Made by a program: the position numbers and the translations under genes. This document shows positions 1 to 64,000 of a stretch of DNA of 64,000 bases, piece after piece. The notes under the pieces were generated by a model. That model saw only the letters and a list, made by a program, of their open reading frames with translations, searched no databases and was not told where the DNA came from. Numbering within the stretch: the first letter of the stretch is position 1; each line of letters opens with the position of its first letter. The DNA lies in contig JAJXYT010000001.1 in NCBI GenBank assembly GCA_021780375.1, forward strand, positions 304-64,303. The letters run 5' to 3'. The stretch is from a bacterium. GTDB lineage: Bacteria; Verrucomicrobiota; Verrucomicrobiia; Limisphaerales; UBA11358.

Positions 1-1
1 C

Positions 2-68
2 TTGATCTCAATCCTGCTCTTAATCGTAATCGTCCAGAAAGGATTAAGATTATGATGATGATTAAGAT
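2..68. repeat. Imperfect AT-rich hairpin whose arms are degenerate tandem TAATC/GATTAAG words (gattaag type)
   Basis: Left arm ttgatctcaatcctgctcttaatcgtaatc matches the reverse complement of right arm gattaagattatgatgatgattaagatcaa. A second element of the same type lies at 7524-7623. Confidence 0.5.
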
Positions 69-137
69 CAAAAGCATGGCTGGCACATTCCCCCTTTTCG
101 CACGCCGCCGGTTGTGCTATCCTCTTCTTCGCAGTAA

Positions 138-1523
138 TTGAAAGCGCTGATTGAAACCAGAAGCACGCGGCCAGAACGAGTCTTCCTCGTCGGCGTCGAA
201 CTTAAATCGCGCCACCGCGTGGACGTGCGCGATTCGCTCGCGGAACTCGGCGAACTCGCGACGACGGCCGGTGGCGAAGTCATTGGCCATGGCCTGCAAA
301 AAACGGAATCCCTGAATCCCGCCACCTTCATTGGCAAGGGCAAGGCGGAGGAATTCGCCGCGTTTTGCCGGTGCAACGACGTGGATACGGTCATCTTCGA
401 CGACGAACTGTCACCTGCCCAGATCCGCAACCTGGAAAAGATCTTCAACTGCAAGATTCTCGACCGCACGTCGCTGATTCTCGATATTTTCGCGCAACGC
501 GCCCGGACGCGGGAAGGCAAGCTGCAAATCGAGCTGGCGCAGCTCCAGCATCTCCTCCCGCGGTTGACGCGGTTCTGGGGCCACTTGTCGCGGCAGGCGG
601 GCGGCATCGGGATGCGCGGCGGTGAAGGCGAGTCGCAACTCGAATCCGACCGCCGCAAGGTGCAGGAGCGGATTGACAAGATCAGCCGCGACCTCGACGC
701 CGTACGCCGCCAGCGCGCGACACAGCGCGCCGGCCGCCAGCGCAGCCACTGGCCGCTGGCCTCCATCGTCGGCTACACCAATGCCGGCAAATCCACCCTG
801 CTCAATGCGCTCACCGGCGCGGACGTGATGGCCAAGGACATTCTTTTCGCCACGCTCGATCCGACCACCCGCCGGCTGCGGCTGCCGACGAACCAGAATG
901 TTTTGCTGACCGACACGGTCGGTTTCATCCGTAAACTGCCGCACGGACTGGTCGAGGCATTCAAGGCCACCCTGGAAGAGGTCGTGCAGGCGGATTTGCT
1001 GTTGCACGTCGTGGACATCAGCCATCTGCAGGCCGAGGAACAAATTCAGGCCGTGAATGCCGTGCTGGCGGAAATCGGCGCGGGTGAAAAGCCGACCATC
1101 ATGGTTTTCAACAAAATGGACCAGCTTGGGTGGGGCGAGGCTACTGACGGGCCGACCCTGGCGCGGCAAAGTAAAACGACGACGGCTCGCGAGGACGCTC
1201 GCCCCACCAAAATTGCAGATTTCGGGGTGTTAAACCGATTGCAGGAGAAATTTCCACACGCGGTGGCCATTTCGGCGGCAACGGGCGAAGGGATGGCGAC
1301 CTTGCTCGCGGAGATCGGCACGCAATTGCGGCCCAAGCGCGAATTTCTGGAATTGCGCGTGCCGCACGAACAGGCGGCCGTGATTGCCCGCCTGCACGCG
1401 GTCGGCCAGATCATCTCGCGCAGTTATCGCGGCCCGGCGGCGCGATTCAAGGCGCGCATCCCGCCGCGTCATCACGACGAATTCGCACCCTACATCGTGC
1501 GCGACCCACCGACGGTGCCGTAA
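138..1523 (+). CDS. hflX: GTPase HflX
   Basis: 461-aa ORF with a TTG start. It has an HflX-type N-terminal domain followed by G motifs GYTNAGKST (G1), DTVGF (G3) and NKMD (G4). Confidence 0.9.
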   Translation: MKALIETRSTRPERVFLVGVELKSRHRVDVRDSLAELGELATTAGGEVIGHGLQKTESLNPATFIGKGKAEEFAAFCRCNDVDTVIFDDELSPAQIRNLEKIFNCKILDRTSLILDIFAQRARTREGKLQIELAQLQHLLPRLTRFWGHLSRQAGGIGMRGGEGESQLESDRRKVQERIDKISRDLDAVRRQRATQRAGRQRSHWPLASIVGYTNAGKSTLLNALTGADVMAKDILFATLDPTTRRLRLPTNQNVLLTDTVGFIRKLPHGLVEAFKATLEEVVQADLLLHVVDISHLQAEEQIQAVNAVLAEIGAGEKPTIMVFNKMDQLGWGEATDGPTLARQSKTTTAREDARPTKIADFGVLNRLQEKFPHAVAISAATGEGMATLLAEIGTQLRPKREFLELRVPHEQAAVIARLHAVGQIISRSYRGPAARFKARIPPRHHDEFAPYIVRDPPTVP

Positions 1524-1590
1524 ATAATCCGGCAGCCGCGGCTTGCCCTGCGGCGGCGGCTGGCAATATATTGCCGGGGCAATCCGGTTT

Positions 1591-2898
1591 ATGTTGGACA
1601 GCGGCCGCCAGTCAATCAACGTCAGCAACGTCCTCTCGGTCATCATGGGGGGCGGTCAAGGCACGCGCCTGTTCCCGCTCACCAAGGAGCGCGCGAAACC
1701 CGCCGTACCGCTGGCCGGCAAATACCGGTTGGTGGACATCCCGATTTCCAATTGCATCAACTCCGGGTTCCGGCGCATCTACATTCTGACGCAATTCAAT
1801 TCCACCTCGCTGCACAGCCACATTTCGGGAACGTATAAATTCGACTTTTTTTCGAGCGGTTTCGTGGAAATCCTCGCCGCCCAACAGACGTTCACCAACA
1901 CCTCGTGGTATCAGGGCACGGCCGACGCCGTCCGTAAAAATCTGATTCACTTCCTCAATCACGATTTTGATTACCTCCTGATTCTGAGCGGCGATCAGCT
2001 GTACCGCATGGACTTTCGCCGGGTCGTGGACCAGCACGCCAAAACCGGCGCGGACATCACCGTGGCCACGATTCCGGTCGCCCGCACCGACGCGCAGTCG
2101 CTCGGCATCATGCAAATCGGCGAAGACCGCCGCATCACGCGGTTCGTGGAAAAGCCGAACGACCCGGCGGTGCTGGACACCCTGCGGCTGCCGCCCGAAT
2201 GGTATCCCAAACTCGGCATCGAAGGGGAACGCGACCTGTTCCTCGCCTCCATGGGCATCTACATTTTCAATCGCCAGCTCGTCCGCGAATTGCTGGACAA
2301 TCCCCTGCCCGACTTCGGCAAACACATCATTCCGCACGCCATCAACACCCGCCGGGTCTTCTCCTATATCTTTCAGGGTTACTGGGAGGACATCGGGACC
2401 ATCCGCTCGTTTTTCGACGCCAACCTCGACCTCGTCTCCGAACTGCCGCGCTTTAATTTCTTTGACATGAGCGCGCCGATTTTCAGCCGCCCGCGCTACC
2501 TGCCCGGCTCCAAAATCAACGGCGCCCAGATTGACCATGCGGTGATTTCCGACGGCTGCATCATCAATCACGCCCGCATCACCAGCAGCATCGTCGGCCT
2601 GCGCACCGTCGTCGGCACCGGGACGGACTTGAACCGCGTGGTCATCCTCGGCAGCGACTATTACGAATCCCAGGAATCCGTGCTCATGCACGAGTGCGAC
2701 GGCAAACCCCGCATCGGCATCGGCGCCAACTGCAAGATCGAGAACGCCATCATTGATAAAAACGCGCGCATCGGGAACAACGTGACCATTTCGCCCGCCG
2801 GCAAAGCCGACAAATTGGACCACGAACTTTACTACATCCGCGACGGCATCGTCATCATCCCCAAAAACGCCGTCATCCCGCACGGAACGGTCATCTGA
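1591..2898 (+). CDS. glgC: Glucose-1-phosphate adenylyltransferase
   Basis: GGGQGTRLFPLT nucleotide-binding motif, FVEKP, and C-terminal left-handed beta-helix repeats. ATG 1591 (MLDSGRQ...) is preferred over the longer ORF-track start at 1543. Confidence 0.9.
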   Translation: MLDSGRQSINVSNVLSVIMGGGQGTRLFPLTKERAKPAVPLAGKYRLVDIPISNCINSGFRRIYILTQFNSTSLHSHISGTYKFDFFSSGFVEILAAQQTFTNTSWYQGTADAVRKNLIHFLNHDFDYLLILSGDQLYRMDFRRVVDQHAKTGADITVATIPVARTDAQSLGIMQIGEDRRITRFVEKPNDPAVLDTLRLPPEWYPKLGIEGERDLFLASMGIYIFNRQLVRELLDNPLPDFGKHIIPHAINTRRVFSYIFQGYWEDIGTIRSFFDANLDLVSELPRFNFFDMSAPIFSRPRYLPGSKINGAQIDHAVISDGCIINHARITSSIVGLRTVVGTGTDLNRVVILGSDYYESQESVLMHECDGKPRIGIGANCKIENAIIDKNARIGNNVTISPAGKADKLDHELYYIRDGIVIIPKNAVIPHGTVI

Positions 2899-2902
2899 GA
2901 TT

Positions 2903-2927
2903 GACGATGGACGATGGACGATGGACG
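2903..2927. repeat. Tandem heptamer gacgatg x3.5 immediately after the glgC stop
   Basis: gacgatggacgatggacgatggacg read directly. It looks like a solo arm of the word-repeat hairpin class. Confidence 0.5.
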
Positions 2928-3006
2928 CGCGTAATGGGTTTCACGAATCCTGAAAACGGAAGATGGCGGGGGAGGCTCAACTCTTCCAAAAATCTCTGCA
3001 AAACTG

Positions 3007-3076
3007 GAGCGCTGGTCTCCGACCCGGCGCGAAAATGTTGGTTTCCCCAACATGCCGGGTCGGAGACCGGCGCTCC
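3007..3076. repeat. 70-nt GC-rich hairpin (REP-like), arms GGAGCGCTGGTCTCCGACCCGGC / GCCGGGTCGGAGACCGGCGCTCC
   Basis: 23-nt arms complementary with one mismatch. The loop contains a nested stem atgttgg/ccaacat. Confidence 0.75.
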
Positions 3077-3097
3077 GCCCATGATGCGCCGGCATTC

Positions 3098-3167
3098 GGA
3101 GCGCCGAGCACCGTCTCGGCTCGTTGGCAAAATCTGTCACTTCGCGCCGAGGCGGTGCTCGGCGCTC
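3098..3167. repeat. Second 70-nt GC-rich hairpin, arms GGAGCGCCGAGCACCGTCTCGGC / GCCGAGGCGGTGCTCGGCGCTCC
   Basis: 23/22-nt arms complementary with one mismatch and a 25-nt loop. It has the same end words as 3007-3076 but a different arm interior. Confidence 0.75.
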
Positions 3168-3336
3168 CATAACGCAGCGAAGGCGGGTGTCAACGCCGGG
3201 TTAAAGGATGGCAATCCCCTCAGAATTGAGGGTTAAATCGCCGTGGACAAACCACCAACACCGGAATAAAGTCTTTTCATGATACAGGATAGGCTGAGCA
3301 CTCAGCCGCCGGTTATCTGTTAGGCGGCTATGAATC

Positions 3337-3711
3337 ATGCGCGTTGCGCTAATCATTATTGGCTCTGCGGTTCTGATTTGGATACTTCTGGTCTATTTGT
3401 CATTTTATTGGCCACCGTGCATACGTGCCGTCAGATATTTCGCATACACGTTATTCGTCATCGGAGGTCTGAATTTTGCCAGCTTTTTCATTATTTCTTT
3501 GTTCATCGGAGGCGATGCGGTTGGGAACCCGCCGCAGGACGGCAGATATTTCGTATCGGAGCATGGCCGCCGGACAGAAGTTTCACGTTCGGTTTATGAG
3601 TATAGTCTGTTTCATGCGCACTCTGTTTGGGGCACTCACCCACTTATCGCTTTCGGTGCTTATATCCTGTATGGTGAGGACAGAAAGCGAAAGTCAAAGC
3701 CAGCCGTCTAA
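3337..3711 (+). CDS. Hypothetical small membrane protein (3-4 predicted helices)
   Basis: 124-aa ORF rich in hydrophobic stretches (LIIIGSAVLIWILLVYL, LFVIGGLNFASFFIISLFIGG). It is visibly AT-richer than its neighbours. No family was recognised. Confidence 0.5.
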   Translation: MRVALIIIGSAVLIWILLVYLSFYWPPCIRAVRYFAYTLFVIGGLNFASFFIISLFIGGDAVGNPPQDGRYFVSEHGRRTEVSRSVYEYSLFHAHSVWGTHPLIAFGAYILYGEDRKRKSKPAV

Positions 3712-3762
3712 ACTGAGGATAGGCTGCAAAGGATGATTCTCTCGTTGTTGCCCGGCTGCCAC

Positions 3763-3820
3763 GCGCCATTTGCTTTCCCCCGTTTCGCTGCTAAAACTTC
3801 CGCGTGCCCAACGATGTTGC
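3763..3820 (+). repeat. Direct repeat copy 1 of the kdsA start region
   Basis: 50 of 58 nt identical to 4003-4060, offset exactly 240 nt. It keeps a GTG (3804) in the same phase as the kdsA GTG (4044). Confidence 0.8.
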
Positions 3821-3967
3821 CAAATCAAAATCAAAATTGAAACCAAAGAAGGCGAAAGCGTATCGCACGAAGCCGCGCCCGCTGGGTCTTCGCAAAGGTT
3901 TCAGGTATGACAATGTTTCCCAATTGCTCACGCGCATTGAAGGCGGACGTTATCGTTGAGTTTCTCA

Positions 3968-3997
3968 ATCCGTGTTTATCCGTGTCCATCAGTGGTT
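3968..3997 (+). repeat. 30-nt ATCCGTG decamer block (copy upstream of kdsA)
   Basis: atccgtgtttatccgtgtccatcagtggtt is 27/30 identical to 21764-21793 and similar to 9669-9698. Confidence 0.75.
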
Positions 3998-4002
3998 TAA
4001 TC

Positions 4003-4043
4003 GCTGCATTTACTTTCCCCCGTTTCGCTGCTACAACTTCCGG

Positions 4044-4060
<17 letters not shown>
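4003..4060 (+). repeat. Direct repeat copy 2, containing the probable kdsA start
   Basis: See 3763-3820. Confidence 0.8.
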
Positions 4061-4862
<802 letters not shown>

Positions 4863-4863
4863 A

Positions 4864-4957
4864 CCTCGAACATCCAACCTCGAACATCCAACATCCAATT
4901 GAGTTGCCAGTTCGGAACCATTGGATGTCCGGCGTTGGATATTGGATGTTGGATGTT
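4864..4957. repeat. Imperfect hairpin built from aacatcc / ggatgtt words
   Basis: The left arm has three acatccaa words and the right arm has four ttggat(g/a)t words. It fills the kdsA-kdsC spacer. Confidence 0.6.
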
Positions 4958-4974
4958 TTCAAACTTTGATTTTC

Positions 4975-5514
4975 ATGGAGCGCCTTTCTCCGCAACTTCA
5001 ATCGCGCCTCAAGCGCGTAAAATTGTTCCTGTGCGACGTGGACGGGGTGCTGACCGACGGCGCGGTTTACCTCGGCGGCACGCGGGAAATCAAACGGTTT
5101 AACATCCGCGACGGTCTCGGCCTGATTTTTTTGCGCCGGGCCGGTTTCCCGGTCGGCTGGGTTTCCGCCCGGCCATCGCCGGTGACGAAGGCGCGCGCGG
5201 CCGAGCTGGGAATTGATTTTCTCGTCCAGCAAGGCGACCGCCGGAGCAAAACCGGCGCGGTGGAAAAACTGTTGCGCCGGACCAAACTGGATTGGGACGC
5301 CGTTTGTTTCGTCGGCGACGACGTGGTGGATTTGGGGCCGTTGACGCGGGCCGGCCTGGCGGTGGCGGTGGCCGACGCGCGGCCGGAGGCAAAGGCGGCG
5401 GCGCATTATGTCACGCGCGCGGCGGGCGGCCACGGCGCGGTGCGCGAAACGGCGGAAATGATTTTACAGGCGCAGGAAAAATGGGACGCCATTATCGCCC
5501 ACTACTGCGAATGA
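4975..5514 (+). CDS. kdsC: KDO 8-phosphate phosphatase (HAD superfamily)
   Basis: HAD motif I CDVDGVLTD, motif VGDDVVD, and KdsC-like length. ATG 4975 is preferred; the track start at 4921 lies in the hairpin repeat. Confidence 0.85.
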   Translation: MERLSPQLQSRLKRVKLFLCDVDGVLTDGAVYLGGTREIKRFNIRDGLGLIFLRRAGFPVGWVSARPSPVTKARAAELGIDFLVQQGDRRSKTGAVEKLLRRTKLDWDAVCFVGDDVVDLGPLTRAGLAVAVADARPEAKAAAHYVTRAAGGHGAVRETAEMILQAQEKWDAIIAHYCE

Positions 5515-5521
5515 CAGAACG

Positions 5522-5596
5522 GTAGCAGCGGACATTAGTCCGCTCTAAAACATGCAAAGAATTTTGAATAATGAGCCGGCTGACGCCGGCTGCTAC
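5522..5596. repeat. Double-hairpin palindromic element, full copy 1 (GTAGCAGC...GCTGCTAC family)
   Basis: Unit gtagcagcggacattagtccgctc, 27-nt spacer, inverted unit gagccggctgacgccggctgctac. Each unit is itself a 6-bp stem with a 4-nt loop. Confidence 0.8.
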
Positions 5597-6061
5597 GAGG
5601 AAGGACCAGCCCGGCCCGTTATTATTGCCATTTGGATTTTATTGGCCCAGATGGCGCTGGGACCTTTGGCCGTTGCCCGAGCACAGTCGAATGTCGTGGG
5701 CCACGCCAGCGATTTCACGTCGGTGGAGTACTACCCGGCGCCGAACCAGCAGCAGATGAAATCGCGGTTGTCCGGCGCGGAAGCGCAGCCGCTGCCGGGC
5801 GGATTGCTCGCCATCAAACAGCTCAAGCTCGAAACATTCGGACCGGACGGCAAGTCGGAAATCATCGTCAACGCGCCGGAGTGCGTTTATGATCAGTTGA
5901 GCGGCACGGCCAGCTCCGCCGGCCGGTTGCAGGTGCAGTACCAGGAAGGAAAAATCCGCATTGAAGGCAAAGGTTTTTTGTGGCGGCAAAGCGATTCCTT
6001 CCTCACCATCTCCAATCGCATATCCACCGTGCTGCAATTCGGATCGGAAAGGATGAATTAA
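5552..6061 (+). CDS. lptC: LptC-like periplasmic LPS-export protein (start uncertain)
   Basis: Has an N-terminal hydrophobic segment and a beta-rich ~150-aa body. It is assigned mainly from its position between kdsC and lptA. The first ~15 codons lie inside repeat 5522-5596. Confidence 0.5.
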   Translation: MQRILNNEPADAGCYEEGPARPVIIAIWILLAQMALGPLAVARAQSNVVGHASDFTSVEYYPAPNQQQMKSRLSGAEAQPLPGGLLAIKQLKLETFGPDGKSEIIVNAPECVYDQLSGTASSAGRLQVQYQEGKIRIEGKGFLWRQSDSFLTISNRISTVLQFGSERMN

Positions 6062-6064
6062 GCC

Positions 6065-6766
6065 GTGAAAATTTTTGGTTACATTGCACTGATGGCCCTC
6101 GCCGGCGTCGGACCGTTGCGCGCGCAGCGGAACACCAACACGAATGCCGTTGACGAAATCCTGGCGCTGGTGACAACGAATGCGCCCGCGTCGAAACCGC
6201 GACCGCGTCCGGAGACATTGATTGAAGCCGACGGCCCCGCGGATTTCGACCTGGCCGGGCACAAGGTGGTTTACCATGAGCACGTGCGGGTGGATTCCCC
6301 GAACATGAAGTTGAGTTGTGAATGGCTCGCCGCCGACCTGCCGCAAACCGGCGGTCGCGTGACCAACATCGTCGCCGAAACCAACGTGGTGATTGACGCG
6401 ACCGATGACAAAGGCCAGCAGATGCACGCAACCGGCGACAAGGCGGTGTACGTTTACAGCGTCGAAAACGGCGTGACCAACGAGACCGTCACATTGACGG
6501 GCAATGCGCGGCTGGAAAACACCCAGGGCTGGCTGACGGGTGATTCGATTATCTGGGACCGGATGCATGAACGTTTGAGCGTGCCGTCCAATCCCAAAAT
6601 GATCTTTCATCAAACCCTCAATGGCGTGGCCATCGGCACCAATGCGCCGCCGGTGGAAACCAATCCGCCGCCGGTGGCGACCCGTCCCCCGGCAACGGAC
6701 ACGAATTTGCCGCCGGCGAAACCGGATCCGACGCACAAACCCGCTCCGCCGCCTGAAAATTTCTAA
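6065..6766 (+). CDS. lptA: LptA/OstA-like periplasmic LPS transport protein with Pro-rich tail
   Basis: GTG start, signal peptide (ALMALAGVGPLRA), OstA-like beta-jellyroll sequence (ATGDKAVYVY...LTGNARLENTQGWLTGDSIIWD), and a position upstream of lptB. Confidence 0.65.
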   Translation: MKIFGYIALMALAGVGPLRAQRNTNTNAVDEILALVTTNAPASKPRPRPETLIEADGPADFDLAGHKVVYHEHVRVDSPNMKLSCEWLAADLPQTGGRVTNIVAETNVVIDATDDKGQQMHATGDKAVYVYSVENGVTNETVTLTGNARLENTQGWLTGDSIIWDRMHERLSVPSNPKMIFHQTLNGVAIGTNAPPVETNPPPVATRPPATDTNLPPAKPDPTHKPAPPPENF

Positions 6767-6772
6767 GACTGA

Positions 6773-7522
6773 ATGGAAACGACCGCGACATCGTCGAACG
6801 GCCTGCTGCTCGCCACCGAAAAGCTGATGAAGGCCTATCATGGCCGGCGGGTGGTTGACGGCGTTTCGGTGAACGTGAAGGCGGGTGAGATCGTCGGATT
6901 GCTCGGTCCGAACGGCGCGGGCAAGACCACGACCTTCAACATGGTCGTGGGCGTCGTGAAACCCGATGAAGGCGTGGTGAACTTTCAGGCCCGCAACATC
7001 ACGCGGCTGCCCATGCACAAACGCGCCCGGCTGGGCATCGGCTATCTGACGCAGGAACCGTCGGTGTTCCGCAAGCTGACGGTCGAGCAAAACATCCTGG
7101 CGATTCTGGAAACGTGCAAAATGTCGCGGGACGAGCGCGCGGTGCGGTTGAAGTACCTGCTGCAGGAACTGGATTTGACACCGGTGGCCCGGAGCCGGGC
7201 GTACCAGATCAGCGGCGGGGAGAAGCGGCGGCTGGAAATCACCCGCGCCCTGGTGACCAGCCCCCGGCTGATGCTGCTGGACGAGCCGTTCAGCGGCATT
7301 GACCCCATCGCGGTTTACGAAGTCCAGAAGATCGTGCGCCGCCTCAAGGAGCGCGGTCTGGGCATTTTGATCACCGACCATAACGTGCGGGAAACCTTGA
7401 AATTGATTGACCGCGGTTACATCATTCACAAGGGTCAAGTGCTGGTGGAGGGCAGTTCGGAATTTCTGACGAACGACCCGAAGGCGCGCGAGATTTACCT
7501 GGGACCGGAATTTAACCTGTAG
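6773..7522 (+). CDS. lptB: LPS export ABC transporter ATP-binding protein
   Basis: Walker A GPNGAGKTT, signature ISGGEKRRLE, Walker B LMLLDEP, and H-loop ITDHN. LptB-typical length of 249 aa. Confidence 0.9.
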   Translation: METTATSSNGLLLATEKLMKAYHGRRVVDGVSVNVKAGEIVGLLGPNGAGKTTTFNMVVGVVKPDEGVVNFQARNITRLPMHKRARLGIGYLTQEPSVFRKLTVEQNILAILETCKMSRDERAVRLKYLLQELDLTPVARSRAYQISGGEKRRLEITRALVTSPRLMLLDEPFSGIDPIAVYEVQKIVRRLKERGLGILITDHNVRETLKLIDRGYIIHKGQVLVEGSSEFLTNDPKAREIYLGPEFNL

Positions 7523-7523
7523 T

Positions 7524-7623
7524 CGGATTAAGACGAAGCTTAAGATTACGAGCAAGAGTATGATAACGAGAAAAGCCCGCTGCCACCTCTCGATTCTTAA
7601 ACTTAATCTTAATCGTAATCGCG
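7524..7623. repeat. gattaag-type word-repeat hairpin, copy 2
   Basis: cggattaagacgaagcttaagattacgag pairs with ctcgattcttaaacttaatcttaatcgtaatcgcg across a ~36-nt loop. It lies between lptB and hprK. Confidence 0.6.
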
Positions 7624-7635
7624 GTTGAAAAAAAT

Positions 7636-8601
7636 ATGGCACACGAACCCGTCACGGTTGAACGGTTTTATGAGGAGCATGCCGACTCGCTGCAACTGCG
7701 ATCGCTGTCCGGCAAAAACGGATTCAAACGCATCATCCGTGAGCCGACGGTCAACCGCCCCGGCCTGGCCCTGAGCGGTTTCACGCGTTATTTCGCCTAC
7801 AAACGCATCCAGGTGCTGGGCAACGCGGAAACGTATTATTTGCGGTCACTCTCCCGCGCGGAGCGCGAGACCCGCTACGCGGAACTGTTCGCCTACCGGA
7901 TTCCCGGAATCGTGTTCAGCCGCAATCTCCGGCCGGACGACGAACTGCTGGTGGCGGCGGACAAGGCGGGCGTGCCGATTTTTCACACCGCGCTCGTCAC
8001 GATGCGGTTCATCAACTTCGCCACCTTCGCCCTGGAGATGATGTTCGCGCCGCGCGGCACGGAAATGGGCAGCGCGGTGGACATCCTGGGCGTGGGTGTG
8101 CTCATTCGCGGTGAAAGCGGCATCGGCAAAAGCGAGGCGGTCCTGGCCCTCATCGAGCGCGGTTACAGTCTGGTGGCCGATGATGTGACGAAGGTGACGC
8201 TGTTGGACGGCCGCCAGGTGATGTGCACCAGCGCCGAATTGACGCGTGACCACATGGAAATCCGGGGCATCGGCATCATCAACGTGGCCGCCATGTTCGG
8301 CGTCAAAAGCGTTCGCAAGGAAAAGAACCTCGATCTGGTCATCACCCTCAAAGCCTGGAAAGAAGTGGACGAGGTGGACCGGATCGGCATGGAACAGGAA
8401 TTTGTCAAAGTGCTGGGGGTGGACATTCCGCACATCGTGATTCCCGTGCGGCCGGGCCGGGACCTGGCGCGGCTCATCGAAGTCGCCGCCTTCCAGACCA
8501 AACTGAAAATGTCGGGCTACAACGCCGCCGAAGACCTGAACCAGCGGTTGATTGCCCACATGGTGCCGGGCCATGTGATGCCGCCGACGGCACAAAAATA
8601 G
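7636..8601 (+). CDS. hprK: HPr kinase/phosphorylase
   Basis: P-loop GESGIGKSE, LVADD and the EIRGIGII signature. 321 aa. Confidence 0.9.
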   Translation: MAHEPVTVERFYEEHADSLQLRSLSGKNGFKRIIREPTVNRPGLALSGFTRYFAYKRIQVLGNAETYYLRSLSRAERETRYAELFAYRIPGIVFSRNLRPDDELLVAADKAGVPIFHTALVTMRFINFATFALEMMFAPRGTEMGSAVDILGVGVLIRGESGIGKSEAVLALIERGYSLVADDVTKVTLLDGRQVMCTSAELTRDHMEIRGIGIINVAAMFGVKSVRKEKNLDLVITLKAWKEVDEVDRIGMEQEFVKVLGVDIPHIVIPVRPGRDLARLIEVAAFQTKLKMSGYNAAEDLNQRLIAHMVPGHVMPPTAQK

Positions 8602-8633
8602 CTGGATATTTAACTTATTTCATCTAGTGTCGC

Positions 8634-8942
8634 ATGAGCAAACCGATGAGCGCGAAGACAACACCGGACCTGCAGTTCCTCACCAGGGAGCTCACCATCG
8701 CCAACCGGCTGGGGATTCACGCCCGGCCGGCAGCGGTGTTTGTGAAGACCGCCAACCGGTTTGCGTCGGAAATCCTGGTGGAAAAAGACGGCGAGAAAAT
8801 CAACGGCAAGAGTATCATGGGCTTGATGATGCTGGCCGCCGGTCCCGGCAGCAAACTGACCCTCCACGTCCGCGGCGACGACGCCTCCCAAGCCATTCAG
8901 GAACTGGAAGCGCTCGTGGCACGGAAGTTCGACGAGGAATAA
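8634..8942 (+). CDS. ptsH: Phosphocarrier protein HPr
   Basis: His-15 motif GIHARPA and Ser-46 motif GKSIMG. About 100 aa. Confidence 0.88.
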   Translation: MSKPMSAKTTPDLQFLTRELTIANRLGIHARPAAVFVKTANRFASEILVEKDGEKINGKSIMGLMMLAAGPGSKLTLHVRGDDASQAIQELEALVARKFDEE

Positions 8943-9327
8943 GCCGCAAAGTTCCGGGTCCTTTTGGATTTCGCCGGAAACTCACCGGCAACGTGCATTT
9001 CCCCTGACGAATCACGTTTTCATCGGAAGTTGCACCCCACCATGTTTGTATCCACGAGCCATTTTTCACTTTGAAATATCACCGAACAATATTCCTCGAC
9101 CCGCAGCAAAGGTTTTTTACCGCCGTTCCGCAAGAGCTCGCAAGTCGCAACCCCTTCGACTTGAGTCGCAGCCTGCAACGATCCCAAAAACAAAAGCTCA
9201 ACCACAACGCCCAGGGCGAGCGAGCGCGTCTCACAGGTGCTCCGGCTTGTTTGGGATTATTAGAACCGTCCCCCCCAGTGTCAACTTTGGACTTTGAACT
9301 TCGGGCTTTGGACTTTAGCCTGTCCCC

Positions 9328-9615
9328 ATGGCTTCCGCCGAAATTGACATCAAATACGTCGCCCACCTGGCGCGGCTGCAGCTGACCCCCGACGAGGAAA
9401 AAAAACTGGGCGCCCAACTGGAAAATATCCTCGGTTACATCGAAAAGTTGAATCAACTCGATGTTTCCGGCGTCGAGCCGACCGCCCATGCCGTGCCAAT
9501 GGTCAACGTCACGCGCCCGGATGAGATTCGCCCGTCGCTCCCGCAGGACGACGCTCTGCGCAACGCGCCCGCCCGGGCCAACGGCCTGTTCATCGTGCCG
9601 AAAATCGTTGAATGA
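9328..9615 (+). CDS. gatC: Asp/Glu-tRNA amidotransferase subunit C
   Basis: 95 aa with a GatC pattern (VAHLARLQLTPDEE...ILGYIEKLNQLD). It lies directly upstream of gatA. Confidence 0.85.
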   Translation: MASAEIDIKYVAHLARLQLTPDEEKKLGAQLENILGYIEKLNQLDVSGVEPTAHAVPMVNVTRPDEIRPSLPQDDALRNAPARANGLFIVPKIVE

Positions 9616-9620
9616 TTTCC

Positions 9621-9698
9621 AACCACGGATGAACACGGATGAACACGGATTAGAGATGAAGCAAAAGTATCCGTGTAAATCTGTGTCTATCCGTGGTT
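9621..9698. repeat. 78-nt hairpin made of cacggat / atccgtg decamer blocks
   Basis: The left arm aaccacggatgaacacggatgaacacggat matches the reverse complement of atccgtgtaaatctgtgtctatccgtggtt at 25/30, with an 18-nt loop. It fills the gatC-gatA spacer. Confidence 0.8.
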
Positions 9699-9706
9699 AA
9701 ACCTCT

Positions 9707-11185
9707 ATGTTGAACCAACTGACCATTTCCGAACTGACGGCCAGGCTCGCCAAACGCGAAGTCTCTTCACGCGAGGCCGTGCAGTCGTGTCTCGACCGGA
9801 TCGCCCGCGTGGATGGAGAAATCCACGCCTTCATCAGCCACAACGACGCCGACGCGCTCGCCCAGGCGGACGCAGCCGATCAATTGTTTTCCCGGGGCGA
9901 TAGCGCCGGCCGGCCGCTGCTCGGCGTGCCGGTGGCGGTCAAGGACGTGCTGGCGGTCAAAAATCAGCCGCTCAATTGTGGCTCGAAAATCCTGGGCCGG
10001 TTTGTTTCACCCTATGACGCAACGGTCGTGGAAAAATTAAAAGCGGCGGGCGCCATTGTCTTTGGCCGGTTGAACATGGATGAGTTTGCCATGGGCAGCT
10101 CGACGGAAAATTCCGCGTTCGGTGTCACACGCAATCCGTGGGATACCACGCGCATTCCCGGCGGCTCGTCCGGCGGCTCGGCGGCGGCCGTCGCCGCGGA
10201 TGAAGTCATGGCCGCGCTCGGCTCGGACACCGGCGGCTCCATTCGCCAGCCGGCAGCGCTTTGTGGTTGCGTCGGTTTGAAACCCACTTACGGCCGCGTT
10301 TCGCGATACGGCCTGGTCGCCTTTGCCAGCTCGCTCGACCAGATCGGCCCGTTCACCAAAGACGTGCGCGATGCGGCGACGATGCTCGGGGTCATCGGGG
10401 GACACGATCCGCGCGATTCGACCAGCGTGCCGCAACCGCTGCCCGACTATGCCGCGGCGTTGACCGGGTCCTCGCCGGACGGGCCAATCCTCAAAGGGCT
10501 CAAGCTCGGTTTGCCGAAGGAATACCTGATTGGCGGTCTGGACGCGGAAGTGAAAGCGGCCGTGGACGCCGCCGTGAAAAAATTCCAGGAACTTGGCGCG
10601 GAGATTATCGAGATTTCGTTGCCGCACACGGATTACGCCGTGGCGACGTATTACATCATTGCCACCGCCGAGGCTTCGGCCAATCTGGCGCGGTTTGACG
10701 GCATCCGTTACGGCGCGCGGGTGGAGGGGGCGGACCCGGTGGAGCTTTATGGCAGGACCCGCGGGGCGGGTTTTGGCACGGAAGTGAAGCGGCGGATCAT
10801 TCTCGGCACCTACGTCTTGAGCAGCGGTTACCACGATGCGTACTACCTGCGCGCCCAAAAAGTCCGCACGCTCATCCGCAATGATTTTTTGAAAGCGTTT
10901 AAAACCGTGGATGCCGTGGTGACGCCCACCTCGCCGACGGCGGCGTTCAAGATCGGCGAGAAATCGGACGACCCGCTGCAGATGTATCTGAGCGACATCT
11001 TCACCATTTCCTGCAACCTGGCGGGCATCTGCGGCATCAGCCTTCCGTGCGGCTTCATGAAAAATCCGAAGCTGCCGATTGGTTTGCAACTGTTGGGCAA
11101 ACCGTTCGGCGAGGAAACCCTTTTACAGGCTGCCCACGCCTACGAACGGGGCACGAACTGGCACCGGGAGAAACCGCCACTCTAA
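9707..11185 (+). CDS. gatA: Glutamyl-tRNA(Gln) amidotransferase subunit A
   Basis: Amidase signature [13 protein letters not shown]. GatA-like over its full length of 492 aa. Confidence 0.93.
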
Positions 11186-11236
11186 GCTGCGGCCGTTTTC
11201 GGACTTTCCCTGGAACAAACGAAGGGGCTTGCATTT

Positions 11237-11258
11237 CAAGTAACTTGATGGTTACTTG
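11237..11258 (+). promoter_or_regulatory. Candidate TetR operator: perfect inverted repeat CAAGTAAC-N6-GTTACTTG
   Basis: Perfect 8-bp arms read directly. The repeat ends 10 nt before the ATG (11268) of the TetR gene that heads the efflux operon. Confidence 0.55.
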
Positions 11259-11267
11259 GCAGGCTTG

Positions 11268-11918
11268 ATGGCCAGACCCGCCAGAACCTCAGGCGTCTCG
11301 TTGCGGAACCCGGAACGCACGCGCGAGCGCATTTTATCCGCCGCGCTGAAGGAGTTCGCCGCGAACGGTTTTGCCGGGGCACGGGTGGATGCCATCGCGC
11401 AGCGCGCGGCCGTCAACAAACGGATGCTTTACCATTACTTCGGCAACAAGGAACATCTGTTTCGGGAAGTGCTGCGTCTGAAAATGGCCGAGCGGCAGGC
11501 GTGGGCCGAAACGTTGTCGGGCGATCCGGCGGAAAGTCTTGCCTTCTGGTTCGACGCCGCGTGCCGGGACCCGGATTGGGTTCGTCTGCTGGAGTGGGAA
11601 GCGTTGCAGGAAGCCAACCGGCGGTTGATTGACGAAAAAAAACGGCGCGCCGCAACAAACCGCGGACTGGAGCGCATCCGGCAGCGGCAGACCCGCGGCC
11701 AGGTTTCGGCTGAATTCGATCCGCGCCACGTCATGCTGGCCATGCGGTCGCTGACCATGTTTCCGGCGGCGTTCCCCCAATTGACCCGGCTCATCATGGG
11801 GCGACCCGTTTCCGACCCCATGTTTCAGAAGGATCGTACCGCGTTTTTGAAAAGATTCGCGGCCGCCTTTCAACCGCCCCCGGCGCGGAGCTCCGCCAAG
11901 AACGATCTGGCAAAGTAA
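11268..11918 (+). CDS. TetR/AcrR family transcriptional regulator
   Basis: N-terminal TetR HTH (RERILSAALKEFAANGFAGARVDAIAQRAAVNKRMLYHYF). It sits directly upstream of the RND adaptor and pump genes. Confidence 0.85.
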   Translation: MARPARTSGVSLRNPERTRERILSAALKEFAANGFAGARVDAIAQRAAVNKRMLYHYFGNKEHLFREVLRLKMAERQAWAETLSGDPAESLAFWFDAACRDPDWVRLLEWEALQEANRRLIDEKKRRAATNRGLERIRQRQTRGQVSAEFDPRHVMLAMRSLTMFPAAFPQLTRLIMGRPVSDPMFQKDRTAFLKRFAAAFQPPPARSSAKNDLAK

Positions 11919-11924
11919 AGCAGC

Positions 11925-13028
11925 ATGAAAAAATCCTCTTTTATTTCCGGAATATTGGCGGTGACCGCCGGGCTGCTGGCGGGCGGCTGTTCCCGCAGCG
12001 CGAAACCCGCCGCGGGCGGCGCAGCGCCGGTGCTGGTCGCCGCCGCCTTCACCACCAATGTGCCCATGCAGATTGATCCGCCGCCGGTCGGCCATGTGAT
12101 GCCGTACTCGACCGTGACGATTCACTCGCAAATCGGCGGCATCATCAGCCAGGTGCATTTCAAGGAAGGCCAGCAGGTCAGCCAGGGCGATTTGCTGTTC
12201 ACGATTGATCCGCGGCCGTCGCAGGCGGCACTGGCCCAGGCCCAGGCAAATCTGTTGCGCGACCGGGCGCAACTGGAAAATGCCAGGATCCAGTTTGATC
12301 GCGAGCGGAAATTATTCGACCAGAAACTTGTCTCCCAGGATGAATTTGACACCAGCAAGGCCGGCATGGACGCGCTTCAGGGCACCGTCCAGGCGGATCA
12401 AGCCGCAGTCACCAATGCCGGCCTCAACCTCGAGTTCACCGAAATCCGGTCGCCCATAGACGGAATCACCGGCAGCCTGCTGTTCTACCAGGGCAATGTC
12501 GTCAAGGCCCCGGACGACACGTTGCTGACGATCAACCAAATCCGTCCGATCTATGTCGGGTTTGCCGTGCCGGAACAGTATCTGCCGGAAATCAGAAGTG
12601 AAATGAAGCAAAGAAAGCTCAAGGTCCAGGCCGCGTTTGAGGGCATGAATGTGCCGCCGCCGCAGGGTGAATTGACCTTCATCAACAACACGGTGGATGA
12701 AACCACCGGATCGATCCTGCTTAAGGCGACCTTTCCGAACGAGCAAGGCGTGCTGTGGCCGGGACAGTTTGTGAACGTTGAGTTGACATTGTCGGAACTG
12801 ACGAACGCGGTCGTCGTACCGTCACCGGCCATCCAGACCGGGCAAAACGGGGAGTACGTTTACGTCGTAAAACCGGATCAAACCGTGGCTGAACGTCCCG
12901 TGACCATCGGCATCACCTATCAGGATGAGACGGTCGTGCAAACAGGCCTGGTCGCGGGTGAAACGGTGGTGACCGACGGGCAATTGCGGCTGACGCCCGG
13001 CGCGAAGGTCAGTGTCAAACAACCCTGA
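11925..13028 (+). CDS. RND efflux periplasmic adaptor (membrane fusion protein)
   Basis: Lipoprotein-type signal (LLAGGCS) and HlyD/MFP lipoyl and beta-barrel sequence features. It is adjacent to an RND permease. Confidence 0.85.
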   Translation: MKKSSFISGILAVTAGLLAGGCSRSAKPAAGGAAPVLVAAAFTTNVPMQIDPPPVGHVMPYSTVTIHSQIGGIISQVHFKEGQQVSQGDLLFTIDPRPSQAALAQAQANLLRDRAQLENARIQFDRERKLFDQKLVSQDEFDTSKAGMDALQGTVQADQAAVTNAGLNLEFTEIRSPIDGITGSLLFYQGNVVKAPDDTLLTINQIRPIYVGFAVPEQYLPEIRSEMKQRKLKVQAAFEGMNVPPPQGELTFINNTVDETTGSILLKATFPNEQGVLWPGQFVNVELTLSELTNAVVVPSPAIQTGQNGEYVYVVKPDQTVAERPVTIGITYQDETVVQTGLVAGETVVTDGQLRLTPGAKVSVKQP

Positions 13029-13083
13029 TGAAGCAAAACCACCATGACGCGGGGCGACCGGGCGGTTGTTTCGTTGATCGGCC

Positions 13084-16000
13084 ATGAGCATTCCCGAACT
13101 GTTCATCCGCCGGCCGGTAATGACCACGTTGGTCATGCTGGCCATCCTGTTGTTCGGCATCATTGGTTACAGCCTGTTACCGGTCAGCGACCTGCCGGAC
13201 GTGGATTATCCCACCATCAACGTTTCGGCGAGCCTGCCCGGCGCGAGTCCTGACACCATGGCCTCGGCCGTGGCCACGCCGCTGGAAAAACAATTCTCCA
13301 CCATTGCGGGCGTGGATTCCATGAGTTCGGTCAGCGCGCTGGGCGCTTCGCAAATCACCATTCAATTTTCGCTGGACCGCAATATTGATGCGGCAGCACA
13401 GGACGTGCAGGCGGCCATCGCCAAGGCGGCCCGGCAGTTGCCGCCGAACATGCCCACCCCGCCGACGTACAGCAAAGTCAATCCGGCCGACGCGCCGATT
13501 CTTTATCTCGCGATGTCGTCGCCGACCCTGCCGCTCTCCGTCGTGGACAATTACGCCGAAAATTTGCTGGCGGAACAGATTTCCATGGTGGACGGCGTGG
13601 CGCAGGTTTCCGTCTATGGCTCACAACAATACGCCGTGCGCATCCAGGTGGACCCGAACAAGCTGGCGGCCTATGGCCTGGGCATTGACCAGGTCGAACA
13701 GGCGGTGGAACAAGGCAACGTGGATCAGCCGACGGGCATCCTTTACGGCAAACACCAGGCCTTCACCGTGGAGGCCAACGGCCAACTGGAGGACGCGGCG
13801 GCTTTTCGCCCGCTGATTGTCGCCTGGCGCAACGGCAATCCGGTGCGGCTGGAGCAGTTGGGCAACGTGCTCGACAGCGTGCAAAACAACAAGGTGGCAG
13901 CGTGGTACAACACGCCGAAAGGAAGCACCCGCGCCGTGGTGCTGGCCATTCAGCGCCAGCCCGGAGCGAACACCGTTGCCGTGGTGGACAACATCAAGAA
14001 ATTGCTGCCGCAGTTCCGCACCCAGATTCCCGCTGCCGTTCAGCTCAATGTGCTTTTTGACCGTTCCCAATCCATCCGCGAATCGGTAGCGGAGGTCGAG
14101 CACACCCTGTTTTTGGCCGTCTGCCTTGTCATCATGGTCATATTCATTTTTCTGCGGAACCTCTCGGCGACACTCATTCCCAGCCTGGCCTTGCCGATGT
14201 CCATCATCGGCACGTTTGCCGTGATGGCCCTGCTCGGTTACAGCCTCGACAATCTGTCGCTCATGTCACTGACACTCTGCGTCGGATTCGTGGTCGATGA
14301 CGCCATTGTCATGCTCGAGAACATTGTGCGTCACATGGAAAACGGCGAATCCCCGATGGCAGCGGCGCTGAAGGGTTCCCGGGAAATCGGCTTCACCATT
14401 GTTTCGATGACGCTGTCGCTCACGGCGGTGTTCATCCCGGTGCTGTTCATGAGCGGCCTGGTCGGGCGACTGCTGCACGAATTTGCCGTGACCATTGTCA
14501 CCGCCGTGTTGGTGTCCGGTTTTGTTTCGCTGACGCTGACGCCGATGATGTGCAGCCGGTTTGTGCACGCGGAGCGTGGGCGCCAGCACGGCCGGGTTTA
14601 CAATGCCTTCGAACGGTATTTTAACGGGATGCGCGACACCTACGACCGCACGCTCAAAGTGGTCCTGCGCCACCGCCGCACGACCTTGATCGTCTCGCTG
14701 GTGATCTTTGTCGTCACCTTGTTCTTATTTGTCGTCATTCCCAAGGGCTTTTTTCCCAGTGAAGACACCGGCCAGATTTTTGCGATTACCGAGGCGTCGC
14801 AGGACATATCCTTTGACGCCATGCGGCAACATCAAATGGCCGCGGCGAAAATCGTGGCAGCGGACCCGAACGTGGCCGCGTTCATGTCCGCCATTGGCGC
14901 CGGCGGACCGTCCTCCACCTTGAATCAGGGCCGCATGTTCATGCGCTTGAAACCGCGTTCCGAACGCAAACTGAGCGCGGATCAGATCATTCAGGAATTG
15001 CGTCCGAAGCTGGCGCAGGTGACAGGCATTAATGTTTACCCGCAAAACCTGCCGCTCATTCGGGTCGGCGGCCGGCTGACCAAGGCGTTGTATCAATACA
15101 GTTTGCAGGACTCCGACACCAAGGAACTCTTCCACTGGGCGCCGATTTTGACTGACCGGATGGCCAAACTGCCCGGTCTGCAGGACGTGACCAGCGATTT
15201 GCAGATCGCCAGCCCGCAGGTGAACGTGGACATCGATCGTGACAAAGCGGCCGCGCTGGGTGTGACCGCGCAGCAGGTCGAAAACGCTTTGAATTATGCC
15301 TACGGGGAAATGCAGGCCTCGACCATCTACTCCGATGTGGCCGAATACTGGGTGGTCTTTGAAGTCCTGCCGCAATTTCAACTTGAACCCGCCGCGCTGG
15401 CGCGGCTCTACATCACCAGTTCGATGACGAGCACCAATGGGACGCCGAATCTCGTTCCTTTGAGCGCCGTCGCCCGGCTTTCCCGGAGCCTGGGTCCGGC
15501 GACCATTGCACATATCGGCCAGTTGCCGGCGGTCACCATTTCGTTCAACCTCGCTCCCGGTGTGGCCCTCGGCACAGCGGTATCGGAAATTCAAGAAATG
15601 GAGGCGCAAACGCACCTCCCGGCCACCGTCACCGGCAGTTTTCAGGGCGCGGCACAGGTTTACCAATCTTCTCTGCAGGGCCTCTTCGCTTTGCTCATCA
15701 TGTCCATTCTCGTCATTTACATCATTCTGGGCATTCTTTACGAAAGCTTTATTCATCCGCTGACGATTTTGTCCGGCCTCCCCTCGGCAGGATTTGGGGC
15801 GTTGATGACACTGATTATTTTCAGTTGGTGCAACACGAACACCCTTCACGAATTGGCGCATCCCCAAAATCTTAAAGCATTTTTCGAGACATTGGTCTCG
15901 CACGCCGAACTGAACATATACGGATTTGTGGGGTTGATCATGCTCATTGGCATAGTAAAAAAGAACGCCATCCTGATGATTGACTTTGCCATCGTCGCGC

Positions 16001-16311
16001 AACGCGAGCATGGCAAGGACCCCTATGACGCCATTTACGAAGGCTGCCTGTTGCGGTTCCGGCCCATCATGATGACCACCATGGCCGCGCTGATGGCCAC
16101 ATTACCCATCGCGCTGGGCCTCGGCGCGGGCGGTTCCTCGCGGCAGACGCTTGGCCTGGCGGTTGTCGGCGGCTTGCTGGTTTCCCAGCTTCTTACGCTT
16201 TATATCACACCGGTGATTTATCTCTACCTGGAATCGGCCCACCAATGGTATTTGCGCAAGCACGCCAGACGCGCCGCGATTCAGACGGGAACGAATCCGG
16301 CGGCGGCGTGA
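13084..16311 (+). CDS. RND multidrug efflux permease (AcrB/MdtB/MdtC-like)
   Basis: 1075 aa with a 12-TM architecture. Conserved blocks include VVDDAIVMLENI and KKNAILMIDFA. Confidence 0.92.
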   Translation: MSIPELFIRRPVMTTLVMLAILLFGIIGYSLLPVSDLPDVDYPTINVSASLPGASPDTMASAVATPLEKQFSTIAGVDSMSSVSALGASQITIQFSLDRNIDAAAQDVQAAIAKAARQLPPNMPTPPTYSKVNPADAPILYLAMSSPTLPLSVVDNYAENLLAEQISMVDGVAQVSVYGSQQYAVRIQVDPNKLAAYGLGIDQVEQAVEQGNVDQPTGILYGKHQAFTVEANGQLEDAAAFRPLIVAWRNGNPVRLEQLGNVLDSVQNNKVAAWYNTPKGSTRAVVLAIQRQPGANTVAVVDNIKKLLPQFRTQIPAAVQLNVLFDRSQSIRESVAEVEHTLFLAVCLVIMVIFIFLRNLSATLIPSLALPMSIIGTFAVMALLGYSLDNLSLMSLTLCVGFVVDDAIVMLENIVRHMENGESPMAAALKGSREIGFTIVSMTLSLTAVFIPVLFMSGLVGRLLHEFAVTIVTAVLVSGFVSLTLTPMMCSRFVHAERGRQHGRVYNAFERYFNGMRDTYDRTLKVVLRHRRTTLIVSLVIFVVTLFLFVVIPKGFFPSEDTGQIFAITEASQDISFDAMRQHQMAAAKIVAADPNVAAFMSAIGAGGPSSTLNQGRMFMRLKPRSERKLSADQIIQELRPKLAQVTGINVYPQNLPLIRVGGRLTKALYQYSLQDSDTKELFHWAPILTDRMAKLPGLQDVTSDLQIASPQVNVDIDRDKAAALGVTAQQVENALNYAYGEMQASTIYSDVAEYWVVFEVLPQFQLEPAALARLYITSSMTSTNGTPNLVPLSAVARLSRSLGPATIAHIGQLPAVTISFNLAPGVALGTAVSEIQEMEAQTHLPATVTGSFQGAAQVYQSSLQGLFALLIMSILVIYIILGILYESFIHPLTILSGLPSAGFGALMTLIIFSWCNTNTLHELAHPQNLKAFFETLVSHAELNIYGFVGLIMLIGIVKKNAILMIDFAIVAQREHGKDPYDAIYEGCLLRFRPIMMTTMAALMATLPIALGLGAGGSSRQTLGLAVVGGLLVSQLLTLYITPVIYLYLESAHQWYLRKHARRAAIQTGTNPAAA

Positions 16312-16344
16312 AACGGTGTTTAACGGGACTTCCCGCTCGTTCGG

Positions 16345-18795
16345 TTACCAGGGCCGTTCGACGCGGAAAAACCCGCTCCCCGACGCAGGCAAAGTGACAC
16401 TCAGCAGGCTGGAGTTGGTATCGAGAGCATTGGTGACCCACAACCATTGCGCGGGTGAAGCAAGCGCATCGTTCTTCCTCAGCAAGGTGTCAATGATGGT
16501 ATTGGGCCACGAAACGGTGATGGAGTCGCCGGCACGGGCAATATTCAACTGTACCGGATTACCGGCCACAATCAGGCCGGCATCCACCGAGCTGTTTCCC
16601 GACACGGTGGCAATCACGGTCCAAAGGTAAGTGCCCGGAAGCTGGTAGGTGTGGGTGGCGAACTGGTTTGTCCCATGCGGCGTATTGTCGCCGAAGTTCC
16701 AATCGTAGGTCACCGGCGCGGCGTTGTTGGAAACGGCGGGCACGGCCGCAAACGGAGCCGGCCAATTTGCCGGATAGGACGGCGGGACGTATCCGATGGC
16801 GCTTATGGAATATGGCCCTTGCGCCACGGACACGATACCGGTGCCAAGGTTCGAATTTTTGTTGCCGTCATAGGCCGCAAACATAAACGTGTCCGTCCCC
16901 ACGTAACCTGGATTCGGGAAATAGGTCGCCACATTGTTGCTCAACCCCACGGAACCGTTGGTCGCCTGGGAGAGGATCCGCAGGGTGAGGTTGCTGCCGG
17001 TCGCCGGCAATATCATGGCCACGGCCCTGTTATTGGTGGTGTTGGTGGAAACATTGCTCACGGCGGGTGGAACGCTGTTGTTGGGGTTGCTGTTGCCGGG
17101 TCCGTTGTGACAGAGGTAACAGCCAATTTCCGCCCCGCGGTAGAGATTGACCGTGTTCGTAACCGTGTCAAAACTGGCTATCAACGTGCGATCCGCCTGG
17201 GCGCGGGACAGGACGGTTCCCCGATAATCCGTTCCGTGGCAGATGGCACAGGCCGTCACCCCGCCCGGCAGCGAGTTGATCAAATCCCCGTGCGAGCCGA
17301 TCCAATTCTGGCCCAGCATGTGCATTCCGTGCGGCCCGCCGTTGGCGGTATTGGGCATGCTCACATGGCAGGCGGTGCATTCAATCATCATACCGACATG
17401 GCCCTGAATCTGGATGTTCCGCAAATTATCGTTGAGGTGCGTGCTGGGAAACTCCGCATGCGTCGAGCCATGGCACGCCTCGCATTGCAAACCGCCATGG
17501 CCGACGGAAAACCGGTACAACGCAAGATTATTGATGGCGAAAGTCTGGTCCACCGCAGTCCGAACGGTCCAGTTGGTATCGGTGAAGACGGAGGTGTAGC
17601 GGATTTGCCCGTTGTTATTGACGGCGGTGCCGGAGTGGCAGCTCTGGCACAGCGGTTCGTCCAGCCAGCCGGTGCGATTGGTCGAGCCAACCAGGCTCAT
17701 GTTGCCGTGGCAACTCTGGCATTGCATTTCCATGGAACCATCCGCTGCAATGGCCCCGCCCATCGCGCCGCGCAGGCATCTCGTCGTGGAACCGGGATGA
17801 CAGCGGTAACAGGCGGAACGGTTGGCGAGATTATCGAGGGTGGTATTGGACGTTGGATCCACCACATGCGCGTGGAATCCGTGCATGGAAGCTGTGAATG
17901 GAGGGATGTTGCTGTAACTGTTCAGAATATTCAGCGCCACGTCGGCATGACAAGCCGCGCACAGAACCGGTTTCCCATCGGCGGTCACGTTACGGTAGAG
18001 GCCTTGTGGATTGAAACCTCGGGCGGCCAGGGCGGCCTGGTAAAGTCCGGGAGACTGCGAGAACTGCCGCTCGTCGTGCAACCGAAGAATGTTCAGCCGG
18101 AAATCGCGTTCCGGCAAACCGTCCCAGACCCAGCCGGCCAGCGGCTCGGCGGCCGTTTGCGTGCCCGAAGCATGACAGGCGCGGCAATCCATTTCATCGG
18201 AGATGGGCAGGACAATCTGGTTCGTCGCGAGGATGTTGTTCCCGGCATCACGCGCCACGAGCAACATGAGCGGATAAGGATTTTTCTTGAGGGCATCGTC
18301 GTAAGGTGAAAGCGGAATTCCCTCGGCGCGCCACCAGTTGACCGGCGTGGTGACGCCGGGAAGCGGTGGAACGGGTGTGTTGGTTTGCTCGAAGAGCATT
18401 CCTTGCGGCGTGTTGTTGAGGCCGGGCATGCCCCAGTTGAGTAATCCCGCGTTCACCGGCAAATTGGCGCCGTACAACGGAAAGACAAAGCTGTAAAAAT
18501 TGCCTTTGCCCGCAGACGTGGAATTGAACGAGCCGGTGGGATCGGCCACCGCCTGGTACGTCACGGTGTAACCGCCGTTCGTAACCAGCAGTCCGCCGAC
18601 GATGAGCTGAGCCTCAATGGTGTTGTAGGGCGGCAGGATGGAGAACACCGAGTAATCGCTGTCTATGCAATGCATGCCGAGATTGTTCCAGCCAAGAACC
18701 TGGGCATTGGCCCCGCAACTCGTGTGGGGGAAAAGAAAAGTCAAAGCGAACAAACAAACCGCCAAACGCAAACGCCATGGTCGCCACGCTTTCAT
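16345..18795 (-). CDS. Secreted nonaheme c-type cytochrome with C-terminal Ig-like, PKD and FYR-tail domains
   Basis: Signal peptide and nine CxxCH motifs (CRACH, CAACH, CYRCH, CQSCH x2, CEACH, CTACH, CAICH, CYLCH). A PKD-type block is present (YDWNFGDNTPHGTNQFATHTYQLPGTY). The protein ends GFFRVERPW. Confidence 0.85.
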   Translation of the reverse strand: MKAWRPWRLRLAVCLFALTFLFPHTSCGANAQVLGWNNLGMHCIDSDYSVFSILPPYNTIEAQLIVGGLLVTNGGYTVTYQAVADPTGSFNSTSAGKGNFYSFVFPLYGANLPVNAGLLNWGMPGLNNTPQGMLFEQTNTPVPPLPGVTTPVNWWRAEGIPLSPYDDALKKNPYPLMLLVARDAGNNILATNQIVLPISDEMDCRACHASGTQTAAEPLAGWVWDGLPERDFRLNILRLHDERQFSQSPGLYQAALAARGFNPQGLYRNVTADGKPVLCAACHADVALNILNSYSNIPPFTASMHGFHAHVVDPTSNTTLDNLANRSACYRCHPGSTTRCLRGAMGGAIAADGSMEMQCQSCHGNMSLVGSTNRTGWLDEPLCQSCHSGTAVNNNGQIRYTSVFTDTNWTVRTAVDQTFAINNLALYRFSVGHGGLQCEACHGSTHAEFPSTHLNDNLRNIQIQGHVGMMIECTACHVSMPNTANGGPHGMHMLGQNWIGSHGDLINSLPGGVTACAICHGTDYRGTVLSRAQADRTLIASFDTVTNTVNLYRGAEIGCYLCHNGPGNSNPNNSVPPAVSNVSTNTTNNRAVAMILPATGSNLTLRILSQATNGSVGLSNNVATYFPNPGYVGTDTFMFAAYDGNKNSNLGTGIVSVAQGPYSISAIGYVPPSYPANWPAPFAAVPAVSNNAAPVTYDWNFGDNTPHGTNQFATHTYQLPGTYLWTVIATVSGNSSVDAGLIVAGNPVQLNIARAGDSITVSWPNTIIDTLLRKNDALASPAQWLWVTNALDTNSSLLSVTLPASGSGFFRVERPW

Positions 18796-18982
18796 GGATT
18801 GTCCTGTCAGAACCGCTTCTTATCCTAACACAGATTTTAAGTCTGACAATCCACCAATCTGGGGAATTTTATGCCAAAAAATGCTGCGGTTCGGAACAGA
18901 GGAACCCCTGCCAATGGCTGATTTCAACCCTTGCCGTGCATCACGCCGTCCGCTGTGCTGGCTTCGCCGTTTCCCCAATGGT

Positions 18983-19516
18983 TCAATTGCCGGCAACGAT
19001 ATGTTGGCCTTCCGCTTTGAATCCTTCGTGGAAAGCGACCGTGCCCTGCGGAGTACGCCCGCCGAAAGACAGAGCGAAGAAGACCTCCGGCGGCACTCCC
19101 TCAGGCACAAGGCCAGGCATGTTTTTGAATCCGAATTTCCTGTAGTAATCCGGGTGTCCCACGAGACAACATCCTTGAGCGTTCATCTCTTTCAAACGTG
19201 ACAACCCTTCTCTCATCAGGGCTTTGCCGATGCCCTTGCGCTGGTGCTCCGGCAAAACGGAAACCGGTCCCAGGCCGTACCAGTTCGGGGTGCCGTCGGA
19301 AATGGTCACGGGCGAGAAAGCAATATGGCCGATCACCCGGCCATCCGTTTCTGCGACCAGCGATACCGTCAGAGCCTTGGCGGCCCGCAGCGCCTCGATG
19401 ATGAACTGCTCCGTGTGGTGGCTGATCGCCAGGGTCTTGAACGCCGCGATCGTCACCTCAGTGATCGGGCCAACATCGTCCGGCGTCTCGTTCCGGATAA
19501 CGAACTTTGGATTCAT
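18983..19516 (-). CDS. GNAT family N-acetyltransferase (YhbS-like)
   Basis: Acetyl-CoA binding motif QRKGIGKALM. 177 aa. Confidence 0.8.
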   Translation of the reverse strand: MNPKFVIRNETPDDVGPITEVTIAAFKTLAISHHTEQFIIEALRAAKALTVSLVAETDGRVIGHIAFSPVTISDGTPNWYGLGPVSVLPEHQRKGIGKALMREGLSRLKEMNAQGCCLVGHPDYYRKFGFKNMPGLVPEGVPPEVFFALSFGGRTPQGTVAFHEGFKAEGQHIVAGN

Positions 19517-19545
19517 GGTTTCATATTCCTCACTCTTCAGGCCAA

Positions 19546-21090
19546 CTATCGGGCTTCGCCAACCAGCAGCGGCGGATGGGTCGGGCCAAAATTCACGCTG
19601 TATTCGACATTGAGCAGCAACACGCGCTCACCGGCGAAACGGCAGGTGAACGTGATGGCCAGCGGCGTTTCGTAATAGGCCAGTTTCACCGTGTAGGTGT
19701 CGTCCGTCGTCCACGCACCGCTGGCGGCAATTGGTTGCTCGACCGGCGCCGCCACCCAGGAATCCACACCGGCATTAAAAGCGGTCCGCTGCTTTTTCCA
19801 AACACCACAACCACAGGCAATGCGATATTCCTGACCTAGACTGCGCACCACGAGGGTTGCATCCTTCCCTTTGAATTCCAGTGTCACCGCGTCCAGGTTC
19901 CGGGCGTTGGTCGGAAACAGATAAGTCCGGCCCGATACTTGTGCGGCGATGGCCGAGGTGGCTGAACCTTGCGGCTGGTGCAACGTCAGGCCGGCCAGTG
20001 CGTGTTCCAGTTTCCGGTCCGTTTCAGCATCCGCCGGCAGTGGCGTCGGCTGCATGGCCGGGAGCAGTTTGTCCCAGACCAGGTTCATGACGGCCTGCAT
20101 GTCCCTCGTGCCGCTGGTGATGGCGACCACGGCGTCCTGTTGCGGCATTACGATGCAGAACTGTCCGAACGCGCCGTCGCCGCGATAAAGGCCGTGCCGG
20201 CAGCGCCAGAATTGATAGCCATAGCCCTGGTCCCAATCGCTGGTCGGCTCGCTGCCATTGGAGGTCTGCCGCGCGGTGGCGGTTTCCACCCACGCCGCCG
20301 GCAACAGTCGTTTCCCATTCCACATGCCTTTCTGCAAATAAAGCAGCCCAAACCGCGCGATGTCTTCCGTCCGGATATTCAACCCAACACCGCCGAATGT
20401 GACGCCTTGCGGGCTCGCGTCCCAGGTCGGGTTCGCAATGCCCAGCGGTTGGAAAAGCCGCGGCTGGAGATAGTCGAACACAGTTTGGCCGGTCACCTTT
20501 TGCACGATGGCCGACAGCATGTAACTGCCCGGTGTGTTATAGACGAACAGCGTGCCGGGTTTGCAGGCCACCGGCGCGGCGAGGAAGGCCCTGGCAATAT
20601 TTTCGCCTGAACGGGCAGAGTTTCTCATCGCCTCGTCCACGTGGGCCACGGTATTCGAATCCTGGCCGCTGGACATGATCAACAAATCCCGCACGCGCAT
20701 GGCCTTCAAATAAGTGCCGGGATGGGGTGGCGCGTCCTCCGGAAAAAAGGAAAGCACCGGATCGTCCAGGCTGAGTTTCCCTTCGGCAATCGCCAGCCCG
20801 ACGGCGGTGGCGGTGAAGCTTTTGCTCAACGAAAACAGCTTGTGCGGAATGTCCGGACCGTAGGGCGACCACCAGCCTGCGGCCACCACCTGACCGTGTC
20901 GCACCAGCATGAAACTCTGGATGGCATTGGTCGTAACGGATTGCTCATCGGCGGCCTTGACGAAGGCCAGAATGGCAGCGGAAGAAATCCCCTGCTCTTC
21001 CGGCGTGCTGCGCGGCAGGGATGTACTTTCCGCCGAAGCGCCAACGACACCCAGACAGGCAAAGAACGCGGCGACAATGAATGTTTTCAT
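19546..21090 (-). CDS. Serine hydrolase / beta-lactamase-family protein
   Basis: Signal peptide from ATG 21090 (MKTFIVAAFFACLGVVGASA) and an SxxK motif (SLSKSF). Confidence 0.8.
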   Translation of the reverse strand: MKTFIVAAFFACLGVVGASAESTSLPRSTPEEQGISSAAILAFVKAADEQSVTTNAIQSFMLVRHGQVVAAGWWSPYGPDIPHKLFSLSKSFTATAVGLAIAEGKLSLDDPVLSFFPEDAPPHPGTYLKAMRVRDLLIMSSGQDSNTVAHVDEAMRNSARSGENIARAFLAAPVACKPGTLFVYNTPGSYMLSAIVQKVTGQTVFDYLQPRLFQPLGIANPTWDASPQGVTFGGVGLNIRTEDIARFGLLYLQKGMWNGKRLLPAAWVETATARQTSNGSEPTSDWDQGYGYQFWRCRHGLYRGDGAFGQFCIVMPQQDAVVAITSGTRDMQAVMNLVWDKLLPAMQPTPLPADAETDRKLEHALAGLTLHQPQGSATSAIAAQVSGRTYLFPTNARNLDAVTLEFKGKDATLVVRSLGQEYRIACGCGVWKKQRTAFNAGVDSWVAAPVEQPIAASGAWTTDDTYTVKLAYYETPLAITFTCRFAGERVLLLNVEYSVNFGPTHPPLLVGEAR

Positions 21091-21166
21091 GATGCTGGTG
21101 GAAACAAGTTGAGAGACGAATGCGTGGTGCATGAAATCCGGGAGCATTTTGAGCGGCAGAACCCGG

Positions 21167-21598
21167 TTAATCCAGATTCAAATACTTCAATACTTCCGGC
21201 GGCGGGCCGCCGAATTTGGCCAGCGCCACGTTGCCGAGATATTGAATGTCCTTCCAGCCCTGCGGCGTCGTGTAAAACCCGCCGGCTGTCAGGTTTCGGA
21301 ATTTGGCAAAAAACCAGGCAGCGGTTTTAAATCCGGGTTTCGCTCTGGGCACAAAACAAATATCATCGCAGATATCGTGCTTTTGCTTGTCGTTCAAATC
21401 GGCAAACACCCTGGCAAAGCGTTTTTCAGATTCTTTTTCCAACCAGGCCAGTCCATTCAGGATTTCCTCCCGGTCGGCCCGTTGGCCGGGGTACGGCGCG
21501 CTGATCCCTTCGTCAATGAAATCCGGCACGCCCAGACTGCTGACACTGGGCGACTTGTCATCAGCGGGTAGGGACGCCGCGCTGCGGCGTCCGGTCAT
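21167..21598 (-). CDS. Gluconate 2-dehydrogenase subunit 3-family protein (orphan small subunit)
   Basis: Tat-like N-terminus (MTGRRSAA) and a C-terminal block GGFYTTPQGWKDIQYLGN typical of this family. The longer track ORF runs through a repeat. Confidence 0.55.
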   Translation of the reverse strand: MTGRRSAASLPADDKSPSVSSLGVPDFIDEGISAPYPGQRADREEILNGLAWLEKESEKRFARVFADLNDKQKHDICDDICFVPRAKPGFKTAAWFFAKFRNLTAGGFYTTPQGWKDIQYLGNVALAKFGGPPPEVLKYLNLD

Positions 21599-21763
21599 CG
21601 CGGCGCGATGACCCTGCCACGCCGGGTTTCTTTGCCATAAATTGAGATCAGGAAATGCGCGTCCGCTCGTCAATGAGTCCGCAAACTTCATACCGTGGTT
21701 CAAAGGGAGGATAGGCGGAGCAAAGTCGCTGGAGTGGCTCTGGGAGCGGACAAACGGCCAAAA

Positions 21764-21793
21764 ATCCGTGTTCATCCGTGTCCATCCGTGGTA
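21764..21793 (+). repeat. 30-nt ATCCGTG decamer block (copy upstream of gatB)
   Basis: atccgtgttcatccgtgtccatccgtggta ends 16 nt before the gatB ATG. Confidence 0.75.
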
Positions 21794-21809
21794 AAAATCC
21801 TCCGCGACT

Positions 21810-23306
21810 ATGGACTACGAAGCGGTCATCGGCCTGGAAACCCACGTCCAGCTCAAGACGAAATCGAAGATGTGGTGCGGCTGCGCCAACGCGTTCGGCT
21901 CGCCGCCGAACACGAATGTTTGCCCGGTCTGCCTCGGCCTGCCCGGCGTATTGCCCGTCGCCAACGAGGAAGCGTTGAAGCTCACTGCGCTCACCGGTTT
22001 GTTGTTGAACTGCCGGATTCCACCTCGCGCGAAGTTCGACCGGAAGAATTATTTCTACCCGGACATGCCCAAGAACTACCAGATTACGCAATACGACCAG
22101 CCGTCCACCGCGAACGGCTACGTGGATTTCGAGTTTAACGGCGGCATTGCCCGCGTGCGCATCACCCGCGCCCATCTGGAGGAAGACGTCGGCAAGAGTT
22201 TCCATTTCGAGCGCAACAGTGGTGTGGATTTCAACCGCGCCGGGGTGCCATTGATGGAAATTGTCTCCGAACCGGACCTTACCAGCGCGGACATGGCCTA
22301 CGAATATCTCAACGCCCTCAAGGACATTCTGGTTTATGGCGGCGTGAGCGATTGCGACATGGAAAAGGGCATGGTGCGTTGCGACGTGAACGTGAGCGTG
22401 CGGCCGGTCGGCACCAGGGAACTGGGCGCCAAGATCGAAATCAAGAACATGAACAGCTTCTCCGGCGTGCGCCGCGCCCTGGAATACGAAATCCCGCGCC
22501 AGATTGAAGTGCTGAGCAAGGGCGGCAAACTGATCCAATCCACTCGCCGCTGGGACGACGCGGCGGGCGTGACCGAGGAAATGCGCACCAAAGAACACGC
22601 GCATGATTACCGCTATTTCCCCGACCCGGACCTGATGCCATTTGCGCCAACGGAACCGTGGCTGGCGGACGTGAAATCGCGCGCGGTCGAATTGCCATTG
22701 GCGCGCAAACAGCGGTTCATGAAGGATTATGGTTTGCCGGCATCGGACGCCGAAACGTTCAAGAACGACGTGCCGCTGGGCAATTATTTTGAAGGCATTG
22801 CCAAACAGTCGAAAAATCCGAAAGCGGTCGCGAACTGGGTGATCAACAATTTGCGGGCGAAACTTTCTGAGAGTAGGAGCCGAGGTAACGAGGCTCTCAC
22901 TGAAAACGGCAAGAATGGTCAGAGCCTCCTCACGTCGGCTCCTGCGGAATTAACGCTGGCCGACTTGAAATTCAAACCGGAAGCGATCCTGGAGCTGGCC
23001 AACCTGGTCGAAGCCAGAACCATCAGCAGTTCCGCGGCGCAGCAGGTGTTTGCCGAAATGTTCGACACCGGCAAATCGCCCACGGCCATCGTCCAGGAAA
23101 AAGGCCTGGCGCAGGTCAGCGACACGGGGGCGATTGAGAAATTCTGCGACGAAGCCATTGCGGCTAATCCGGGCCCCGTTGCCGATTTCAAATCCGGCAA
23201 GGTGGCCGCGTTGAATTTCCTGAAAGGCCAGGTGATGAAATTGAGCAAGGGCAAGGCAAACCCGGCGCTGGCGGGTGAGATTCTGGAAAGAAAACTGAAA
23301 GGGTGA
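21810..23306 (+). CDS. gatB: Asp/Glu-tRNA amidotransferase subunit B
   Basis: GatB-like over its full length (GLETHVQL, CPVCLGLPG, NFDRKNYFYPD-like block, C-terminal YqeY-like domain). It carries a ~24-aa insertion (see repeat 22873-22945). Confidence 0.93.
   Translation: MDYEAVIGLETHVQLKTKSKMWCGCANAFGSPPNTNVCPVCLGLPGVLPVANEEALKLTALTGLLLNCRIPPRAKFDRKNYFYPDMPKNYQITQYDQPSTANGYVDFEFNGGIARVRITRAHLEEDVGKSFHFERNSGVDFNRAGVPLMEIVSEPDLTSADMAYEYLNALKDILVYGGVSDCDMEKGMVRCDVNVSVRPVGTRELGAKIEIKNMNSFSGVRRALEYEIPRQIEVLSKGGKLIQSTRRWDDAAGVTEEMRTKEHAHDYRYFPDPDLMPFAPTEPWLADVKSRAVELPLARKQRFMKDYGLPASDAETFKNDVPLGNYFEGIAKQSKNPKAVANWVINNLRAKLSESRSRGNEALTENGKNGQSLLTSAPAELTLADLKFKPEAILELANLVEARTISSSAAQQVFAEMFDTGKSPTAIVQEKGLAQVSDTGAIEKFCDEAIAANPGPVADFKSGKVAALNFLKGQVMKLSKGKANPALAGEILERKLKG
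22873..22945. repeat. Double-hairpin palindromic element, copy 2, inside the gatB reading frame
   Basis: gtaggagccgaggtaacgaggctc, 25-nt spacer, gagcctcctcacgtcggctcctgc. The long-range arms are complementary (aggagccga/tcggctcct, gaggctct/agagcctc). It has the same unit-spacer-unit geometry as 5522-5596 and 25345-25418. Confidence 0.7.
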
Positions 23307-23320
23307 TTCCTGGAACGAAA

Positions 23321-24298
23321 TCACCCGCCAATGGCCGTCATCGGGCGCAGCGGCTGGTAGAGGTCACGAAACTGATGTTCCTGGGGCTTCAAGCGCAAGG
23401 CTTCCAGGAATAACTGCCGCAACGGCGTATCGTCACTGTGATGGCGCAGGGCTTCGCGCAAATCAATTTCGCCATGGTTGCCCAGGCACGGCCGGATCTT
23501 CCCGTCCGCCGTGAGCCGCATTTTGTTGCAGCTCTCGCAAAATTGCAGATTCGTCAGCGCCCCGACAAAACCCACCAGCGCGCCGGTTTGTTTCAGCAAA
23601 TAATATTTCGCCGGGCCATGGCCGATCTTCACCTCCGGCTGGGGAATCAATTCGTCGCGCTGGCCGAGCAACCGCATTACTTCGCCGACGGGCAGGAAAT
23701 TTTTTTCCGTCAGCACGTCCGTCCGCGTCAACGGCATCAGCTCGATCAACCGGAGCGGGAGGCGGTGTTCGGCGGCAAACAGGACGAGCGGCCAGAGCTC
23801 CTGCTCGTTCACGCCGCGCATGAGCACGCAGTTCAGTTTCACGCGGTCGAATCCGGCCGCCACCGCGGCGCGAATGCCGGCAATGACCGCGTTCACGTCG
23901 CCGCCGGTCACCTGCCGGTACACCCGCGGATCCAAGGCATCGAGACTGAGGTTGACCGTGTTGGTTCCGGCGTCGCGCAACGGCTGCGCCAGCCCGGCCA
24001 GTTTGATCCCGTTCGTCGAAAGACCGATGACTTCCACGCCGGAAATTTTTCTCATGCCCTGGACGATCTCCAAAATGTCGCCGCGCACCAGCGGTTCGCC
24101 GCCGGTCAGCCGGAATTTTCGGAAGCCCAGCTCCGCCGCCACCCGCACCGCGCGGATGATTTCGTCTGCGGTCAAATGGTCCTGGCGGCGTTCCCAGCCT
24201 TTGTAACCTTCCGGCATGCAGTAGAGACACCGTTCGTTGCAACGATCAGTGATCGAAATGCGCAAATAATCAACCGTGCGCCCAAACGTATCGTTCAT
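23321..24298 (-). CDS. moaA: GTP 3',8-cyclase (radical SAM)
   Basis: CNERCLYC radical-SAM cluster motif. MoaA length, with a C-terminal second cluster region. Confidence 0.92.
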   Translation of the reverse strand: MNDTFGRTVDYLRISITDRCNERCLYCMPEGYKGWERRQDHLTADEIIRAVRVAAELGFRKFRLTGGEPLVRGDILEIVQGMRKISGVEVIGLSTNGIKLAGLAQPLRDAGTNTVNLSLDALDPRVYRQVTGGDVNAVIAGIRAAVAAGFDRVKLNCVLMRGVNEQELWPLVLFAAEHRLPLRLIELMPLTRTDVLTEKNFLPVGEVMRLLGQRDELIPQPEVKIGHGPAKYYLLKQTGALVGFVGALTNLQFCESCNKMRLTADGKIRPCLGNHGEIDLREALRHHSDDTPLRQLFLEALRLKPQEHQFRDLYQPLRPMTAIGG

Positions 24299-24302
24299 TT
24301 TC

Positions 24303-24791
24303 TTAACTTTGGTGCGGGTCTTCGCCCCGCAAATGGGCCATGCCTTCGCGGATCGCCGGCGCGAGAATCTCCAGACACTCGCGCACCGCCGAAGGTTTGC
24401 CGGGCAAATTCACAATCAATGTCCTCCCGCGCGTGCCGGCCAGCGCGCGCGATAAAATGGCCGTTTTCACCCGGGTCAGCGATTGCATTCGCATCGCTTC
24501 GCTGAAGCCCGGCAATTCCTTTTCCAAAACCGGCCGCGTCGCCTCCGGCGTCACGTCGCGGACGGCAATGCCGGTGCCTCCCGTCGTCACCACCAGGTCA
24601 CACCTTAATTCATCCGCGAATTTTTTCAACGTTGCGGAAATTGTTTCCACCTCATCCGGGACCACCGCCTGTTCAAATCCGGCCTCGTTGCCAAAGAATT
24701 CTTCCAATACCTTCTCGATCTCCGGCCCGCTGCGGTCTTCGTAAATTCCCGCCGAGGCACGGTCACTGACGGTGATGCGCCCGATTTTCAT
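24303..24791 (-). CDS. mog: Molybdopterin adenylyltransferase / MoaB-MogA family
   Basis: TTGGTG motif, MogA-like length from ATG 24791. The track N-terminal extension is encoded by hairpin repeat 24802-24876. Confidence 0.8.
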   Translation of the reverse strand: MKIGRITVSDRASAGIYEDRSGPEIEKVLEEFFGNEAGFEQAVVPDEVETISATLKKFADELRCDLVVTTGGTGIAVRDVTPEATRPVLEKELPGFSEAMRMQSLTRVKTAILSRALAGTRGRTLIVNLPGKPSAVRECLEILAPAIREGMAHLRGEDPHQS

Positions 24792-24801
24792 GGTAGCACC
24801 C

Positions 24802-24876
24802 GGGAGCGCCGGCGTCTCGCCGGCGTGTTGCAGGGTTCCAAATTCAAATACTCGCCGGCGAGACGCCCCCACTCCC
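24802..24876. repeat. GC-rich ~75-nt hairpin (GGGAGCGCC... / ...CACTCCC)
   Basis: The arms gggagcgccggcgtctcgccggcg and cgccggcgagacgcccccactccc are complementary at 21/24, with a 27-nt loop. It lies in the mog-moaC spacer. Confidence 0.65.
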
Positions 24877-24888
24877 GGAACAAGCCAT

Positions 24889-25341
24889 TCATTGTTTTGT
24901 TTTCTCCACGACGCGGATGCCTTCGATCCGCATTGTTTTATCCACCGCCTTGCACATGTCGTAAAGGGTGAGCGCCGCGACGCTCACGCCGGTCAGCGCT
25001 TCCAGTTCGACGCCCGTCTGCGAATGGGTTTCCGCCGCGCAAACGATTTCAATGGCCGCGGCCCGGACGCGAAAGGTTATGGCCACGTGGTGGAGCGCCA
25101 GCGGATGGCAAAGCGGAATCAATTCGCCGGCGCGTTTAGCCGCCTGTATCCCCGCAATTTGCGCCACGGTCAAAACGTCACCTTTGGGCAGCGCGTTCTT
25201 TTTAAGGGCGCGAACGGTCGCGGGCCGGCAAATCAATTTGCCTTCGGCGACCGCGCGGCGGCGCTGGACCGGTTTGTGGCCGACGTTTACCATGCGCGCC
25301 CCGCCGGCTTCGTCCAGATGCGAAAATTTATGTGTTTTCAC
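24889..25341 (-). CDS. moaC: Cyclic pyranopterin monophosphate synthase
   Basis: MoaC-like throughout (FSHLDEAGGARMVNVGHK..., LIPLCHPL). GTG 25341 is chosen as the start. Confidence 0.88.
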   Translation of the reverse strand: MKTHKFSHLDEAGGARMVNVGHKPVQRRRAVAEGKLICRPATVRALKKNALPKGDVLTVAQIAGIQAAKRAGELIPLCHPLALHHVAITFRVRAAAIEIVCAAETHSQTGVELEALTGVSVAALTLYDMCKAVDKTMRIEGIRVVEKTKQ

Positions 25342-25344
25342 TTC

Positions 25345-25418
25345 GTAGCAGCCGATGTGAATCGGCTCATTCTCGAGTCTCCGCCGAAAGGTTAGAGCGG
25401 ACTCACGTCCGCTGCTAC
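25345..25418. repeat. Double-hairpin palindromic element, full copy 3
   Basis: gtagcagccgatgtgaatcggctc, 26-nt spacer, gagcggactcacgtccgctgctac. It exactly fills the moeA-moaC spacer. Confidence 0.85.
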
Positions 25419-25420
25419 AA

Positions 25421-27064
25421 TTATTCGGTGGTGGTCGGCAAAAAATCCACGATTGCGCCTGATTCAATTGAGCCGCGGTTCGCCGGCACCCGGATCAACG
25501 CATTCGTTTCCGTCAGACACGTCACGTCGCCGGAACTTACCCACGCTAGCGGATGCAAACCCGCCGCATCCCGGCGTGCCGGCCACAGAGTTTCGCGCGG
25601 ATTCGGCCCGTCTTCAAGCTTCGCTGCCAGTGTGCCGCGCCGAAATTCCGGCGGTGCGCCACCAGTCAGTTTTGCCAGGGCCGCCGCCACAAACAGATGG
25701 AAACAGACGAAATGCGACAGCGGATTGCCCGGCAAGCCGAAGGCAATGCGCCCGCCCTTTTGGCCGAAAATCAGCGGCCGGCCGGGACGAACGTTGACCT
25801 GTGAAAAAATGATTTCAAAGCCGAGGGATTCGAGCAACGGGCGGGTAAAATCCTTTTCCCCCACGCTCGCCCCGCCGGAAACCAGCAATACATCCGCGTC
25901 GCCAACCGTCGATTGCCGATGGCTGATTTTCGATTTTGCCAGCTCGAACTTTTCCGGCCAATGCGCTTGTTCCAGATGGCAGGGATATTTTTGGAGCAAA
26001 TTGCGGATCAAAATCGAATTGCTGTCACGGATCTGTCCCGGTTTTGGCGTTTGTTCCGGCAAAATAATTTCGTCACCGGTGGTAAAATGGCAGACCCGCA
26101 ATCGCGGGCTGACGAGCGGTTGCGTGCCGCCCACGGTCGCCAGCAACGCCAGAGTTCCGGCGCCGAGTTTTACACCCGGCTGCAAAACGGCTTCACCCGT
26201 GCGCAGCTCTTCACCGCGCCGGCGCACATTCGATGCGGATTCACGGCGGAGAATTCTGATCCGGTCGCCCGTGCGTTCGACATTTTCCTGCATGAGCACC
26301 CGTAAATGTTCACACGGCAACGTCGCGCCGGTCGCAACCCGGACAGTTTCGCCAATTTTCAATTCGCGCGGTTTCCAATCGGCGGCGTGCAGCGTGTCCA
26401 CGACCCGGAAAATCTCCGACTCGTCGTTCGGCAAAATGGCATAGCCGTCGCGCGTGGAGCGGTCGCCATCGGGAAAATCTTCGGACGCACAAATGGTTTC
26501 GCGCAGCACGCGGCCGAAACATGCTTCCAACGGTGTACGAACGGCAGGCAATGGCTGGCAGTGCGTGTGGATTTCGGCAAGGGCGTCGTCCAGTGACCGA
26601 ACGCTTTGTAGCCGCCGATGCGAATCGGCGGACTGATGGGAACCGGAAATCCGCAAATTCACATTTGCGGCTACGGACGATAAGGCCTGGCGTTTCCAGA
26701 TCGGCACGTCCTGCTTCAGCCGGTCCATGAACTCCGCCAGCAGAGCAATGGCTTCGCCACGGTGGCTGGCGGCGATCCCAACATAAATCGCCGTTTCACC
26801 CACCGGAATGATTCCGATGCGATGGACAACCCTGGCCGCGAGGCAGGGATGCCGCGACGAAATTTCTTCCAGCAACCGCCGAATTTCGCGCGCGGCCATT
26901 TCGGGATAAGCCTCGTATTCAAGCGCCGAAATGCTCTGCGCATTTTCCTCGCCGCGAACGACCCCGCGAAACTCCAGCCACGCACCGTGCCCGCCGATCG
27001 GCGGCGGGGACATTTTCTCCGCAACCGGCTCGTGTAGGAGTTGAATCTCGATTTCCATGCTCAA
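25421..27064 (-). CDS. Fusion protein: MoaE (molybdopterin synthase catalytic subunit) plus MoeA (molybdopterin molybdenumtransferase)
   Basis: The N-terminal ~130 aa are MoaE-like (ALEYEAYPEMA..., VGETAIYVGIAASHRGEA..., VPIWKRQ). The remaining ~400 aa are MoeA-like (STRDGYAI..., LVSGGASVGEKDF). Confidence 0.82.
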   Translation of the reverse strand: MSMEIEIQLLHEPVAEKMSPPPIGGHGAWLEFRGVVRGEENAQSISALEYEAYPEMAAREIRRLLEEISSRHPCLAARVVHRIGIIPVGETAIYVGIAASHRGEAIALLAEFMDRLKQDVPIWKRQALSSVAANVNLRISGSHQSADSHRRLQSVRSLDDALAEIHTHCQPLPAVRTPLEACFGRVLRETICASEDFPDGDRSTRDGYAILPNDESEIFRVVDTLHAADWKPRELKIGETVRVATGATLPCEHLRVLMQENVERTGDRIRILRRESASNVRRRGEELRTGEAVLQPGVKLGAGTLALLATVGGTQPLVSPRLRVCHFTTGDEIILPEQTPKPGQIRDSNSILIRNLLQKYPCHLEQAHWPEKFELAKSKISHRQSTVGDADVLLVSGGASVGEKDFTRPLLESLGFEIIFSQVNVRPGRPLIFGQKGGRIAFGLPGNPLSHFVCFHLFVAAALAKLTGGAPPEFRRGTLAAKLEDGPNPRETLWPARRDAAGLHPLAWVSSGDVTCLTETNALIRVPANRGSIESGAIVDFLPTTTE

Positions 27065-27068
27065 CCTT

Positions 27069-27308
27069 TCAACCGCCTGACACCGGCGGTATCAAGGCGA
27101 CTTCATCATCGTTTGAAAACAGCGTGTCCGACGCGGCGTATTCCCAATTCCGGGACAGGCGCACCTGGGCGCGATGGGCGGCGAGCGCGGGAAATTGTTT
27201 CAGCAATTCCGCCCAGAATTGCTCTGAGTTCAATGACGAGGGCGGCGCGAGTTCAATCGAATCGCAACCGGTGGCGTCCTTGAGTTGGGCGAAAAACAGC
27301 ACGCGCAT
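27069..27308 (-). CDS. moaD: Molybdopterin synthase sulfur carrier subunit
   Basis: 79 aa, ubiquitin-like, ending in PPVSGG. It lies immediately upstream of moaE. Confidence 0.8.
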   Translation of the reverse strand: MRVLFFAQLKDATGCDSIELAPPSSLNSEQFWAELLKQFPALAAHRAQVRLSRNWEYAASDTLFSNDDEVALIPPVSGG

Positions 27309-27329
27309 TGAAATTATTTAGCAGCAGTT

Positions 27330-28394
27330 TCAGCGCGGCACAAGATGGATGGCCGGCGTTTTAATGAGGGCGGTGATGGTTTCGCCCTCATGCAATTCGA
27401 GTTCAGCACAAGCGGGACGTGTCACCAGCGCGAACAGGGGAAATCCAGCATCCAGTTCGACGCGCACGAGCGCGCCCTCCGGGCGAAAGGCAATAATTCT
27501 GGCCGGGAGGCGATTACGCACACTGCTGACGGCGGTGTCGCGCTGGAGCACCACGTCTTCGCCGCGAATGCAGACAAAAACGGTGCGCGCCGGCGGTGCG
27601 GGGGCCAGGGCCGTGAGCGTAACGCGATTGATGCTCACCGTGGCAAGCCCCTCGTTCACGCTCGTGATCCGGCCAGGTTGCAGAGTTTCGACCCCGACAA
27701 ATTTGGCGACTCCCGCATTGGCGGGGCGGGCAAAAACGTCGGCCACCGGCCCGGTTTGTATGACCTTGCCGTTGACCAAAACGACAATCTCGTCCGCCAA
27801 CGCAAGCGCCTCGAAACGGTCGTGTGTTACACACAACATCGGAATCTGGAATTCGTCGCGGACCCGGGCGAGGTAGGGAATGATTTTTTCCTTCAACGCC
27901 GCATCGAGACTGGCGAGCGGCTCGTCCAGCAACAACAGGCGCGGCGACGTGAGCAGGGCGCGGGCAAGAGCGACGCGTTGTTTTTCGCCGCCGGAAAGCT
28001 CCGTCACGCCGCGCGCCATCAACGGCTGGATTTCCAGCACTTCCGTCACGTGCTCGAACGTGAATAACCTGCCGGCGGCACGGGCATTTTGGCCGTAAAG
28101 CAGGTTCCGTCTTACCGACAGATGCGGGAACAATGCCAGGTCCTGCGGCACGTAGCCGATGCCCCGCCGGCGCGTCGGCACGAAAACATTTTTTGCCGAA
28201 TCAGCCAGCACGGTTCCGTCGAGTTGGACGAAAACCGAGCGTGCGGCGCGCAATCCGGCGATGAGATCAAGCAACGACGTTTTGCCGGCGCCGGACGGGC
28301 CAAAAATGGCGGTGACGCGGCCGCGCATTTCGACATCCACTTCGAGCGTGAAATCGGCGAGCGGCAATGAAATGTTTTTCAGCCGCAGGCTCAT
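27330..28394 (-). CDS. modC: Molybdate ABC transporter ATP-binding protein
   Basis: Walker A GPSGAGKTS, signature LSGGEKQRVA, Walker B LLLLDEP, and a C-terminal Mop/TOBE-like domain. Its ATG overlaps the modB stop (ATGA). Confidence 0.87.
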   Translation of the reverse strand: MSLRLKNISLPLADFTLEVDVEMRGRVTAIFGPSGAGKTSLLDLIAGLRAARSVFVQLDGTVLADSAKNVFVPTRRRGIGYVPQDLALFPHLSVRRNLLYGQNARAAGRLFTFEHVTEVLEIQPLMARGVTELSGGEKQRVALARALLTSPRLLLLDEPLASLDAALKEKIIPYLARVRDEFQIPMLCVTHDRFEALALADEIVVLVNGKVIQTGPVADVFARPANAGVAKFVGVETLQPGRITSVNEGLATVSINRVTLTALAPAPPARTVFVCIRGEDVVLQRDTAVSSVRNRLPARIIAFRPEGALVRVELDAGFPLFALVTRPACAELELHEGETITALIKTPAIHLVPR

Positions 28395-29065
28395 GTCCTC
28401 GTTATTTTTCGGCGCAGGAAAAATTCGCTGCACCAGACGGCGGCGAAGGCGAGCACAACCGACACGCCCAGCAGGCGGAAGGCGTGCGCGTCCCGGCCGA
28501 GTTGCACGTTTTCGTAAATGGCCAGCGAGAGGGTCGCGGTTTTACCCGGCAGATACCCGGCGACCATGATGGTCGCGCCGAATTCGCCGAGCGCGCGGGC
28601 GAACGCAAGCAGCATGCCGCCAACGATGCCGCGCGCGGCCAAGGGAACCGTGATGGTGAAAAAAACGCGCCAGCCGCCCGCGCCGAGCGTGCGGGCGATC
28701 TGTTCCAGGCGCGGATTGACTTCTTCAAAGGCCACGCGCGCGGAACGGATCAGCAACGGCGCCGACATCACGCTTAACGCCAGCAACACCGCGCGCCAGG
28801 TGAAGATGATGTCAAGATTGCAGCGGTTGTGCAGAAAGCCGCCGACGGCACCGCGCCGTCCAAAAACTTCCAGCAGGATCAACCCGACCGCCACCGGCGG
28901 CATGACGAGGGGCAGCGTGACGAGGGTTTCCACGAGAGATTTGCCCGGCCAATCGCCCCGCGCCAGCACCCACGCGAGCGCCAAACCGAACGGCAGAATA
29001 ACCACGGTGCTCAAGGCAGCCACCCACACGGTAAATCCGACAATCTGCCATTCGATGGCCGTCAT
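28391..29065 (-). CDS. modB: Molybdate ABC transporter permease
   Basis: 224 aa, with about five TM segments and an EAA-like loop (ARTLGAGGWRVFFTITVPLA). Confidence 0.87.
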   Translation of the reverse strand: MTAIEWQIVGFTVWVAALSTVVILPFGLALAWVLARGDWPGKSLVETLVTLPLVMPPVAVGLILLEVFGRRGAVGGFLHNRCNLDIIFTWRAVLLALSVMSAPLLIRSARVAFEEVNPRLEQIARTLGAGGWRVFFTITVPLAARGIVGGMLLAFARALGEFGATIMVAGYLPGKTATLSLAIYENVQLGRDAHAFRLLGVSVVLAFAAVWCSEFFLRRKITRT

Positions 29066-29817
29066 TGGCGCAACAGGAAGCCATACCGTACAAAGATCTG
29101 TCCAGCTTCTTCGGAGGCAAGATAGTCCAGGAACTTTTTCGCGGCTTCGGATTGCGCCGACCCTTTCACCAGCGCCATCGTGTAACGGATGTCCGGGCCG
29201 TCGGCGCGCGGGACTTCGTAGGCAATTTTAACGTTCCGGGAAATGGCGGCGTCGGTTTTATAGACGACGCCCGCGTCCACGTTGCCGGAGGCGACAGCGG
29301 CGAGCGCGGCGCGGACATTTTCCGTCGGAATAACTTTCGGCTGGATGACCCGCCAAAGCTGCAACTTTACCAGCCAGGCCCTGGCATACACCCCCGCCGG
29401 CACGGCCTGCGGGTCGGCGAGCGCGATTCGTTTCACATCGATTCCAGCGAGGTCACCGGCGGATTTGATCGGCAGCACACTGTCATGGGGGACGACAACA
29501 ACGAGCGAGTTGCCGAGGCGGTCCTGGCGCGTGGCGGGATCGATCAAATCCTGCTTTGCCAGCGCGTTCATTTGCGCTTCATCGGCGGAAAAGAAGAGAT
29601 CGGCCGGCGCGCCGGCCTCGATTTGCCGCGCCAGCGTGCTGGAGGCGCCAAAGTTGAAAATGATTTTGTCACCGGAAGTTTTTTCGTAAGTGGCGGCGAT
29701 TGACTTCAGGCTGTCGGTCAAACTGGCGGCGGCAAAGACGGTGATTTCCACTGAATAAGCCGAAGGCGAGGGCAACCAACAGGCGCCCGCCGTGATGCCC
29801 ACGGAGAACAGACGCAT
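29062..29817 (-). CDS. modA: Molybdate-binding periplasmic protein
   Basis: Signal peptide from ATG 29817 and a ModA-like sequence (VFAAASLTD..., FNFGASS..., ADLFFSAD). It overlaps modB by 4 nt. Confidence 0.85.
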   Translation of the reverse strand: MRLFSVGITAGACWLPSPSAYSVEITVFAAASLTDSLKSIAATYEKTSGDKIIFNFGASSTLARQIEAGAPADLFFSADEAQMNALAKQDLIDPATRQDRLGNSLVVVVPHDSVLPIKSAGDLAGIDVKRIALADPQAVPAGVYARAWLVKLQLWRVIQPKVIPTENVRAALAAVASGNVDAGVVYKTDAAISRNVKIAYEVPRADGPDIRYTMALVKGSAQSEAAKKFLDYLASEEAGQIFVRYGFLLRQ

Positions 29818-30012
29818 CAGTCTTGTTTGTCGCCAAAAGGACAACCTGTGGTTTGCCATAAATTCTCCGTCAAAATGGAACCCGCGCCGACAAAATCAAG
29901 TTGTGGTGACAAAGCGGCTGGCCGGAAACCGCAATTGGGCAACCCGCTCCCGCGGTCAGTCCCGGTCGGCCCGCAATCGGGATTTCGATCGCACCGGACG
30001 AACATACCGGGC

Positions 30013-30036
30013 CGTTATATTTTGTCAAATATAACG
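30013..30036. promoter_or_regulatory. Mo-box-like operator CGTTATAT-N8-ATATAACG
   Basis: Perfect 8-bp inverted repeat read directly. It lies between the modE-like gene and modA, ~195 nt upstream of the modA ATG, and resembles the ModE site pattern CGnTATAT...ATATAnCG. Confidence 0.65.
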
Positions 30037-30079
30037 CCTCAAAATCCGTCGTCCCCTGGAGATGTGACCAGTTTCCTGA

Positions 30080-30451
30080 TTAATCACGCAACAGCTTTTG
30101 CAGTATCCGCCAATCCGCCCGGATGGTTTTGAGGCTATGTCTTTCCATCCGCCGATATAACGCCAGCACGCGGCGCCCTGCCGGTGTCAATGCCGCACCG
30201 CCGTGCTGTTGGCCGCCGCGGGCCGAGGCAACGACCGGCGGCTTAAAGCATTGATTCATTTCCTGGATGAGCGACCAGGCGCGCATATAGGACATGCCCA
30301 TGCGTGCAGCCGCGGCGCCGATGGAGCCGGTCTTCGCGATCCCCTCCAGCAAATCCGCCTTGCCCGGCCCAAAAGCGATTTTTGTCCCGCGGGTGATGCG
30401 GAAGCGCGGGCGCAGAATCGGCCGGCCCGCCGAAATCTCTTTCGTTGTCAT
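30080..30451 (-). CDS. ModE-like winged-helix regulator, N-terminal DNA-binding domain only
   Basis: GSIGAAAARMGMSYMRAWSLIQEMN...GG..GGGA.LT is ModE-N/LysR-HTH-like. At 123 aa it has no C-terminal Mop domains. Confidence 0.7.
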   Translation of the reverse strand: MTTKEISAGRPILRPRFRITRGTKIAFGPGKADLLEGIAKTGSIGAAAARMGMSYMRAWSLIQEMNQCFKPPVVASARGGQQHGGAALTPAGRRVLALYRRMERHSLKTIRADWRILQKLLRD

Positions 30452-30520
30452 GAAGGGCGTCAGCGTAGGCGGGCGAATTCACCTTTGCAAAGTAGAAACG
30501 GGGTATCTGAAAGGCATCAA

Positions 30521-30738
30521 GTGGAGGACAACGCGATTCAATCCCGGCTTTCGTCGTTTGGCGCGCGGCTGCGCCAACTGCGGCGGCGGCGGGGCTGGAC
30601 CCGGCAGGAACTGGCCGCCCGGAGCGGGCTTTCCAAGCCGCTTTTTCGCGGCTCGAATCGGGCGGCCGTCCGGCTTCCATCGCGGCAGTGCTGACCCTCT
30701 CCCGGATTTTCGACGTTTCGCTGGCAAGGCGAAACATT
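30521..30738 (+). pseudogene. XRE-family HTH regulator remnant with a 1-nt frameshift
   Basis: FGARLRQLRRRRGWTRQELAARSGLSK is in frame 2 and continues as AFSRLESGGRPASIAAVLTLSRIFDVSLA in frame 1. The switch is near 30637-30647 at a T5 run. No effector domain or stop follows. Confidence 0.6.
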
Positions 30739-30960
30739 ATGAACAAGCTGCGTTCCAATGGTCTGAATTTCACCGGACTCCTGGCGGAAAATATCGCGCT
30801 CATCTCACCCACTATGACGGCGGCGCTGATCATTCCGCTGATGCTTTCCACGATTGGCAACCTCAGTTGGGTGGGTTACGCGCCGGGCACAATCTTACCG
30901 ATGTTCGTCGTGTTCAATTTGAATCGTTTGCCCCCCAATCAGTTCGGTTGCAACCGGTAA
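30739..30960 (+). pseudogene. N-terminal ~70-aa fragment of an APC-family amino-acid permease
   Basis: MNKLRSNGLNFTGLLAENIALISPTMTAALIIPLMLSTIGNLSWVGYAPGTILPMFVVFNLN resembles the first two TM segments of APC permeases. The ORF ends where the convergent GH53 gene ends. Confidence 0.5.
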
Positions 30961-32270
30961 AAACGGGTCTGGCTCGAGTCCACCGGGAGGGTGACGGTAA
31001 ACACTACCCCCGTGGTTTGGGCCGTGTTGGGCACCAACGACCAGATCGCTGAGGGCTCCAGAGTGGTTGTGGTCGTCAACATCAAAGCCGCTCCACTGAA
31101 TGGCCACTGAAGCTGTAGATTTGAACCGTTGAGTGAGGGGCTTATCAAAAGCGGGGCGGCCATTCCCCCAACGGCGCGGGCCACCGGCAGAACATTGCCA
31201 CCGGCATCAAAAAACGACGACGAATTGAACCCGGCTTCATTGACACCGCTGGCCGCTTGATACTCGGCGCCCCAATAGACGAAGCCGGCCCCGAGGTGGT
31301 TGGGCACACTTTCCACAATCCTGGCCAGCGCGGCGATAAAGCTGACCTGACCAGCCGGGGTGGGAGGGTAGCCGTAAAGTTTGCCAAGCCAGGCGGAAGG
31401 GCAGGTATTGGTGTAGGGAAAGGCGTCCTCAGCTACGATGATGGGTTTGCCAAATTCAACGGCTGCATTGCTGAGACAATTATTCAGATTCGCCGGTGAT
31501 CCCTGGTAAAAAGGGTAATAACTCTCGCCGATGATATCGTAAGGAACTCCTTGAGCATTCAGGTTTTCAAAAAATGACCTGGTCGTGCCCCAGTCACCGC
31601 CTCTGTCAATATGTACGATGATCTTAGGCATTTTAGCCCCCGTAGCATTCGTCGCATCCTTGATTCCCTGGATTGCCGCATTCATCAATTGGCCCAGCCG
31701 GATCCACGATGGGTTGGAGCTGCTCCATGAGCCCGTTAGCTGTCCGTTGGTCCACAACATGCCGTAGGTGATTTCATTCCCGATCTGGACGTAATCCGGC
31801 ATTGCCCCGGCTGCCGCAAAAGCGACGATGGTGTTGCTGTTGTAAGCGCGCATCTGTGACACCAGTTGGGCGAAAGTCAGGGTTGCCCAGGCAGCCGGAG
31901 TGGTTTGATGCCCGGGGTCAGCCCAGGTGTCGGAGTAATGAAAATCCAGCATGAACTGTAACCCGGCGTTTTTGACGCGTTGAGCGAGCGGCAGCGTATA
32001 GGCAAGATTGTTGGTGTAGTTATATGGGTCGGCCTGGGCTTGAGCCGCGCTGCTGGTCCAGAGCCGCAATCTAATGCAATTAATGCCGTGATTCTTGAGA
32101 ATCTGAATCCCGTCCTGAACCTGCCCGGCGTCCTTGTAGGTAATACCCCGATCTTCGAAAAATTTTAGATCAGAAAAGTCCGCCCCGGCGATAAAGCTGT
32201 TTTGCGCGAATGATATACCCGGCGCAAACAGTGCCGCTATCATCATTAAAGAGACACAGGCAGATTTCAT
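30939..32270 (-). CDS. GH53 arabinogalactan endo-beta-1,4-galactanase with FYR-tail domain
   Basis: Signal peptide from ATG 32270. GH53 blocks are present (GADFSDL, NCIRLRLW, MLDFHYSDTWADPGHQ, VQIGNEI). The protein ends RFYRLQPN. Confidence 0.87.
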   Translation of the reverse strand: MKSACVSLMMIAALFAPGISFAQNSFIAGADFSDLKFFEDRGITYKDAGQVQDGIQILKNHGINCIRLRLWTSSAAQAQADPYNYTNNLAYTLPLAQRVKNAGLQFMLDFHYSDTWADPGHQTTPAAWATLTFAQLVSQMRAYNSNTIVAFAAAGAMPDYVQIGNEITYGMLWTNGQLTGSWSSSNPSWIRLGQLMNAAIQGIKDATNATGAKMPKIIVHIDRGGDWGTTRSFFENLNAQGVPYDIIGESYYPFYQGSPANLNNCLSNAAVEFGKPIIVAEDAFPYTNTCPSAWLGKLYGYPPTPAGQVSFIAALARIVESVPNHLGAGFVYWGAEYQAASGVNEAGFNSSSFFDAGGNVLPVARAVGGMAAPLLISPSLNGSNLQLQWPFSGAALMLTTTTTLEPSAIWSLVPNTAQTTGVVFTVTLPVDSSQTRFYRLQPN

Positions 32271-32382
32271 TTTAATAATGCTTACCTCGATCCAGCTGTT
32301 CACCCTGAAACTGAAGCTGGAGTCATTCCATTTTTGCGCGAACAACTCCAGCTTCGTGTCCGGATTTTATAATCCCGAACGG

Positions 32383-35094
32383 TCAGGGTGTCTTCAAGCG
32401 GAAGAATGTCCGGGATCCGGTGGCCGGCACCGGCAACGAATAAAGTCCATACGTGCCGGGCACATCCTGCCAATTCAAGCTGCTGCTTAAATTGGTGGAA
32501 CTCTGCAACTTCACCGCGGGGTTTCCAACCCAGGACAGATTGAGGTTGCCGCCTGTCAGCGGGCCGGCATTGATGCCGCCAACAACTCCCAGGTCCGCAA
32601 TCTGGAAGTTATCGAAGTTGAAAGTTCCCCCGCTCCCGACCGTGACGAACACCAGGCCGGCGCCCGTCATCACACCGCTCAAGTTGCCGGCCGCTGCCGA
32701 CCCAATCAACCCGCCCGAACTGGTCACGGTCAAGTTGTTCCAATTTGCCGCGGCGGGATTAAAGTTCATGGTGTAAGTGGAGAACACCGAGTTCGAGGCG
32801 GCATTCGGCCCCAACAAGGGGTTCGCGGAAATGTACCAATTGGCGCCATTAAGCTGCACCGCCACGTAGGCCGCGACGTTGGTGGCGGAAGCCGAGTTGG
32901 GCGCAATATCCGCCGAGATGCTCAAGTTGGGATAGGCGGCCAGGGCGATGTTCGGGAACGGCAGTCCAGACTGATTGGTATCGGAGGCCGTCGTGGCGTA
33001 ATACACCGTCGTGCCCGGAGTGCCAAGGTAGGCAAAGGCGGCTCCCTGGCTTGCGGCGCTTGTCTGGGCCGTTCCCACCTGGTAGAGGGCGTTGGGAGTG
33101 CCGGGAACCGCTTCCACCCAGCCAATACTGCTGATCGGATAGTTGCCGGCAACCGGGCCTACAAACGGAAACCCTTCCGAATAAACCAGGCCGACGGAAG
33201 GATTGGTTACCGTCAGGGTGGTGGCGCCAAAAATTGCGGCACTGTTATCACCGCCGGCCGCGTTGGTGACATATGCGACGATCTGCAGGCCATTATCGTT
33301 GGCAGTCAGATCCGAGATCGTCAAGGTCGCGGTGTTGGCGCCGGAGATTCGGCCTCCGTTGGAAACAAAGACGCCGTTGGTCGTCCAACTGTAGGTGAAG
33401 GGCGGAGACCCGGCGGCAGAAACCCCAAAGCTCGCGCCACCCCCGGCAGCCACCGTTACCGCCAGCGGGTAATTCAAGCCGATCGACGGCGGTGTTCCGA
33501 CGGCTTGATTGGTAATGATTTCAAAATTCTGGAAATTCATGTCCGAACCGGTCCCGGTATTGTGAGCAATCACCAGGCCGGCGCCAATGATGTTGCCGCT
33601 CAGGGCGCTTGAGGCCTGGCTGCCGATGATCGCACCCGTGCTCGTAATGGCCAGGTTGTTCCAATTGGTTGCCGCGGGGTCAAATCCATATTGATAGGTC
33701 TGATAATTGTTCAATGACGAGAGATCAATCAGGGCAGGTTGTGCCGAGCAATACCACCCGCTGGTCATCTTGACCGCCCAATAAACCGAGATGGCTCCGG
33801 AGACCTGGCCGGCGGCATTTCCCGGGACAAAACCAGCCTGGAAACTTACATACGGGTAACTGGACGGATTTATATCCACAAACGGCAATCCGGACAGTCC
33901 GGTGTCGTTGGTGTCCGTTGTGTAGTAAGCGTTGGTTGTGGCGGAAGGTGAATAGGAAAAGACATCGCCCAGCCCCCCGCCGGCCGGGTAAATGCCCACC
34001 ACCGTGCTGCCCGGCGCGGCACTGACCCAGCCGGGGCCAGTGATTGGCAGGTTGCCATTAGGTCCCACATAAGGGAATGTTTCCGCATACAAGAGCCCCG
34101 GAGGCACGTTACTGACAATCAGCTGCAGGCCGCTGTTGGTGGCGCCGCCAAATTTATTTGTCACGACCAGCGTGTAAAAGGAACCCGCATCGTTGAGGTT
34201 GCAATTGGTGATGGTGAGCGTATTGCCGCTGGTGCCGAGATACCTGCCGCCGCTGATATTAACTCCATTCGTCTGCCACTGGTAAACCAGGAGCGGACCG
34301 GCAAAGGTTGACAGAAACGATGCCCCACCGCCGACGTACACGTATTGCGGGCTTACCGCGGCGGCAGTATTGGTTGGCGCAGTTTGTGGAAAATCGCCCG
34401 GACCTTGATTTATGACGAGTTCGTTATAGTTGAACCCTCCGCTGGTCGGAAGCTCAACAATGCCAATGCCGGTGATCGGCGAGGTCAGGTTGGGGGAGGC
34501 CACGGCACCGATTGTCACATTGGTGGTGCCGTTGATGGTCAAAGTTTGCCAGACGTTGGCCGGATTGGTATAAATCAAGGCATCATTGGTAAACTGGGGG
34601 TAACCAAGATTGCCTTGATTGGGAAACTGATAAGAGGTTGCCACATACCACTGTCCACCCACCAGAACGGCAAAGTAATTGGTGTCCGTTGCCGCCCCGC
34701 GAACCTCGATGTTGAAGGTCAGGTTGGTGTACAGGGTCGGGTTAATATCACTGAAGGAGGAATTGCCGCCGGCTCCGGCGCCCGAGGTGTCGGTTGTGTA
34801 AAGCATCCCGGCCCGGTTGGTGCTCTGAAAGGCTGTAAAATAAACCGTATTGGGCGGCAGCGCCAGGCCGAGGGTCGGGTCGCTCGCGCCCGTGGCCGTG
34901 TAGATGCCGACATAAGGTCCGGCAGTCTGTGATGCCGCAATCGCCGTCCACCCAACCGTATTGATATTGCCGTTCCCGGTGACGCCGCTGTTACCGGTAC
35001 CCCAGTTTTCGGTGTAAACAGTCACCGCAGATGCAAACGGGACCGCGCTCAGCAGAGCGCTCCCGACGACAGCTATGAGTAGTATTTTTTTCAT
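32383..35094 (-). CDS. Large secreted protein: three [~200-aa LamG-like module + Ig-like domain] units plus FYR tail
   Basis: Signal peptide from ATG 35094. The internal threefold repeat is visible in the translation (modules starting VYTENWG, LLYAETFPYVGP, LVYSEGFPFVGP, each followed by an Ig-like YQW/YSW...TLTI block). The protein ends TFFRLKTP. Confidence 0.7.
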   Translation of the reverse strand: MKKILLIAVVGSALLSAVPFASAVTVYTENWGTGNSGVTGNGNINTVGWTAIAASQTAGPYVGIYTATGASDPTLGLALPPNTVYFTAFQSTNRAGMLYTTDTSGAGAGGNSSFSDINPTLYTNLTFNIEVRGAATDTNYFAVLVGGQWYVATSYQFPNQGNLGYPQFTNDALIYTNPANVWQTLTINGTTNVTIGAVASPNLTSPITGIGIVELPTSGGFNYNELVINQGPGDFPQTAPTNTAAAVSPQYVYVGGGASFLSTFAGPLLVYQWQTNGVNISGGRYLGTSGNTLTITNCNLNDAGSFYTLVVTNKFGGATNSGLQLIVSNVPPGLLYAETFPYVGPNGNLPITGPGWVSAAPGSTVVGIYPAGGGLGDVFSYSPSATTNAYYTTDTNDTGLSGLPFVDINPSSYPYVSFQAGFVPGNAAGQVSGAISVYWAVKMTSGWYCSAQPALIDLSSLNNYQTYQYGFDPAATNWNNLAITSTGAIIGSQASSALSGNIIGAGLVIAHNTGTGSDMNFQNFEIITNQAVGTPPSIGLNYPLAVTVAAGGGASFGVSAAGSPPFTYSWTTNGVFVSNGGRISGANTATLTISDLTANDNGLQIVAYVTNAAGGDNSAAIFGATTLTVTNPSVGLVYSEGFPFVGPVAGNYPISSIGWVEAVPGTPNALYQVGTAQTSAASQGAAFAYLGTPGTTVYYATTASDTNQSGLPFPNIALAAYPNLSISADIAPNSASATNVAAYVAVQLNGANWYISANPLLGPNAASNSVFSTYTMNFNPAAANWNNLTVTSSGGLIGSAAAGNLSGVMTGAGLVFVTVGSGGTFNFDNFQIADLGVVGGINAGPLTGGNLNLSWVGNPAVKLQSSTNLSSSLNWQDVPGTYGLYSLPVPATGSRTFFRLKTP

Positions 35095-35181
35095 GATGGT
35101 TGGGTTTATTTTGATTATTTGCTTGGTGCCGATAATGAAAGGAATGTTAAGCAATGGAAAAATCGGGCAATCACCGATGAA

Positions 35182-36090
35182 TTAATTGTAATTGTTCATC
35201 CATGTCGGCCAGTTCGGCGTCCAGGGGACAAAAATCTTGCTCCAAGGCAACGTCCAAAGCTCTTTCAACCCCACGTTCCTGACGGAACCATCTACGAAGG
35301 TCATATTGACAGGGCTTCGGCCGGGATGTCTGGCAGTGGCAAATGACTGCAATTCGGTGAATTTCCCGCAAAAACCTTGAGACTGAGGCGGCAAATTATA
35401 AATCAGGTTGCCGGTGCCAGGGGAGTGCGGATTGGATCCCTGCCAGACGCAGTCGCTGAATAATGGCACTCGTGTCGCGTACCTGCCCGCGGCGGTCATG
35501 GTCCGCCAATACCCCGGCGCATCGGGATCACCAACAATGGTTGCGGTCGGAGGGTTGGCCATCCAGCCGTTAAACCCATAACTGCCGCCCATTCCTGGAC
35601 GACCCCACGTCTCCGTCTGTCCCGTTCCGGGCGCCGTGCTCGAACCGACGGGATAAGCATTTGTACCCATTATCCCCCAGGCTAAAAAAGTGGTGTTGTT
35701 GACAGTCCACATGTTTGCACCCAATGAACTGCGGCATGTGGTGGCGGCAGGGCAAAAGCACATTTTACCGCCCATGCCGGTGCCCGTGCTGGATCCGGGA
35801 ATGTACGGCTGCAAAGCGAACATCCACATCCCATCAGGATCATACCAGCCCAACGGCAAACTGTCGTGGTGGTCCCCCGCATAAAGCTGAAAGGACAACC
35901 CCCACTGCCTGAGGTTCGATACGCACAGAATACGCTGCGCTCGGAGTTTTGCGGCGGACAGGGCCGGCAGCAACAAGGCCGCTAAAATGGCAATGATGGC
36001 AATCACCACCAGCAATTCAATCAACGTAAAGCCTGATCGCCATGGTCGCCTCTTTTTCAATTTTGATATTTTAAAATCGGGCGTCTGCAT
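35182..36090 (-). CDS. DUF1559-type protein with prepilin N-terminal cleavage/methylation signal
   Basis: [25 protein letters not shown] class-III signal and a C-terminal ...[11 protein letters not shown] block typical of the PVC-expanded DUF1559 family. Confidence 0.8.
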
Positions 36091-36266
36091 CTGGTATAAA
36101 TGAATTATCCGGATTGTATATTATTATATATCCTTTATCCGCTCTTGTTCAGCACATTTATGACAAGCCAGTTTTCATCTCATTTGTCCCGCTGTTGGAA
36201 CAACAACGGGCATTGTTTCACCTGACGGCATGAGTGATTACGTCAAACGTAGTTGGTTTTTTGGCC

Positions 36267-36295
36267 TTTGCCTAGCCTCACAAATGTAGAGTATT
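36267..36295 (-). promoter_or_regulatory. Conserved upstream motif, copy A (tttgcctagcctcacaaatgtagagtatt on the plus strand)
   Basis: 29/29 identical to 37391-37419. It lies 177 nt upstream of the DUF1559 gene start. Confidence 0.5.
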
Positions 36296-36567
36296 ACCGT
36301 GGCTACCTCGGCATGGCAAACGACCTAAGTCGTTTTGGATAAATACCATCATCCCGGTTCCGTTTTGCCGAATTGAATTTAAACGGAGCTTTGGGTCGGG
36401 AGCGGACTGGATCACGAAATGAATTTCGTCGATGCACAGTATGTGTCATCTGACAAACGGGCCTGCCGAATCCCGACGCCAAAATTGGCTGGATGATGTT
36501 ACAAGCACAAAGTGCTGCTCATTTTCACAAGCAGCACTTTTGCCTTTCACAATGGTCAAAATCAAAA

Positions 36568-37335
36568 CTAACGGGCGGAAAATACCCTTCGGCGCACAAT
36601 CATCAGCAACGCGCCCAAACCGAGGAATGCGCTCGCAACCGGTTCGGGTACCACGGTGTACCTATACGCCGCCGTGCCAAACTTCGTGGCGGCTCCCCCG
36701 GCATCGGTAGCAGCGTCATAAGCATTTTGACCAAGAGTATAAGCGTGATAGCTATTATCTGTCTCCGCCGGATAATTGCTGAGCAATGAACCATAGGCGG
36801 ATTGCCCGGCACTATTGGGGTACGATGACGCAACGTCAAAGTAGAACTGGCTGCCAACACTCAATCCGAGGCTGCTTAACGGCACGGTGAACGTGAGGAA
36901 ATTGTTTCCTGTGCCGCCAGCATCATAGCTCACTGCGGCGTTCTGCGTCCATGCGCCGCCACTGTAGGTGTCCGCACTGGCGCCCGTGTTCCAAGTGGCC
37001 GCAAAGGCGTTTTCACCGGTACTGATGCCAAGACTGGGCCCCCACCCGTTCAGGGCTCCCGCGGAGTTAAACAGCGCCGTACTGCCACTGGCACCCTGGC
37101 CGACATACTGCAAGAGGACATAATACTGAACGTACGCGCTCTGCGCCGCGCTCGTATTAATGGAGAAAGTGATGCTGCTGGCAGTATTGTTGATTACGAC
37201 GCTGCTGATACCTTCCCCATTGGCCCCGCCGCCATTCGCAGTACCGGGACCGATATAAGTGACCTGAGCCTTAGCCGGCAACAGGGCGATTGACAACGCG
37301 GCGAGTACTGATGCGACTGAAGAAACAATTTTCAT
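36568..37335 (-). CDS. PEP-CTERM sorting-domain protein
   Basis: Signal peptide from ATG 37335. The C-terminus VVPEPVASAFLGLGALLMIVRRR has the PEP motif, a TM helix and a basic tail. Confidence 0.8.
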   Translation of the reverse strand: MKIVSSVASVLAALSIALLPAKAQVTYIGPGTANGGGANGEGISSVVINNTASSITFSINTSAAQSAYVQYYVLLQYVGQGASGSTALFNSAGALNGWGPSLGISTGENAFAATWNTGASADTYSGGAWTQNAAVSYDAGGTGNNFLTFTVPLSSLGLSVGSQFYFDVASSYPNSAGQSAYGSLLSNYPAETDNSYHAYTLGQNAYDAATDAGGAATKFGTAAYRYTVVPEPVASAFLGLGALLMIVRRRVFSAR

Positions 37336-37390
37336 AGACGATTGATTTACGGGTTTGCCAACTGCATCAATTATGCCCAAAATTCTTGAG

Positions 37391-37419
37391 TTTGCCTAGC
37401 CTCACAAATGTAGAGTATT
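37391..37419 (-). promoter_or_regulatory. Conserved upstream motif, copy B
   Basis: Identical 29-mer, 56 nt upstream of the PEP-CTERM gene start and just downstream of the response-regulator stop. Confidence 0.5.
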
Positions 37420-37462
37420 CCAAGCCTTCGCCCGGCCCGCATATTATGTAAGTCCTTCTGAA

Positions 37463-38110
37463 TTAACGGCTATCCGGTTTATCCTGTTTGGTGGAACGGA
37501 ATTTGAGGGCCGCTTCGGTGCGGGAACGGACATGCAGCTTATTGTACACGTGCCGGAGATGCCAGCGCACTGTGCCATCGGTCAATCCCAAGCGGTCGGC
37601 GATTTGTTTGTTGGGGAATCCGCTGGCCAGCAATTCCAGGATCTCCCGCTCGCGCGCCGTGAGGTCTTCCACTTCCATGGCGGTCGCCAGCGGCTCTTGA
37701 AAGGAAGCGATGACCTTGCGCGCGATTTCCCGCGACATCGGGGCGCCGCCCTGCCGGACTTCGCGGATGGCGGCAATGAGTTCTTCGGGGGCGCAACGTT
37801 TCAGGAGATAACCACAGGCCCCCATGCGCAGGGCTTTGAAAATCCGTTCGGTGTCTTCATAGACCGTTACCATGATAATTTGGACGGCGGGCAGCGATTG
37901 TTTCAGTTGAGCGAGGCAATCAATGCCCGACATGTTGGGCAATTGAATGTCCATCAGCACAATCTCGGGCTCGTGTTTGGGAATCACCTTCAACGCTTCT
38001 TCGGCCGTCGCACAAGCGCAGACACAGCGGCATTCCGGGTCCGCGTGGATGAATTCCATGAGACTCTCGCGAATCACTTTGTTGTCTTCAACAATGGCAA
38101 TCCTGGTCAT
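37463..38110 (-). CDS. NarL/LuxR-family response regulator
   Basis: REC domain (IVLMDIQLP) plus a LuxR HTH (LTAREREILELLASGFPNKQIADRLGLTDGTVRWHL). The start overlaps the kinase stop (ATGA). Confidence 0.9.
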   Translation of the reverse strand: MTRIAIVEDNKVIRESLMEFIHADPECRCVCACATAEEALKVIPKHEPEIVLMDIQLPNMSGIDCLAQLKQSLPAVQIIMVTVYEDTERIFKALRMGACGYLLKRCAPEELIAAIREVRQGGAPMSREIARKVIASFQEPLATAMEVEDLTAREREILELLASGFPNKQIADRLGLTDGTVRWHLRHVYNKLHVRSRTEAALKFRSTKQDKPDSR

Positions 38111-41100
38111 GAACTTAAAGGCACGTAAAATCGCACTGTGGTGCCGTGACTGGCTTCACTGGTAATTTCAAATCTTCCACCCAACTTTTCAATGCGCGCC
38201 CGCATGTTGGCCACGCCGTCCATTTCCCCGGTGGGCACCCCCGCGGAGAATCCACGCCCGTTGTCGGCGACGGCCAGCCACACCTGACCTTGTTCCGCCT
38301 GGATGCTCAAGCGAACTTCCGAAGCGTCGGCGTGGCGCACCACATTGGTTAACGCCTCCTTGAACGCCAGGAACAACTGATGCCGGTGCCGTGAATCCAC
38401 CATGGGATCGGGCATTGCGGGCATGCCTTCCAGGCGCCAGGCGATGTTGGCCAGGCCCAGGAAACGGTCCGCGTAAAGACAAAAATAACTGACCAGCGAC
38501 GCGAGGGAATCGTGTTTTGGATTCATGGCCCAGACGATCTCATCCAGCGCCGTGACCATTTCGCGGGCTTTTTCACGCGCTTGTTCCAGATAATGGTTCC
38601 GCTTTTGGTCGGGGGCGGTGGCGGATCTTGCCCGGGCGGCCAACATGCTGATTTCGGTGATGCCCGAGCCGAGTTCATCGTGCAGATCCTGGGCAATCCG
38701 GGCGCGTTCCTGCTCCATGGCGCGCTGGTGCTCGACCTTCTGGCGCTGCTGGATTTGAGCTCCCAGCTCCCGGGTGCGTTGTTCAACCTGCCGATGCAAT
38801 TGAGTAATCCACAGCGCGGCGGCGGCCAGCACACACACCAACACACCCATCATGACCAGCAACCGTTCCAGCGTCCACCACGGCGGCCGCGCCAACACTT
38901 TGATGTCCGCGGACGAATTGAGCAGCAGTTCGAAAGAGGTGATATCCTGACCCATCGCCCGGTTCCCGCCTTCACCCAGATAAACTCCGACCAGTTCCAA
39001 ACGGGCGCCCGGAGCCAGCGAATGGACGGAATCATTCCGGGTATTGAGCCGGGCCATAAACGTGCGGACGCCGCTCCGCATTTCCAGAGCCTGGCCGGCC
39101 GGCGTTTCCCGCACGTTCACGAGCAATCCGTCCACCGTCACGAGCGTCGAGTCATACTCCGCATGGATTAAATTGTCCGGTTGCAGCTTGCGCGCCTTCG
39201 GCAGGGGGGCGTGGCCGATCTTGCGCGCCACGGCCTCATGCAGGAGCGGAGAAGCGCCGCTCAGTCCCGGAAAGCCGACCACTTCCACCCGATCACCGGC
39301 TGCCAGTCCCGGAACCGGTTTCTTCAAAACAAATTGCACGCCGTATTTGTCATCCATCAGATAATATTCCGGAGCCTGTGCGTAAATAATCTGTCCCGAA
39401 ACTTTCACCCGCTGGAACACGCCGGCTTGCGGGTTGAACTGCAACAATTCCGCCACGGTCTTCAAGGGAAGCGAAAACAAATCTGTCGGGGCCGGCTGAT
39501 CCACCGAGATTTCCGCGCCGTAAACCCGGATCTCGCCCACTTTTACCTGGTGCGTCACGTAATCCCAGGAGGCCAGCAGACAGCCCCGCACGCGGACGAC
39601 GGCATCTTCATAGCGCTCCAGCCCCGCCGTCTTGATTCCGACAACCCTTAACTCCAACTTGAGCTGGCCGTCCCCCGTGAACAGCGTTACGCCATTGGTG
39701 CTGACCGACGTGATGATGCCCTGTAATTCAACATACTGGGCATCCAGACTTCCGTTCATCAACTGTTCCCAGGCCGGATGCACCGGCTGCGGCAAACGGC
39801 CCGCCCCCAGATCCCCGACACGGTCCGCATCAACAATGGGAGCAAACAGGCTGGGATCGGTCTTGCCTTCGACCTCGAGGTACTCACCAATCTTCGGCGG
39901 CACGGACCGGCTCTCGGAAGCATCAACCACATACAATCCGCGGGTGGCATCTTGAATGGTGAAAGCCTGGCGTTCCGGCAGGACACAGGTAACGACCCCC
40001 TGGATTTTTACAGGATAGCCCCGCTGCGCCTCTTCCCGGTTCAATTGATGAACTTCACTGGCGGTGGTCAACACCGGCAATGTTCCCGCGCGGGTGTCCT
40101 TGTTTTTGGGCGTGGGATTGGTTGTCCCGATGATTTGGATGGCGTGTTTGTCCGAAACCAACAGGACACCACCCACTTGCTCTGCCTCGGCATCGTAAAC
40201 ACTTTGGCAAACGCCGGTGACCCGGACCCGGCTGTTCAACAGCCGGCCCACCGACAATCCGGAACCATCCGCCACCTTGAGCTTCAGGCGGCCGGTCTCG
40301 GAGGTTAATTCCAGGTCCCAACCATCTTTCCGATCACTGACAAACGTGACTTTTCCTTCAACTTCAACCCACTGATAATCACCGCTTTCGCTCAATGTCT
40401 GCCCGATGGTCATCCGGCGCGGTTTCGGCAGTTCTATCCGTCCGATCGTTTCCAGCCGGAGCCCTGAAAGTGTTCGGGGTTCACCAATGAATAATTGACT
40501 GCCATCATCCGAGGTAAGGTAAAAGGTATAAAGGCCGTCGCGGGGAACCTGAAGATAGCCCGTGTATTCCAATCCAACGTGTTCGTTGTGGCTCATCACA
40601 CCCAGCATGACGCCGAGATCAAAGTTGGACACGTTCCCGGTTTTGAGGGGAGCCAGCTCTTTGAAGTCAGGCAAAACCTCGCCGTCAGCTTCGTAACAGG
40701 CATAATTCAATCCGTTTACAAAATTGGTTGCCTCCGTGGCATCCGTTGGAACACGAAAGAGCACTGAATCAGGAATGCTTTGACGGGGCAGGGCCGGCCC
40801 TTGATAAGCCACTTCCAGGCCATATTTTTCGACACCATTAAACCAATCGACGCGAATGGGATGGCGGCCCGCCTGAAGATAGACCGCCCCGGATTTTTCA
40901 ATCATCGTATGGATGCCGTCGTCATCCACCACCGGTCCCACGATTCCGAGTTGAACACCCGCATCCCGCCGGGTAATGGTGCTTTGGCCCTCCAATCGCA
41001 CGCGCTGGCCCGGTTCGAGGGACCGGCCCGCCAAATCCATCTCCAACTCGTCCGTCCCGGACGCATCCTGCAAAACGAATTTTCCCTGCGCCGGGTCCGC

Positions 41101-41328
41101 CCACAAAATGTCTCCTTCCAGACGGATCCGATAGCTGACATTCGGGTTCTGGGAACCCAGCCGGGCGAGTTGCACAAGGTTGGTCACTGCGGACGAATCG
41201 GTCGGGGCGGTGGCGGGCAACGCCGATCCGGCAGTGAAAATCAAAACACAGCCGATCGTGACACACCCCTGTGCCGTCCCCAACGCTTGACGCGCGCGTG
41301 TCGAAAAGGGCTTCAAGAATTCAATCAT
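38107..41328 (-). CDS. Sensor histidine kinase (HisKA_3/NarX-DesK type) with ~800-aa extracytoplasmic region containing PA14-like segments and repeated OB-like modules
   Basis: H-box IAQDLHDELGS and an HATPase block (VADNGRGF...GGRFEI). There are two hydrophobic anchors. PA14-like sequence: GLNYACYEADGE...GLYTFYLTSDDGSQLFIGE. ATG 41328 is preferred over the track start at 41661. Confidence 0.85.
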   Translation of the reverse strand: MIEFLKPFSTRARQALGTAQGCVTIGCVLIFTAGSALPATAPTDSSAVTNLVQLARLGSQNPNVSYRIRLEGDILWADPAQGKFVLQDASGTDELEMDLAGRSLEPGQRVRLEGQSTITRRDAGVQLGIVGPVVDDDGIHTMIEKSGAVYLQAGRHPIRVDWFNGVEKYGLEVAYQGPALPRQSIPDSVLFRVPTDATEATNFVNGLNYACYEADGEVLPDFKELAPLKTGNVSNFDLGVMLGVMSHNEHVGLEYTGYLQVPRDGLYTFYLTSDDGSQLFIGEPRTLSGLRLETIGRIELPKPRRMTIGQTLSESGDYQWVEVEGKVTFVSDRKDGWDLELTSETGRLKLKVADGSGLSVGRLLNSRVRVTGVCQSVYDAEAEQVGGVLLVSDKHAIQIIGTTNPTPKNKDTRAGTLPVLTTASEVHQLNREEAQRGYPVKIQGVVTCVLPERQAFTIQDATRGLYVVDASESRSVPPKIGEYLEVEGKTDPSLFAPIVDADRVGDLGAGRLPQPVHPAWEQLMNGSLDAQYVELQGIITSVSTNGVTLFTGDGQLKLELRVVGIKTAGLERYEDAVVRVRGCLLASWDYVTHQVKVGEIRVYGAEISVDQPAPTDLFSLPLKTVAELLQFNPQAGVFQRVKVSGQIIYAQAPEYYLMDDKYGVQFVLKKPVPGLAAGDRVEVVGFPGLSGASPLLHEAVARKIGHAPLPKARKLQPDNLIHAEYDSTLVTVDGLLVNVRETPAGQALEMRSGVRTFMARLNTRNDSVHSLAPGARLELVGVYLGEGGNRAMGQDITSFELLLNSSADIKVLARPPWWTLERLLVMMGVLVCVLAAAALWITQLHRQVEQRTRELGAQIQQRQKVEHQRAMEQERARIAQDLHDELGSGITEISMLAARARSATAPDQKRNHYLEQAREKAREMVTALDEIVWAMNPKHDSLASLVSYFCLYADRFLGLANIAWRLEGMPAMPDPMVDSRHRHQLFLAFKEALTNVVRHADASEVRLSIQAEQGQVWLAVADNGRGFSAGVPTGEMDGVANMRARIEKLGGRFEITSEASHGTTVRFYVPLSS

Positions 41329-41401
41329 GGTAGAACCGGGGCTGCATTTGTCGAGACTCTTACATTCAGGTTCAGCAGATGGTTCGGACATTCGGTTTGC
41401 T

Positions 41402-41907
41402 TCAGGCTCGCACGGTTCTGGTACGCGCCAGCGCGTCCGTTTGGGAGGGAACCTCTGTTGAACCGCGGCTCCGCTCGGTGACATTGAATCCCCAAAATCG
41501 AATCGGTTGACCATTCCCTTTGACCAGTGGGTCGCCCTCCGCGCGAATAAAGCCGTCCTTTCCCGCGGGCGCATCCAGCCGGAAAGAAAAATCAATGACG
41601 GAGTTGGTGGCGTGGCGATAATCGATGACAAAAGGCTTAAGCTCGATTCCCGGTGACGCAAACGGCGTCGTCAGCCCGAAGGACCGTCTGAAGAAATCGG
41701 ATCTCCACCGGGGGCATTTATCTTGGTCGTTTCCACACCGCCGTTCGGCGCTTGTCTGCCGGCCGGTGGCACTCCATTCCGGGCCGGCGCCGGCGCCGGG
41801 GTTAAAAGCAAAAACAGAAGGGTCCATCCGGGCGCTCGAATTTTCATCTTCCAGTAAAAGTCGCCGGTTCGGAAGCCTGCGCCCAAAAGTCCGCACCTGA
41901 TTGACAT
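41402..41907 (-). pseudogene. Frameshifted, 3'-truncated remnant of a secreted glycoside-hydrolase-like gene
   Basis: A signal peptide MKIRAPGWTLLFLLLTPAPAPA is in one frame. In another frame, LKPFVIDY...LDAPAGKDGFIRAEGDPLVKGNGQPIRFWGFNV resembles the entry to a GH TIM barrel. The ORF stops ~25 codons later. Confidence 0.4.
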
Positions 41908-41990
41908 CCAAGCTCTCCGCGGGGACAGTTTGGTTCATCGTCGGAGAATCGAGGTTGGCTGTTAACCGGGATATTTCACACTCATTGGCA

Positions 41991-42056
41991 GGGAGCGCCG
42001 GCTTGGAGCCGGCCTGGCGCGTTCGTCGCCCAATGCCGGTTGCAGACCGGCGCTCC
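41991..42056. repeat. Degenerate GC-rich hairpin of the GGAGCGCC...GGCGCTCC class
   Basis: gggagcgccggcttggagccggc ... gccggttgcagaccggcgctcc. The outer 10-11 nt are complementary and the interior is degenerate. Confidence 0.5.
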
Positions 42057-42095
42057 GTTCTGTCGGCGTTTTGTGCGAAGTGCGAAATATTCAGG

Positions 42096-43454
42096 TTAAT
42101 GTCGTCCAATCGTTTCCGCCTGCGCTGTTGGCACTGCCGGCTGAGGGCCTAATACGTACAGAGCGGGAAGCGGGTTGCCCCTGGCATCAAAAAGTGAGTT
42201 GGCATCAGGCCCGTTCCAGCGATTGGTGGAACCCGGAATGAAAGTGGCCTCGGGATGCCAGTAATTCACTCCGATGCCACGCCCTTCCGGCGCTTGCCGG
42301 ACCACTCTGATGAGGTCGGCCAAAAATCGTTCCTGTCCTTCAGGGGTCATGGGCCAAATCATATTCTTCGCCGCGGCGGGCGAGGGATGAACATCCCGGG
42401 AAGGATATGCGGTTTCAACAATCATCACGTCCTTGTGGTAACGTTCAATCGTGTGGCGCAGGTTGTCGCGGACATCCTCCAATGTGCCGTGCCAGTTCGG
42501 ATAATAACTCTGGCCGATGACATCATAGTCAACTCCGGCCCGGGTCAGATGGTCAAAATACCATTTGGTCACCGGCCAGTCACCGCCGCAATCAATATGA
42601 ATGACGATGCGGACGTGGTCCTCCGGCGCGGTGACCGAACGAACGCCACGGGCATCGGCTTTTAAAAGCCGGATGAGATGATCCCACTGTTTGGCATCGT
42701 CGTAAGGTTCCGGCGGTTTGATTGCCGTCACATCACCTCCAAACACCTTGACGGTGGAAAGCGGAACCTTCACCTGGCCTTCCGGCCACAGCATACCGCC
42801 AGTGATTTCGTTGCCGAGCTGGACGAAATCCGGCGTTGCGCCGGCGTCCTTCAACGTCTTGATTACCTGGGCGGTGTAGGCCTGCGTTTGTTTGACCAGG
42901 GCATCAAAATCCAGATTCGCCCACGCGGCGGGCTTGTTCTGTTTCTGTGGATCGGCCCACCAATCGGAATAATGAAAATCAAGCATGAACGTCCCGCCCG
43001 CGTCCTTGATTCGTTTGGCCAGTTTGGTGGTATATTCAAGGCCATTGACACCGTCGCGGGGATCAACCCAAATCCGCAAACGAAAACAGGTCCAGCCGTG
43101 TTTCATGAAAATGGCCAGCGCGTCACCGGGTTTGTCACCGTCCATATAAATGCCGCCGCGCTGCTCGACTTCTGCGAGGGTGGAAATATCCGCCCCCAGA
43201 TAGAACGGGGCCGGATTAACCCGGGCCGCCGCTTGAGGAGCGGGGCCGCTCGCACCTCCGGTGGTCGGGAACAAGAGAATGGCCGCGAGTAGCCCGATCC
43301 CCGATGGAACGCTGTTCCAGGACAAAACGGTGGATGATATTTTTATCTTTCCTGAGGTGCTATGGTTGTCGTATCTGTGGGCAGCCGTTGACCGGTGGGC
43401 GCAGTTGCCGACGACGCCACTGCGACGCAGCCAGGCCGGAAAAAATGTGTCCAT
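42096..43454 (-). CDS. GH53 endo-beta-1,4-galactanase, second paralog without FYR tail (start uncertain)
   Basis: GH53 blocks GADISTL, TCFRLRIW, MLDFHYSDWWADPQKQ and VQLGNEI. The hydrophobic signal-like segment begins ~50 codons after the track start. Confidence 0.85.
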   Translation of the reverse strand: MDTFFPAWLRRSGVVGNCAHRSTAAHRYDNHSTSGKIKISSTVLSWNSVPSGIGLLAAILLFPTTGGASGPAPQAAARVNPAPFYLGADISTLAEVEQRGGIYMDGDKPGDALAIFMKHGWTCFRLRIWVDPRDGVNGLEYTTKLAKRIKDAGGTFMLDFHYSDWWADPQKQNKPAAWANLDFDALVKQTQAYTAQVIKTLKDAGATPDFVQLGNEITGGMLWPEGQVKVPLSTVKVFGGDVTAIKPPEPYDDAKQWDHLIRLLKADARGVRSVTAPEDHVRIVIHIDCGGDWPVTKWYFDHLTRAGVDYDVIGQSYYPNWHGTLEDVRDNLRHTIERYHKDVMIVETAYPSRDVHPSPAAAKNMIWPMTPEGQERFLADLIRVVRQAPEGRGIGVNYWHPEATFIPGSTNRWNGPDANSLFDARGNPLPALYVLGPQPAVPTAQAETIGRH

Positions 43455-43518
43455 GGAATGATGTTACACCCGCAAATCAACTTGTTGCATCAGGAAATCA
43501 ACCGAAGGGCCAAAACCA

Positions 43519-43540
43519 TACATTTGTGAGGCTATGCAAA
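43519..43540 (+). promoter_or_regulatory. Conserved upstream motif, copy C (tacatttgtgaggctatgcaaa)
   Basis: 21/22 identical to the reverse complement of the core of copies A and B. It has the same orientation relative to its downstream gene (GH2, ATG 43638). Confidence 0.5.
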
Positions 43541-43637
43541 ATCCTTCCAAAAGGTTGCCATTCATCCAATGGCCACCACGAAGTTCTTGAAGCGGAACCT
43601 CTCGCTTCGGAATTAACAAGCTGGAAAGGCGATACTT

Positions 43638-46214
43638 ATGAAAGGAACAACACACCTCAGTTTATCTCAACCGGGTGGGAAACATCTGGTTGTCGCCAGC
43701 CTCCTCATTCTGAATTTGTTGACAACCGCTGCTCCGGCAACCAGTCACGTTCGGGAACGTCTTTCATTCGACTCCGACTGGCGTTTTACCAAAGGCGATC
43801 CGCCCGGGACGGGTGATGAACTCAGTTATACCAACATCAAACCCTGGGTTGTGGCCACCGGCAATGAGTTTGTAGTGGACGGCAAAACCATGACGCGCCC
43901 GCCGGGCAATCCTGGTGCAGAGGTCGTCTACACCCGGGGAGGATATGATGACAGCGGCTGGCAGCAACTGAATCTTCCCCACGATTGGGGCATTGCAGGG
44001 CCATTCAACCGGAAAGCTCCCGGCTCAACCGGCAAACTGCCCTGGGAAGGCATCGGCTGGTATCGCAAGCACTTTACGGTCCCCGCCTCCGACCAGGACC
44101 GCCGCCTCTATCTTGCAGTGGATGGCGCGATGTCTTACGCGAACGTCTGGCTGAACGGCCAATACGTCGGCGGTTGGCCCTACGGATATTCCTCCTGGGA
44201 ACTTGACCTTACGCCGTATGTCAAAGCCGGCGCGGAAAATGTCCTCGCCATCCGTTTGGACAACCCGCCGGATTCCTCGCGCTGGTATCCGGGCGGCGGC
44301 ATTTACCGCAATGTCTGGCTGGTCAAAACCGGGCCGGTGCATGTGGCGCACTGGGGCACTTACGTCACCACGCCGAAAATCAGTCCCGCCGCCGCCACGG
44401 TGAAAATACAGGTCATTGTGGAGAACGAGGCGAAAATTGCCGCCACCGTATCGGTGAAAAATGAGGTTTACGAACTCAAGGCTGAGGGAGACAAAGGTGA
44501 ATCCGTTGCCACAACCACGACCGACGGTGTGCAAGTTGCGCCGCAAAGCAACCGGCTGATTCCGGCGCAGGCCACCGTCAAAAACCCGCGGCTTTGGAGC
44601 CTGAAAAAACCGCAACGCTACGTTGTGGTCACTTCGATTGAGCAAAACGGCAAACGGTTGGACCATTACGAAACGCCCTTCGGCATCCGCACCATCAAGT
44701 TTGACGCCAACCAGGGTTTCTTCCTGAATGGAAAACACGTCCGCCTTAACGGCGTTTGCGACCATGCCGACCTGGGCGCGCTTGGCACGGCAATCAATAC
44801 CCGCGCCCTGGAGCGCCAAATCCAAATTCTACAGAAAATGGGCTGCAATGCCATCCGTACCAGTCATAATCCGCCCGCGCCGGAGTTGCTCGATTTGTGC
44901 GACCGCATGGGGATGCTGGTGATGGACGAGTCGTTTGACTGCTGGGAGCGCGGCAAACGGCCCAATGATTATCATCTGCTGTTCGATGATTGGCATGAAA
45001 AAGACTGGCGCGCGGAATTGCGCCGCGACCGGAATCATCCCGGCATCATCCTCTGGAGCATCGGCAACGAGGTGCCCGATCAGAGAACGCCCGCCGGTCT
45101 GCGAATTGCCGCCGAATTGACCCGCATCGCGCACGAGGAAGACCCGACCCGGCCCACGACCGCCGCCTGCGACCAAATTGCGTCGGGCTTCGATGGTTTC
45201 CAGACCAACGTTGATGTTTTCGGCTATAACTACAAACCTTTCCTGTACGCCAGGGTCCATGCGGCCAATCCCGGTCTGCCGATCTTTGGCAGCGAAACCG
45301 CCTCCTGCATCAGCTCACGCGGTGAGTACTTTTACCCCGTCAGCACCAACAAGAATGATGGCAAGTCCGATTTCCAGATGAGTTCGTACGACCTTTCGGC
45401 GCCGCCTTGGGCGACGATCCCGGACACCGAATTCAAAGGCCAGGACGAAAATCCATTCGTAGCCGGCGAGTTTGTGTGGACGGGTTTTGATTACCTCGGC
45501 GAACCGACGCCGTACGATGCTCCCAACGATCCTTCGCGCAGTTCTTATTTCGGGATCGTTGACCTGGCCGGCTTCCAGAAAGACCGTTTTTATCTGTATC
45601 AAGCGCGCTGGCGGCCTGACTTGCCCATGGCTCACTTGGTGCCGCAGTGCTGGAACTGGCCGGACCGCGCCGGGCAGACCACACCCGTGTTTGTTTATAC
45701 TTCCGGCGATGCTGCCGAACTGTTCCTCAACGGCAAATCGCTGGGCCGGAAGACCAAGGAACAATATGAATACCGTCTTTGTTGGAATGAAGTGAAATAC
45801 GAACCGGGCAAACTCAAAGTGGTTGCTTACAAAAACGGCAAGCCGTGGGCAACCGACATGGTGCAGACCACCGGCCCGGCCGCGAAGCTCGCCTTGCAGC
45901 CGGATCGCAAAAAAATCCACGCTAACGGTAAAGATTTATCCTTCGTCACATTGACGGTCGAGGATAAGAACGGTTTGATGGTCCCCCGGGCGGCCAATGC
46001 CATCCATTTCGAAATTTCCGGTCCGGGCGAAATTGCGGCCACCGATAACGGCGACCCAACGGATTTGGTCTCGTTTCCCTCCCACGACCGCAAGGCATTT
46101 AACGGCCTTTGCCTCGCCATCGTTCGCTCCCAGGCAGGACAGAGCGGGACCATTAAACTCACAGCAATATCCGATGGCTTAAAAGCGGCCAGCGTTTCCA
46201 TCCGGGCCCGATGA
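43638..46214 (+). CDS. GH2 beta-galactosidase
   Basis: 858 aa with a signal-like N-terminus. It has a GH2 sugar-binding domain, Ig domain and TIM barrel, with blocks NAIRTSHNPP and WSIGNEV. Confidence 0.9.
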   Translation: MKGTTHLSLSQPGGKHLVVASLLILNLLTTAAPATSHVRERLSFDSDWRFTKGDPPGTGDELSYTNIKPWVVATGNEFVVDGKTMTRPPGNPGAEVVYTRGGYDDSGWQQLNLPHDWGIAGPFNRKAPGSTGKLPWEGIGWYRKHFTVPASDQDRRLYLAVDGAMSYANVWLNGQYVGGWPYGYSSWELDLTPYVKAGAENVLAIRLDNPPDSSRWYPGGGIYRNVWLVKTGPVHVAHWGTYVTTPKISPAAATVKIQVIVENEAKIAATVSVKNEVYELKAEGDKGESVATTTTDGVQVAPQSNRLIPAQATVKNPRLWSLKKPQRYVVVTSIEQNGKRLDHYETPFGIRTIKFDANQGFFLNGKHVRLNGVCDHADLGALGTAINTRALERQIQILQKMGCNAIRTSHNPPAPELLDLCDRMGMLVMDESFDCWERGKRPNDYHLLFDDWHEKDWRAELRRDRNHPGIILWSIGNEVPDQRTPAGLRIAAELTRIAHEEDPTRPTTAACDQIASGFDGFQTNVDVFGYNYKPFLYARVHAANPGLPIFGSETASCISSRGEYFYPVSTNKNDGKSDFQMSSYDLSAPPWATIPDTEFKGQDENPFVAGEFVWTGFDYLGEPTPYDAPNDPSRSSYFGIVDLAGFQKDRFYLYQARWRPDLPMAHLVPQCWNWPDRAGQTTPVFVYTSGDAAELFLNGKSLGRKTKEQYEYRLCWNEVKYEPGKLKVVAYKNGKPWATDMVQTTGPAAKLALQPDRKKIHANGKDLSFVTLTVEDKNGLMVPRAANAIHFEISGPGEIAATDNGDPTDLVSFPSHDRKAFNGLCLAIVRSQAGQSGTIKLTAISDGLKAASVSIRAR

Positions 46215-46340
46215 ACCGCGGGTGGCGCCCGTGAGCCGGAATGATGCAGCTGGGTTTGCGTGGAAGCGACGCCTCGTCGCTTGGCTGTGGCGGCGACGCC
46301 CTCGCCGCCACCGGTTTTGCCCCAAACCAAACAGTGACTG

Positions 46341-46364
46341 AAAAAACGCGACGGGGGCGTCGCG
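46341..46364 (-). terminator. Rho-independent terminator-like hairpin (cgcgacg-cccc-cgtcgcg followed by T6 on the minus strand)
   Basis: 7-bp GC stem plus a T-run, directly after the stop of the ISL3 fragment. Two further GC hairpins lie at 46265-46283 and 46288-46313, downstream of GH2. Confidence 0.55.
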
Positions 46365-46365
46365 C

Positions 46366-46671
46366 TCACCCTTCCCACGGAGGACGCACCCGGAAGACGT
46401 GGCCGCACTGGCGGCACTTGCCGCGCGGCAAACGGCAGGTGATCTCGCAACGATGCTGGAAAACATTGAGCTGCCGCCAGGTCAACACCTCGGTATGGTC
46501 GTAACAGAAAACAAAACCGCCGTCTTTCGGACAGCGCGCCAACTCCCATAGTTTGAACGTCTCGCGGATTTCCAGAAAGACCGTTCCGCTTTCACGCTCA
46601 AAGCGGCTCTCGATTACTTCCCAGTTCAAACCCAAACCCAATAGTTCGTGAAACAGTTTTTCAGGTGTCAT
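46366..46671 (-). mobile_element. ISL3-family transposase N-terminal fragment (zinc-finger/HTH part only)
   Basis: LLGLGLNWEVIE...CPKDGG...WRQLNVFQHRCEITCRLPRGKCRQCGHVFRVRPPWEG matches the ISL3 N-terminal pattern. The catalytic ~300 aa are absent and no terminal inverted repeats were seen. Confidence 0.7.
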
Positions 46672-46928
46672 CCCGCCAGCCTAACCAACCTCATCTTCTG
46701 TTCCACCGAAAACAGCGGGGAACCGGATTATCCGCGCAACGGCGGGGATAGCGCGAAATCAACCCCGCGGTTTTACGGCGCGCGGAGGGGATACGAATGC
46801 CCGTTGCACCTGTTATTTACGAGCGGGAAACGGTCGGCTGGATGTGGTGCAGAAATCTCATGTTATCTTGCAAAAGATAGTAGTTATTATTAACGGGGAT
46901 TGGAGTTATTCTGGTTGCGTCGCGGGGA

Positions 46929-48263
46929 ATGGATGATTTTATGGCAGAATTATTAAAACTAGAGAAATTTTCGTTTGGGGTCGGGGACCGTTTTGCGCGC
47001 CAGGCCAGGGCACAACTCCGGGCATTCATATTGGCCGCTCAACAAGGCCTGGACGTCATTCCGGTCTGGAATAAATCCAACCGCGAGCACGTCATCGTCG
47101 GCTCCGAGCCGTCCGGCACCCGGGCGGCGGTGGAGGCCGCGGTGAAGCAATTGGGCTGGCGAAAGGCCTATCACGTGGATGCCGACCATATCGGACTGAA
47201 AACGGTGGACCGGTTCGTACCGCATTCGGATTTTTACACGATTGACGTGGCGGATTGGATTGGAAAGCCGGCGGACGCAACGGCGGTGGAAGCGTTTATC
47301 CGGAAACATCCCGAACTGGCGGGCCAGATTTCGATTCCCCGGATTGAATGGCCGTTCCAGACCACCGCGGCGGAGGTGCGGCGCATTGCCGGCAAATATC
47401 TGCTGGCGGTGCAGGAAGCTGGAAAAATTTACCGGCACATTGTCGAGGCCAAGGGCGGCCGGAAATTTATTACCGAGGTTTCCATGGACGAAACCGACCA
47501 GCCGCAGACGCCGCCGGAATTGTTGATTATCCTGGCCGCCATCGCCGATGAGAAGATTCCCATCCAGACGATTGCGCCGAAGTTTACCGGGCGGTTCAAC
47601 AAGGGCGTGGACTATGTGGGAGACGTTGCGCAGTTCGAGAAAGAGTTCAACGAAGATCTGGCGGTCATTGCCTTTGCGGTGAAACAGTACGGGTTGCCGG
47701 AGACGTTAAAGTTGAGCGTGCATTCCGGCAGCGATAAGTTTTCCATTTACGCGCCGATGCGCCGGGCGTTGGCGCGGTTTGGCTGCGGCTTGCACATCAA
47801 AACGGCGGGGACAACCTGGCTGGAGGAAGTGATTGGCCTGGCGGAGGCCGACGGAGACGGGTTGGCGTTGGCCAGGGAAATTTATGCCGGGGCGGTGGAG
47901 CATGCCGAGGAACTTTGCGCTCCTTATGCGACGGTCATTGACATTGATTCCCAAAAGCTGCCGTCGATTGTCACGGTCAACGGCTGGAGCGCCGCACAAT
48001 TCACCGCCGCCTTGCGCCATGACCAGAAAAATCCGGCCTACAACCGCCATCTGCGACAATTGATCCACGTCGGCTACAAAATTGCGGCAAAGATGGGTGA
48101 GCGCTATCTCAACGCGTTGGATAAATATGAAGAGACGGTGGCGAGAAACGTCACCACCAACCTTTACGAACGCCATATGAAACCTTTGCTGCTCGGACTG
48201 GAACGCGTTGCCCCGCCGGAGGCGGCCGTCCGGGCGCCGGAGGCAACGGTGTCGTCGCTATGA
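46929..48263 (+). CDS. uxaE: Tagaturonate/fructuronate epimerase-family protein
   Basis: FSFGVGDRFARQ...PVWNKSNREH...VDADHI...FYTIDVAD blocks are as recalled for UxaE. It overlaps uxaC by 4 nt. Confidence 0.65.
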   Translation: MDDFMAELLKLEKFSFGVGDRFARQARAQLRAFILAAQQGLDVIPVWNKSNREHVIVGSEPSGTRAAVEAAVKQLGWRKAYHVDADHIGLKTVDRFVPHSDFYTIDVADWIGKPADATAVEAFIRKHPELAGQISIPRIEWPFQTTAAEVRRIAGKYLLAVQEAGKIYRHIVEAKGGRKFITEVSMDETDQPQTPPELLIILAAIADEKIPIQTIAPKFTGRFNKGVDYVGDVAQFEKEFNEDLAVIAFAVKQYGLPETLKLSVHSGSDKFSIYAPMRRALARFGCGLHIKTAGTTWLEEVIGLAEADGDGLALAREIYAGAVEHAEELCAPYATVIDIDSQKLPSIVTVNGWSAAQFTAALRHDQKNPAYNRHLRQLIHVGYKIAAKMGERYLNALDKYEETVARNVTTNLYERHMKPLLLGLERVAPPEAAVRAPEATVSSL

Positions 48264-49744
48264 AATTCATTCACGAGGATTTTCTACTGCAGACACGAAC
48301 CGCCCGGCGGCTTTACCACCAATTTGCCGAAATCGAGCCAATTTTGGACTACCATTGTCACCTTTCCCCAAAGGATATTGCGGAGAATCGCCAGTTCAAA
48401 AATCTCTTCGAAATCTGGCTCGAAGGCGACCATTACAAATGGCGGGCGATGCGTTCCAATGGCGTGGCCGAACGCTTCTGCACGGGAGACGCCGATCCCT
48501 TTGCCAAATTTCAGGCGTGGGCGGCGACCGTGCCGCAGACGTTGCGCAATCCGCTCTATCATTGGACGCATCTGGAATTGCAGCGTTATTTTGGCGTTGA
48601 TGAGTTGCTGGATGAGGCGAGTGCCATTCGCATCTGGAACAACGCGAATAAACTACTGGCCACCCCGGAACTGACGACGCAGGGCATCCTGAAGAAATTC
48701 AACGTCAAAACCGTCTGTACGACGGACGACCCAACGGATGATTTAAACCACCATAAAGCCATCCTGGCTTCCGATCTGACCACGCGCGTGCTGCCGGCGT
48801 TCCGTCCGGACAAGGCGCTGACGGTGCATCAACCGGTGTCATTCAATCATTGGGTAAACCGGTTGTCTGAAACCAGTGGCATTGAAATTGGCGGCTTTGC
48901 GGAATTTCTCGACGCCTTGCGTGCACGTCATGATTTTTTCCACGCTCAAGGTTGCCGCCTTTCGGACCATGGCCTGACGCAATGCTCTGCGGACTTTTGT
49001 TCCGAGAAGGCGGCCGCGGTGATTTTTGCCCGGGCGCAAAAAGGGAAGGCCGCCACGCCGGAGGAACAGGCGCAATTTTCCGCGTTCATGATGCTCTTTT
49101 TCGGCGCATTGGATGCGGGGAAGAACTGGACAAAACAACTTCATCTGGGCGCGCTGCGAAACAACAACACGCGCTTGCTCAAGCAGCTGGGGCCGGATAC
49201 CGGGTTTGATTCCATTGGCGATTTCCCGCAAGCCGCCGCGTTGGCCGCCTTTCTGGATCGTTTGGACCAGGAAAAAGCGCTGCCCAAAACCATCATCTAT
49301 AACAACAATCCGATGGACAATTACGTCTTTGCGACGATGCTGGGCAACTTCCAGGACGGCGCGATGGCGGGGAAAATCCAACTCGGTTCCGGCTGGTGGT
49401 TCCTCGACCAGAAGGAAGGCATCGAGTGGCAGCTCAACGCGCTTTCCAATCTGGGGCTGCTCTCGCGCTTCGTCGGCATGGTGACGGATTCCCGCTCGTT
49501 CATGTCCTACCCCCGCCACGAATACTTCCGGCGCGTGTTGTGCAATCTGGTCGGACGCGACGTGGAAAACGGCGAAATTCCCGATGACGATTCCTTGCTC
49601 GGGCCGATGATTCAAAACATCTGCTATGCCAATGCACAGCAGTATTTGCAACTGCCGACAAACGGATCGAACAAGGAGACTCGCAAACAGCCGGCGGCAC
49701 GCTCCGGCACCCGGATTCCTCCCGCAACCCGCCGGGAAAAATGA
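48260..49744 (+). CDS. uxaC: Glucuronate isomerase
   Basis: The N-terminus FIHEDFLLQT..A..LYH......PI.DYHCHL and WLEGDHYKWRAMR are hallmarks of UxaC. It has a ~25-aa basic C-terminal extension. Confidence 0.92.
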   Translation: MKFIHEDFLLQTRTARRLYHQFAEIEPILDYHCHLSPKDIAENRQFKNLFEIWLEGDHYKWRAMRSNGVAERFCTGDADPFAKFQAWAATVPQTLRNPLYHWTHLELQRYFGVDELLDEASAIRIWNNANKLLATPELTTQGILKKFNVKTVCTTDDPTDDLNHHKAILASDLTTRVLPAFRPDKALTVHQPVSFNHWVNRLSETSGIEIGGFAEFLDALRARHDFFHAQGCRLSDHGLTQCSADFCSEKAAAVIFARAQKGKAATPEEQAQFSAFMMLFFGALDAGKNWTKQLHLGALRNNNTRLLKQLGPDTGFDSIGDFPQAAALAAFLDRLDQEKALPKTIIYNNNPMDNYVFATMLGNFQDGAMAGKIQLGSGWWFLDQKEGIEWQLNALSNLGLLSRFVGMVTDSRSFMSYPRHEYFRRVLCNLVGRDVENGEIPDDDSLLGPMIQNICYANAQQYLQLPTNGSNKETRKQPAARSGTRIPPATRREK

Positions 49745-49774
49745 ACCTCCGGAGCGGTGGTCTTCTCCCCTGAA

Positions 49775-50926
49775 TCAGCGCATCACGCTGTCACGAAATT
49801 GCTTGGGGGACATTCCGGTTGCCTGCTTGAAGGCCACGCAAAAAGTGTTGGCGCTTTGATAACCGCATTGACCCGCCAGCACTTCCAGTTTGTTGCTGGA
49901 TTCGGCCAGCAGCCGTTTGGCGCGTTCGATCCGCACGCGTTGCAGTTCCTGGCCGGGAGTCCGCCCCACATTTTCGAGGAAAGCCTTGTGCAATCCGCGC
50001 CGCGACATCGCCGCCACGCCCACCAAATCCTTCACGGTGATCGGCTCGGCGGCATGTTCCCAGATAAACCGGAGACTGTTGGCCACACCCTTGTGGTTGA
50101 TGGCCAGCAGATCACTGCTCTTGCGGGTAATAATGCCGGTCGCAGGAACCCGGATGGGTTTTGGGGGCGGACTTTTGCCATTCATTAAATCCTGCAACAG
50201 GGACGCGCCCATGTAACCCAAAGTTTCCAGATTGGTATCCACGCTGGAGATGGGGGTGTGCATGGTGTTTGCCGCCAACAGATTGTTTTCCGCCCCGATG
50301 ATGGCCACCTGCTCGGGCACGGTCAGGCCCGCGCTCTCGCAGGATTCCAACAAGTCGAGCGCCTGCTCGTCGTTCGCCGCGAAAACCGCCAGCGGTTTGG
50401 GCTTGGATTTCAACTGGGCGAGCAGCCATTTTCGTTTATGCTTCCACTGTTCCCGATCGTCGCGATAAGCCGGAGACTCGTGCCAGCGCAACCAGGTGCA
50501 ATCGTGCCCGGACCGCTTCAAGGCTTCGACGAAACCGCGGCCGCGTTCTTCGTAAGTCCAGTTATCGGTGTCGCTGTAATACAAAAAATTGTGAATGCCG
50601 CGGGACAGGAAATGTTCGGCCGCCAGTTGTGCCGCATGGGCATGATCCTCCAATACTCTGGGAAATCGCAATTGGGGGCGACGATAGCTGAAGTCCACCG
50701 TCGGTTTTTTGACGCTGACGACAAACTCCGCCAGATCATCCCCGGCCCCAAGCCACGCCAGAATGCCATGTCCTTCCCAACCCCAGGGAATGACCTTCTC
50801 CCGGGTCAGATTGGCCGAAAGGTGCCAATCGTGTTCCTGGGCAAACTTCTCGATTCCGCGGTGCAGTCTGTAGTCATACCATCCAAGCGCGATCAGGACC
50901 CGCTTTTGCTTGTTTCGCATGCCCAA
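49775..50926 (-). CDS. XylR-like regulator (periplasmic-binding-protein-like sensor plus AraC HTH)
   Basis: The N-terminus KRVLIALGWYDYRLHRGI is XylR-like and the C-terminus is an AraC-type double HTH (GYQSANTFCVAFKQATGMSPKQFR). Confidence 0.8.
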   Translation of the reverse strand: MGMRNKQKRVLIALGWYDYRLHRGIEKFAQEHDWHLSANLTREKVIPWGWEGHGILAWLGAGDDLAEFVVSVKKPTVDFSYRRPQLRFPRVLEDHAHAAQLAAEHFLSRGIHNFLYYSDTDNWTYEERGRGFVEALKRSGHDCTWLRWHESPAYRDDREQWKHKRKWLLAQLKSKPKPLAVFAANDEQALDLLESCESAGLTVPEQVAIIGAENNLLAANTMHTPISSVDTNLETLGYMGASLLQDLMNGKSPPPKPIRVPATGIITRKSSDLLAINHKGVANSLRFIWEHAAEPITVKDLVGVAAMSRRGLHKAFLENVGRTPGQELQRVRIERAKRLLAESSNKLEVLAGQCGYQSANTFCVAFKQATGMSPKQFRDSVMR

Positions 50927-51315
50927 TCAGAGTGAGCCGGATTAGCATCCGTTTCAATCGATTTTTAGCAAAAGAGTTCCGTGATGACACTTCTCAGGTT
51001 TCGCCAAATCAAACGAACGTGAATTTATCCCGCAAAACAACATGAAAATATGGCTCGCCCGGCGGAAGGGGTGCCCAATTTTCAAACAGGTTTGCAACAA
51101 TACGGGGGTGACACCAAGCATTGGTTCAGCTAAGATTTTAGAATCAATCAATGTTAAGCGAAGCCGCAATTTATGCTCATGACAGGTGAGTAGCGGCGGG
51201 TGGAAGCCGGTTAAGCCCAATAAGGTAAAAATTAAATAAACGTATAATTCTCAAACCTTCTGGAGATTCCTATGAAACAGATTCATTCAATTCTCGCCAT
51301 CATCCTGGGTGTCAC

Positions 51316-53535
51316 GTGAGCCTGAGCGCCTACGCCGACACAGTTTTGACAGAACAATTTCAAGACTACGCCACCGGGAACCTCGGCGCGACCGGAACGG
51401 GGGCTACGGGCGGCGTTCCCGGTTGGAATACCCCGAAATCTCACATCACTGTCACCAACGGCAGCGGCAGTCTGGATGGAACCGGACTGGGTCTGGTCGC
51501 GTCCGCCGGCGACATGGTTTACATCATACCCACCGCCAATACCAATGACAATTTCGATACCAACTCGGCGGGCATTCCCAACGGCTGCTACAACCTGTTT
51601 GCCTACAAAACTTCGCCGTATCCGACTTTCCCCGGGACCACCAATGTCAATCTTTATTGTTCGTTCCTTTTTCAGTTCAACGACAACACGAATTTTCCCG
51701 CCAACGGGGTTTCAATGATTGCAGGGATGTATCTGGAAAACGGCGGCATTCAAAGCTCCAGTGGGGCTGATGCGTATTGGCAATTGTTGGCGAGGTCGGC
51801 TGGCGGTAATAACGTTCAGCTTGGAATCGCCAAAAACATCTTCGGCCCTGTTCCTGGCATTACCAACTGGGATTCCACCACCATTACGGTGGGACAACCC
51901 ATTTTTGTCGTCACCCGGCTGCAAATTGCAGCGACCAACGGTTTGAACAATTACACGAATGACGAATCGGATCTCTGGATCAACCCGCCGGCCAATACGT
52001 TCGGGACCAACGAGGCCAATGTGCCGGCCCCCGACGCGAGCTCACCTCCGGGTGACGGCGCTCCTCCCTCAAGTTCCACCGGACCGGGGCGCTTTTTCAT
52101 AACGGACAACGGTCTGGGCGCCAATTTGGATGAATTGCGCATTGCCACGAATTGGGCGGAGGTCACGCCTCCCTTTGGCCAATGTCTCTCGGCGGCCTTT
52201 ACTACGAATCCGACAAACTTAACGCAGGTTGCGGAGATCAGCGCGACTTTTTATTCAAAAGCGGCCAACAGCACCAGCCCCGAGTACCAGTGGCAGATCA
52301 GCCAGAACGGCGGCGCCACGTGGTCCGACATCAGCGGCGCGATTCGCAACATTTACACCACCCCCAACTTGCAGTTGGCGACTGACAATGGAAATCAATA
52401 TCGGGCCATCGTCAGTGTCCCCTGCGACGGGTCCTCGGCCACTTCCTCGGTTGCAACCGTGACGCTGACTGCGCCGACGGTTACGCCGTCGCCCAGCACG
52501 ATCATGAATGATGTTTTCCCGGGCAATACTTTCCGCGATGTGGGTCCCGTCACGACCACTCATTCAACCTGGTTCACTGGCAATGCGGCGCCTTCAAGCT
52601 CGTCAGATTTGTTGACGGATCCTAGCGGGACGGGCCTGATCGCCCTGCCGATTAGTGGGAGTTCGAGTTTGTATTTGGGTTATTTTGTCAATGAAACCCC
52701 CAGCAGCAAGTTGCCGGTTCATTTGGCCATCGGAACCCAAATCACCGCCACCCTCAAGTTCATTCCCAGCTCATTCAACGCCTTTACCAACAATGGGGCG
52801 CTGCGATTCGGCCTGTTTGATTACGCTGATAGCGGTACGTTGATTACCAGTGATCAGGCAAACCTCACTGGGAGCCTGGGTTATGGATTGAACGTCCGGG
52901 GGTATATGCTCAGTTTGGACTTTGGCACCAACTTCATCGATAACACGCCCTTGTCGCTCTATGTCAGGAACGGCCTGGGTGATAATAATCTGATGGGCAC
53001 AACGGGCGATTACTTATCCATGGGAGGCGGGCCGGCGGGAGGCGCATATTCAAATACGCCCGCGTTCCAAGCCGGCACTACTTATACTTTGGCATTGACC
53101 GTGGCACGAACAGGCACCAATGCCTCTACGGTCACAGCGGCGATTACCGGCGGCAGCCTGAATCTGTCGTTTACCGCCACCGACACCAACAGTTTCGGCT
53201 ACCATAGATTCGATACGCTTGCCGTCCGGCCCAACAAGCTTGAGAACGCAGCCGACCAGTTCACGTTCCCGCTGTTCACCGTCCAAGTGACCAATGCGCC
53301 GGTGCAGGTGTCGAGTGTGGCGCTTGCGAGTGTTTCCCGTACCGGAAATAACGTGACTCTCACATGGCAGGCGGCCCCGGGTGGCGCTGATGTCAGCAGC
53401 GGTTTTAGTGTGTATCGCAAGAACAGCCTGACCGATGCTACTTGGACCTTGCTGCAATCCGCGATCACTACAACAAATTATACGGACACGACAGCGACCA
53501 ACAGTGCGGGCTTCTACCGCATAAGTTATCCGTGA
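51316..53535 (+). CDS. Secreted LamG-like/Ig-like/FN3-like protein with FYR tail; signal peptide is split off by a frameshift
   Basis: The main ORF starts at GTG 51316 with no signal peptide. ATG 51272 encodes MKQIHSILAIILGVT and then a stop in another frame. The N-terminal module resembles that of PEP-CTERM protein 61498-62343. The protein ends GFYRISYP. Confidence 0.7.
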   Translation: MSLSAYADTVLTEQFQDYATGNLGATGTGATGGVPGWNTPKSHITVTNGSGSLDGTGLGLVASAGDMVYIIPTANTNDNFDTNSAGIPNGCYNLFAYKTSPYPTFPGTTNVNLYCSFLFQFNDNTNFPANGVSMIAGMYLENGGIQSSSGADAYWQLLARSAGGNNVQLGIAKNIFGPVPGITNWDSTTITVGQPIFVVTRLQIAATNGLNNYTNDESDLWINPPANTFGTNEANVPAPDASSPPGDGAPPSSSTGPGRFFITDNGLGANLDELRIATNWAEVTPPFGQCLSAAFTTNPTNLTQVAEISATFYSKAANSTSPEYQWQISQNGGATWSDISGAIRNIYTTPNLQLATDNGNQYRAIVSVPCDGSSATSSVATVTLTAPTVTPSPSTIMNDVFPGNTFRDVGPVTTTHSTWFTGNAAPSSSSDLLTDPSGTGLIALPISGSSSLYLGYFVNETPSSKLPVHLAIGTQITATLKFIPSSFNAFTNNGALRFGLFDYADSGTLITSDQANLTGSLGYGLNVRGYMLSLDFGTNFIDNTPLSLYVRNGLGDNNLMGTTGDYLSMGGGPAGGAYSNTPAFQAGTTYTLALTVARTGTNASTVTAAITGGSLNLSFTATDTNSFGYHRFDTLAVRPNKLENAADQFTFPLFTVQVTNAPVQVSSVALASVSRTGNNVTLTWQAAPGGADVSSGFSVYRKNSLTDATWTLLQSAITTTNYTDTTATNSAGFYRISYP

Positions 53536-53558
53536 TTCGGCGTTGATGCTTGAAACGA

Positions 53559-53594
53559 AAGCGTCCTTGGCGTCCAGCCAAGGACGCTTTTTTC
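53559..53594 (+). terminator. Rho-independent terminator
   Basis: aagcgtccttgg-cgtccag-ccaaggacgctt followed by a T-run, 24 nt after the stop at 53535. Confidence 0.8.
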
Positions 53595-53738
53595 ATGCCT
53601 GGCTGAAGTTTGCACGTTCCGCGGGCATGAGCAAAACGACCCGGAGTGACAAATCTCAGAGCGTGTCCGAAAAACAGCAGCAGCCAGCGTGAACTGGCCC
53701 TGACATCATGACCGCAGCGGCGTTTCACGAGGGAATTT

Positions 53739-53762
53739 GAGCCGACTCACGTCGGCTGCTAC
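53739..53762. repeat. Solo unit of the double-hairpin element (gagccgactcacgtcggctgctac)
   Basis: Perfect 6-bp stem gccgac/gtcggc with loop tcac and the GCTGCTAC end word. No partner unit was seen. Confidence 0.7.
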
Positions 53763-53890
53763 GGCGAATATGGAATTTTCACACACACTCTCAGCCTTTT
53801 GGCGTTTCCCCTTTAGAGCTCGCGCAATGGCCGGCCGTTGTCCTGCATGATCGCATGGCGCAGTTGCCGCAAAGCCCGCGCAGCCTCATT

Positions 53891-54006
53891 GGTAGCGCAG
53901 CCATCCTGGCTGCGGGTGGAACGGCGTCTCGCCCGGTTTTCGCGTGGACGGTTTGACTGGCGGCGGGACGCCGCCGGAACCCGCAGGCGCGGACGCCTGC
54001 GCTACC
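53891..54006. repeat. GC-rich inverted repeat GGTAGCGCAG...CTGCGCTACC
   Basis: The outer words ggtagcgcag / ctgcgctacc and ctgcggg / cccgcag are complementary, with a long GC-rich interior. Confidence 0.45.
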
Positions 54007-54616
54007 CCAAACTGCGGCCACGGGAACGTGTCAGACACCGCGTTCGACGTGTGGCTGGATGTGCCACCCGGTCTGGAGCATCGTGCCACGAACCACGCCC
54101 AATGAATCTCCATCAGGAAATGCCGAAGGAATAATTGTCGGCAAATGGGAACACGGTTCATTTATCAGCCGGTTTCATTGCGAAATGCAGCGCGGGATCG
54201 GTTCCACCTGCGCCAATAATCTCGTTGTAGCAGCCCGGCAACCTGGAAAATGTCGCTTCGCAGGCGGCAGCATTGAAGAAGTGGAGTCTTCCCGCCACGC
54301 GTTGGCGTCGTGATGAGGCCTTCGAACCGGTGGAAAAGGAATGTCTGGCCTCGTTTTTTAGCCGCCTTTGAGGTTGGCTGCAAAATCAGCGAAGTCCTGG
54401 AAGCCCCGTTCGGGTGTGGTCATGGCGTAAAACAGGAGTCGCGCCTGTTTCTGACTTTGAATGATCGCCTTGAGGCGTGGTTTTTCCCGGCTGGCTCGCC
54501 ATGACCAAAAGTTGAGGGAAAATTTTCAGCTCGAGAGAGGCGCGAGGCCTGTCCTCCCCGAGTTGGCACACGTATTGCGGGGATTGCCTGCTGAATGGAT
54601 ACGGCTCAGGCCAGAA

Positions 54617-55582
54617 TCACGGAGGCAAAATTGCCCTGACATACCGGAAGATGTCGGCACCTCCCGATTCGCCAATGGAGGCGGTCGAACTGCTCACATT
54701 CCAATACGTGACAATGCCATTGGGTCCCGTGCTCGACGCATTGAAGAGATTAAACGCATTGGGATTATCCTGTTGCCCCTCCCAGCGGACGTGGCCGTCA
54801 GGGAAAAGCGCATTCATCCCGATATCCCCCTTCGCAAAGGCAAAGTTATCATTTCCCTGGGTTTGATCGGTGGCAATGCACTTTTTCTGATCCAATTCCG
54901 AAACCGTTACGGCCGGTTTTGGGCGATAGAAACCTTTGCCAGCGTATTCCGTGTTTCTTGACTGGGGAAAATAATCATAACCAATCCGGATGTAACCTGG
55001 GTTTTGGCCTGCGTTTGGTTGGGTGCAGTATGACGGCCACGCATAGGGGGGGTTGACATAACAACCGTAGGTCATGTTAAAGCCGATGACTCCCGCCCCG
55101 ACCGGGGTATAAAATACTTTGGGATTGGCAATATCCCTGTCTCCCCATAGAAGCCCAAGGTTCCACCAGCCGGAGGTGGTTTCCCCTGGAACAGTTCCAT
55201 CATCTGTGGAGAAGGTGCTACCCGACTTCATACGCGCTATTTCATGGGTCCGCCACGGGCTGGCCACACTGCTGCCGACGTTTACAGTTCGGTTCATGGC
55301 AACAACTCCCGGCCAGTGAGCCGGCAACAATTGGTTGCGGTGATCGCCCGGATACATTGTCCAGCCTTCGCCAAGTTGTTTCTCGTTGCTGGTGTCGGCT
55401 ACGCGCAACGCCTTTTGCTTGGCCGCCGACAGCGCCGGCAACAGCATCGCGGCCAGGATGGCAATGATGGCAATGACCACCAGCAATTCAATCAAGGTAA
55501 AACCTTGGTGCGGTGGACGTTGCGGCCGACCGGCAGCCGGTCTTACGCCCTTCTGGGCGTCACGATTTAAATTAATAGGCAT
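54617..55582 (-). CDS. DUF1559-type protein with prepilin N-terminal signal, second copy
   Basis: [29 protein letters not shown] class-III signal and a C-terminal ...[11 protein letters not shown] block. Confidence 0.8.
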
Positions 55583-55724
55583 AATGTTTAAAATGTGTTG
55601 TTACGCCAAACACTTCAGGATTGTTTAATACCTACATCCTAACTCCGCGCACAAGCGCCGGCAATTGGTTGCATTTGCAAATCCAATTGAAGAAAGTGCA
55701 CTGGAAAAGTTCCCGGTTCCTTCA

Positions 55725-57098
55725 TTAGTTGAGGCCACCACCCTGGTTGGCGGTCAAATGGATGCGGCTGGCGTTGGTGATAATGCTCCTGGCCCCGGCA
55801 CCTGGAAAAATGCAATGCGCAATGGTGACATCAGTAATACGTACCGAATCGGAAAAGCCTTCAATGCTGATTGGCTGTCTGGATAAGCGGTCGAACGTGC
55901 AGTCGCGAATGTCAATGTCCCGAATGACCGGCGTGGCATGGCCATTAAGAGTTCCTGAGTATTTCATCGTAATGCCGATGCCGGTCCGGGCCGATTTGAC
56001 CGTGCAATTGCGGATATAGACGTTTTTGATGAAACCGCCGCGGGTCATGCCGGTCTTGAATCGCATGGCAATGTCCAGGTTGGGACTGTTGAATTGGCAA
56101 TCCTCGGCAAACACATTTTCCACGCCCCCGGAGGTTTCACTGCCCACCGTCACGCCGCCATGGCCATCTTTGAAGACGCAATTCTGAATCACGATGTTCC
56201 GGCTGGGAATATTGACCCGGCGGCCGTCCACGTCCCGTCCCGACTTGATGGCGATGCAATCGTCGCCATCGCTGAAATGGCAATTCTTGATCAACACGTC
56301 GGTGCAGGAATCCGGGTCGCAACCGTCCGTGTTGGGGCCGTCGGCGTTCACCGTGACACCTTCCACGGTTACATTGGTGCAATAAAGAGGAGTTATCACC
56401 CACATCGGTGAATCAACGATATGCACGCCTTGGATCAAAACGTCTTTGCATCGCGTTGGCTGGATAAAATACGGGCGCAAGTGATGGCCTTCGCCAAAAA
56501 TCCGTTGTGCCACGGGCACTCCACGGTCCCCCATGGCGACCAGTTCGCTGGGGTCCGGAATTCGTTTCCAGGAATACCAGATTGCCTGATGACCTTGACC
56601 GTCCAGGGTTCCTTCACCGGTGATGGCGATGTTCTCCTGACTCAGCGCGTAGATGAACGGCGAGTAATTCATGACCTCTGTCCCTTCATAACGAGTAAAA
56701 ACGACCGGCAAATAGCTCCTGGGATCGGTACTGAAACGGATGGTGGCACCTTTGGCGACGTCCAGGTCCACATTGCTTTTCAGGTGAATGGCGCCGGTCA
56801 AATAAACACCCGCCGGCACGACGACCTTTCCGCCACCGGCTTCATTGCAGGCTGCAATCGCCTGGCGGAACGCCTCGGTGCAATCGGTGACGCCGTCGCC
56901 TTTCGCGCCGTATTTCGTAATCATAAATGACCGATCGGGAAAAGCGGGCGGCACAATTCGGGCCAAAATATCCGGCAGCTTCGACCAGGCCTGGGCGTCA
57001 TTCGTGGCTGCGGTATCAGCTACCCCTTGAAAAGGGAAAAAGGCAGCTGCCGATATGAGAATAAAAATCTGGCGAAACAAAAATTTAATCATAATCAT
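55725..57098 (-). CDS. GH28 polygalacturonase (exo-type likely)
   Basis: Signal peptide and GH28 catalytic blocks NTDGCDP, GDDCIAIKSG, GHGGVTVGSE and RFKT. Confidence 0.87.
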   Translation of the reverse strand: MIMIKFLFRQIFILISAAAFFPFQGVADTAATNDAQAWSKLPDILARIVPPAFPDRSFMITKYGAKGDGVTDCTEAFRQAIAACNEAGGGKVVVPAGVYLTGAIHLKSNVDLDVAKGATIRFSTDPRSYLPVVFTRYEGTEVMNYSPFIYALSQENIAITGEGTLDGQGHQAIWYSWKRIPDPSELVAMGDRGVPVAQRIFGEGHHLRPYFIQPTRCKDVLIQGVHIVDSPMWVITPLYCTNVTVEGVTVNADGPNTDGCDPDSCTDVLIKNCHFSDGDDCIAIKSGRDVDGRRVNIPSRNIVIQNCVFKDGHGGVTVGSETSGGVENVFAEDCQFNSPNLDIAMRFKTGMTRGGFIKNVYIRNCTVKSARTGIGITMKYSGTLNGHATPVIRDIDIRDCTFDRLSRQPISIEGFSDSVRITDVTIAHCIFPGAGARSIITNASRIHLTANQGGGLN

Positions 57099-57220
57099 GG
57101 GACTTCAGAATAGCGGAATCAGAAGACATGCAAACCCGGAACCTTTGCAAAAAGGCATGAGGAAAGTGCATCCCTGACGAAAACCACTTTGTTATCAATA
57201 GCAACCCCCAATGAGAACCA

Positions 57221-57747
57221 CTACGGTTTCTCATGATAAGGGGAACGGCTTTCAAAGAGCTTGAGCTGGTTTTGAATGACATCAGCCAGTGCCTTGTTGT
57301 TTTGCGCGACGCTCAGCTCCATTGCCTGCCGGGCCGTTCCGACTGCTTCCGGAAATCGTCCAGCCCCGGCATAAGCGGCCGCGAGCGTATCCAGGATCTG
57401 GGGCGATGAGCCTGCGGAAAGTTGCACGGCCCGTTGTGCCGCTTCCACAGCCTTTGGCCCATTGCGCAGCGACGCGTCCGGACAGGTCGCCAGTATCCAG
57501 GCCAGATTGAGGCGCGCGCCGGAATGACCAGGATCAAGTCCGAGAGTTCTTTGATATTCGGCGATGGCGGCGGAGAATTTCTTTTCTTTTTCCAAGGCCC
57601 GGGCGTAACGGAAGTGGGCCTGGGCGGATGGTAAACAATGACTGTGGCCACCAGCAAAACCAATCCGGGCAACCAGCCCTGGTTCCATAACTTCCAGGCG
57701 AATTCAATGGCTGGTTGTGGAGGTTTGTTTGCCACGGTGACCGGCAA
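57221..57747 (-). pseudogene. 5'-truncated, frameshifted paralog of the TMTC-like/TPR gene (TPR tail only)
   Basis: The C-terminal ~95 aa are ~70 percent identical to the end of 59182-61404. An N-terminal TM-like segment (WLPGLVLLVATVIVYH) is in a different frame, with the switch near 57620. Confidence 0.55.
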
Positions 57748-57753
57748 AAACTA

Positions 57754-57784
57754 AACAGGCGCTGGAAAATTACCAGCGCCTGTT
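57754..57784 (-). terminator. Hairpin aacaggcgctgg-N7-ccagcgcctgtt after the PEP-CTERM gene stop
   Basis: Perfect 12-bp stem followed on the minus strand by a T-rich tract. A near-identical hairpin lies at 61449-61477. Confidence 0.65.
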
Positions 57785-57807
57785 CGTGAAAAAATACCAG
57801 ACAGGTA

Positions 57808-58809
57808 TTAACGACGGACCCGACGATAGCCCAGAACCATTCCCAACACGCCAAAGCCAAAAATGGCCATTGAGGCGGGCTCTGGCACTGACGAAACCGC
57901 ATCAATAGTTAAGGAATTGACATCCATGGTGGAAGCCGGATCGCTAGAAACGCCCGAATATCGCCACCCGATGGCCATGCCGCTAAACGTGCTGGTCAGG
58001 ATGGTCGAGGTGGTAACGCTTTGACTCCAGAGATCCGTCCCGCCAGTTCCCACTCCATCATAGAGATCGTAAGCAATTGTGTATTGGCCAGCCGCACTCG
58101 AAGTAATCCGGTAGTTAACCGTGTACTGATTGCCACCAGTGAGGGCCAGAGCCGACGCCGCCGTACCTAACGATGTGCCTGTCGGATTTTTATAAGTACC
58201 GGTGCCAGCACCGGTGAAAAGCAGGTCTTGGTTTCCATTGTTGTCATTTCCGGTTCCGTCGGTTACCGCGTTCTGCTGGTTTCGGGTGTAAATCCCGGCG
58301 GTACCGCTTTGAAACACCCTGCCCATGTAACCCTGCCAAAGCTGGGCACCGCCTGTGTTGTATGTCGTCGCCGAGCTGAGGCCGCTCTGATCAAGACCCG
58401 TCAATGGAGCAACCCCGCCGCTGTCGTACAGGCCAACATTGAGGGTAGCCGACGTGCCACTGCCGCCCAGAATGCCGGACGTGTCTGTAAACACAAAATT
58501 AAGGTTCACATAATCCCCGACAGAACCAAGTGTTACCGACGGAAACAAAGCTTGTGCTTCGACAAATGCCGAGGAAGTCGAAGGGAGGCCGAAACTAAAG
58601 TTTCCCGTGGACATCGAAGCAGCCGGGGCATTTTTTGTGGAGGCAATTTCGTAGCTGGTCGAAGTGGAAGTCGGTGCTACTGGTGCAACATTGACGGTGC
58701 TGCTGGAAAAATCATCACTGAATATGTTTCCAGCAAATGCAGATTGGCCGACCACTGCCAGGCTGACAATTGCACTTAGGGTGAGAATAGAGGAACTCGA
58801 ACTTTTCAT
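57808..58809 (-). CDS. PEP-CTERM sorting-domain protein (Ser/Thr/Gly-rich)
   Basis: Signal peptide and the C-terminus VPEPASMAIFGFGVLGMVLGYRRVRR. Confidence 0.8.
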   Translation of the reverse strand: MKSSSSSILTLSAIVSLAVVGQSAFAGNIFSDDFSSSTVNVAPVAPTSTSTSYEIASTKNAPAASMSTGNFSFGLPSTSSAFVEAQALFPSVTLGSVGDYVNLNFVFTDTSGILGGSGTSATLNVGLYDSGGVAPLTGLDQSGLSSATTYNTGGAQLWQGYMGRVFQSGTAGIYTRNQQNAVTDGTGNDNNGNQDLLFTGAGTGTYKNPTGTSLGTAASALALTGGNQYTVNYRITSSAAGQYTIAYDLYDGVGTGGTDLWSQSVTTSTILTSTFSGMAIGWRYSGVSSDPASTMDVNSLTIDAVSSVPEPASMAIFGFGVLGMVLGYRRVRR

Positions 58810-59181
58810 TTGATTTGTGGCTTCCGGATTTTTGTATGTACTCCTTCATTTTGCATATTCCCGGACGTTTGTCAGCTTAAATCTCCTCCAATAGGCTGCA
58901 AAAGACATTGAAAATTCAGCACTCGCTTCGGCGTTATCCGCATAATTTCATGACTTTGAGCAGCATTCGCAAATACCAAGGTCAGTCGGCCGGAAAACAG
59001 GAAAAATGCGCCTGAACGCCCGCTGGGAACACTTCCTGGAACTCGGTTTCCTTATTCAGCATCCGAACCGCGCCTGGCTGGCGTGAATGGAATGGATGGT
59101 CCGCTTGATAGAGCTTCAGTTGTGATCGAAGGGCGAGATGCTGGATTTTCGGACACGATAATTGCCAATGGTCTGTAACCA

Positions 59182-61404
59182 CTAAGGTTTCTCATGGTAG
59201 GCGAAATGCCTTTCAAAGAGTTTCAGTTGAGTCTGTATGTCGTCGGTCAACGCCTTGTTGTTTTGAGCAGTGCTCAAATCCAAAGCCCGGCGCGCGGTTG
59301 CGACCGCTTCGGGAAAACGTCCGGTTTCAGCATAAGCGGCCGCCAGCGTGTCCAGAATCTGCGGGGCTACGCCTGCGGAAAGTTTCACGGCACGTTGCGC
59401 CAGTTCCACCGCCTTTGGACCATCACGCAAGGATGCGTCCGAACAGGTCGCCAGGATCCAGGCCAGATCGTTTTGAGCTGTGACATGAAGCGGGTTCAGT
59501 TCGAGAACCTTCTGAAATTGAGCGATGGCTGCCGCGGATTTGCCCAGGCATCGAAAGGCCAGACCCAATTGATAATGAGCGTGGATTGAATCAGGCGCCT
59601 GTTTCAGCGCTTGCTGGTAATTTTCAGCGGCACCCTGCCACTGGCCTTGGGCGAAAAGCAAATCGGCAAGATTGTCATGCGCCTTGGCGTAGTCCGGATC
59701 AATTTCAAGGGCTTTCTGAAATTGCTCAATGGCCTGTGCCGACTGTCCCTGTCTGGCTAACAGGTCGCCGAGATTATTGTAAAACTCTGCGCGACCCGGC
59801 TCGATTTCGGTCGCCTGCTGATATTGTTCGATCGCCTGATCGACCCGGCCTTGTCTGGCCAGAAGGATTCCCATGTTGTTGTGCGCTTCGGCAAAGGTCG
59901 GGTCAACCGCCAGCGCATGGCGAAAACATTCCAGCGCCTTGTTCAGTTTTCCCTGACGGAGAAGAGCCGTTCCAAGATTGTTATTGCAATCCACACAGTC
60001 GGGATTGATCTGGAGAGCTTTCTGATAATGCCTGACGGCTTCCTCGGTCCGCCCGCGGGCGGCCAGATCATAACCCAAATTGTTTTGGGCGATGTAATTT
60101 CCGCGGGTGCAGGCGATAGCGTGTTTCCAAAGCGATTCATCATTCTTCCAAAAAGAGATTTGCCTCCAAGTGCAGACCGCCAAAGCAACGATTATGATGG
60201 ACGCCGCCGTTGCCAGGATCTGACCGCGATAACGCCAGGTAGTGGTCAAACCTGCGACAACCCACACTATGGCAATATATAATCCGATTTGCGGCAAATA
60301 AGTATAGCGATCGGCATGGGCGTAGAAGGATATCTGCACGATTCCAATGACCGGGATCAGCATCCCCAAATACCAAAGCCAGCCAACCACCAGCCATGGG
60401 TGTTGTTTGTGAAAAGTCCAGACCACCACAGATATGGCCAGTAACAGCGCCACTGCTCCAGCCACCTGCCAGAGGGGCAAATTAGAGGTGGGGTTGGGAT
60501 AAAGACACGCCAGGCCCGACGGATAAAACATCTGCCCGAGGCAGGTAACATACGAGACCACGGCGTTTTCCAGCCGCAATTCCAAAGGCAGACGCAGAAA
60601 ACCAGAAATTTTTTCCGGGGCCAAAAACGTCATCACGCACGATCCAATTGTCAGTGCAAACAGCGGAACCTTCTCGACCAACAGCCTCGCAAAATCCCGG
60701 ATTCCGGATTCCGGATTCCGAATTCGATTCAATGGCCAGTAATCCAGCAACAAGAGCACGAAGGGCAGTGTCACCAGCATGTTCTTGGACAGGAGTCCCA
60801 ACGCGAAGCATAGCGCCACCACGCTGTAGCGAATCATTGAGGGCTGACGGACATAGCGGAGATAAGCACCGAGGGTCAGCATAAAGAAGAACGCGCTTAA
60901 CACGTCCTTGCGTTCCGCCACCCAGGCCACTGATTCCACCCGCAGCGGATGAACCGCAAATACCGCCGCCACAAACGCGCTGCGCCAGAGGGCGCCGGTC
61001 ATCTGTCGCAGCACCAGGAAAAGCAAGATCACCGTTGCCGTGTGCAACAAGACATTGGTGAAATGATGACCTTCGGCATTCAATCCGTAGAGTTGGCAAT
61101 CCAGCATGTGGGAGAGCCAGGTCAGCGGATGCCAGTGGCCAATGGCACTGTAAGTCAGTGCCCAGCGAAATCCTTCCCAGGTCAGACCTCTTTGGACAAT
61201 GAGATTCCTGGAGACATACACACCGTCATCGAAGACGAATCCGCATCCGAGCGTCCGCCCGAAGACGAGGAACACCATCAGTGCCAGCAGAACGCACACG
61301 CTGAAAACTGTCCGGCTGCTGACCGCTTTGCCGGAAAACGATGGTGGCTGCGGAACTGCCATAGGCTTTGACCATATTTGCCGGTCAGGGCCTGAAGGGG
61401 CCAC
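59182..61404 (-). CDS. TMTC-like GT-C membrane glycosyltransferase domain fused to TPR repeats
   Basis: The N-terminal ~400 aa are polytopic, with an FVFDD motif in the first loop as in PMT/TMTC-type GT-C enzymes. The C-terminal ~330 aa are TPR repeats. Confidence 0.75.
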   Translation of the reverse strand: MAPSGPDRQIWSKPMAVPQPPSFSGKAVSSRTVFSVCVLLALMVFLVFGRTLGCGFVFDDGVYVSRNLIVQRGLTWEGFRWALTYSAIGHWHPLTWLSHMLDCQLYGLNAEGHHFTNVLLHTATVILLFLVLRQMTGALWRSAFVAAVFAVHPLRVESVAWVAERKDVLSAFFFMLTLGAYLRYVRQPSMIRYSVVALCFALGLLSKNMLVTLPFVLLLLDYWPLNRIRNPESGIRDFARLLVEKVPLFALTIGSCVMTFLAPEKISGFLRLPLELRLENAVVSYVTCLGQMFYPSGLACLYPNPTSNLPLWQVAGAVALLLAISVVVWTFHKQHPWLVVGWLWYLGMLIPVIGIVQISFYAHADRYTYLPQIGLYIAIVWVVAGLTTTWRYRGQILATAASIIIVALAVCTWRQISFWKNDESLWKHAIACTRGNYIAQNNLGYDLAARGRTEEAVRHYQKALQINPDCVDCNNNLGTALLRQGKLNKALECFRHALAVDPTFAEAHNNMGILLARQGRVDQAIEQYQQATEIEPGRAEFYNNLGDLLARQGQSAQAIEQFQKALEIDPDYAKAHDNLADLLFAQGQWQGAAENYQQALKQAPDSIHAHYQLGLAFRCLGKSAAAIAQFQKVLELNPLHVTAQNDLAWILATCSDASLRDGPKAVELAQRAVKLSAGVAPQILDTLAAAYAETGRFPEAVATARRALDLSTAQNNKALTDDIQTQLKLFERHFAYHEKP

Positions 61405-61448
61405 TTAAAATTTGCCGGCTCGGATACAGAATCGTCTCCAAATACAAA

Positions 61449-61477
61449 ACAGGCGCTGGAAAATTTCCAGCGCCTGT
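61449..61477 (-). terminator. Hairpin acaggcgctgg-N7-ccagcgcctgt after the PEP-CTERM gene stop
   Basis: 11-bp perfect stem. It is a paralog of 57754-57784. Confidence 0.65.
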
Positions 61478-61497
61478 CACAAGGAAAACCACAACGA

Positions 61498-62343
61498 TTA
61501 GCGTTGCATCCGACGCCGGGCTGAGGCAATCAAACCGAATATTCCCAAGCCTGCCAGCGCCAAGACAGACGGTTCGGGAACGCCCGCGGGCGTCACATCC
61601 GCCCAAGTTGTGCCAATCAAAAGATTATCAACCAAATAAGGACCACCCGCCGCGGTTTGAGCTTTGAACCCTACGTTGTCTATGTTTCCGTACGACCCTC
61701 CCCCAGTTCCATACGCTCCAGACGCCGTAAGACCTGAAAGAGTTGCAATCGCTGTGGGTGCGGTTCCACCAAAGGTGCTTGCGTCCGGGTCTATCCAAAG
61801 GCTGGCAGTATGTGCATCGAGGTCAATCATTTCAACGATGAGGTACGTCGTATTAAGTGTCAAGGCGGTGCCGGTCCCAGCGGTTGCCGAAGCAGGGTTG
61901 GCTCGCAACTCCATCTTTCCGTTCGAATAATAATAGGCATCAATCGCGTCGCTGCCGCCATTGGGAGTATTGGCGCCCGCATTCAACGCGGTGAAGTAGT
62001 TATTGGCACTGTCGGCTGCAGTTGCATTAAACAAGAAGGAATAGTAAACCTGCCCGCTGGTCTGATTTGCGAACGTATTATAAATAGTTCCCGCGGCCCC
62101 GTTAGCGATTTGAAGTTCGTTGCCGCCCGAATCTGCCAAACCCGCATAAGTCAGGTTACCGCTGGCAACGGTCAAACCGGAATTACCGGCGCTCCAAGCG
62201 GTGCTGTTACCGGGGTTGATATTACCGCCAAGGACACCCGGGCTATAATTAAAAGCTTCTGAAAAAAGCAGCGTGGCATGGGCAGTCTGAAAAGCAAAAC
62301 AGAGGGCGCCCATAGTGAGAATGACTGAGTATGTACGTTTCAT
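61498..62343 (-). CDS. PEP-CTERM sorting-domain protein with LamG-like module
   Basis: Signal peptide from ATG 62343. The body is LLFSEAFNYSPG...LWIDPDASTFGG...LLIGTTWADVTP and the C-terminus is VPEPSVLALAGLGIFGLIASARRR. Confidence 0.8.
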   Translation of the reverse strand: MKRTYSVILTMGALCFAFQTAHATLLFSEAFNYSPGVLGGNINPGNSTAWSAGNSGLTVASGNLTYAGLADSGGNELQIANGAAGTIYNTFANQTSGQVYYSFLFNATAADSANNYFTALNAGANTPNGGSDAIDAYYYSNGKMELRANPASATAGTGTALTLNTTYLIVEMIDLDAHTASLWIDPDASTFGGTAPTAIATLSGLTASGAYGTGGGSYGNIDNVGFKAQTAAGGPYLVDNLLIGTTWADVTPAGVPEPSVLALAGLGIFGLIASARRRMQR

Positions 62344-62581
62344 AATAAGACTTTGCGATTTATGGTTCGTTCTTCTGATTGCTTTATAATAACCCACTTC
62401 TGCAATCTGTCAGCCCCGTTTTGTTGCAAACATGCATGAAAATTGAGAACTATCGATTTCGAATGATGCTCTATAACCTGTTTATTATTAGCCACTAAAG
62501 ACCACTGTTGCCTAAGCTTTTGAAATGCAGTAAGGAACGCAAATTCGCGCTGTTCCTGGCTCCGGCTGGCCATTCCACCGA

Positions 62582-64000
62582 TTACGGTATTTCCAAAATG
62601 TAATACGCTTGTGGCGCTTTCGGATCGGGGACGTTGGTGAAAATGAAATGACCGCTCCCATCAAAGAGATTGGTGGCAACCGGCGTCCACTGGTTCAGCG
62701 GAAGCGCGATATTGGTGGAAACCAGCATGTAAAAAGTGCCGTTGGTTGTGCCGCCAGTGCCGCTCATGACCAAGCCATTGGCCGTGGCGCTGATGCTGCT
62801 GAAGCTCGGCGGCGACGGCAGCTGAGGTGTCGCGCTCACTTCGGACGAATTGGCGCTTTCGCCGCCTCCATTTACCGCCGATACCACATAATAGTAAGTG
62901 GTGCCGTTTGTGACCTGCGTGTCGGTGTAGCTCGTCGCTGTGACACTGGCATTGGTCGCTGACTCGTTGCCACTGATGGTCGTGCGTTTGACATTGTAGC
63001 TGGTCGCCCCGGAGGAAGCATTCCAAGTCAAGGCGACTTGCGCGTTGCCGGCCGTGGCCGACAAACCCGTCGGCGCCGCCGGCGGGCCGTTGGTCGACGT
63101 GACGACCAAATTCACTTGCCCGGCTGTGCTGGTGTTTAACTGATAAGTATAACCCGCCGGTGTGGCACCCAACACAGGCGTGCCGGCCCGGGTGCCAGTA
63201 TAGGTGAACAACGTGTAGGCACCCGCGCCGAAGCCGGCGCCAGCGGCGATGTTCAGCGTGCTGTTCAGGGTCAGATTGCCGGTTACTGCGATTTCGGCGA
63301 CGTTGGTACCCAAGGTAAAATTCACAGGGGTTGTGGCACCCAGCGTCAGACTCGTTCCATCCGAGAGCGCGCTCCCGCCCAGACTGATGGGATTGGCGCC
63401 GAATATGGTGGAGTCGCTCAAGGATGCCGACTGATTGTAAAATGCCAGGGCATTGGTGACCGACGTGCCGTCCAGCGTGATGGTGCCGTCGCCGGTCGCA
63501 GAGTTCGTAAAGGTAACCTGCGAGTTAAACAACTCGAAGGTTTTGCTCCCAGCCGGGAAGATTTGGGAGTCCACAACTTGAACGCCCCGAACATTGTAAA
63601 GGGCAAACGCACTGTCACCAGCGGAGGAATCGGTCGAGGTGATGTTGAGTTTGCTCAAAACAATATTGGACGCGGGCAACTCACTGCGCGCCCAAATCAT
63701 GCCCGGTTGGGCGGCCGTCGCCGTCACATTACTGATGACGATGTTCCGCCATATCGGCGTCGTGCTGCTCACCGATGACACCGCTGTTCCCGCTGCCACC
63801 GATGGCGTGATGCCGGCCGTGGTCGGATTGCCGTATGAATTGTAATAGCTGTAAATCAAAATCGGCGCATACTTGATGTTCGTCATGCCGATGTTGTAGT
63901 AGGACATGTTTTGCACCACCCCCCCGCGGTCGTTGTCGGACTTCATGCGGATGGCATTGTCGGTATTGGTGAAGATGCAGTTGATGACGGTCACATTTGA
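62582..64000 (-). CDS. Pectin-lyase-fold (GH28-like) protein, 5' end outside the window, with FN3-like domain and FYR-type tail
   Basis: The frame is open to the window edge. A beta-helix segment (NAIRMKSDNDRGG...) is followed by an FN3-like block (PTGLSATAGNAQVALTWNASSGATSYNVKR). The protein ends AYYILEIP. Confidence 0.7.
   Translation of the reverse strand, partial: SNVTVINCIFTNTDNAIRMKSDNDRGGVVQNMSYYNIGMTNIKYAPILIYSYYNSYGNPTTAGITPSVAAGTAVSSVSSTTPIWRNIVISNVTATAAQPGMIWARSELPASNIVLSKLNITSTDSSAGDSAFALYNVRGVQVVDSQIFPAGSKTFELFNSQVTFTNSATGDGTITLDGTSVTNALAFYNQSASLSDSTIFGANPISLGGSALSDGTSLTLGATTPVNFTLGTNVAEIAVTGNLTLNSTLNIAAGAGFGAGAYTLFTYTGTRAGTPVLGATPAGYTYQLNTSTAGQVNLVVTSTNGPPAAPTGLSATAGNAQVALTWNASSGATSYNVKRTTISGNESATNASVTATSYTDTQVTNGTTYYYVVSAVNGGGESANSSEVSATPQLPSPPSFSSISATANGLVMSGTGGTTNGTFYMLVSTNIALPLNQWTPVATNLFDGSGHFIFTNVPDPKAPQAYYILEIP

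Follow-up and report, generated by a model that had tools for sequence, protein, structure and literature searches.

The gene at positions 16,345–18,795 (minus strand) of the window, by which we mean the whole 64,000-nucleotide stretch of verrucomicrobial DNA analyzed here, encodes an 816-aa secreted nonahaem c-type cytochrome. We read its product as a cell-surface electron-transfer protein that is related to MtrC while standing outside the MtrC family, and we put the two parts of this reading jointly at a little better than even odds (roughly 0.55). Judged by its sequence, the cytochrome is no oddity of its genome but has thousands of close relatives, in a family of more than 5,400 protein clusters at 90% identity that spans at least 553 species and seven or more phyla and whose N-terminal domain and nine-haem core share 40–60% identity across phyla. 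Family members come from soil, peat and mine-water bacteria, with carriers that include Chthoniobacteraceae, Rhodanobacteraceae and Steroidobacteraceae and further members in Geobacterales and Binatia. As such it is absent from Pfam, NCBIfam and the PDB, and its core matches no solved structure by sequence or fold.

The open reading frame is intact, running from an ATG start to a stop codon at 16,345–16,347, with an AGGA ribosome-binding site at −10. A sigma-70-like promoter match (TTGTCA-16-TAGGAT with TG; 18,822–18,849, minus strand) lies 27 nt 5' of the ATG and is a match to consensus only. The gap to the upstream GNAT gene is 187 bp, which suggests that the cytochrome gene may have its own transcript. 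One homologue is likewise 816 aa long and 96% identical, and the cytochrome sequence is present in mine-drainage and mine-tailings metagenomes; three small metatranscriptomes of the same mine-drainage study contained no matching contigs, these runs being small. Consistent with the signal peptide proposed in the preliminary description, the N-terminus (MKAWRPWRLRLAVCLFALTFLF...GANA|Q), read by eye, has the form of a Sec-type signal with an AxA site. This signal (residues 1–31; 18,703–18,795, minus strand), with cleavage predicted after GANA, is the sole hydrophobic segment of the protein. It holds no lipobox, and close homologues have no conserved Cys in this region.

Nine CxxCH motifs over 360 aa had been described for this protein, and the motif count returned exactly that number across residues 204–563, starting at residues 204, 279, 329, 359, 383, 438, 473, 516 and 559 within a haem region of residues 199–570 (17,086–18,201, minus strand). 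Roughly 0.01 C..CH motifs would be expected by chance in a protein of this size, and neither CX3-4CH nor CxxCK variants occur in the cytochrome. Unconserved CxxCH spacing in homologues had been named as an observation that would count against the earlier reading; instead, both motifs and spacing are kept in >98% of ~410 homologues. Ten conserved His or Met residues are available as candidate distal ligands for the nine haems (H240, H305, H308, M345, H433, H446, H466, H489, H492 and H502). Among the ~410 homologues, H308 is replaced by Met in 4 sequences and M345 by His in 5, and these His/Met swaps make it likely that both positions serve as axial ligands. The haems are probably bis-His ligated for the most part, with one His/Met haem formed through M345. 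H42, considered as an essential haem ligand supplied by the N-terminal domain, was rejected because it is lost together with C43 in 11 sequences that still keep nine motifs. Counts of conserved His do not exclude open-site haems, as the nonahaem cytochrome OcwA of Thermincola potens illustrates: it has His sufficient for nine bis-His haems, yet contains Met-ligated and five-coordinate haems (PMC6703420).

Between the signal peptide and the first haem lies a domain of ~170 aa (about residues 32–198, GWNNLGMHCIDSDYSVF...; 18,202–18,702, minus strand) that matches no Pfam or NCBIfam profile. An initial full-length AlphaFold model built from 24 close homologues was unusable in the haem region (pLDDT <50 at residues 197–534), and we replaced it with a core model built from 106 diverse sequences (pLDDT 86, pTM 0.87). 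The core model renders the N-terminal domain, which has no family assignment, as a beta-sandwich with pLDDT mostly 92–98. Residues N37, D45, N58, D85, S89, K97 and D166 are invariant in this domain, whose conservation matches that of the haem part (mean top-residue frequency 0.63 against 0.60–0.66). Such conservation, with its many invariant Asp, Asn and Lys residues, would suit a role in substrate binding or catalysis as well.

The N-terminal domain also carries C43 (codon 18,667–18,669, minus strand), one of only two Cys outside the haem motifs: the 20 Cys of the mature protein are the 18 motif Cys, C43 and C340. The latter (codon 17,776–17,778, minus strand) sits in an invariant C-L-R-G-A-M just after haem 3. 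Covariation of the two positions is nearly complete, with both Cys present in 365 sequences, neither in 11 and a single discordant fragment. From this joint retention or loss we infer a disulfide that joins the N-terminal domain to the haem domain, which would fit an oxidizing, extracytoplasmic compartment.

The link to MtrC comes from haems 4–8. Residues 357–523 (17,227–17,727, minus strand) match the pentahaem module PF22113 (MtrC/MtrF domain II/IV) at 47.4 bits against a cut-off of 30 (E = 2e-12), over profile positions 7–166 of 176, with three haems before the module and one after it; of 9 relatives that belong to other phyla, 8 also score above the cut-off in the same register. Besides this match over nearly the whole profile, the protein resembles MtrC, OmcA, MtrF and UndA of Shewanella in being exported, in carrying multiple c-type haems and in having a beta-domain ahead of its haem domain. 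The putative disulfide, indicated here by Cys covariation, adds to the likeness, as the Shewanella outer-surface cytochromes have a conserved disulfide associated with the beta-domain (as cited in PMC6703420). One relative (P0223) is a tandem duplication of the unit of N-terminal domain plus haems, which echoes the I-II/III-IV layout of MtrC. The differences are nevertheless considerable. The window cytochrome has nine haems rather than ten or eleven, and it does not share the four-domain layout of the MtrC group (beta-barrel I, pentahaem II, beta-barrel III, pentahaem IV), having a single beta-domain of a different, unassigned type. Its Sec signal contrasts with the lipoprotein signal of the MtrC group, although some of its distant relatives do have lipoboxes; its distal domains and tail are additional to anything in that group; and the mtrA/mtrB-type neighbours of MtrC-group genes are missing from the window and from 80 related loci.

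Searches with whole-family models and structures likewise place the protein outside the MtrC family. The NCBIfam OmcA/MtrC decahaem model gave no match at E <= 1, and sequence and profile searches of the PDB yielded nothing beyond PKD domains and marginal cytochrome matches, chains of the MtrC family being absent at E <= 1. Foldseek comparison of the core model with the PDB gave nothing at E <= 0.001, a weak negative given that haem-rich folds are poor in secondary structure; no MtrC-family chain was among the best 50 of 1,287 matches at E <= 10, and the matches listed were to generic beta-sandwiches only, such as p53 and Fab. Taken together, the PF22113 match and these differences point to a cytochrome that is probably a relative of MtrC rather than a member of its family.

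Downstream of the core, the Ig-like and PKD blocks noted previously both score above Pfam cut-offs. A Big_9 bacterial Ig-like domain (PF17963, residues 576–652; 16,840–17,070, minus strand) reaches 25.0 bits against a cut-off of 23.6, while relatives reach 45–56 bits at the same position; it is modelled with pLDDT 72–89 in the full-length model, and in relatives from most phyla Big_9 comes directly after the core. The PKD domain (residues 674–732; 16,600–16,776, minus strand) matches PF00801 (33.7 bits against 23.5) and PF18911 (33.6 bits against 27) and, in the PDB searches, also collagenase PKD structures. The protein ends in a module of ~70 aa terminating in GFFRVERPW (16,348–16,563, minus strand). 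This tail had been described as that of the secreted glycosidases of the window; it does align with the tails of the GH53 and GH28 glycosidases, and its distribution is wider, taking in an Ig-domain protein and one unassigned protein. All five aligned tails end in G.x(L/V)xW...W...[FY][FY]R[LIV], the longer form being [FY][FY]R[LIV]xxP. Elsewhere in the family the distal modules vary by phylum (three PKD domains, Ig plus IPT/TIG, BACON, cadherin-like), the relatives include lipoproteins that have Gly-rich linkers, and core-only forms of 541–656 aa exist. A surface or extracellular location of the cytochrome is plausible in view of the display-type modules of relatives and of a tail that is also borne by the polymer-attacking endo-enzymes GH53 and GH28.

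The surroundings of the gene were searched for partners by clustering all ORFs of 83 loci and tallying Pfam domains in the 111 nearest neighbours. Across 80 loci from seven or more phyla there was no conserved partner gene, so that the stand-alone nature claimed for the window gene extends to the family; nor did a porin or a second multihaem cytochrome recur near the gene in these 80 related loci. Neither there nor in the window does the gene adjoin one for a porin, a periplasmic decahaem cytochrome or a quinol dehydrogenase. The window's own neighbours within ~7 kb are GatA, TetR, an RND adaptor, an MdtB/C-type RND pump, GNAT, a beta-lactamase-fold protein, an orphan Gluconate_2-dh3-like protein, GatB and MoaA; no cytochrome maturation or quinol-oxidoreductase gene is adjacent, in agreement with the preliminary description. 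Apart from the cytochrome, none of the 46 large ORFs tabulated for the window contains a CxxCH motif, and the window holds no mtrA/mtrB-like porin or periplasmic decahaem cytochrome. Two candidate partners were rejected: the orphan Gluconate_2-dh3-like gene, 2.4 kb upstream, is not kept in a syntenic relative (L001), and the RND pumps found in 14 loci are of mixed types (MdtB/C in the window, CusA/CzcA in two, others unassigned) and mostly reflect shared synteny. The only recurrent neighbour is an ArsR-type regulator in sister Verrucomicrobia loci, which is missing in the window.

Several other readings of these data have to be weighed. The cytochrome could be a periplasmic electron carrier or store between inner-membrane dehydrogenases or oxidases and periplasmic redox enzymes, its Ig, PKD and tail domains acting as spacers or envelope attachments. 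The Sec signal without a lipobox, the lack of any secretion-system or porin gene nearby, the putative status of the tail's surface role and the core-only forms of the family are all compatible with this. On the other hand, arrays of Big_9, PKD, IPT/TIG, BACON and cadherin-like domains are what surface proteins typically carry, and they vary among lineages as display modules do, the tail is common to polymer-degrading enzymes, and the nearest recognizable module, PF22113, is that of outer-surface cytochromes; we therefore regard a periplasmic carrier as possible but rather unlikely. A metal or metalloid stress protein, induced by a metal or redox sensor and carrying out extracytoplasmic redox reactions of toxic species (e.g. 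Cu, Cr, U, As or Fe(II)) for detoxification and not respiration, would overlap our preferred explanation in mechanism and differ from it in purpose. Such a role is suggested by the ArsR/SmtB-type regulator divergently adjacent to the gene in five sister Verrucomicrobia loci, by a palindrome, ATATGAATATATATTCATAT, conserved in the intergenic region of four of these five (L009, L011, L016 and L034), by the placement of the gene directly behind heavy-metal RND pumps of CusB/CusA type in a locus from Terriglobia (L060) and one from Verrucomicrobiota (L028), and by the occurrence of the window's organism in mine-drainage and mine-tailings metagenomes. However, the window has no ArsR gene; its pump, of MdtB/C type, is accompanied by a TetR regulator and lies convergent to the cytochrome gene; and only a single clade, about 6 of 80 loci, shows the ArsR link, which may reflect shared ancestry. 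The regulators themselves have no classical CVC arsenite site; the motif that they do carry is C-x3-C. On this balance we think a dedicated stress function unlikely. The palindrome was also sought as an ArsR operator in the window's upstream region and is not present there.

The high conservation of the core invites the further question of whether the protein is a multihaem enzyme in which the N-terminal domain and one haem form a catalytic site for nitrogen or sulfur oxyanions or peroxide, as in NrfA, HAO, OTR, MccA or OcwA. The N-terminal domain is conserved like the haem domains (with N37, D45, N58, D85, K97, D166 and E201 invariant), the cross-phylum identity of the core is high for a simple wire, and OcwA, itself a surface nonahaem protein, has open-site haems despite enough His (PMC6703420). 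OcwA further resembles the window cytochrome in its nine c-type haems and its beta-sheet domain, and perhaps in a Met-ligated haem, demonstrated in OcwA and here suggested by M345. It has been shown to be a surface-exposed terminal reductase, whereas the same role is only proposed for the window cytochrome. OcwA belongs, however, to the NrfA/c554/MccA structural group, has two haems that are five-coordinate and carries a three-helix bundle at its C-terminus. This bundle is missing from our core model, and the core resembles neither OcwA nor NrfA, HAO, OTR or MccA structures in sequence or fold, matching the MtrC-type Pfam module instead. Moreover, all nine motifs are CxxCH, the ten conserved His/Met candidates suffice to six-coordinate every haem, and the NrfA, HAO, OTR and MccA families go unmatched above curated cut-offs in Pfam and NCBIfam, where the NrfB pentahaem subunit appears only in NCBIfam and far below threshold (E about 0.01–0.04). 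An enzymatic role thus seems improbable to us. We consider it more improbable still that the protein is an extracellular electron donor for oxidative polysaccharide breakdown, for instance to enzymes of the lytic polysaccharide monooxygenase type, in the manner of fungal cellobiose dehydrogenase cytochrome domains. The tail is common to secreted glycosidases, the genome is rich in pectin and galactan hydrolases, and the carriers are for the most part polysaccharide-degrading soil heterotrophs, yet none of the 80 loci links the gene to an oxidative carbohydrate-active enzyme, Geobacterales and Binatia have the family too, and nine haems exceed the need of such a role.

The lineage of the window had been characterized as one not noted for extracellular electron transfer, a view that recent work has overtaken. 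Porin-multihaem clusters were proposed in Verrucomicrobia in 2017 (He et al., PMC5615132), cultured Limisphaera, in which multihaem cytochrome genes lie next to an MdtB-type RND pump, reduces ferrihydrite (PMC13608581, 2026), and expressed porin-cytochrome clusters have been reported in Limisphaerales from peat and in Acidobacteriota (bioRxiv 10.64898/2026.05.27.727921). The verrucomicrobial and acidobacterial clusters (PMC5615132; EET1-4 of peat, 10.64898/2026.05.27.727921) and the Limisphaera cytochromes share with the window cytochrome their phyla and their proposed purpose, which is extracellular electron transfer in uncultured heterotrophs of soil and peat. The porin-multihaem systems are, however, defined by synteny of porin, periplasmic and outer cytochrome genes, while the window-type gene is solitary in 80 of 80 loci. 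In the text consulted of PMC5615132, PMC13608581 and 10.64898/2026.05.27.727921, a protein combining the N-terminal domain, nine haems and Big_9/PKD domains is not described, and PKD or Ig-like domains are never mentioned in the accessible text of the peat preprint (10.64898/2026.05.27.727921).

In the preferred reading, that of a cell-surface electron-transfer protein, the cytochrome would be exported by Sec and receive its nine c-type haems in the periplasm. Its core would consist of the beta-sandwich N-terminal domain tied by the C43-C340 disulfide to the nine-haem chain, in which haems 4–8 would form a pentahaem module homologous to MtrC/MtrF domain II/IV. Because no open catalytic haem is evident from the sequence, the protein would act as an electron-transfer wire or terminal oxidoreductase and not as a small-molecule enzyme. 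The Big_9 and PKD domains would most likely serve as a stalk which, with the Verrucomicrobia-type tail that also terminates secreted pectin-degrading enzymes, would keep or present the core on the outer membrane or outside it. In that position the cytochrome, fed by a conduit that would be encoded elsewhere in the genome, could exchange electrons with extracellular acceptors or donors, for example minerals of Fe(III) or Mn(IV), dissolved metals, or organic matter in humic or particulate form. We infer the direction and partners of electron flow, the haem ligation and the surface location from the features described above. Many carriers (Chthoniobacteraceae, Rhodanobacteraceae, Steroidobacteraceae) are aerobic or facultative soil heterotrophs, which makes respiration of minerals a poor fit for them.

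A broader proposal, which we offer as speculative, is that the family is a porin-independent, single-gene class of surface redox protein that is sister to the MtrC group. Its disulfide-stapled N-terminal domain would bind an external partner (a mineral, humic quinone, flavin or metal ion), the disulfide would be redox-sensitive, and an ArsR-type switch would control the gene in some lineages. The class could then provide the main outward-facing route by which electrons leave or enter the mostly uncultured Verrucomicrobiota and Acidobacteriota that abound in soil, peat and mine waters. These two phyla are among the most abundant bacteria of soil and peat, and their link to iron reduction or extracellular electron transfer through culture work and metatranscriptomics dates only from 2026. 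Because the family is solitary in the genome and has no Pfam, NCBIfam or PDB entry, synteny-based surveys of electron transfer will miss it. Cultured carriers exist, such as Geomonas diazotrophica, and the putative inter-domain disulfide and His/Met haem are concrete, mutable features. If it is a surface redox protein, the cytochrome would offer a simple, single-gene target for electron exchange with minerals, organic matter and metals.

The secreted nonahaem cytochrome is the 816-aa product of a single uninterrupted ORF (16345..18795, minus strand). Since 187 bp separate this gene from the GNAT gene upstream, it is probably transcribed on its own transcript, and a consensus match to a sigma-70-like promoter (TTGTCA-16-TAGGAT) lies 27 nt 5' of its ATG. 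The protein starts with a Sec-type signal, its sole hydrophobic segment, which has an AxA site between GANA and Q and in which no lipobox was found. Nine CxxCH motifs follow, at residues 204, 279, 329, 359, 383, 438, 473, 516, and 559; no variant haem motifs occur in the 816 residues, and the 20 cysteines of the mature protein comprise the 18 in these motifs plus C43 and C340. Profile searches with the N-terminal domain (residues 32-198) returned no match in Pfam or NCBIfam, while residues 357-523 (haems 4-8) matched PF22113, the Pfam pentahaem domain of MtrC/MtrF domains II/IV, scoring 47.4 bits (cut-off 30) over profile positions 7-166 of 176. Pfam further placed a Big_9 domain at residues 576-652 and a PKD domain at 674-732. 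The C-terminal ~70 residues align with the ends of four other window proteins, all of which finish in [FY][FY]R[LIV] and three of which are a GH53 protein, a GH28 protein, and an Ig-domain protein. Sequence, Pfam, and alignment thus bear out each element of the preliminary description: nine CxxCH motifs, a signal peptide, Ig and PKD blocks, and a tail common to the window's glycosidases.

The cytochrome had also been described as standing alone, and of 46 large ORFs catalogued along the window no other carries a CxxCH motif. On one side, convergent with the cytochrome gene, lie gatA and a TetR-adaptor-MdtB/C-type RND pump operon (11256-16311, plus strand) that ends 33 bp from the cytochrome stop codon. 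Upstream, on the same strand as the cytochrome, are the GNAT gene, a gene for a protein with a beta-lactamase fold, and an orphan gene for a Gluconate_2-dh3-like small subunit (21167-21775, minus strand), with gatB and moaA beyond. The Gluconate_2-dh3-like gene, 2.4 kb upstream, has no flavoprotein or cytochrome partner; we rejected a link to the cytochrome because it is absent from a syntenic related locus (L001), and its closeness is probably coincidental. A relative with 70% identity, on a contig of 4.6 Mb, conserves the order gatB, beta-lactamase, cytochrome, RND, TetR, gatA. Given this conserved order, the surroundings of the cytochrome are housekeeping synteny that was inherited and do not amount to a redox module. 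Metagenomes from mine drainage and mine tailings cover the window sequence almost in full, and soil metagenomes in part; three small metatranscriptomes yielded no transcripts.

A word-indexed search returned 5,442 proteins, the best 120 of which are all ~800-846 aa long, are 62-96% identical to the cytochrome, and are named in their source, where a name is given, only as "PKD domain-containing" or "Ig-like domain-containing". When 1.8 billion representatives were searched exhaustively, 7,741 matches emerged (614 with E <= 1e-30), in which residues ~28-567, the N-domain plus nine haems, recur as a single unit with differing N- and C-terminal additions. The preliminary description had proposed determining the phylogenetic distribution and gene neighbourhood of homologues. 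Scanning one genome per species identified at least 553 carrier species, including members of Verrucomicrobiota, Acidobacteriota, Geobacterales (among them the cultured Geomonas diazotrophica Red69), Planctomycetota, Binatia, Gammaproteobacteria, Myxococcota, Kiritimatiellota, and Lentisphaerota; within Gammaproteobacteria, a lipoprotein subfamily reaches the same size. A tree of 53 core sequences mostly follows the phyla (9 label changes, where the minimum is 8), with Geobacterales placed within a Verrucomicrobiota clade at 100% support and the window cytochrome grouping with subdivision-3/Limisphaerales sequences. Since Verrucomicrobiota are split over several clades, the family's history points to paralogy and some transfer. 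Full-length cytochromes 58-65% identical to ours also occur on contigs labelled "uncultured Bifidobacterium / Bifidobacteriaceae" (L014, L023, L037), "Candidatus Acidoferrum" (L004), "Formivibrio" (L008), and "Dongiaceae" (L010), which look like mis-binned or mislabelled MAG contigs rather than true distribution; L004, the only one of these placed in the tree, groups with Verrucomicrobiota.

Architecture differs among relatives at the distal end only, with Big_9 adjoining the core in most of the phyla examined. Past Big_9, Verrucomicrobiota carry PKD and the [FY][FY]R module, one Acidobacteriota member three PKD domains, Geobacterales-type members an Ig domain and three to nine IPT/TIG domains, and one Myxococcales member BACON; other relatives have lipoprotein signals with Gly-rich linkers, or N-terminal Ig arrays. 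PF22113 scored above its cut-off, in the same register, in 8 of 9 relatives of varied architecture. In P0223, a 900-aa homologue from the library of representative proteins, the N-domain and haem block are duplicated in tandem, a layout that recalls MtrC with its I-II/III-IV order; the two halves contain five CxxCH motifs apiece, spaced identically, together with motifs of the CX4CH type (CVSSGCH, CGAASCH / CGATQCH).

The preliminary description would fail if homologues lacked conserved CxxCH spacing; each of the nine motifs is complete in >98% of ~410 aligned homologues. Conserved candidate ligands outside the motifs are H240, H305, H308, M345, H433, H446, H466, H489, H492, and H502. Met takes the place of H308 in 4 sequences and His that of M345 in 5, and since His/Met exchange is the pattern expected of axial haem ligands, both residues are candidates for that role. 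We infer bis-His ligation for eight haems and His/Met ligation for one, the latter probably haem 3 because M345 lies in an invariant C-L-R-G-A-M motif just past it. OcwA contains Met-ligated and five-coordinate haems even though it has His enough for nine bis-His haems (PMC6703420), and open-site haems would likewise be compatible with our sequence. C43 and C340 are both present in 365 sequences and both absent from 11, the sole exception being a truncated fragment, and joint loss is found in several unrelated subfamilies. This near-perfect covariation is best explained by a predicted C43-C340 disulfide that would tie the N-domain to the region of haem 3. H42 was rejected as an essential ligand, being lost along with C43 though the nine haem motifs stay. 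One Limisphaerales MAG contig (L024) carries tandem nonahaem genes (5355-7757 and 7917-10454), the upstream copy being more divergent and having lost C43 and C340 together. Conservation of the N-domain equals that of the haem domains (mean top-residue frequency 0.63 versus 0.60-0.66) and includes invariant polar residues (N37, D45, N58, D85, S89, K97, and D166), which argues that this domain is functional and not a spacer.

A structure model built from 24 close homologues was not usable in the haem region. The core model (residues 25-575; 106 diverse sequences; pLDDT 86.2, pTM 0.87) predicts a beta-sandwich followed by a mostly irregular haem domain with short helices, and no long C-terminal helix bundle. 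No PDB structure matched this model in Foldseek at E <= 0.001, and PDB sequence and profile searches returned only PKD domains and marginal cytochrome hits; the core as a whole has no solved structural relative.

Clustering all ORFs of 83 loci and tallying Pfam domains in 111 nearest neighbours revealed no conserved partner gene. The sole gene to recur directly beside the cytochrome encodes an ArsR/SmtB-type regulator, present in divergent orientation at five sister Verrucomicrobia loci; this regulator has a conserved C-terminal C-x3-C motif and not the arsenite CVC site. In 4 of these 5 loci the 96-139 bp intergenic region (L009:7873-7967, L011:7806-7937, L016:7870-8003, and L034:7788-7925) contains a conserved palindrome, ATATGAATATATATTCATAT, likely an operator; the window has neither regulator nor palindrome. 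In a Terriglobia locus (L060:2774-11255) and a Verrucomicrobiota locus (L028:1121-10427), the cytochrome lies just downstream, on the same strand, of a CusB-like adaptor, whose N-terminus is of a CPMHP metal-binding type, and a CusA/CzcA-type RND pump, the pump-to-cytochrome gap in L060 being only ~20 bp. These neighbours provide a lead towards metal- or redox-regulated expression that does not apply to the window copy. In G. diazotrophica Red69, a 407-aa ORF ~2 kb downstream of the homologue and not adjacent to it (L031:13087-14310) has seven CxxCH motifs (CITCH, CSSCH, CKECH, CGGCH, CNSCH, CRTCH, and CQTCH) and may encode a small hydroxylamine-oxidoreductase-like cytochrome.

The observations of the preliminary description stood, and its interpretation found support in part; localisation and function, like the haem ligation and disulfide, are what we infer. 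At a probability of roughly 0.55, the cytochrome would be displayed at or beyond the outer membrane, passing electrons to or from external partners, since a conserved core with lineage-specific display modules, a tail common to polymer-degrading enzymes, an MtrC-type pentahaem module, and a structural disulfide would fit together most economically in this way. A periplasmic carrier is unlikely by comparison, and a metal-stress redox protein, the ArsR and Cus-type neighbours of other loci notwithstanding, is more doubtful still. An enzyme using the conserved N-domain seems improbable, and an electron donor for oxidative polysaccharide breakdown, in a protein sharing its tail with glycosidases, very improbable.

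The lineage had been described as not noted for extracellular electron transfer, a view overtaken by three reports: porin-multihaem clusters were proposed for freshwater Verrucomicrobia in 2017 (PMC5615132), a 2026 study showed that cultured Limisphaera carry out dissimilatory iron reduction (PMC13608581), and peat Limisphaerales and Acidobacteriota are reported to express porin-cytochrome clusters (bioRxiv 10.64898/2026.05.27.727921). This association raises the plausibility of a conduit encoded elsewhere that would feed the cytochrome, and makes it less surprising. One Limisphaera multihaem cytochrome locus adjoins an MdtB-type RND pump (PMC13608581), as the window cytochrome adjoins an MdtB/C-type operon. 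The accessible text of these three reports does not describe the nonahaem family. The cytochrome is proposed to work like MtrC or OcwA but belongs to neither family: it departs from the MtrC family in its number of haems and arrangement of domains and lacks the lipoprotein signal, a match to the NCBIfam model, and linkage to mtrAB, and it differs from the NrfA/OcwA group in profile, helix bundle, and catalytic motif. Outer-surface multihaem cytochromes are a known kind; what is new is a very large, cross-phylum, unnamed family, of which the nonahaem cytochrome offers a tractable single-gene target.

Follow-up and report, generated by a model that had tools for sequence, protein, structure and literature searches.

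The gatB Gene and the Position of the Insert

The 64-kb stretch of DNA analyzed here, referred to as the window, contains a gene for a 498-aa protein whose reading frame, as stated in the initial annotation, remains open across a short palindromic element (Table 1). The product contains the domains GatB_N (PF02934, 2.5e-113) and GatB_Yqey (PF02637, 2.2e-43), matches the Aquifex GatB 3h0l (E = 2e-142), aligns over its full length with 2df4_B, and is collinear throughout with the solved GatB of Aquifex, Thermotoga and S. aureus. According to this domain organization, GatB_N followed by a GatB/YqeY region, and to its collinearity with solved structures, the protein is assigned to GatB. In all three alignments, exactly 24 residues of the window GatB remain unmatched, located after the conserved helix ...NWVINNLRAKL; the estimate of about 24 extra residues is thus exact, both with respect to the solved structures and to some 90 empty-site orthologs from the Limisphaerales. 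The translation of bases 22866-22955 reads SESRSRGNEALTENGKNGQSLLTSAPAELT.

According to the structure-based alignment, the site of the insert corresponds to residues ~349-356 of S. aureus GatB, a protein in which the helical domain extends over residues 295-407 and the loop linking the helical and tail domains over residues 408-411 (PMC2811023). The location first proposed, between the NW(V/L)INNL helix and the YqeY-like domain, was therefore inaccurate and the insert belongs within the helical domain. An AlphaFold2 model built from an input alignment of only 40 close relatives was used for the C-terminal region only, its mean pLDDT of 61 being poor overall and its catalytic domain poorly built. 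In this model, residues 300-350 and 380-498 reach pLDDT values of 80-90, whereas values below 50 are found at residues 359-379. The insert thus appears as a poorly ordered segment between well predicted flanks, in a model of low overall quality; this profile weakly suggests a disordered loop, in agreement with the tolerance to indels observed in nature.

Table 1. Features assigned in the window, and repeat families occupying the GatB loop in the window and in related loci.
Feature	Position or loci	Strand	Remarks
gatB (Asp/Glu-tRNA amidotransferase subunit B)	21810..23306	+	498 aa; frame open across the element; ORF list, Pfam
REPIN, inverted doublet of GTAG-tagged REP units	22873..22945	+	73-nt element; net gain 72 nt = 24 codons
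Left REP unit GTAGGAGCCGAGGTAACGAGGCTCT	22873..22897	+	stem GAGCC/GGCTC, 10-nt loop; read (S)RSRGNEAL
Doublet spacer, 23 nt	22898..22920	+	read TENGKNG; fastest-evolving part
Right REP unit AGAGCCTCCTCACGTCGGCTCCTGC	22921..22945	+	outer end CTGC, CTAC in orthologs; read QSLLTSAPA
Intergenic REPIN, family of the gatB element, 75 nt	5522..5596		between converging ORFs 4921-5514 (+) and 5639-7642 (-)
Intergenic REPIN, family of the gatB element, 74 nt	25345..25418		adjoins 3' end of ORF 25421-27064 (-)
Single REP unit, family of the gatB element (reverse complement GTAGCAGCCGACGTGAGTCGGCTCA)	53738..53762	-	downstream of ORF 51316-53535 (+)
Type A, GTAGCAGC/GTAGGAGC; GTAGCAGCCGACGTGAGTCGGCTC...GAGCGGACTCACGTCCGCTGCTAC and variants	window, L002, L017, L020, L072, L081, L088, L090, L093, L107, L126, L133		the window's own family
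Type B, GTAGCCGCC... (GTAGCCGCCGAGGTAACGAGGCGGA...)	L001, L036, L104		DNA read directly
Type C, GTAGGGCAGGCG... (GTAGGGCAGGCGTCTCGCCTGCCC...)	L082, L108		DNA read directly
Type C2, GTAGGACAGGCG...	L012, L016		DNA read directly
Type G, GTAGGGACGAC... (GTAGGGACGACCTGCTGGTCGTCC...)	L083, L089		DNA read directly
Type G2, GTAGGGACGGAT... (GTAGGGACGGATTCC...)	L085, L086		DNA read directly
Type D, ends ...CCCACCCTAC	L096
Type E, hairpin CCCTCTCCCCAT..ATGGGGAGAGGG	L084
Type H, CCCCTCCCAGGAGGGG...	L117

Structural Organization of the Inserted Element

The element consists of two inverted 25-nt units separated by a 23-nt spacer and is read as the peptide SRSRGNEALTENGKNGQSLLTSAPA. The left arm AGGAGCCGAGGTAACGAGGCTCT (22875-22897) recurs, apart from 3 mismatches, as its reverse complement at 22921-22943, a match that never occurred in shuffled sequences. 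The long-range complementarity noticed at the outset is readily confirmed: 20 of 24 arm positions pair, the inverted repeat reaches a z-score of 6.7 against shuffles, and the fold of the corresponding RNA has an energy of -41 kcal/mol (z = -4.9). The local stems of the units, believed to be lost, are only shortened, since both arms retain a 5-bp GAGCC/GGCTC stem closing a 10-nt loop, which gives the single 25-nt arms folding energies of -10.7 and -7.1 kcal/mol. The tetranucleotide GTAG occurs at the left outer end, at position 22873, and the CTGC found at the right end differs by one change from CTAC. Nearly perfect copies occur in orthologous gatB genes, e.g., those of loci L017 and L072, in which the arms pair at 24/24 positions each. 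Owing to the GTAG ends, the stem-loop units, their inverted pairing and the copies occurring elsewhere, the element is identified, on the basis of its sequence, as a GTAG-tagged REP doublet, i.e., a REPIN.

A MITE generating a target-site duplication was also considered and rejected: the comparison of filled and empty sites reveals a clean gain of 72 nt devoid of any duplication, and no related IS was seen.

With respect to the unusual shape of the units, the initial annotation had invoked a coding constraint. However, the same architecture occurs outside long ORFs in related loci (L020:150-220, L132:1507-1560 and L055:14668-14741), and contigs with flanks other than gatB carry the identical variant in the same metagenomes. 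The short-stem form with a 10-nt loop and nearly perfect complementarity of the arms is accordingly classified, from these comparisons of sequences, as a subtype of REP and not as a product of coding constraint.

Other Copies of the Element

Five further units are distributed over three extragenic sites within the 64-kb window, and each of them begins with GTAG followed by a stem-loop. Both intergenic doublets are located at converging gene ends and fold with z-scores of -4.8 (5522-5596) and -5.7 (25345-25418). A MAFFT alignment comprising the gatB copy, 6 orthologous gatB copies and 3 intergenic copies shows that GTAG, the AGCC/GGCT stems and CTAC are invariant or nearly so, and that the orthologs supply forms intermediate between the gatB copy and the intergenic copies. 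The resemblance to 5522-5596, 25345-25418 and 53738-53762, on which the recognition of a repeat copy was initially based, thus persists in a proper alignment.

In metagenomes containing the window, contigs with other flanks than gatB match exactly 22873-22906 and 22921 to ~22955 before continuing into unrelated sequence, at a depth close to that of the gatB contig. This variant thus resides at other loci as well, and the left boundary of the element coincides with the G of GTAG. The support for the reading frame was checked in Logan contigs from mine-drainage metagenomes: the interval 22600-23069 is contained in those from runs X1 and X3, and 22750-23050 in one from run X4, all with zero differences or gaps, while in run X2 two abutting contigs cover the element. 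Independent assemblies agree base for base, and the open frame is therefore not an accident of assembly. Other in-frame copies were searched for at the protein level, using a 51-aa concatenate of the arm peptides, which yielded 34 candidates and no match, and the 30-aa peptide of the window, for which a comparison with 1.84 billion representatives returned only 2 chance matches to unrelated repeat proteins.

Empty and Filled Sites in Related Bacteria

The gatB region was compared among 160 related loci, of which species genomes supplied 80 and metagenomes the other 80; all belong to the Verrucomicrobiota, and many bear the label Limisphaerales or subdivision 3. The site is empty in about 90 of the 160 loci, whose GatB measures 473-474 aa and has a segment of 13 aa (e.g., RAKLTESQTTLAE) instead of the 37 aa found in the window. 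Altogether, some 70 filled and 90 empty gatB alleles are documented by their DNA. When 72 nt are taken out of the window copy, a 13-aa segment, RAKLSETELTLAD, similar to that of the empty-site orthologs, is recovered and no target duplication is left behind; the repeat-free orthologs are thus without the extra residues.

Gains and losses were compared by nearest neighbours, because neighbour-joining trees of the loop-free GatB gave too little resolution among the members of the close clade. Empty sites occur in the vicinity of filled ones, e.g., L003 at a protein distance of 0.06 from P0101 and L010 at 0.08 from P0114. Nearly all GatB proteins lying no farther than 0.13 from the window possess an insert of 16-34 aa, L003 being the only empty one. 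Among the 61 relatives with a segment of the same length, identity to the window amounts to 90% in the GatB core, 54-66% in the arms of the insert and 21% in the spacer. A C>G change in the left arm (Ser to Arg) and a G>C change in the right arm (Ala to Pro), both present in the lineage of the window, co-occur in about 20 orthologs, and P0007 and L093 represent intermediates. This compensatory pair corresponds to a single inherited event, which could result from selection on the hairpin or from template switching in quasi-palindromes, and it was given little weight.

Diversity of the Repeats Occupying the GatB Loop

Depending on the lineage, the loop accommodates quite different repeats (Table 1), those of types D, E and H being likewise read directly from the DNA. 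Intact copies of types A, B, C, C2, G, G2, E and H are inverted repeats with z-scores of 5-21, whereas type D is weaker (z = 2.8, L096) and decayed or truncated copies such as that of L104 fall near zero. Types B, C2, E, G2 and H also occur outside gatB in the sampled loci, and the same classes of peptides are found in the 120 closest GatB proteins. The junction positions vary by 6-15 nt among the families. A family-blind scan for GTAG...CTAC pairs whose arms are complementary at 18 or more of 22 positions detected 27 inverted repeats in 1.99 Mb of related loci, where the chance expectation is estimated to be far below one; 17 of the 27 reside in the GatB loop, many of them shared by descent and all in loci chosen around gatB, so that they do not count as independent, 9 are intergenic or located at ORF edges and 1 lies in a doubtful ORF of 153 aa.

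The presence of at least nine distinct elements in a single loop implies a repeated colonization and makes the loop a hotspot of turnover. In this respect, the type A copies of L020, whose nearest relatives are empty, and of L107, whose nearest relatives carry a non-palindromic 19-aa insert, look like separate events. An import of type A by recombination was looked for in the flank identities of L107, L020 and L017 without any clear tract being found; one 60-nt stretch of L020 is slightly closer to the gatB of the window, within noise.

The 19-aa insert, ANE[RK]..AEQ..G.E..D..., is conserved at the same loop in about 25 loci from a large 'subdivision 3' clade, e.g., L008:10001-11479, L094:769-2247 and L120:6001-7494, and many alleles carrying a REPIN (B, C, D, G and some A) likewise start with ANE. 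Regarded as a possible decayed REPIN, it displays no residual inverted repeat (z ~0), and neither do a few other odd inserts of the loop. In L093 (2737-2827), the spacer of the gatB REPIN holds a tandem array of GAAATCC heptamers read as EKSEIRNPKSEI, and a similar run occurs in the gatB loop of L087 beside a half-decayed right arm. These arrays are a second layer of repeat growth within the insert.

Origin and Maintenance of the Insert

All these data make it very probable that the insert arose by transposition of a REPIN into the loop of the helical domain and that the element persists there as a passenger, the loop being a recurrent site of landing and turnover in the Limisphaerales. The REPIN, composed of two GTAG-tagged REPs in inverted orientation, would belong to the kind of elements mobilized by RAYT tyrosine transposases and would have entered the codons of the loop. 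Since the net gain amounts to 72 nt and the reading phase xGT-AGx is free of stops, the gatB frame stays open. Translation of the insert would then add 24 residues, for the most part hydrophilic, to a loop for which disorder is predicted. The enzyme would tolerate them and the element, nearly neutral, would be kept. Lineages of the Limisphaerales differ in that their loop carries different REP or REPIN families, the non-palindromic 19-aa insert or nothing.

With respect to the putative transposase, a motif scan of the 64-kb window detected no RAYT gene. RAYT-like ORFs occur in L018, L022 and L074, with REP_Tyr_transpos as the best NCBIfam match at 49-69 bits, below the 80-bit cut-off, and their flanks were found to be without the families seen in gatB. 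The ORF of L074 (7225-7812, 69 bits, below the cut-off) is bordered on both flanks by a different long palindromic repeat, ...GTCGCGAAGCGTCTTGGACTGCGGCAGCCCTCTGCCGC..., and may represent a transposase associated with its own repeat family.

The repeat had also been described as domesticated as a linker in a core translation enzyme. The contrast between a conserved core and rapidly diverging arms and spacer, together with the replacement of the element in relatives by at least nine unrelated families or by nothing at all, is better accounted for by a tolerated passenger than by a sequence-specific function; a benefit resulting from the length of the loop alone is still conceivable. Taken as a whole, the observation reported by the initial annotation is confirmed and its interpretation is retained in part: the in-frame copy of a dispersed repeat holds, whereas neither the coding constraint nor the domestication is supported. 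The nearly universal insert among the proteins closest to the window is not predicted by pure neutrality and could mean that a longer loop is now favored. Functional co-option, by which the longer tether would tune the handling of tRNA by the helical and tail domains or the hairpin of the mRNA would modulate the translation or stability of gatB, nevertheless seems improbable. Very low conservation, down to 21% identity in the spacer, unrelated peptides that replace one another and empty sites in relatives just 6-8% diverged are hardly reconciled with it, even if nearly all GatB within a distance of 0.13 possess 16-34 additional residues of any origin and if the hairpin is strong (-41 kcal/mol). 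The matched C>G and G>C changes of some 20 orthologs can be quoted in its favor, but they derive from a single inherited event with known intermediates (P0007, L093), which template switching would also explain.

The accumulation of repeats within 40 nt is not explained by tolerance alone, and the default explanation combines tolerance with selection against insertions elsewhere. A targeted hotspot, with a transposition machinery that prefers the DNA of the loop or a resident REP that attracts or exchanges REPINs, so that tolerance would not be the only cause, is possible and rather doubtful. The 17 of 27 REPIN-like elements (1.99 Mb) gathered within ~40 nt of gatB would be expected from such targeting, except that they stem from gatB-centred loci and are often inherited, which prevents their use as independent events. 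Similarly, the junctions of type A fall at the same nucleotide (GAR-N/GTAG...CTAC/, slashes marking the junctions) in L020 and L107, whose nearest relatives lack type A, and no recombination tract accounts for L107, but the tetranucleotides at the junctions vary by family (GAAA, GAGA, GAAC, GATG, CAAA, CTTG) and the positions of the families are 6-15 nt apart. The GTAG end is common to seven families, and in the relatives of IS200/IS605 a conserved end of this sort can guide the choice of the target; the repeats devoid of GTAG (E and H) and the non-palindromic inserts of the same loop point, on the contrary, to tolerance. It may tentatively be proposed, as the less likely option, that the GatB loop acts as a preferred site of entry or exchange for GTAG REPINs, precise excision regenerating the empty sites. 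If true, an essential gene would serve as a natural recorder of the gain, loss and replacement of REPINs across a bacterial order. Finally, an ordinary lineage-specific expansion of the loop or an artefact of assembly, palindromic by chance, is scarcely credible. The non-palindromic 19-aa and other odd inserts show that the loop is also enlarged in other lineages, but they do not account for an inverted repeat with a z-score of 6.7 where no match is expected by chance, for the GTAG end, or for the alignment with intergenic copies and the same variant at other loci. Contigs from four independently assembled runs, moreover, cover the element without differences. Both the chance palindrome and the artefact are refuted by this z-score, the intergenic homology and the agreement of the four runs.

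Relationship with Known Palindromic Repeats

The REPIN carried by gatB recalls the Rickettsia palindromic elements (RPE), which Ogata and coworkers reportedly described in 2000 (cited in PMC3733652) as lying in frame in functional genes; in-frame palindromic repeats are likewise known among GTAG and CGTC REPs in general. RPEs are longer or CGTC-tagged, specific to Rickettsia and devoid of a dedicated transposase. They reside in genes for functional, often essential, proteins and are tolerated as extra surface peptides. Similarly, the gatB element is a palindromic repeat lying in frame in a conserved gene, where it would be tolerated as a surface peptide; it differs in being GTAG-tagged and in its occurrence in MAGs from the Limisphaerales and Verrucomicrobiota, and would act like an RPE without being a member of this group.

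With the REPIN/RAYT systems of Pseudomonas and E. coli, whose REPINs are described as extragenic (PMC8049555) and whose RAYTs are cited in PMC3733652, the element shares the two inverted REPs, the long hairpin, the GTAG end and the copies located near gene ends. In contrast, the gatB copy lies in a coding frame and is accompanied by no RAYT in the 64-kb window. GTAG REPs are palindromic units, mostly arranged as head-to-head dimers and normally extragenic at the 3' ends of genes (PMC3733652). Some of them, however, lie wholly within ORFs of known proteins, where they encode 20-30 aa (Di Nocera, De Gregorio and Rocco 2013, PMC3733652); these intragenic REPs, mostly dimers, are most numerous in the verrucomicrobium Opitutus terrae, and the authors suggested that they occupy flexible linkers or loops (PMC3733652). 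In-frame REP dimers are thus already known, including in Verrucomicrobia, and the gatB element resembles them by its GTAG ends, its inverted dimeric organization and the 20-30 aa encoded in frame. However, neither gatB nor the amidotransferases figure in the list of REP-decorated ORFs, and different REPs at about the same site are documented by one case only, the recB gene of two Xanthomonas species (PMC3733652). That at least nine families, interspersed with empty sites, share one loop throughout an order marks the difference, and a multi-family turnover at a single GatB loop goes beyond what has been described.

In-frame palindromic repeats illustrate how core proteins can receive extra peptide segments from selfish DNA and survive the addition. 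The dense series of alleles offered by an essential translation enzyme can be used to measure the rates of gain, loss and replacement of REPINs, to address the target preference of the RAYT type and to map the extra peptide tolerated by the helical domain. From a practical point of view, the inserts of the loop inflate the apparent diversity of GatB and can mislead the alignment and annotation of metagenome-assembled genomes of Verrucomicrobiota.

Other Repeats in the Window

Several repeats of other kinds occur in the window. A degenerate inverted pair of type C-like units (...AACAGGAGTCGCGCCTGTT... and ...GAGAGGCGCGAGGCCTGTCCTCC...), located at 54427-54557 outside any long ORF, hints at a second REP family in the genome of the window. 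A triple 10-nt repeat, ATCCGTG-nnn x3 (reverse complement CACGGATGAACACGGATGAACACGGAT), occupies positions 21763-21792, 18 nt upstream of the gatB start codon, and recurs at 3967-3996 and as an inverted pair at 9621-9651/9668-9698, giving 8 matches against 0.07 expected; it could be a regulatory or promoter-proximal element. An 87-nt direct repeat of 83% identity (35948-36034 and 55419-55505), the opposite strand of which appears to encode the N-terminal hydrophobic helix of prepilin-type proteins, suggests paralogous pseudopilin-like genes. Near-identical 30-nt hairpins, ACAGGCGCTGGAAAATT(A/T)CCAGCGCCTGT, are found 3.7 kb apart at 57745-57784 and 61439-61477, in the vicinity of a 300-nt repeat of 77% identity (57216-57515 and 59177-59476), and probably correspond, together with the latter, to duplicated genes with their terminators.

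Follow-up and report, generated by a model that had tools for sequence, protein, structure and literature searches.

Here we report a gene cluster of a Limisphaerales bacterium that probably constitutes a conserved, operator-defined regulon for the utilization of beta-1,4-galactan, a side chain of plant pectin. The window, which is the whole stretch of DNA analyzed (64,000 nt), contains the following features of this cluster:

30939..32270, minus strand: GH53a, a GH53 endo-beta-1,4-galactanase (PF07745, E 3.4e-88)
32383..35094, minus strand: Ig903, a secreted, non-catalytic 903-aa protein with more than 300 full-length orthologues
35182..36090, minus strand: a type IV pilin-like or pseudopilin-like protein of 302 aa
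36123..36151, minus strand: a sigma-70-like promoter match (TGAACA-17-TATAAT) 5' of the pilin-like gene
36498..36545, minus strand: a terminator-like hairpin 3' of the PEP-CTERM gene (-25.1 kcal/mol, z -5.4)
36568..37335, minus strand: a secreted 255-aa protein with a PEP-CTERM-type C-terminus and an N-terminal domain without family assignment
37463..38110, minus strand: a NarL/LuxR-type response regulator (PF00072, E 2e-27; PF00196 (GerE), E 3e-19)
38107..41328 (upper coordinate approximate), minus strand: a sensor histidine kinase (PA14, HisKA_3, HATPase_c)
42096..43454, minus strand: GH53b, a second GH53 endo-galactanase (PF07745, E 2.5e-92; start within the ORF uncertain)
43638..46214, plus strand: a GH2 beta-galactosidase, divergent from GH53b, with a signal peptide

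Synteny was assessed across 38 MAG loci of related Limisphaerales; their 903-aa proteins share 36-84% identity with that of the window. In 29 of 29 loci the pilin-like gene immediately precedes the Ig903 orthologue, which in 36 of 37 is followed by a gene for a GH53, a GH35 or a fusion of an Ig903-type D domain to GH53. The PA14 kinase and the NarL-type regulator are found close by in 19 of 21 loci, and homologues of the PEP-CTERM protein in 14 of the 38.

Three transcription units of the window are preceded by a shared element of approximately 24 nt, AACCATACATTTGTGAGGCTAGGCA, of which 0.00 copies are expected by chance. These units are (a) the pilin-like gene, Ig903 and GH53a, (b) the PEP-CTERM gene and (c) GH2, divergent from GH53b; no separate copy was found in the window ahead of GH53a or of the kinase. 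The putative operator copies are:

36270..36291, minus strand: copy 1, CTCTACATTTGTGAGGCTAGGC, 180 nt 5' of the pilin-like gene
37394..37415, minus strand: copy 2, 60 nt 5' of the PEP-CTERM gene
43516..43537, plus strand: copy 3, CCATACATTTGTGAGGCTATGC, in the divergent GH53b/GH2 intergenic region, 100 nt 5' of GH2

In the 713 kb made up by the window and the 38 related loci, the element occurs 61 times. For 57 of these a downstream gene is identifiable, and it is in every case a gene of the cluster, at which the element points from at most about 360 nt upstream (pilin-like 27, PEP-CTERM 14, GH53 13, GH2 3); the other four have no downstream gene within 600 nt. An independent metagenome scan yielded 95 instances in 83 loci, where the next gene was pilin-like (43), PEP-CTERM (20), GH53b (5), GH2 (4), the kinase (1) or the 903-aa gene (1); the rest were unassigned (12) or lay at contig ends (9). 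The synteny and the shared putative operator support the proposal of a first-pass annotation that these genes form one substrate-specific unit for beta-1,4-galactan, and place the adjacency of pilin-like, 903-aa and GH genes far above chance. Pilin-like paralogues are very numerous, and some adjacency to CAZymes is therefore expected by chance, but chance or a loose 'CAZyme island' without any unit is effectively refuted by the 29/29 and 36/37 synteny, kept despite the divergence of the 903-aa proteins, and by an operator with zero chance expectation in the window.

At its core the element has the imperfect 7-2-7 inverted repeat CCATACA-TT-TGTGAGG; it is strongly orientation-dependent. The loci L006, L010 and L012 have a variant that is a perfect palindrome, CCTGACATTTGTCAGG, and these are the three loci whose regulator carries STGTVRWHLENIY in place of TDGTVRWHLRHVY; the element variant thus co-varies with a change in the recognition helix of the NarL-type regulator encoded at the same locus. 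The element could be, or include, an alternative-sigma-factor promoter in place of a regulator site. Were it such a promoter, with the two-component system acting elsewhere, the fact that it always points at the downstream gene, from a distance of 20-360 nt, would be accounted for; in line with this, no conserved -10 element was seen downstream of it, and one orthologous locus has an ECF sigma gene nearby. That sigma gene is not kept in the other contexts, however, and the inverted repeat, its co-varying palindromic form and the retention of the kinase/regulator pair in 19 of 21 loci make this reading improbable.

GH53a comprises 443 aa from M26 of ORF 30939-32345 and consists of a signal peptide, a catalytic domain with GNE and VAE catalytic-type motifs, read directly in the sequence, and a C-terminal beta 'tail' of about 65 aa ending in FYRLQPN; residues 404-466 are matched by the tail profile from Ig903 (E 1e-6). 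GH53b is 39% identical to GH53a. The GH2 enzyme scores 1212.6 bits with the NCBIfam model GalB (cut-off 900), and its Pfam domain set includes DUF4982 and GH2_C5. Since all three enzymes have signal peptides, galactan could be broken down to galactose outside the cytoplasm.

Ig903 was modelled by AF2 as an all-beta protein (pLDDT 83) with the following parts, all on the minus strand:

34396-35028, minus strand: D1, downstream of the signal peptide
34111-34374, minus strand: Ig1, an I-set/Ig_3 match
33505-34101, minus strand: D2
33205-33459, minus strand: Ig2, an I-set/Ig_3 match
32587-33195, minus strand: D3
32386-32583, minus strand: the beta tail

The D domain, an all-beta domain of about 200 aa without family assignment, is present in three mutually homologous copies (hhalign probability 99-100%). 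The protein had been described as a giant LamG/Ig surface protein. The non-Ig parts gave no LamG match in Pfam and 903 aa do not merit the word giant; 41 domain sequences gave no Pfam match of any kind even at E<=10, nor was a sequence match found in the PDB, and Foldseek with the whole Ig903 model retrieved exclusively Ig matches. Elsewhere D is fused N-terminally to a GH53 catalytic domain (in 12 neighboring genes of related loci and in 6 of 35 long D-family members) or, in short family members, to PEP-CTERM anchors, from which we infer that it acts as a surface module for glycans, in the manner of a carbohydrate-binding module. The tail is internal in D-tail-GH53 fusion proteins and is thus not an obligate C-terminal sorting signal; a further operator-preceded gene encodes three CBM20-like repeats together with a tail of the Ig903 type.

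The 255-aa protein ends in VPEPVASAFLGLGALLMIVRRR, in which VPEP, a hydrophobic helix and RRR can be read directly. Its PEP-CTERM label is thus visible by eye, but PF07589 scores 10.7 bits against a cut-off of 20.7; the match to NF038129 is weak. The hairpin that parts its gene from the pilin-like operon is kept in five loci. The start of the regulator gene and the stop of the kinase gene overlap by 4 nt. The kinase has about 1073 aa from M112 of ORF 38107-41661, its start being uncertain, and two transmembrane helices flank a periplasmic part of about 770 aa, followed by HisKA_3 and HATPase_c. The PA14 segment previously noted in it (40483-40599) lies above the cut-off (41.6 versus 24 bits). 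The periplasmic part matches solved dyads of PA14 polysaccharide sensors, 6qdi (E 4.5e-11) and 6qe7 of RsgI3 (E 2.4e-5), and its single best PDB match is the PA14-type region of the sulfatase 9s8a.

The pilin-like protein carries a class III signal peptide, RSG|FTLIELLVV, with Glu at +5 (N_methyl PF07963, 30.2 bits, cut-off 21.2; TIGR02532, 32.5 bits), and a globular part of about 250 aa with conserved Cys and, at the C-terminus, an H-x11-DG motif. The protein is similar to the DUF1559 or 'H-X9-DG' family, and homologues are named 'prepilin-type processing-associated H-X9-DG protein' by JGI. For the earlier DUF1559 label, the PF07596 match is sub-threshold (19.9 versus 23.3 bits, E 8e-4); about a fifth of the orthologues listed carry this domain. 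This is a very large family, with 7985 out of the 8000 scored candidates at E<=1e-5. The sigma-70-like match ahead of the gene is kept in the closest relative only. PDB matches are confined to the N-terminal helices of pilins and the globular part was modelled poorly (pLDDT 56), so that the role of the protein is argued from gene position only. It is the obligate partner of the 903-aa protein, and we tentatively regard it as a substrate-locus-specific type II secretion or type IV pilus-like subunit that may export or display the tail-bearing proteins. The strict pairing of this protein and the 903-aa protein with the enzymes provides a testable clue to the role of the very numerous pilin-like genes.

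In the proposed mechanism, the PA14 kinase would sense galactan or its oligosaccharides in the periplasm and phosphorylate the regulator, a dimer of which would bind the 7-2-7 repeat and switch the units on. The 903-aa and PEP-CTERM proteins would then be exported, with the D domain holding galactan at the surface, and the two secreted GH53 enzymes would cleave the chain. The exported GH2, whose place is taken by GH35 in other genomes, would release galactose, to be taken up via transporters encoded outside the locus.

Every gene listed by the first-pass annotation was found at its coordinates, and its gap lengths of 87 nt (35095-35181) and 112 nt (32271-32382) are reproduced exactly when the two ORFs are taken to start at M21 and M26, respectively. 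Its statement that a SusC/SusD pair and a sugar transporter are missing holds for the window: a Pfam scan of every ORF of at least 90 aa (49 in total) detected no TonB-dependent receptor, SusD or sugar transporter, the only transporters being ModABC and an AcrB pump. SusC/SusD, TonB-dependent receptors and transporters were likewise not found in four related loci with Pfam-annotated neighbors, and the window contains no secretion or pilus machinery genes. The carrier is an uncultured bacterium of the Verrucomicrobiota (Limisphaerales) from soil or mine drainage; the metatranscriptomes of the same study, the only ones from it, yielded no contigs matching the locus.

The first-pass annotation had suggested that pilin-like and tail-bearing proteins functionally replace SusC/SusD, in which case they would capture galactan fragments, and a retractile pilus-like fiber would carry these over the outer membrane. 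The strict coupling of pilin-like and binder genes, their putative co-regulation with the enzymes, the lack of a TonB-dependent receptor or transporter in the window and the four annotated loci, and the recurrence of the pairing with GH28 and pectin are consistent with this, as is the proposal that Akkermansiaceae attach to glycans by a type IV-like pilus (PMC13174399). Against it, the locus encodes no component able to form an outer-membrane channel or to energize import, none of the 95 metagenome operator copies is followed by a transporter gene, and oligosaccharide import is not needed if breakdown to galactose ends outside the cytoplasm. The pseudopilins of known systems, moreover, act in export. 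We therefore consider uptake of this kind unlikely, and export or surface display the more likely role of the pilin-like and tailed proteins.

Still less probable is that the pilin-like protein is no fiber part but an inner-membrane-anchored periplasmic binder of galacto-oligosaccharides, serving a transporter or the kinase. DUF1559 has the Pfam identifier SBP_bac_10, which hints at a solute-binding role; the PF07596 model, matched weakly by the window protein, is passed by orthologues, the family is very large, and the globular part exceeds the solved pilins and pseudopilins matched (61-208 aa). The step from family name to solute-binding fold depends on that identifier, however, the locus offers no transporter partner, and the sole confident structural feature is a pilin alpha-1 helix with canonical cleavage/methylation motif and Glu5.

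The galactan PUL of Bacteroides thetaiotaomicron comprises a surface GH53, a periplasmic GH2, SusC/SusD, a surface glycan-binding protein and a hybrid two-component sensor. Both are single, substrate-specific loci in which GH53 is accompanied by an exo-beta-galactosidase, by one or more non-catalytic proteins for surface binding and by a dedicated regulator that senses in the periplasm. The present locus differs in that a SusC-like TonB-dependent transporter and SusD were searched for and are absent, a classical PA14 kinase with a NarL-type regulator replaces the hybrid sensor, the binder is a different domain without family assignment, and a pilin-like gene is an obligate member.

Among verrucomicrobial systems, Verruconatronum alginivorum (Opitutales) provides an experimental precedent and also has a pseudopilin gene from a many-paralogue family in a polysaccharide-degradation cluster: its pulG-like pseudopilin (67 paralogues) is encoded in an alginate-induced cluster, a pseudopilin is among 17 proteins over-produced on alginate, and type II secretion of enzymes was suggested (PMC13274419). 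Substrate and enzymes differ (PL families there), that organism encodes TonB-dependent product transport, and a paired large non-catalytic protein, operator and regulator are not described for its cluster (PMC13274419). Compared by description, the mucin/fucoidan utilization loci of Akkermansiaceae likewise link type IV pilin-like proteins of Verrucomicrobiota with attachment to complex glycans and their utilization; their type IV-like pilus belongs to a single conserved locus, MUL2 (PilM and a pilin-like protein) (PMC13174399), whereas here a paralogous pilin gene is embedded in each CAZyme locus. The carbohydrate utilization (CUT) loci of freshwater Verrucomicrobia (PMC5615132) are also clusters of secreted glycoside hydrolases, but are defined by a TonB-dependent receptor, absent here. 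The closest solved carbohydrate-sensor relatives of the kinase are the clostridial anti-sigma-I sensors RsgI3/RsgI4, whose PA14 dyads (6qe7, 6qdi) reportedly bind pectin and xylan (PMC6852018). In both cases an extracytoplasmic PA14 module for plant-polysaccharide sensing would switch on the matching enzymes; here the signal would pass through a histidine kinase and NarL-type regulator rather than an anti-sigma/sigma-I pair, and the sensor is much larger (about 770 aa) and mostly without family assignment.

The island does not end at 46214, as had been proposed, since pectin genes run on to the window end. The adjoining pectin-backbone region begins with hexuronate catabolism genes and includes a second cassette (49775..57098, both strands) with the same logic:

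46929..49744, plus strand: UxaE (tagaturonate epimerase) and UxaC (glucuronate isomerase)
49775-50926, minus strand: a XylR-like regulator
51316-53535, plus strand: a secreted 739-aa protein with an FYR-type tail, without family assignment
54617-55582, minus strand: a second pilin-like gene
55725-57098, minus strand: a GH28

This cassette is the homogalacturonan counterpart of the galactan cluster, and its arrangement is kept in three of three orthologue contexts.

The gene map drawn by the first-pass annotation for the galactan region was confirmed by an ORF listing together with Pfam and NCBIfam scans, and the gaps of 87 and 112 nt that it gave for the row of pilin-like gene, 903-aa gene and tailed GH53 gene are exact. 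GH53a and GH53b denote the first (tailed) and the second GH53 of the window.

Genes of the galactan cluster (positions in the window, strand, product)
30939-32270, minus: GH53a, predicted endo-galactanase with a C-terminal extension of ~65 aa, 443 aa from M26 (ORF listing, Pfam/NCBIfam)
32383-35094, minus: 903-aa protein with two I-set/Ig_3 domains
35182-36090, minus: prepilin-type (pilin-like) gene, recognised by its prepilin motif
36568-37335, minus: 255-aa protein ending in VPEP, a hydrophobic helix and RRR (sequence reading)
37463-38110, minus: response regulator with receiver and GerE domains (Pfam)
38107 to ~41328, minus: kinase with PA14, HisKA_3 and HATPase_c, overlapping the regulator gene by 4 nt
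42096-43454, minus: GH53b (Pfam)
43638-46214, plus: divergent GH2 beta-galactosidase (NCBIfam GalB, above the equivalog cut-off)

The GH53 model was matched at 296 and 310 bits (cut-off 24), over profile positions 1-335 and 1-340 of 340, and direct reading found in both proteins the GNE and V(A/I)E motifs, the two catalytic glutamate motifs of clan GH-A; by family membership both are predicted endo-beta-1,4-galactanases. The GH2 protein scored 1212.6 bits against the NCBIfam GalB equivalog cut-off of 900. Pfam searches with each of the 49 ORFs of at least 90 aa found no TonB-dependent receptor in the window and bore out the earlier statement that it contains neither SusC/SusD nor a sugar transporter; the sole transporters among these ORFs are ModABC (27330-29859, beside MoaE/MoeA) and an RND pump. 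No RNA genes were detected in the window by Rfam and tRNA scans. Housekeeping genes occupy the side upstream of 30939, and past 46214 pectin genes run on to the window end in the order UxaE, UxaC, XylR-like regulator, 739-aa protein, second prepilin-type gene and GH28, the last genes being two PEP-CTERM proteins, a TPR protein and a truncated GH28-fn3.

Full-length orthologues of the 903-aa protein number more than 300. The 119 listed besides the window's copy are 61-96% identical to it, and those with a source name derive nearly all from uncultured Verrucomicrobiia or Limisphaerales MAGs. When one genome per species was scanned, 37 loci came up, all of them in MAGs and none in a cultured strain. 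Four MAG records (L010, L011, L018 and L023) are titled Bifidobacteriaceae, Acidiferrales or Angelobacter; these titles look like binning or labelling errors, because every other carrier belongs to Verrucomicrobiia or Limisphaerales. The window DNA is present in mine-drainage and soil metagenomes, and no contigs matching it were found in three small metatranscriptomes of the same study.

Synteny was counted over 38 non-redundant loci. The pilin-like gene is the immediate same-strand upstream neighbour of the 903-aa orthologue in 29/29 loci with enough upstream DNA, and a galactan-active enzyme (GH53, GH35 or a fusion of the D domain described below with GH53) comes next downstream in 36/37, a count that includes a few cases where a split piece of the 903-aa orthologue's gene precedes the enzyme. 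The PA14 kinase was found in 19 of the 21 loci with at least 7 kb of upstream DNA, and a homologue of the 255-aa protein in 14 of the 38. This order persists where identity of the 903-aa protein drops to 36-45%; the arrangement is real and far beyond chance. In four divergent, Pfam-annotated orthologue contexts (61-74% identity) the PA14 kinase and GerE regulator stand beside an N_methyl gene, followed by a ~900-aa protein and then GH53/GH35; further GH53 and GH2 genes are frequent there, and neither a transporter nor SusC/SusD occurs in the cluster of these four contexts. GH53b abuts or overlaps the kinase gene in other loci, unlike in the window, where ~770 nt (41329-42095) between GH53b and the likely kinase start contain no recognisable gene and the ORF at 41402-42109 has no Pfam match.

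When the 477 nt ahead of the pilin-like gene were aligned for five loci, an invariant block stood out within otherwise diverged sequence. The operator, a cis element of ~24 nt, contains the 22-mer CTCTACATTTGTGAGGCTAGGC, which has 3 copies in the window against 0.00 expected.

Operator copies in the window (each a match to the 22-mer; gene and distance upstream of it)
Pilin-like gene: 180 nt
255-aa gene: 60 nt
GH2: 100 nt, in the divergent GH53b/GH2 region

The window and 38 loci (713 kb) yielded 61 operator instances. All of those with an identifiable downstream gene (57/57) lie within ~360 nt upstream of a cluster gene and point at it, the targets being the pilin-like gene (27), the 255-aa gene (14), GH53 (13) and GH2 (3); for the other 4, the next 600 nt contain no annotated gene. 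Metagenome contigs, scanned independently for exact matches, returned 95 instances in 83 loci, for which the next gene was pilin-like (43), 255-aa (20), GH53b (5), GH2 (4), kinase (1) or the 903-aa gene (1); 12 had no assigned gene, mostly owing to spurious short ORFs ahead of pilin-like genes, 9 lay at contig ends, and none of the 95 was followed by a transporter. The consensus of 170 distinct instances is aaCcaTACaTTTGTGAGGCTAGGCAaa. Conserved gene order and the shared operator thus support the grouping of these genes into one galactan unit, as first proposed, and a PUL-like galactan system lacking SusC/SusD is supported as a conserved and, judging by the operator, co-regulated unit. At L106:3437-4800 (contig Ga0137433_1001397) the operator directly precedes a gene for a 437-aa protein with three CBM20-like repeats and a C-terminal beta tail ending YFRLIGP, which would be another non-catalytic, tail-bearing member of the regulon.

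A generic terminator scan of the window gave 24 sites against 22.3 expected in shuffled sequence, no better than chance, and from it only the hairpin after the 255-aa gene was retained, which is conserved in the same five-locus alignment (-25.1 kcal/mol, z -5.4). A short hairpin with a T-run, from the same chance-level generic scan, lies at 35162-35178 on the minus strand, in the 87-nt gap between the pilin-like and 903-aa genes, and might determine how much of each protein is made relative to the other.

The operator core is an imperfect 7-2-7 inverted repeat, CCATACA-TT-TGTGAGG, replaced in three loci (L006, L010 and L012) by the perfect palindrome CCTGACA-TT-TGTCAGG. The GerE recognition helix of the regulator reads STGTVRWHLENIY in these three loci versus TDGTVRWHLRHVY in all others, and L010 holds both regulator types and both operator types. 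In this last locus (CAYPSF010000093.1, 3-620 and 12579-13285) the regulators carry EN or RH in the recognition helix beside both operator variants, which suggests two parallel galactan-type circuits in that genome. Since operator and helix co-vary and the kinase/regulator pair is retained, the reader of the operator is most likely the locus's own NarL-type regulator. The main rival is an alternative-sigma promoter, because the element is strictly oriented. The regulator that we prefer as reader belongs by Pfam to a pair of NarL/LuxR two-component type, a HisKA_3 plus HATPase_c kinase with a receiver plus GerE partner. PA14 (PF07691) was detected in the kinase at 41.6-43.2 bits (threshold 24), spanning only profile positions 38-77 of 147. 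The ~770-aa periplasmic part of the kinase matches solved PA14 dyads (6qdi, E 4.5e-11; 6qe7 RsgI3, E 2.4e-5) over ~165-190 residues, longer than the PF07691 match. These clostridial anti-sigma dyads, 6qdi and 6qe7, bind xylan and pectin, respectively (PMC6852018), and the periplasmic part of the kinase would fit a polysaccharide sensor.

The 903-aa protein had been labelled LamG/Ig. The Ig half of the label holds, with two I-set/Ig_3 domains, and the LamG half is not borne out at sequence level, as no LamG match was obtained in the whole protein (E<=0.01) or in 41 isolated D domains (E<=10). An AlphaFold2 model built with 56 orthologues is confident and all-beta (pLDDT 83), and lays the protein out as a signal peptide, D1 (residues 23-233), Ig1 (241-328), D2 (334-527), Ig2 (546-630), D3 (636-833) and a tail of ~60 residues (841-901). 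D1, D2 and D3 are mutually homologous (hhalign probability 99-100%). Sequence searches gave the D domain no PDB match beyond one chance profile hit (E 0.19), and in Pfam at E<=10 scattered single-member noise only; set apart in this way, it is best called new. The top 50 Foldseek matches of the whole model were all Ig-domain proteins, the Ig domains dominating the search and leaving it uninformative on the D fold.

Searched against 1.84 billion representative proteins, the D profile found only 332 members at E<=1e-3, counted as cluster representatives, which makes the family a small one. In short members (~230-330 aa) a single D domain stands between a signal peptide and a PEP-CTERM anchor. 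Among 35 long members, 17 have Ig domains, 6 a GH53 catalytic domain and 1 Glyco_hydro_cc, with dockerin, ricin-B lectin or CBM_4_9 in single or paired cases. A neighbour of ~770-890 aa in 12 related loci combines a signal peptide, one D domain, the tail and a GH53 catalytic domain. Because the D domain is appended to a galactanase or a surface anchor, and is triplicated in the secreted protein of the galactan regulon, we regard it as a putative glycan-binding module; it behaves, as far as domain company can tell, like a carbohydrate-binding or surface glycan-binding module, and its fusion to either GH53 or PEP-CTERM anchors makes the family a candidate new carbohydrate-binding module for galactan. 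The tail is common to the 903-aa protein, GH53a (E 1e-6) and the CBM20 protein, and matched no Pfam family at E<=1 save for a chance-level fn3 match of the 739-aa protein's tail. As it is internal in the D-GH53 fusions, it is not an obligate signal for C-terminal sorting but a beta-sandwich module.

The pilin-like protein begins with a class III signal peptide, G|FTLIELLVV on direct reading, with Gly at -1, an N-terminal Phe and Glu at +5. It scored 30.2 bits with PF07963 (cut-off 21.2) and 32.5 bits with TIGR02532 (cut-off 16.3), its PDB matches are pilin N-termini, and in its AlphaFold2 model (53 orthologues, pLDDT 56) the confident part is helix 22-71 alone. By signal peptide and alpha-1 helix it is assigned to the type IV pilin/pseudopilin superfamily. 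The earlier description as a prepilin-like DUF1559 protein stands for the clear prepilin cleavage/methylation motif, whereas PF07596 (DUF1559), which we take to be the family with the Pfam identifier SBP_bac_10, scored 19.9 bits, below its gathering threshold of 23.3. Conserved cysteines and a C-terminal H-x11-DG motif are present, PF07596 occurs in ~1/5 of the orthologues listed, and their JGI name is H-X9-DG protein. The family is large, 7985 of 8000 candidates having scored at E<=1e-5; to our knowledge, DUF1559/H-X9-DG pilin-like proteins form the largest paralogous family of Verrucomicrobiota/Planctomycetota, with no known function, and no functional study of them was found in the literature searched. 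A regular-expression search of the fetched loci for other pilin-like genes returned almost only orthologues. In the source metagenome, k-mer depth over the N-terminal coding segment exceeds that of the flanking sequence ~9-fold, consistent with many paralogues. Assembler word depth is 87 at 35526-36039 against ~10 elsewhere; this segment, within the first ~190 codons and including the prepilin signal and N-terminal helix, is probably common to many paralogues of the community or genome.

The strict coupling of the pilin-like and 903-aa genes argues for direct partnership of the two proteins. In Verruconatronum alginivorum, according to a 2026 study, a pulG-like pseudopilin with 67 paralogues lies inside an alginate-induced cluster and a pseudopilin is among 17 proteins over-produced on alginate, and the authors suggest type II secretion of the lyases (PMC13274419); in Akkermansiaceae a type IV-like pilus locus is linked to glycan attachment (PMC13174399), and Planctopirus has 68 copies of the DUF1559/H-X9-DG family (PMC10632474). 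We tentatively favour for the pilin-like protein the role of a subunit specific to its locus, serving the export or display of tail-bearing proteins. A role in import seems doubtful and less likely than export or display, and one in periplasmic binding is more improbable still. No genes for fibre-assembly machinery (ATPase, platform or secretin) occur in the window. That the pilin-like and tailed proteins stand in for SusCD during uptake is a hypothesis. In its widest and rather unlikely form, each polysaccharide locus of Limisphaerales, perhaps of the PVC group, would encode its own pilin-like subunit and matching binder, making up a substrate-specific capture/uptake device on a shared T2SS or type IV pilus-like machine, a true SusC/SusD analogue; if so, this would explain the tens to hundreds of DUF1559/H-X9-DG paralogues in these genomes.

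The galactan locus is of a known type, a polysaccharide utilisation gene cluster under two-component control. Like a Bacteroidota-type PUL it co-localises CAZymes for one glycan (GH53 x2, GH2) with a dedicated kinase/regulator, their co-regulation being read from the operator; it differs in that adjacent SusC-like and SusD-like genes are absent (49 ORFs of at least 90 aa; four Pfam-annotated contexts). New here are the obligate pilin-like partner, the putative binding domain and the defined operator that co-varies with the regulator. In soil and water, Verrucomicrobiota and Planctomycetota rank among the major degraders of complex glycans, and the locus bears on the way they bind polysaccharides and take them up when SusC/SusD are lacking. 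It is a clean, conserved and experimentally tractable case, in which a single pilin-like gene is tied to a single secreted binder and a single enzyme family, with a defined operator and its probable cognate regulator, and a second example for the pectin backbone alongside.

This second cassette spans 49775-57098.

Genes of the second cassette (positions in the window, product)
49775-50926: XylR-like regulator
51316-53535: 739-aa unassigned secreted protein, divergent from the regulator, with an FYR-type end similar to the tail
54617-55582: second pilin-like (prepilin-type) gene
55725-57098: GH28

Among the orthologues listed for the 739-aa protein, identity is 46-95% and Pfam domains are absent; in 3/3 contexts they stand beside an N_methyl gene, GH28 and a regulator of the same type, and UxaE, UxaC or pectinesterase is close by. 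In view of the cassette and these contexts, a regulator, a pilin-like gene, a large non-catalytic secreted protein and a family-specific hydrolase are a repeated design in these bacteria.

The 255-aa protein had been called PEP-CTERM, and such an end can be read by eye, with VPEP, 17 hydrophobic residues and RRR, but both models scored below threshold (PF07589, 10.7 bits against 20.7; NF038129, 21 against 65). The window contains no exosortase gene. D profiles detected neither this protein nor the 739-aa protein. At 57808-62397, a 740-aa TPR protein lies between two PEP-CTERM proteins of 333 and 299 aa. The 299-aa protein has a ~190-aa domain in common with the 739-aa protein (28% identity, E 3e-5), and a distant hhalign match (95.5%) to the D-plus-PEP-CTERM family, to which the PEP-CTERM end contributes part.

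Between the galactan genes and UxaE, a 101-aa ORF (46366-46671, minus) has a weak, below-cut-off match to an ISL3-type transposase zinc ribbon (E 1.9e-4) and may be what is left of a mobile element. In one Logan contig of the DNA run the two GH53 paralogues are joined (42834 to 31833, going back 11002), most likely an assembly-graph cross-join of similar sequences rather than a rearrangement. The left boundary of the glycan region is marked by a fused MoaE-MoeA molybdopterin biosynthesis protein (25421-27064, minus) adjoining the ModABC molybdate transporter. Unrelated to the galactan genes, an 816-aa multihaem cytochrome (16345-18795, minus) with MtrC/MtrF-like, PKD and Big_9 domains is notable for a mine-drainage organism.

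Follow-up and report, generated by a model that had tools for sequence, protein, structure and literature searches.

A fibronectin type III-related domain at the extreme C-terminus of exported Verrucomicrobia proteins

Verrucomicrobiota rank among the main degraders of polysaccharides in soil, peat, water and the gut, and to our knowledge little has been established about how their enzymes, cytochromes and adhesins come to lie on the outer membrane or beyond it. This question is raised in concrete form by a 64-kb window of Verrucomicrobia DNA (the window being the whole stretch analysed here), in which five unrelated exported proteins end in a common C-terminal domain. What is this domain, and what might it do for the proteins that carry it? 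The original prediction had seen a module of ~60 aa in five unrelated secreted proteins and proposed it as a candidate sorting or anchoring tag. The module is indeed common to all five and was placed correctly, but its length is about 70-75 aa. We refer to this ~70-residue C-terminal domain as the FYRL module, a name coined in this analysis.

Five C-termini in one window

For the search of the window, an HMM was built from 80 external sequences only, the window sequences being left out, and run against the 895 six-frame window ORFs. Exactly the five named C-termini were matched (next best E-value, 0.35), and every match extends to the stop codon. The modules and the genes that carry them, with the E-values from the external-only HMM, are as follows.

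30942..31163, minus strand: FYRL module of the GH53 endo-galactanase, ~72 aa; E 1e-22, HMM positions 2-71, ends at the stop
30939-32270, minus strand: gene for the signal-peptide GH53 endo-galactanase; Pfam GH53 E 3e-88; terminus ...TRFYRLQPN, stop
16348..16566, minus strand: FYRL module of the multihaem cytochrome; E 2e-21
16345-18795, minus strand: gene for an MtrC/MtrF-like multihaem cytochrome (Pfam) of 816 aa with Big_9 and PKD domains; terminus ...GFFRVERPW, stop
32386..32586, minus strand: FYRL module of the 903-aa protein; E 2e-11, HMM positions 10-72
32383-35094, minus strand: gene for the 903-aa signal-peptide protein with Ig I-set repeats; terminus ...TFFRLKTP, stop
53308..53532, plus strand: FYRL module of the LamG-like/Ig protein; E 1e-8; terminus ...GFYRISYP, stop
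~51272-53535, plus strand: gene for the LamG-like/Ig protein, whose body spans 51316-53535; the ATG of the signal peptide (51272) is in a different frame
62585..62818, minus strand: divergent FYRL module of the GH28-like protein, its last 77 aa; E 3e-10; terminus ...QAYYILEIP, stop, with no Arg
62582 to beyond 64000, minus strand: gene for the GH28-like protein, N-terminus beyond the window; Pfam GH28 and fn3, a classic FN3 preceding the module

The regular expression [FYW][FYW][RK][LIVM].{1,6}$ matched four of the 367 stop-to-stop window ORFs of at least 80 aa, all four being genes in this list. The fifth tail escapes it, since the GH28-like protein ends in YYILEIP and lacks the Arg; the aromatic-aromatic-Arg ending ascribed to all five thus holds for four. 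The claim that every module protein has a signal peptide also needs qualification: in the LamG-like protein it reads MKQIHSILAIILGVT, starts with the ATG at 51272 and is shifted by one base relative to the frame of the gene body, and the GH28-like protein has its N-terminus beyond the window edge. Among the five tails, that of the LamG-like protein is nearest to classic FN3.

Fold and relation to fibronectin type III

The consensus of the module reads P.L.I...G..v.LSWP....gf.Lq.s..L....W..VtN.....G....VT.P......FFRLxxP. Structure prediction, which had been suggested as a check, gave a folded beta-sandwich of seven strands for the GH53 module (AlphaFold2 pLDDT 90.7, pTM 0.74). Among solved folds, those closest to this model (TM about 0.6) are FN3 domains of cytokine receptors, CBM56 and CBM21. 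Weak profile matches link the module to the FN3 domains of titin and ChiA1 in the PDB; no PDB chain matches the module profile, and no solved structure contains the module.

The relation to FN3 is clearer when alignments are compared. By hhalign, the module alignment matches a classic FN3 alignment with a probability of 96.3% (E 1.9e-9), module columns 6-75 pairing with FN3 columns 2-64 of 86. Because the alignment stops at column 64, the FG loop and the G strand have no counterpart in the module. On this alignment, strands A to F are all represented in the module, which stops directly behind the last of them (F[FY]RL). In tandem copies the next module begins 3-6 residues past FYRL, and the tandem period is about 72 aa, as against 82-96 aa for classic FN3. 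Like the Pfam fn3 family (PF00041), the module has a B-strand Trp and an F-strand Y-x-[YF]-R-[VIL] motif, which align between the two, and forms tandem arrays on extracellular proteins; unlike it, the module carries an additional short hairpin ahead of strand E and is almost always the last domain of its protein. Judged by these profile alignments, the FYRL module derives from the fibronectin type III fold as a lineage-specific branch.

The family is distinct from generic FN3, a conclusion that searches in both directions support. The PF00041 model at its gathering score matched none of the five window tails and, when run against 85 family members, matched one (E 0.05). Conversely, classic FN3 copies score no more than 10 bits with the FYRL-module HMM, the FN3 upstream of the module within the GH28-like protein reaching 5 bits with the external-only version. 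At E<=1, the 85 module sequences gave no match to the PPC (PF04151), PKD or Big families of Pfam, except for single chance-level matches to Big_6 and DUF4784_N. Neither Pfam nor NCBIfam has a model that covers the module, and our literature search turned up no paper about it. It is carried by at least 4,935 representative protein clusters at E<=1e-3 and by 95 at E<=1e-10. We conclude that the FYRL module is a new domain family inside a known fold class.

The domain has four conserved aromatic residues, and two Trp, an F/Y and an L are named as the conserved positions. As these positions mostly serve the core of the beta-sandwich, their conservation alone is no proof of a binding surface. The final strand shows conservation on both of its faces, and its Arg hardly varies.

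Architecture, passengers and known sorting systems

The original prediction had the module strictly at the C-terminus. Of the 143 top proteins, 137 (~96%) have the module as their final element, and 14 of 16 neighbour proteins that had not been selected for the module also carry it C-terminally. After FFRL the chain usually runs for 3 residues (a 2-4 residue end), and the last residue is Pro in 60 of 138 cases. What does not hold is the strictness: 80 of the 143 proteins (56%) bear 2-10 tandem modules, as contiguous arrays reaching the stop in 68 of these 80, and in one GH53 family (L046, L054) a genuine copy precedes a CBM-like region and the GH53 catalytic domain. A free C-terminus is therefore not obligatory. 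A generic FN3/Ig fold found internally as often as terminally had been named as the contrary case, and it is not, in spirit, what we see, because the arrays are anchored at the C-terminus. Aromatic-aromatic-R-[LIVM] is present in 91% of terminal and 71% of internal copies; terminal copies also score higher, in part for a circular reason, since most of the sequences behind the HMM are themselves terminal. The C-terminal bias could also partly reflect the ease of adding a module at the 3' end of a gene.

The passengers of the module comprise 79 Pfam families in 53 proteins, all of extracellular types. They include endo-acting glycoside hydrolases, MtrC-like cytochromes, proteases (S8 and M36 peptidases), LVIVD and FG-GAP proteins, and adhesin-like repeat proteins, and the Ig-like spacers PKD, Big_9 and fn3 occur in proteins together with the module. 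A pattern scan for one module subfamily, on which the taxonomic claim rests, found 58 true loci, nearly all titled Verrucomicrobiota, Verrucomicrobiia or Limisphaerales. The pair formed by the GH53 gene and the ~900-aa gene is conserved in four loci (L006, L037, L009 and L031).

In the window, the tailed GH53 and the tailed GH28-like protein each have tail-less paralogues. The second GH53 and the GH2 enzyme GalB had been called tail-less, which the HMM scan of the window bears out, and three further proteins end in a PEP-CTERM signal.

42096-43454, minus strand: second GH53, tail-less; Pfam GH53 E 2.5e-92; no module match
43638-46214, plus strand: GalB beta-galactosidase, tail-less; NCBIfam GalB 1212 bits; no module match
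61498..62397, minus strand: PEP-CTERM protein, its C-terminus matched by PEP-CTERM family models

The pattern of tailed and tail-less paralogues supports the view that the module follows the expected cell compartment, tail-less members being presumably periplasmic. The tail-less GH53 and GalB, which together span 42096..46214, belong to the same galactan locus.

The three PEP-CTERM proteins are, as had been stated, distinct from the module proteins: they show VPEP, a helix and RRR. PEP-CTERM consists of a short motif, a transmembrane helix and a basic tail. Within this genome and this window the two devices occur on surface proteins of the same type, but the FYRL module is a folded 70-aa domain; its tails end in ...F[FY]R[LIV]xxP at the stop without a hydrophobic helix, so that identity with PEP-CTERM (TIGR02595) was rejected. 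The N-terminal domain of the protein at 61498..62397 resembles that of the LamG-like protein (BLASTP 27% identity over about 290 aa, E 1.7e-5), supporting, at the level of sequence similarity, one homologous passenger domain that occurs with either PEP-CTERM or the FYRL module.

Comparison with other known tags gave no match to any sorting-signal model. The NCBIfam sorting-signal models match neither the five proteins nor the module sequences, and LPXTG, GlyGly-CTERM and other short signals (motif, transmembrane helix and basic residues) were absent on reading the five C-termini. The Por_Secre_tail HMMs (TIGR04183 and PF18962) had no match at E<=0.1 on the five full proteins or at E<=1 on the 85 module sequences, and on this ground a type A C-terminal domain of the T9SS was rejected; no T9SS C-terminal domain structure is among the top 50 structural neighbours either. 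The window holds none of the T9SS core genes PorK/L/M/N, SprA, PorV and PorU, and the analysis identified no processing enzyme, cleavage site or motif, secretion machinery or co-distributed machinery for the module. We know of no T9SS described in Verrucomicrobiia, and of no sorting signal, the T9SS C-terminal domain included, in tandem arrays of up to 10 copies. Features in common are a small Ig-like beta-sandwich fold, a place at the extreme C-terminus of signal-peptide proteins whose passengers vary widely, probably many paralogues per genome, and an ending on a conserved final strand, whereas tandem arrays and occasional internal copies set the FYRL module apart. A possible parallel in the Verrucomicrobiota is the sulfatase Amuc0953 of Akkermansia muciniphila, whose last domain is a small beta-sandwich and for which a T9SS-like C-terminal domain and a cell-surface location have been suggested (bioRxiv preprint, doi 10.1101/2025.09.11.675649).

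By analogy of architecture, the module functionally most resembles the repeated non-covalent surface-retention modules SLH, GW, choline-binding and LysM. These too stand at a protein terminus, in variable tandem copy number, on unrelated exported enzymes and adhesins, but their folds and sequences are unrelated to the FYRL module. SLH, GW, choline-binding and LysM systems are found mostly in monoderm bacteria and have known wall ligands.

Possible functions of the module

Our tentative reading, to which we give slightly less than an even chance, is that the FYRL module is a lineage-specific C-terminal domain that retains its passengers at the cell surface and is possibly a feature for outer-membrane transfer too. 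The five tails are copies of one autonomous ~70-residue domain, appended singly or head-to-tail as the last element of Sec-exported Verrucomicrobiia (Limisphaerales-type) proteins that would work outside the periplasm. The analysis establishes that the family exists, which fold class it belongs to, that it descends from FN3, how it is arranged within proteins and in which taxa it is at home; surface retention or targeting and the binding partner are what we infer. After export, the module would keep its passenger on the cell surface, bound non-covalently to a partner in the form of an envelope or matrix component. Extra copies would add avidity and reach, and the terminal copy, in which conservation is highest in the last strand, may in addition be what is recognised when the protein crosses the outer membrane. 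The idea of a sorting or anchoring tag thus finds partial support, as regards a distinct C-terminal element with diverse extracellular passengers but not as regards a short tag, the module being a folded domain.

The almost strict placement at the extreme C-terminus, with its fixed 2-4 residue end after FFRL, would also suit a true secretion or sorting domain, an analogue of the T9SS C-terminal domain in which some Verrucomicrobiota machinery for translocation or attachment at the outer membrane, so far undescribed, reads the terminal module, and the module may be removed or attached covalently, internal copies being duplicated spacers. The great diversity of passengers, the five copies in 64 kb (a hint of many per genome), the periplasmic paralogues without the module, the swap with PEP-CTERM on a homologous passenger, the better conservation of terminal copies and the Akkermansia proposal all favour this possibility. 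We nevertheless consider it unlikely, though worth keeping in view: arrays of up to 10 copies and the genuine internal copy in L046 and L054 are at odds with it, as are the lack of TIGR04183 or PF18962 matches and of a T9SS structure among the top 50 neighbours, and neither candidate machinery nor a cleavage motif was found. A bolder version, which we hold to be improbable, would make the module the cargo signal of an undescribed Verrucomicrobiota secretion or attachment pathway at the outer membrane, functionally analogous to the T9SS C-terminal domain. The FN3 fold would lack its G strand by design; the highly conserved F strand (FFRL) of the terminal copy, being exposed, would dock through beta-strand augmentation on a receptor or translocon at the surface, and the cargo using it would number dozens to hundreds of proteins in each genome.

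Clear FN3 homology, bead-like arrays, mostly core-type conservation, the company of PKD, Big_9 and fn3 spacers and the possibility of internal placement would instead fit an inert structural domain, a spacer or an aid to solubility or folding like PKD, Big and pre-peptidase C-terminal domains, added at 3' ends with no targeting or binding role. This too seems improbable to us, as generic spacers lie between domains and the FYRL module is last in about 96% of proteins, where a lone copy ending an enzyme spaces nothing; moreover, the final strand is conserved on both faces with its Arg, and the presence or absence of the tail on window paralogues tracks the expected compartment. As for a carbohydrate-binding module that directs enzymes to plant polysaccharides, many passengers are glycoside hydrolases, four aromatic residues are conserved, CBM56 (TM 0.60, Foldseek E 0.17) and CBM21 are among the Foldseek neighbours, and a CBM32/discoidin profile of a Paenibacillus glucanase matches weakly (E 3e-4, 56 columns of a 137-aa domain). 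These matches are marginal and reflect a generic strand-loop-strand pattern only. The module also sits on multihaem cytochromes, S8 and M36 peptidases, and LVIVD and FG-GAP proteins, and one module serves both GH53 and GH28, enzymes with different substrates, so that we regard this role as very unlikely.

At the least, a new Pfam or NCBIfam model is justified and would improve the annotation of at least 4,935 protein clusters. An unannotated domain would mark the extracellular members of paralogue pairs, as with the tailed and tail-less GH53 and GH28 proteins. If surface retention is its role, the FYRL module would let the surface and secreted proteome be predicted from sequence alone across thousands of metagenome-assembled genomes, and would offer a concrete handle for finding its binding partner or machinery.

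The five tails under an independent profile

Re-reading the window sequence placed the five proteins (a multihaem cytochrome, a GH53, a 903-aa Ig-repeat protein, a LamG-like protein and a GH28-like protein) and their C-termini where the original prediction had located them. The proposed common ending, two aromatic residues followed by Arg, holds for four of the tails and fails for the fifth, which reads YYILEIP without the Arg. Among 367 stop-to-stop ORFs of at least 80 aa, [FYW][FYW][RK][LIVM] lies one to six residues before the stop in only four, all of them claimed genes. The C-terminal FN3-like domain common to the five proteins, henceforth the FYRL module, is about 70-75 aa long and not ~60 aa as first claimed. 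To avoid circularity, we built a profile from 80 sequences taken solely from public metagenome proteins (the external HMM) and ran it on 895 six-frame ORFs of the window. It recovered exactly the five tails, at E-values of 1e-22, 2e-21, 2e-11, 3e-10 and 1e-8, with the next best ORF at 0.35, which rules out chance similarity, and in each tail the match extends to the stop codon. In none of the five proteins do the last ~70 residues fall under a Pfam or NCBIfam model.

The claim that a signal-peptide protein is the carrier in every case needs two qualifications: the N-terminus of the GH28-like protein lies outside the window, and the LamG-like protein has a signal peptide one base out of frame with the gene body. 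In this gene (+ strand), the signal peptide runs from ATG 51272 (MKQIHSILAIILGVT), off-frame relative to a body that starts ...VSLSAYA/DTVL at 51316 (window 51272-51320, +). Since the two lie in different frames, a 1-nt frameshift or assembly error near 51310-51316 is implied.

A family related to FN3 domains

Searching the five-tail profile against 1.84 billion cluster representatives returned 4,935 proteins at E<=1e-3, of which 95 reached E<=1e-10. In many of these proteins 2-17 stretches were matched, and in the top matches successive copies adjoin directly, head to tail, at a period of ~72 aa. F[FY]RL closes each copy and is followed by about three residues, often with a final Pro; because every tandem copy ends likewise, "FYRL, three residues, stop" simply marks where a domain naturally ends. 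An alignment of 85 sequences (A2) gave the consensus P.L.I...G....LSWP.......L.....L.....W..VTN.....G....VT.P......FFRL, in which both Trp and the Phe, Arg and Leu are at least 90% conserved. When the 85 members were compared with Pfam and NCBIfam, no family matched. Searches of these databases also ruled out PPC or PKD identity, PEP-CTERM, LPXTG, GlyGly-CTERM or other short tags, and membership of the type IX secretion system (T9SS) C-terminal domains, in agreement, as regards PEP-CTERM, with the proposal that the module is distinct from it.

AlphaFold2 modelled the GH53 tail, with the A2 alignment, as seven beta strands (pLDDT 90.7, pTM 0.74). The closest solved structures are cytokine-receptor FN3 domains, CBM56 and CBM21, at a TM of ~0.6 with E-values that are not significant, and a profile search of PDB sequences gave marginal matches only (CBM32/discoidin at 3e-4, titin and ChiA1 FN3 at 0.03-0.07). 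Profile-profile comparison with classic FN3 copies reached 96.3% probability (E 1.9e-9), module columns 6-75 aligning with FN3 columns 2-64 of 86. Because the alignment ends at column 64, the module is predicted to comprise strands A-F, the FG loop and G strand having no counterpart, and its tandem period of ~72 aa, against 82-96 aa for classic FN3, is consistent with their absence. Although homologous to FN3, the module fails the Pfam fn3 model. Generic FN3 identity was rejected, as a classic FN3 inside the GH28-like protein scored only 5 bits with the external HMM. By these comparisons the module is a previously unannotated, FN3-derived family without a G strand, best classed as a new family within a known kind of domain.

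Lineage, position and genomic context

We scanned 185,579 species genomes with a degenerate DNA pattern covering one subfamily, the GH53 type. The real module was present in 58 of the 66 matches, and nearly all of these loci bear the titles Verrucomicrobiota, Verrucomicrobiia, Limisphaerales, Limisphaera or subdivision 3. The eight matches without it belong to other phyla (Alloyangia, Aeromonas, Rhodobacter and others) and look like chance occurrences of the pattern. Genuine modules also occur under odd titles (Bifidobacteriaceae, Sulfopaludibacter, Angelobacter, Acidiferrales, Saccharimonadales and others; loci L031, L040, L027, L005, L012, L032, L033, L039 and L056). L031, L040 and L027 share gene order with the window (68-80% nucleotide identity); because of this synteny with a Verrucomicrobiia window, the taxonomic labels of such loci are probably wrong. 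The closest GTDB-representative relatives are Verrucomicrobiia metagenome-assembled genomes (L041, 87.6% nucleotide identity; L037, 82%; L006, 79%), which retain modABC, the GH53 and ~900-aa proteins with their modules, and the prepilin-like DUF1559 gene in synteny.

Among the best 150 proteins listed, 143 were matched by the external HMM, and the module forms the protein end in 137 of them. Copy number ranges from 1 to 10 per protein; 80 of the 143 are multi-copy, 68 of these with contiguous arrays up to the stop. Non-terminal cases under a first, cruder profile were mostly classic FN3 cross-matches, and one seeming exception in the profile search (P0003) carries a further copy at its end that this profile had missed. 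As an independent sample, we took the 16 neighbouring ORFs with a module in the 58 loci, which had not been chosen by the tail pattern: 14 have it at the extreme C-terminus. The other two are orthologues (L046, 6035-7999, -; L054, 170-2731, +), in which a genuine copy (...TFFRLSA) lies N-terminal to a CBM-like region and the GH53 catalytic domain; this GH53 family is the only clear non-C-terminal use that we noticed. A strictly C-terminal position, as originally proposed, is thus too strong: the module strongly favours a free C-terminus but does not require one. Terminal copies score higher than internal ones (mean 70 versus 48 bits) and more often carry aromatic-aromatic-R-[LIVM] (91% versus 71%), both differences being partly biased by a model built mostly from terminal copies. 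The passengers are highly diverse and extracellular in type, with 79 Pfam families in 53 proteins, including fn3, LamG, DUF11, Big, S8 and M36 peptidases, GH53, LVIVD and FG-GAP. We conclude that the module is a folded, FN3-derived domain lacking the G strand, the last element of exported, extracellular-type proteins of one bacterial lineage, used singly or in arrays.

The window is chromosomal (hflX, glgC, kdsA, lptB, gatAB, moaA, modABC). The stretch 30939-46214 resembles a locus for galactan utilisation. Besides two GH53 enzymes, one tailed (30939-32270) and one tail-less (42096-43454), and the beta-galactosidase GalB (43638-46214), it encodes the 903-aa surface protein with Ig repeats, a prepilin-like DUF1559 protein, a PEP-CTERM protein and two regulators, a response regulator and a sensor kinase of 1184 aa. 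As predicted, the module is absent from the second GH53 and from GalB, which share this locus and its two regulators with the tailed GH53. The tailed GH28-like protein (62582->) and a tail-less GH28 (55725-57098) provide a second contrast, so that in the window one member of each paralogue pair is marked by the module. The order GH53, ~900-aa protein, DUF1559 is kept in L006, L037, L009 and L031. Other features of the window are as follows.

Additional features of the window
35182-36090, - strand: prepilin-type N-terminal methylation gene, DUF1559-like, GspG/H-like N-terminus
46366-46671, - strand: 101-aa ORF, ISL3-type transposase zinc ribbon (PF14690, E 2e-4, below gathering score)
54617-55582, - strand: prepilin-type N-terminal methylation gene, DUF1559-like, GspG/H-like N-terminus
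57221-57688, - strand: 155-aa TPR ORF, 66% identical to the last 135 residues of the 740-aa protein
59182-61404, - strand: 740-aa membrane/TPR protein, two genes from the 155-aa ORF

Both prepilin-type genes adjoin clusters of module-bearing or glycoside hydrolase genes. The 155-aa ORF is a partial duplication or remnant, and the 101-aa ORF is probably an insertion-sequence remnant between galactan and hexuronate (UxaE/UxaC) genes.

The LamG-like protein and a PEP-CTERM protein have homologous N-terminal domains (51316-52250, +, and 61498-62300, -; 27% identity, BLASTP E 1.7e-5), and the same passenger is therefore found with either PEP-CTERM or the module. This domain, which starts ...E.F.Y..G.L......GW and has no Pfam or NCBIfam model, recurs by eye three times in the 903-aa protein (32383-35094, -).

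Possible roles of the module

SLH, GW, choline-binding and LysM retention modules are repeated, in varying number, at the ends of unrelated enzymes and adhesins, and the architecture of the FYRL module is typical of them. We tentatively favour, at somewhat below even chances, a module that would bind non-covalently and thereby retain its passenger at the cell surface or target it there, extra copies adding avidity and reach. That it may instead be a true T9SS-like sorting domain, recognised by a machinery yet to be found, we regard as rather unlikely. The near-strict terminal position speaks for such sorting, as does an Akkermansia precedent, a remark on the C-terminal domain of Amuc0953 (doi 10.1101/2025.09.11.675649); this was the sole related literature, searches on the FYRL/FFRL motif, Verrucomicrobia C-terminal sorting and Limisphaerales secretomes having returned nothing on this domain. 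However, the tandem arrays, the internal copy in L046 and L054 and the failure to match T9SS models argue against it, and the likeness to T9SS C-terminal domains is one of logic only. An inert structural spacer is unlikely, and a substrate-binding CBM, which cytochrome and peptidase passengers speak against, is very unlikely.

The missing G strand would leave the best-conserved strand (FFRL) exposed at the edge of the sheet, so that docking by strand augmentation is conceivable, and for the same reason a chaperone-usher-like donor-strand mechanism was considered. We doubt that the module serves a dedicated secretion or attachment pathway. The module represents a clear annotation gap, a predictor of the surface and secreted proteome of Verrucomicrobiota, an ecologically important phylum, and an entry point to the mechanism of outer-membrane export or retention in these bacteria.
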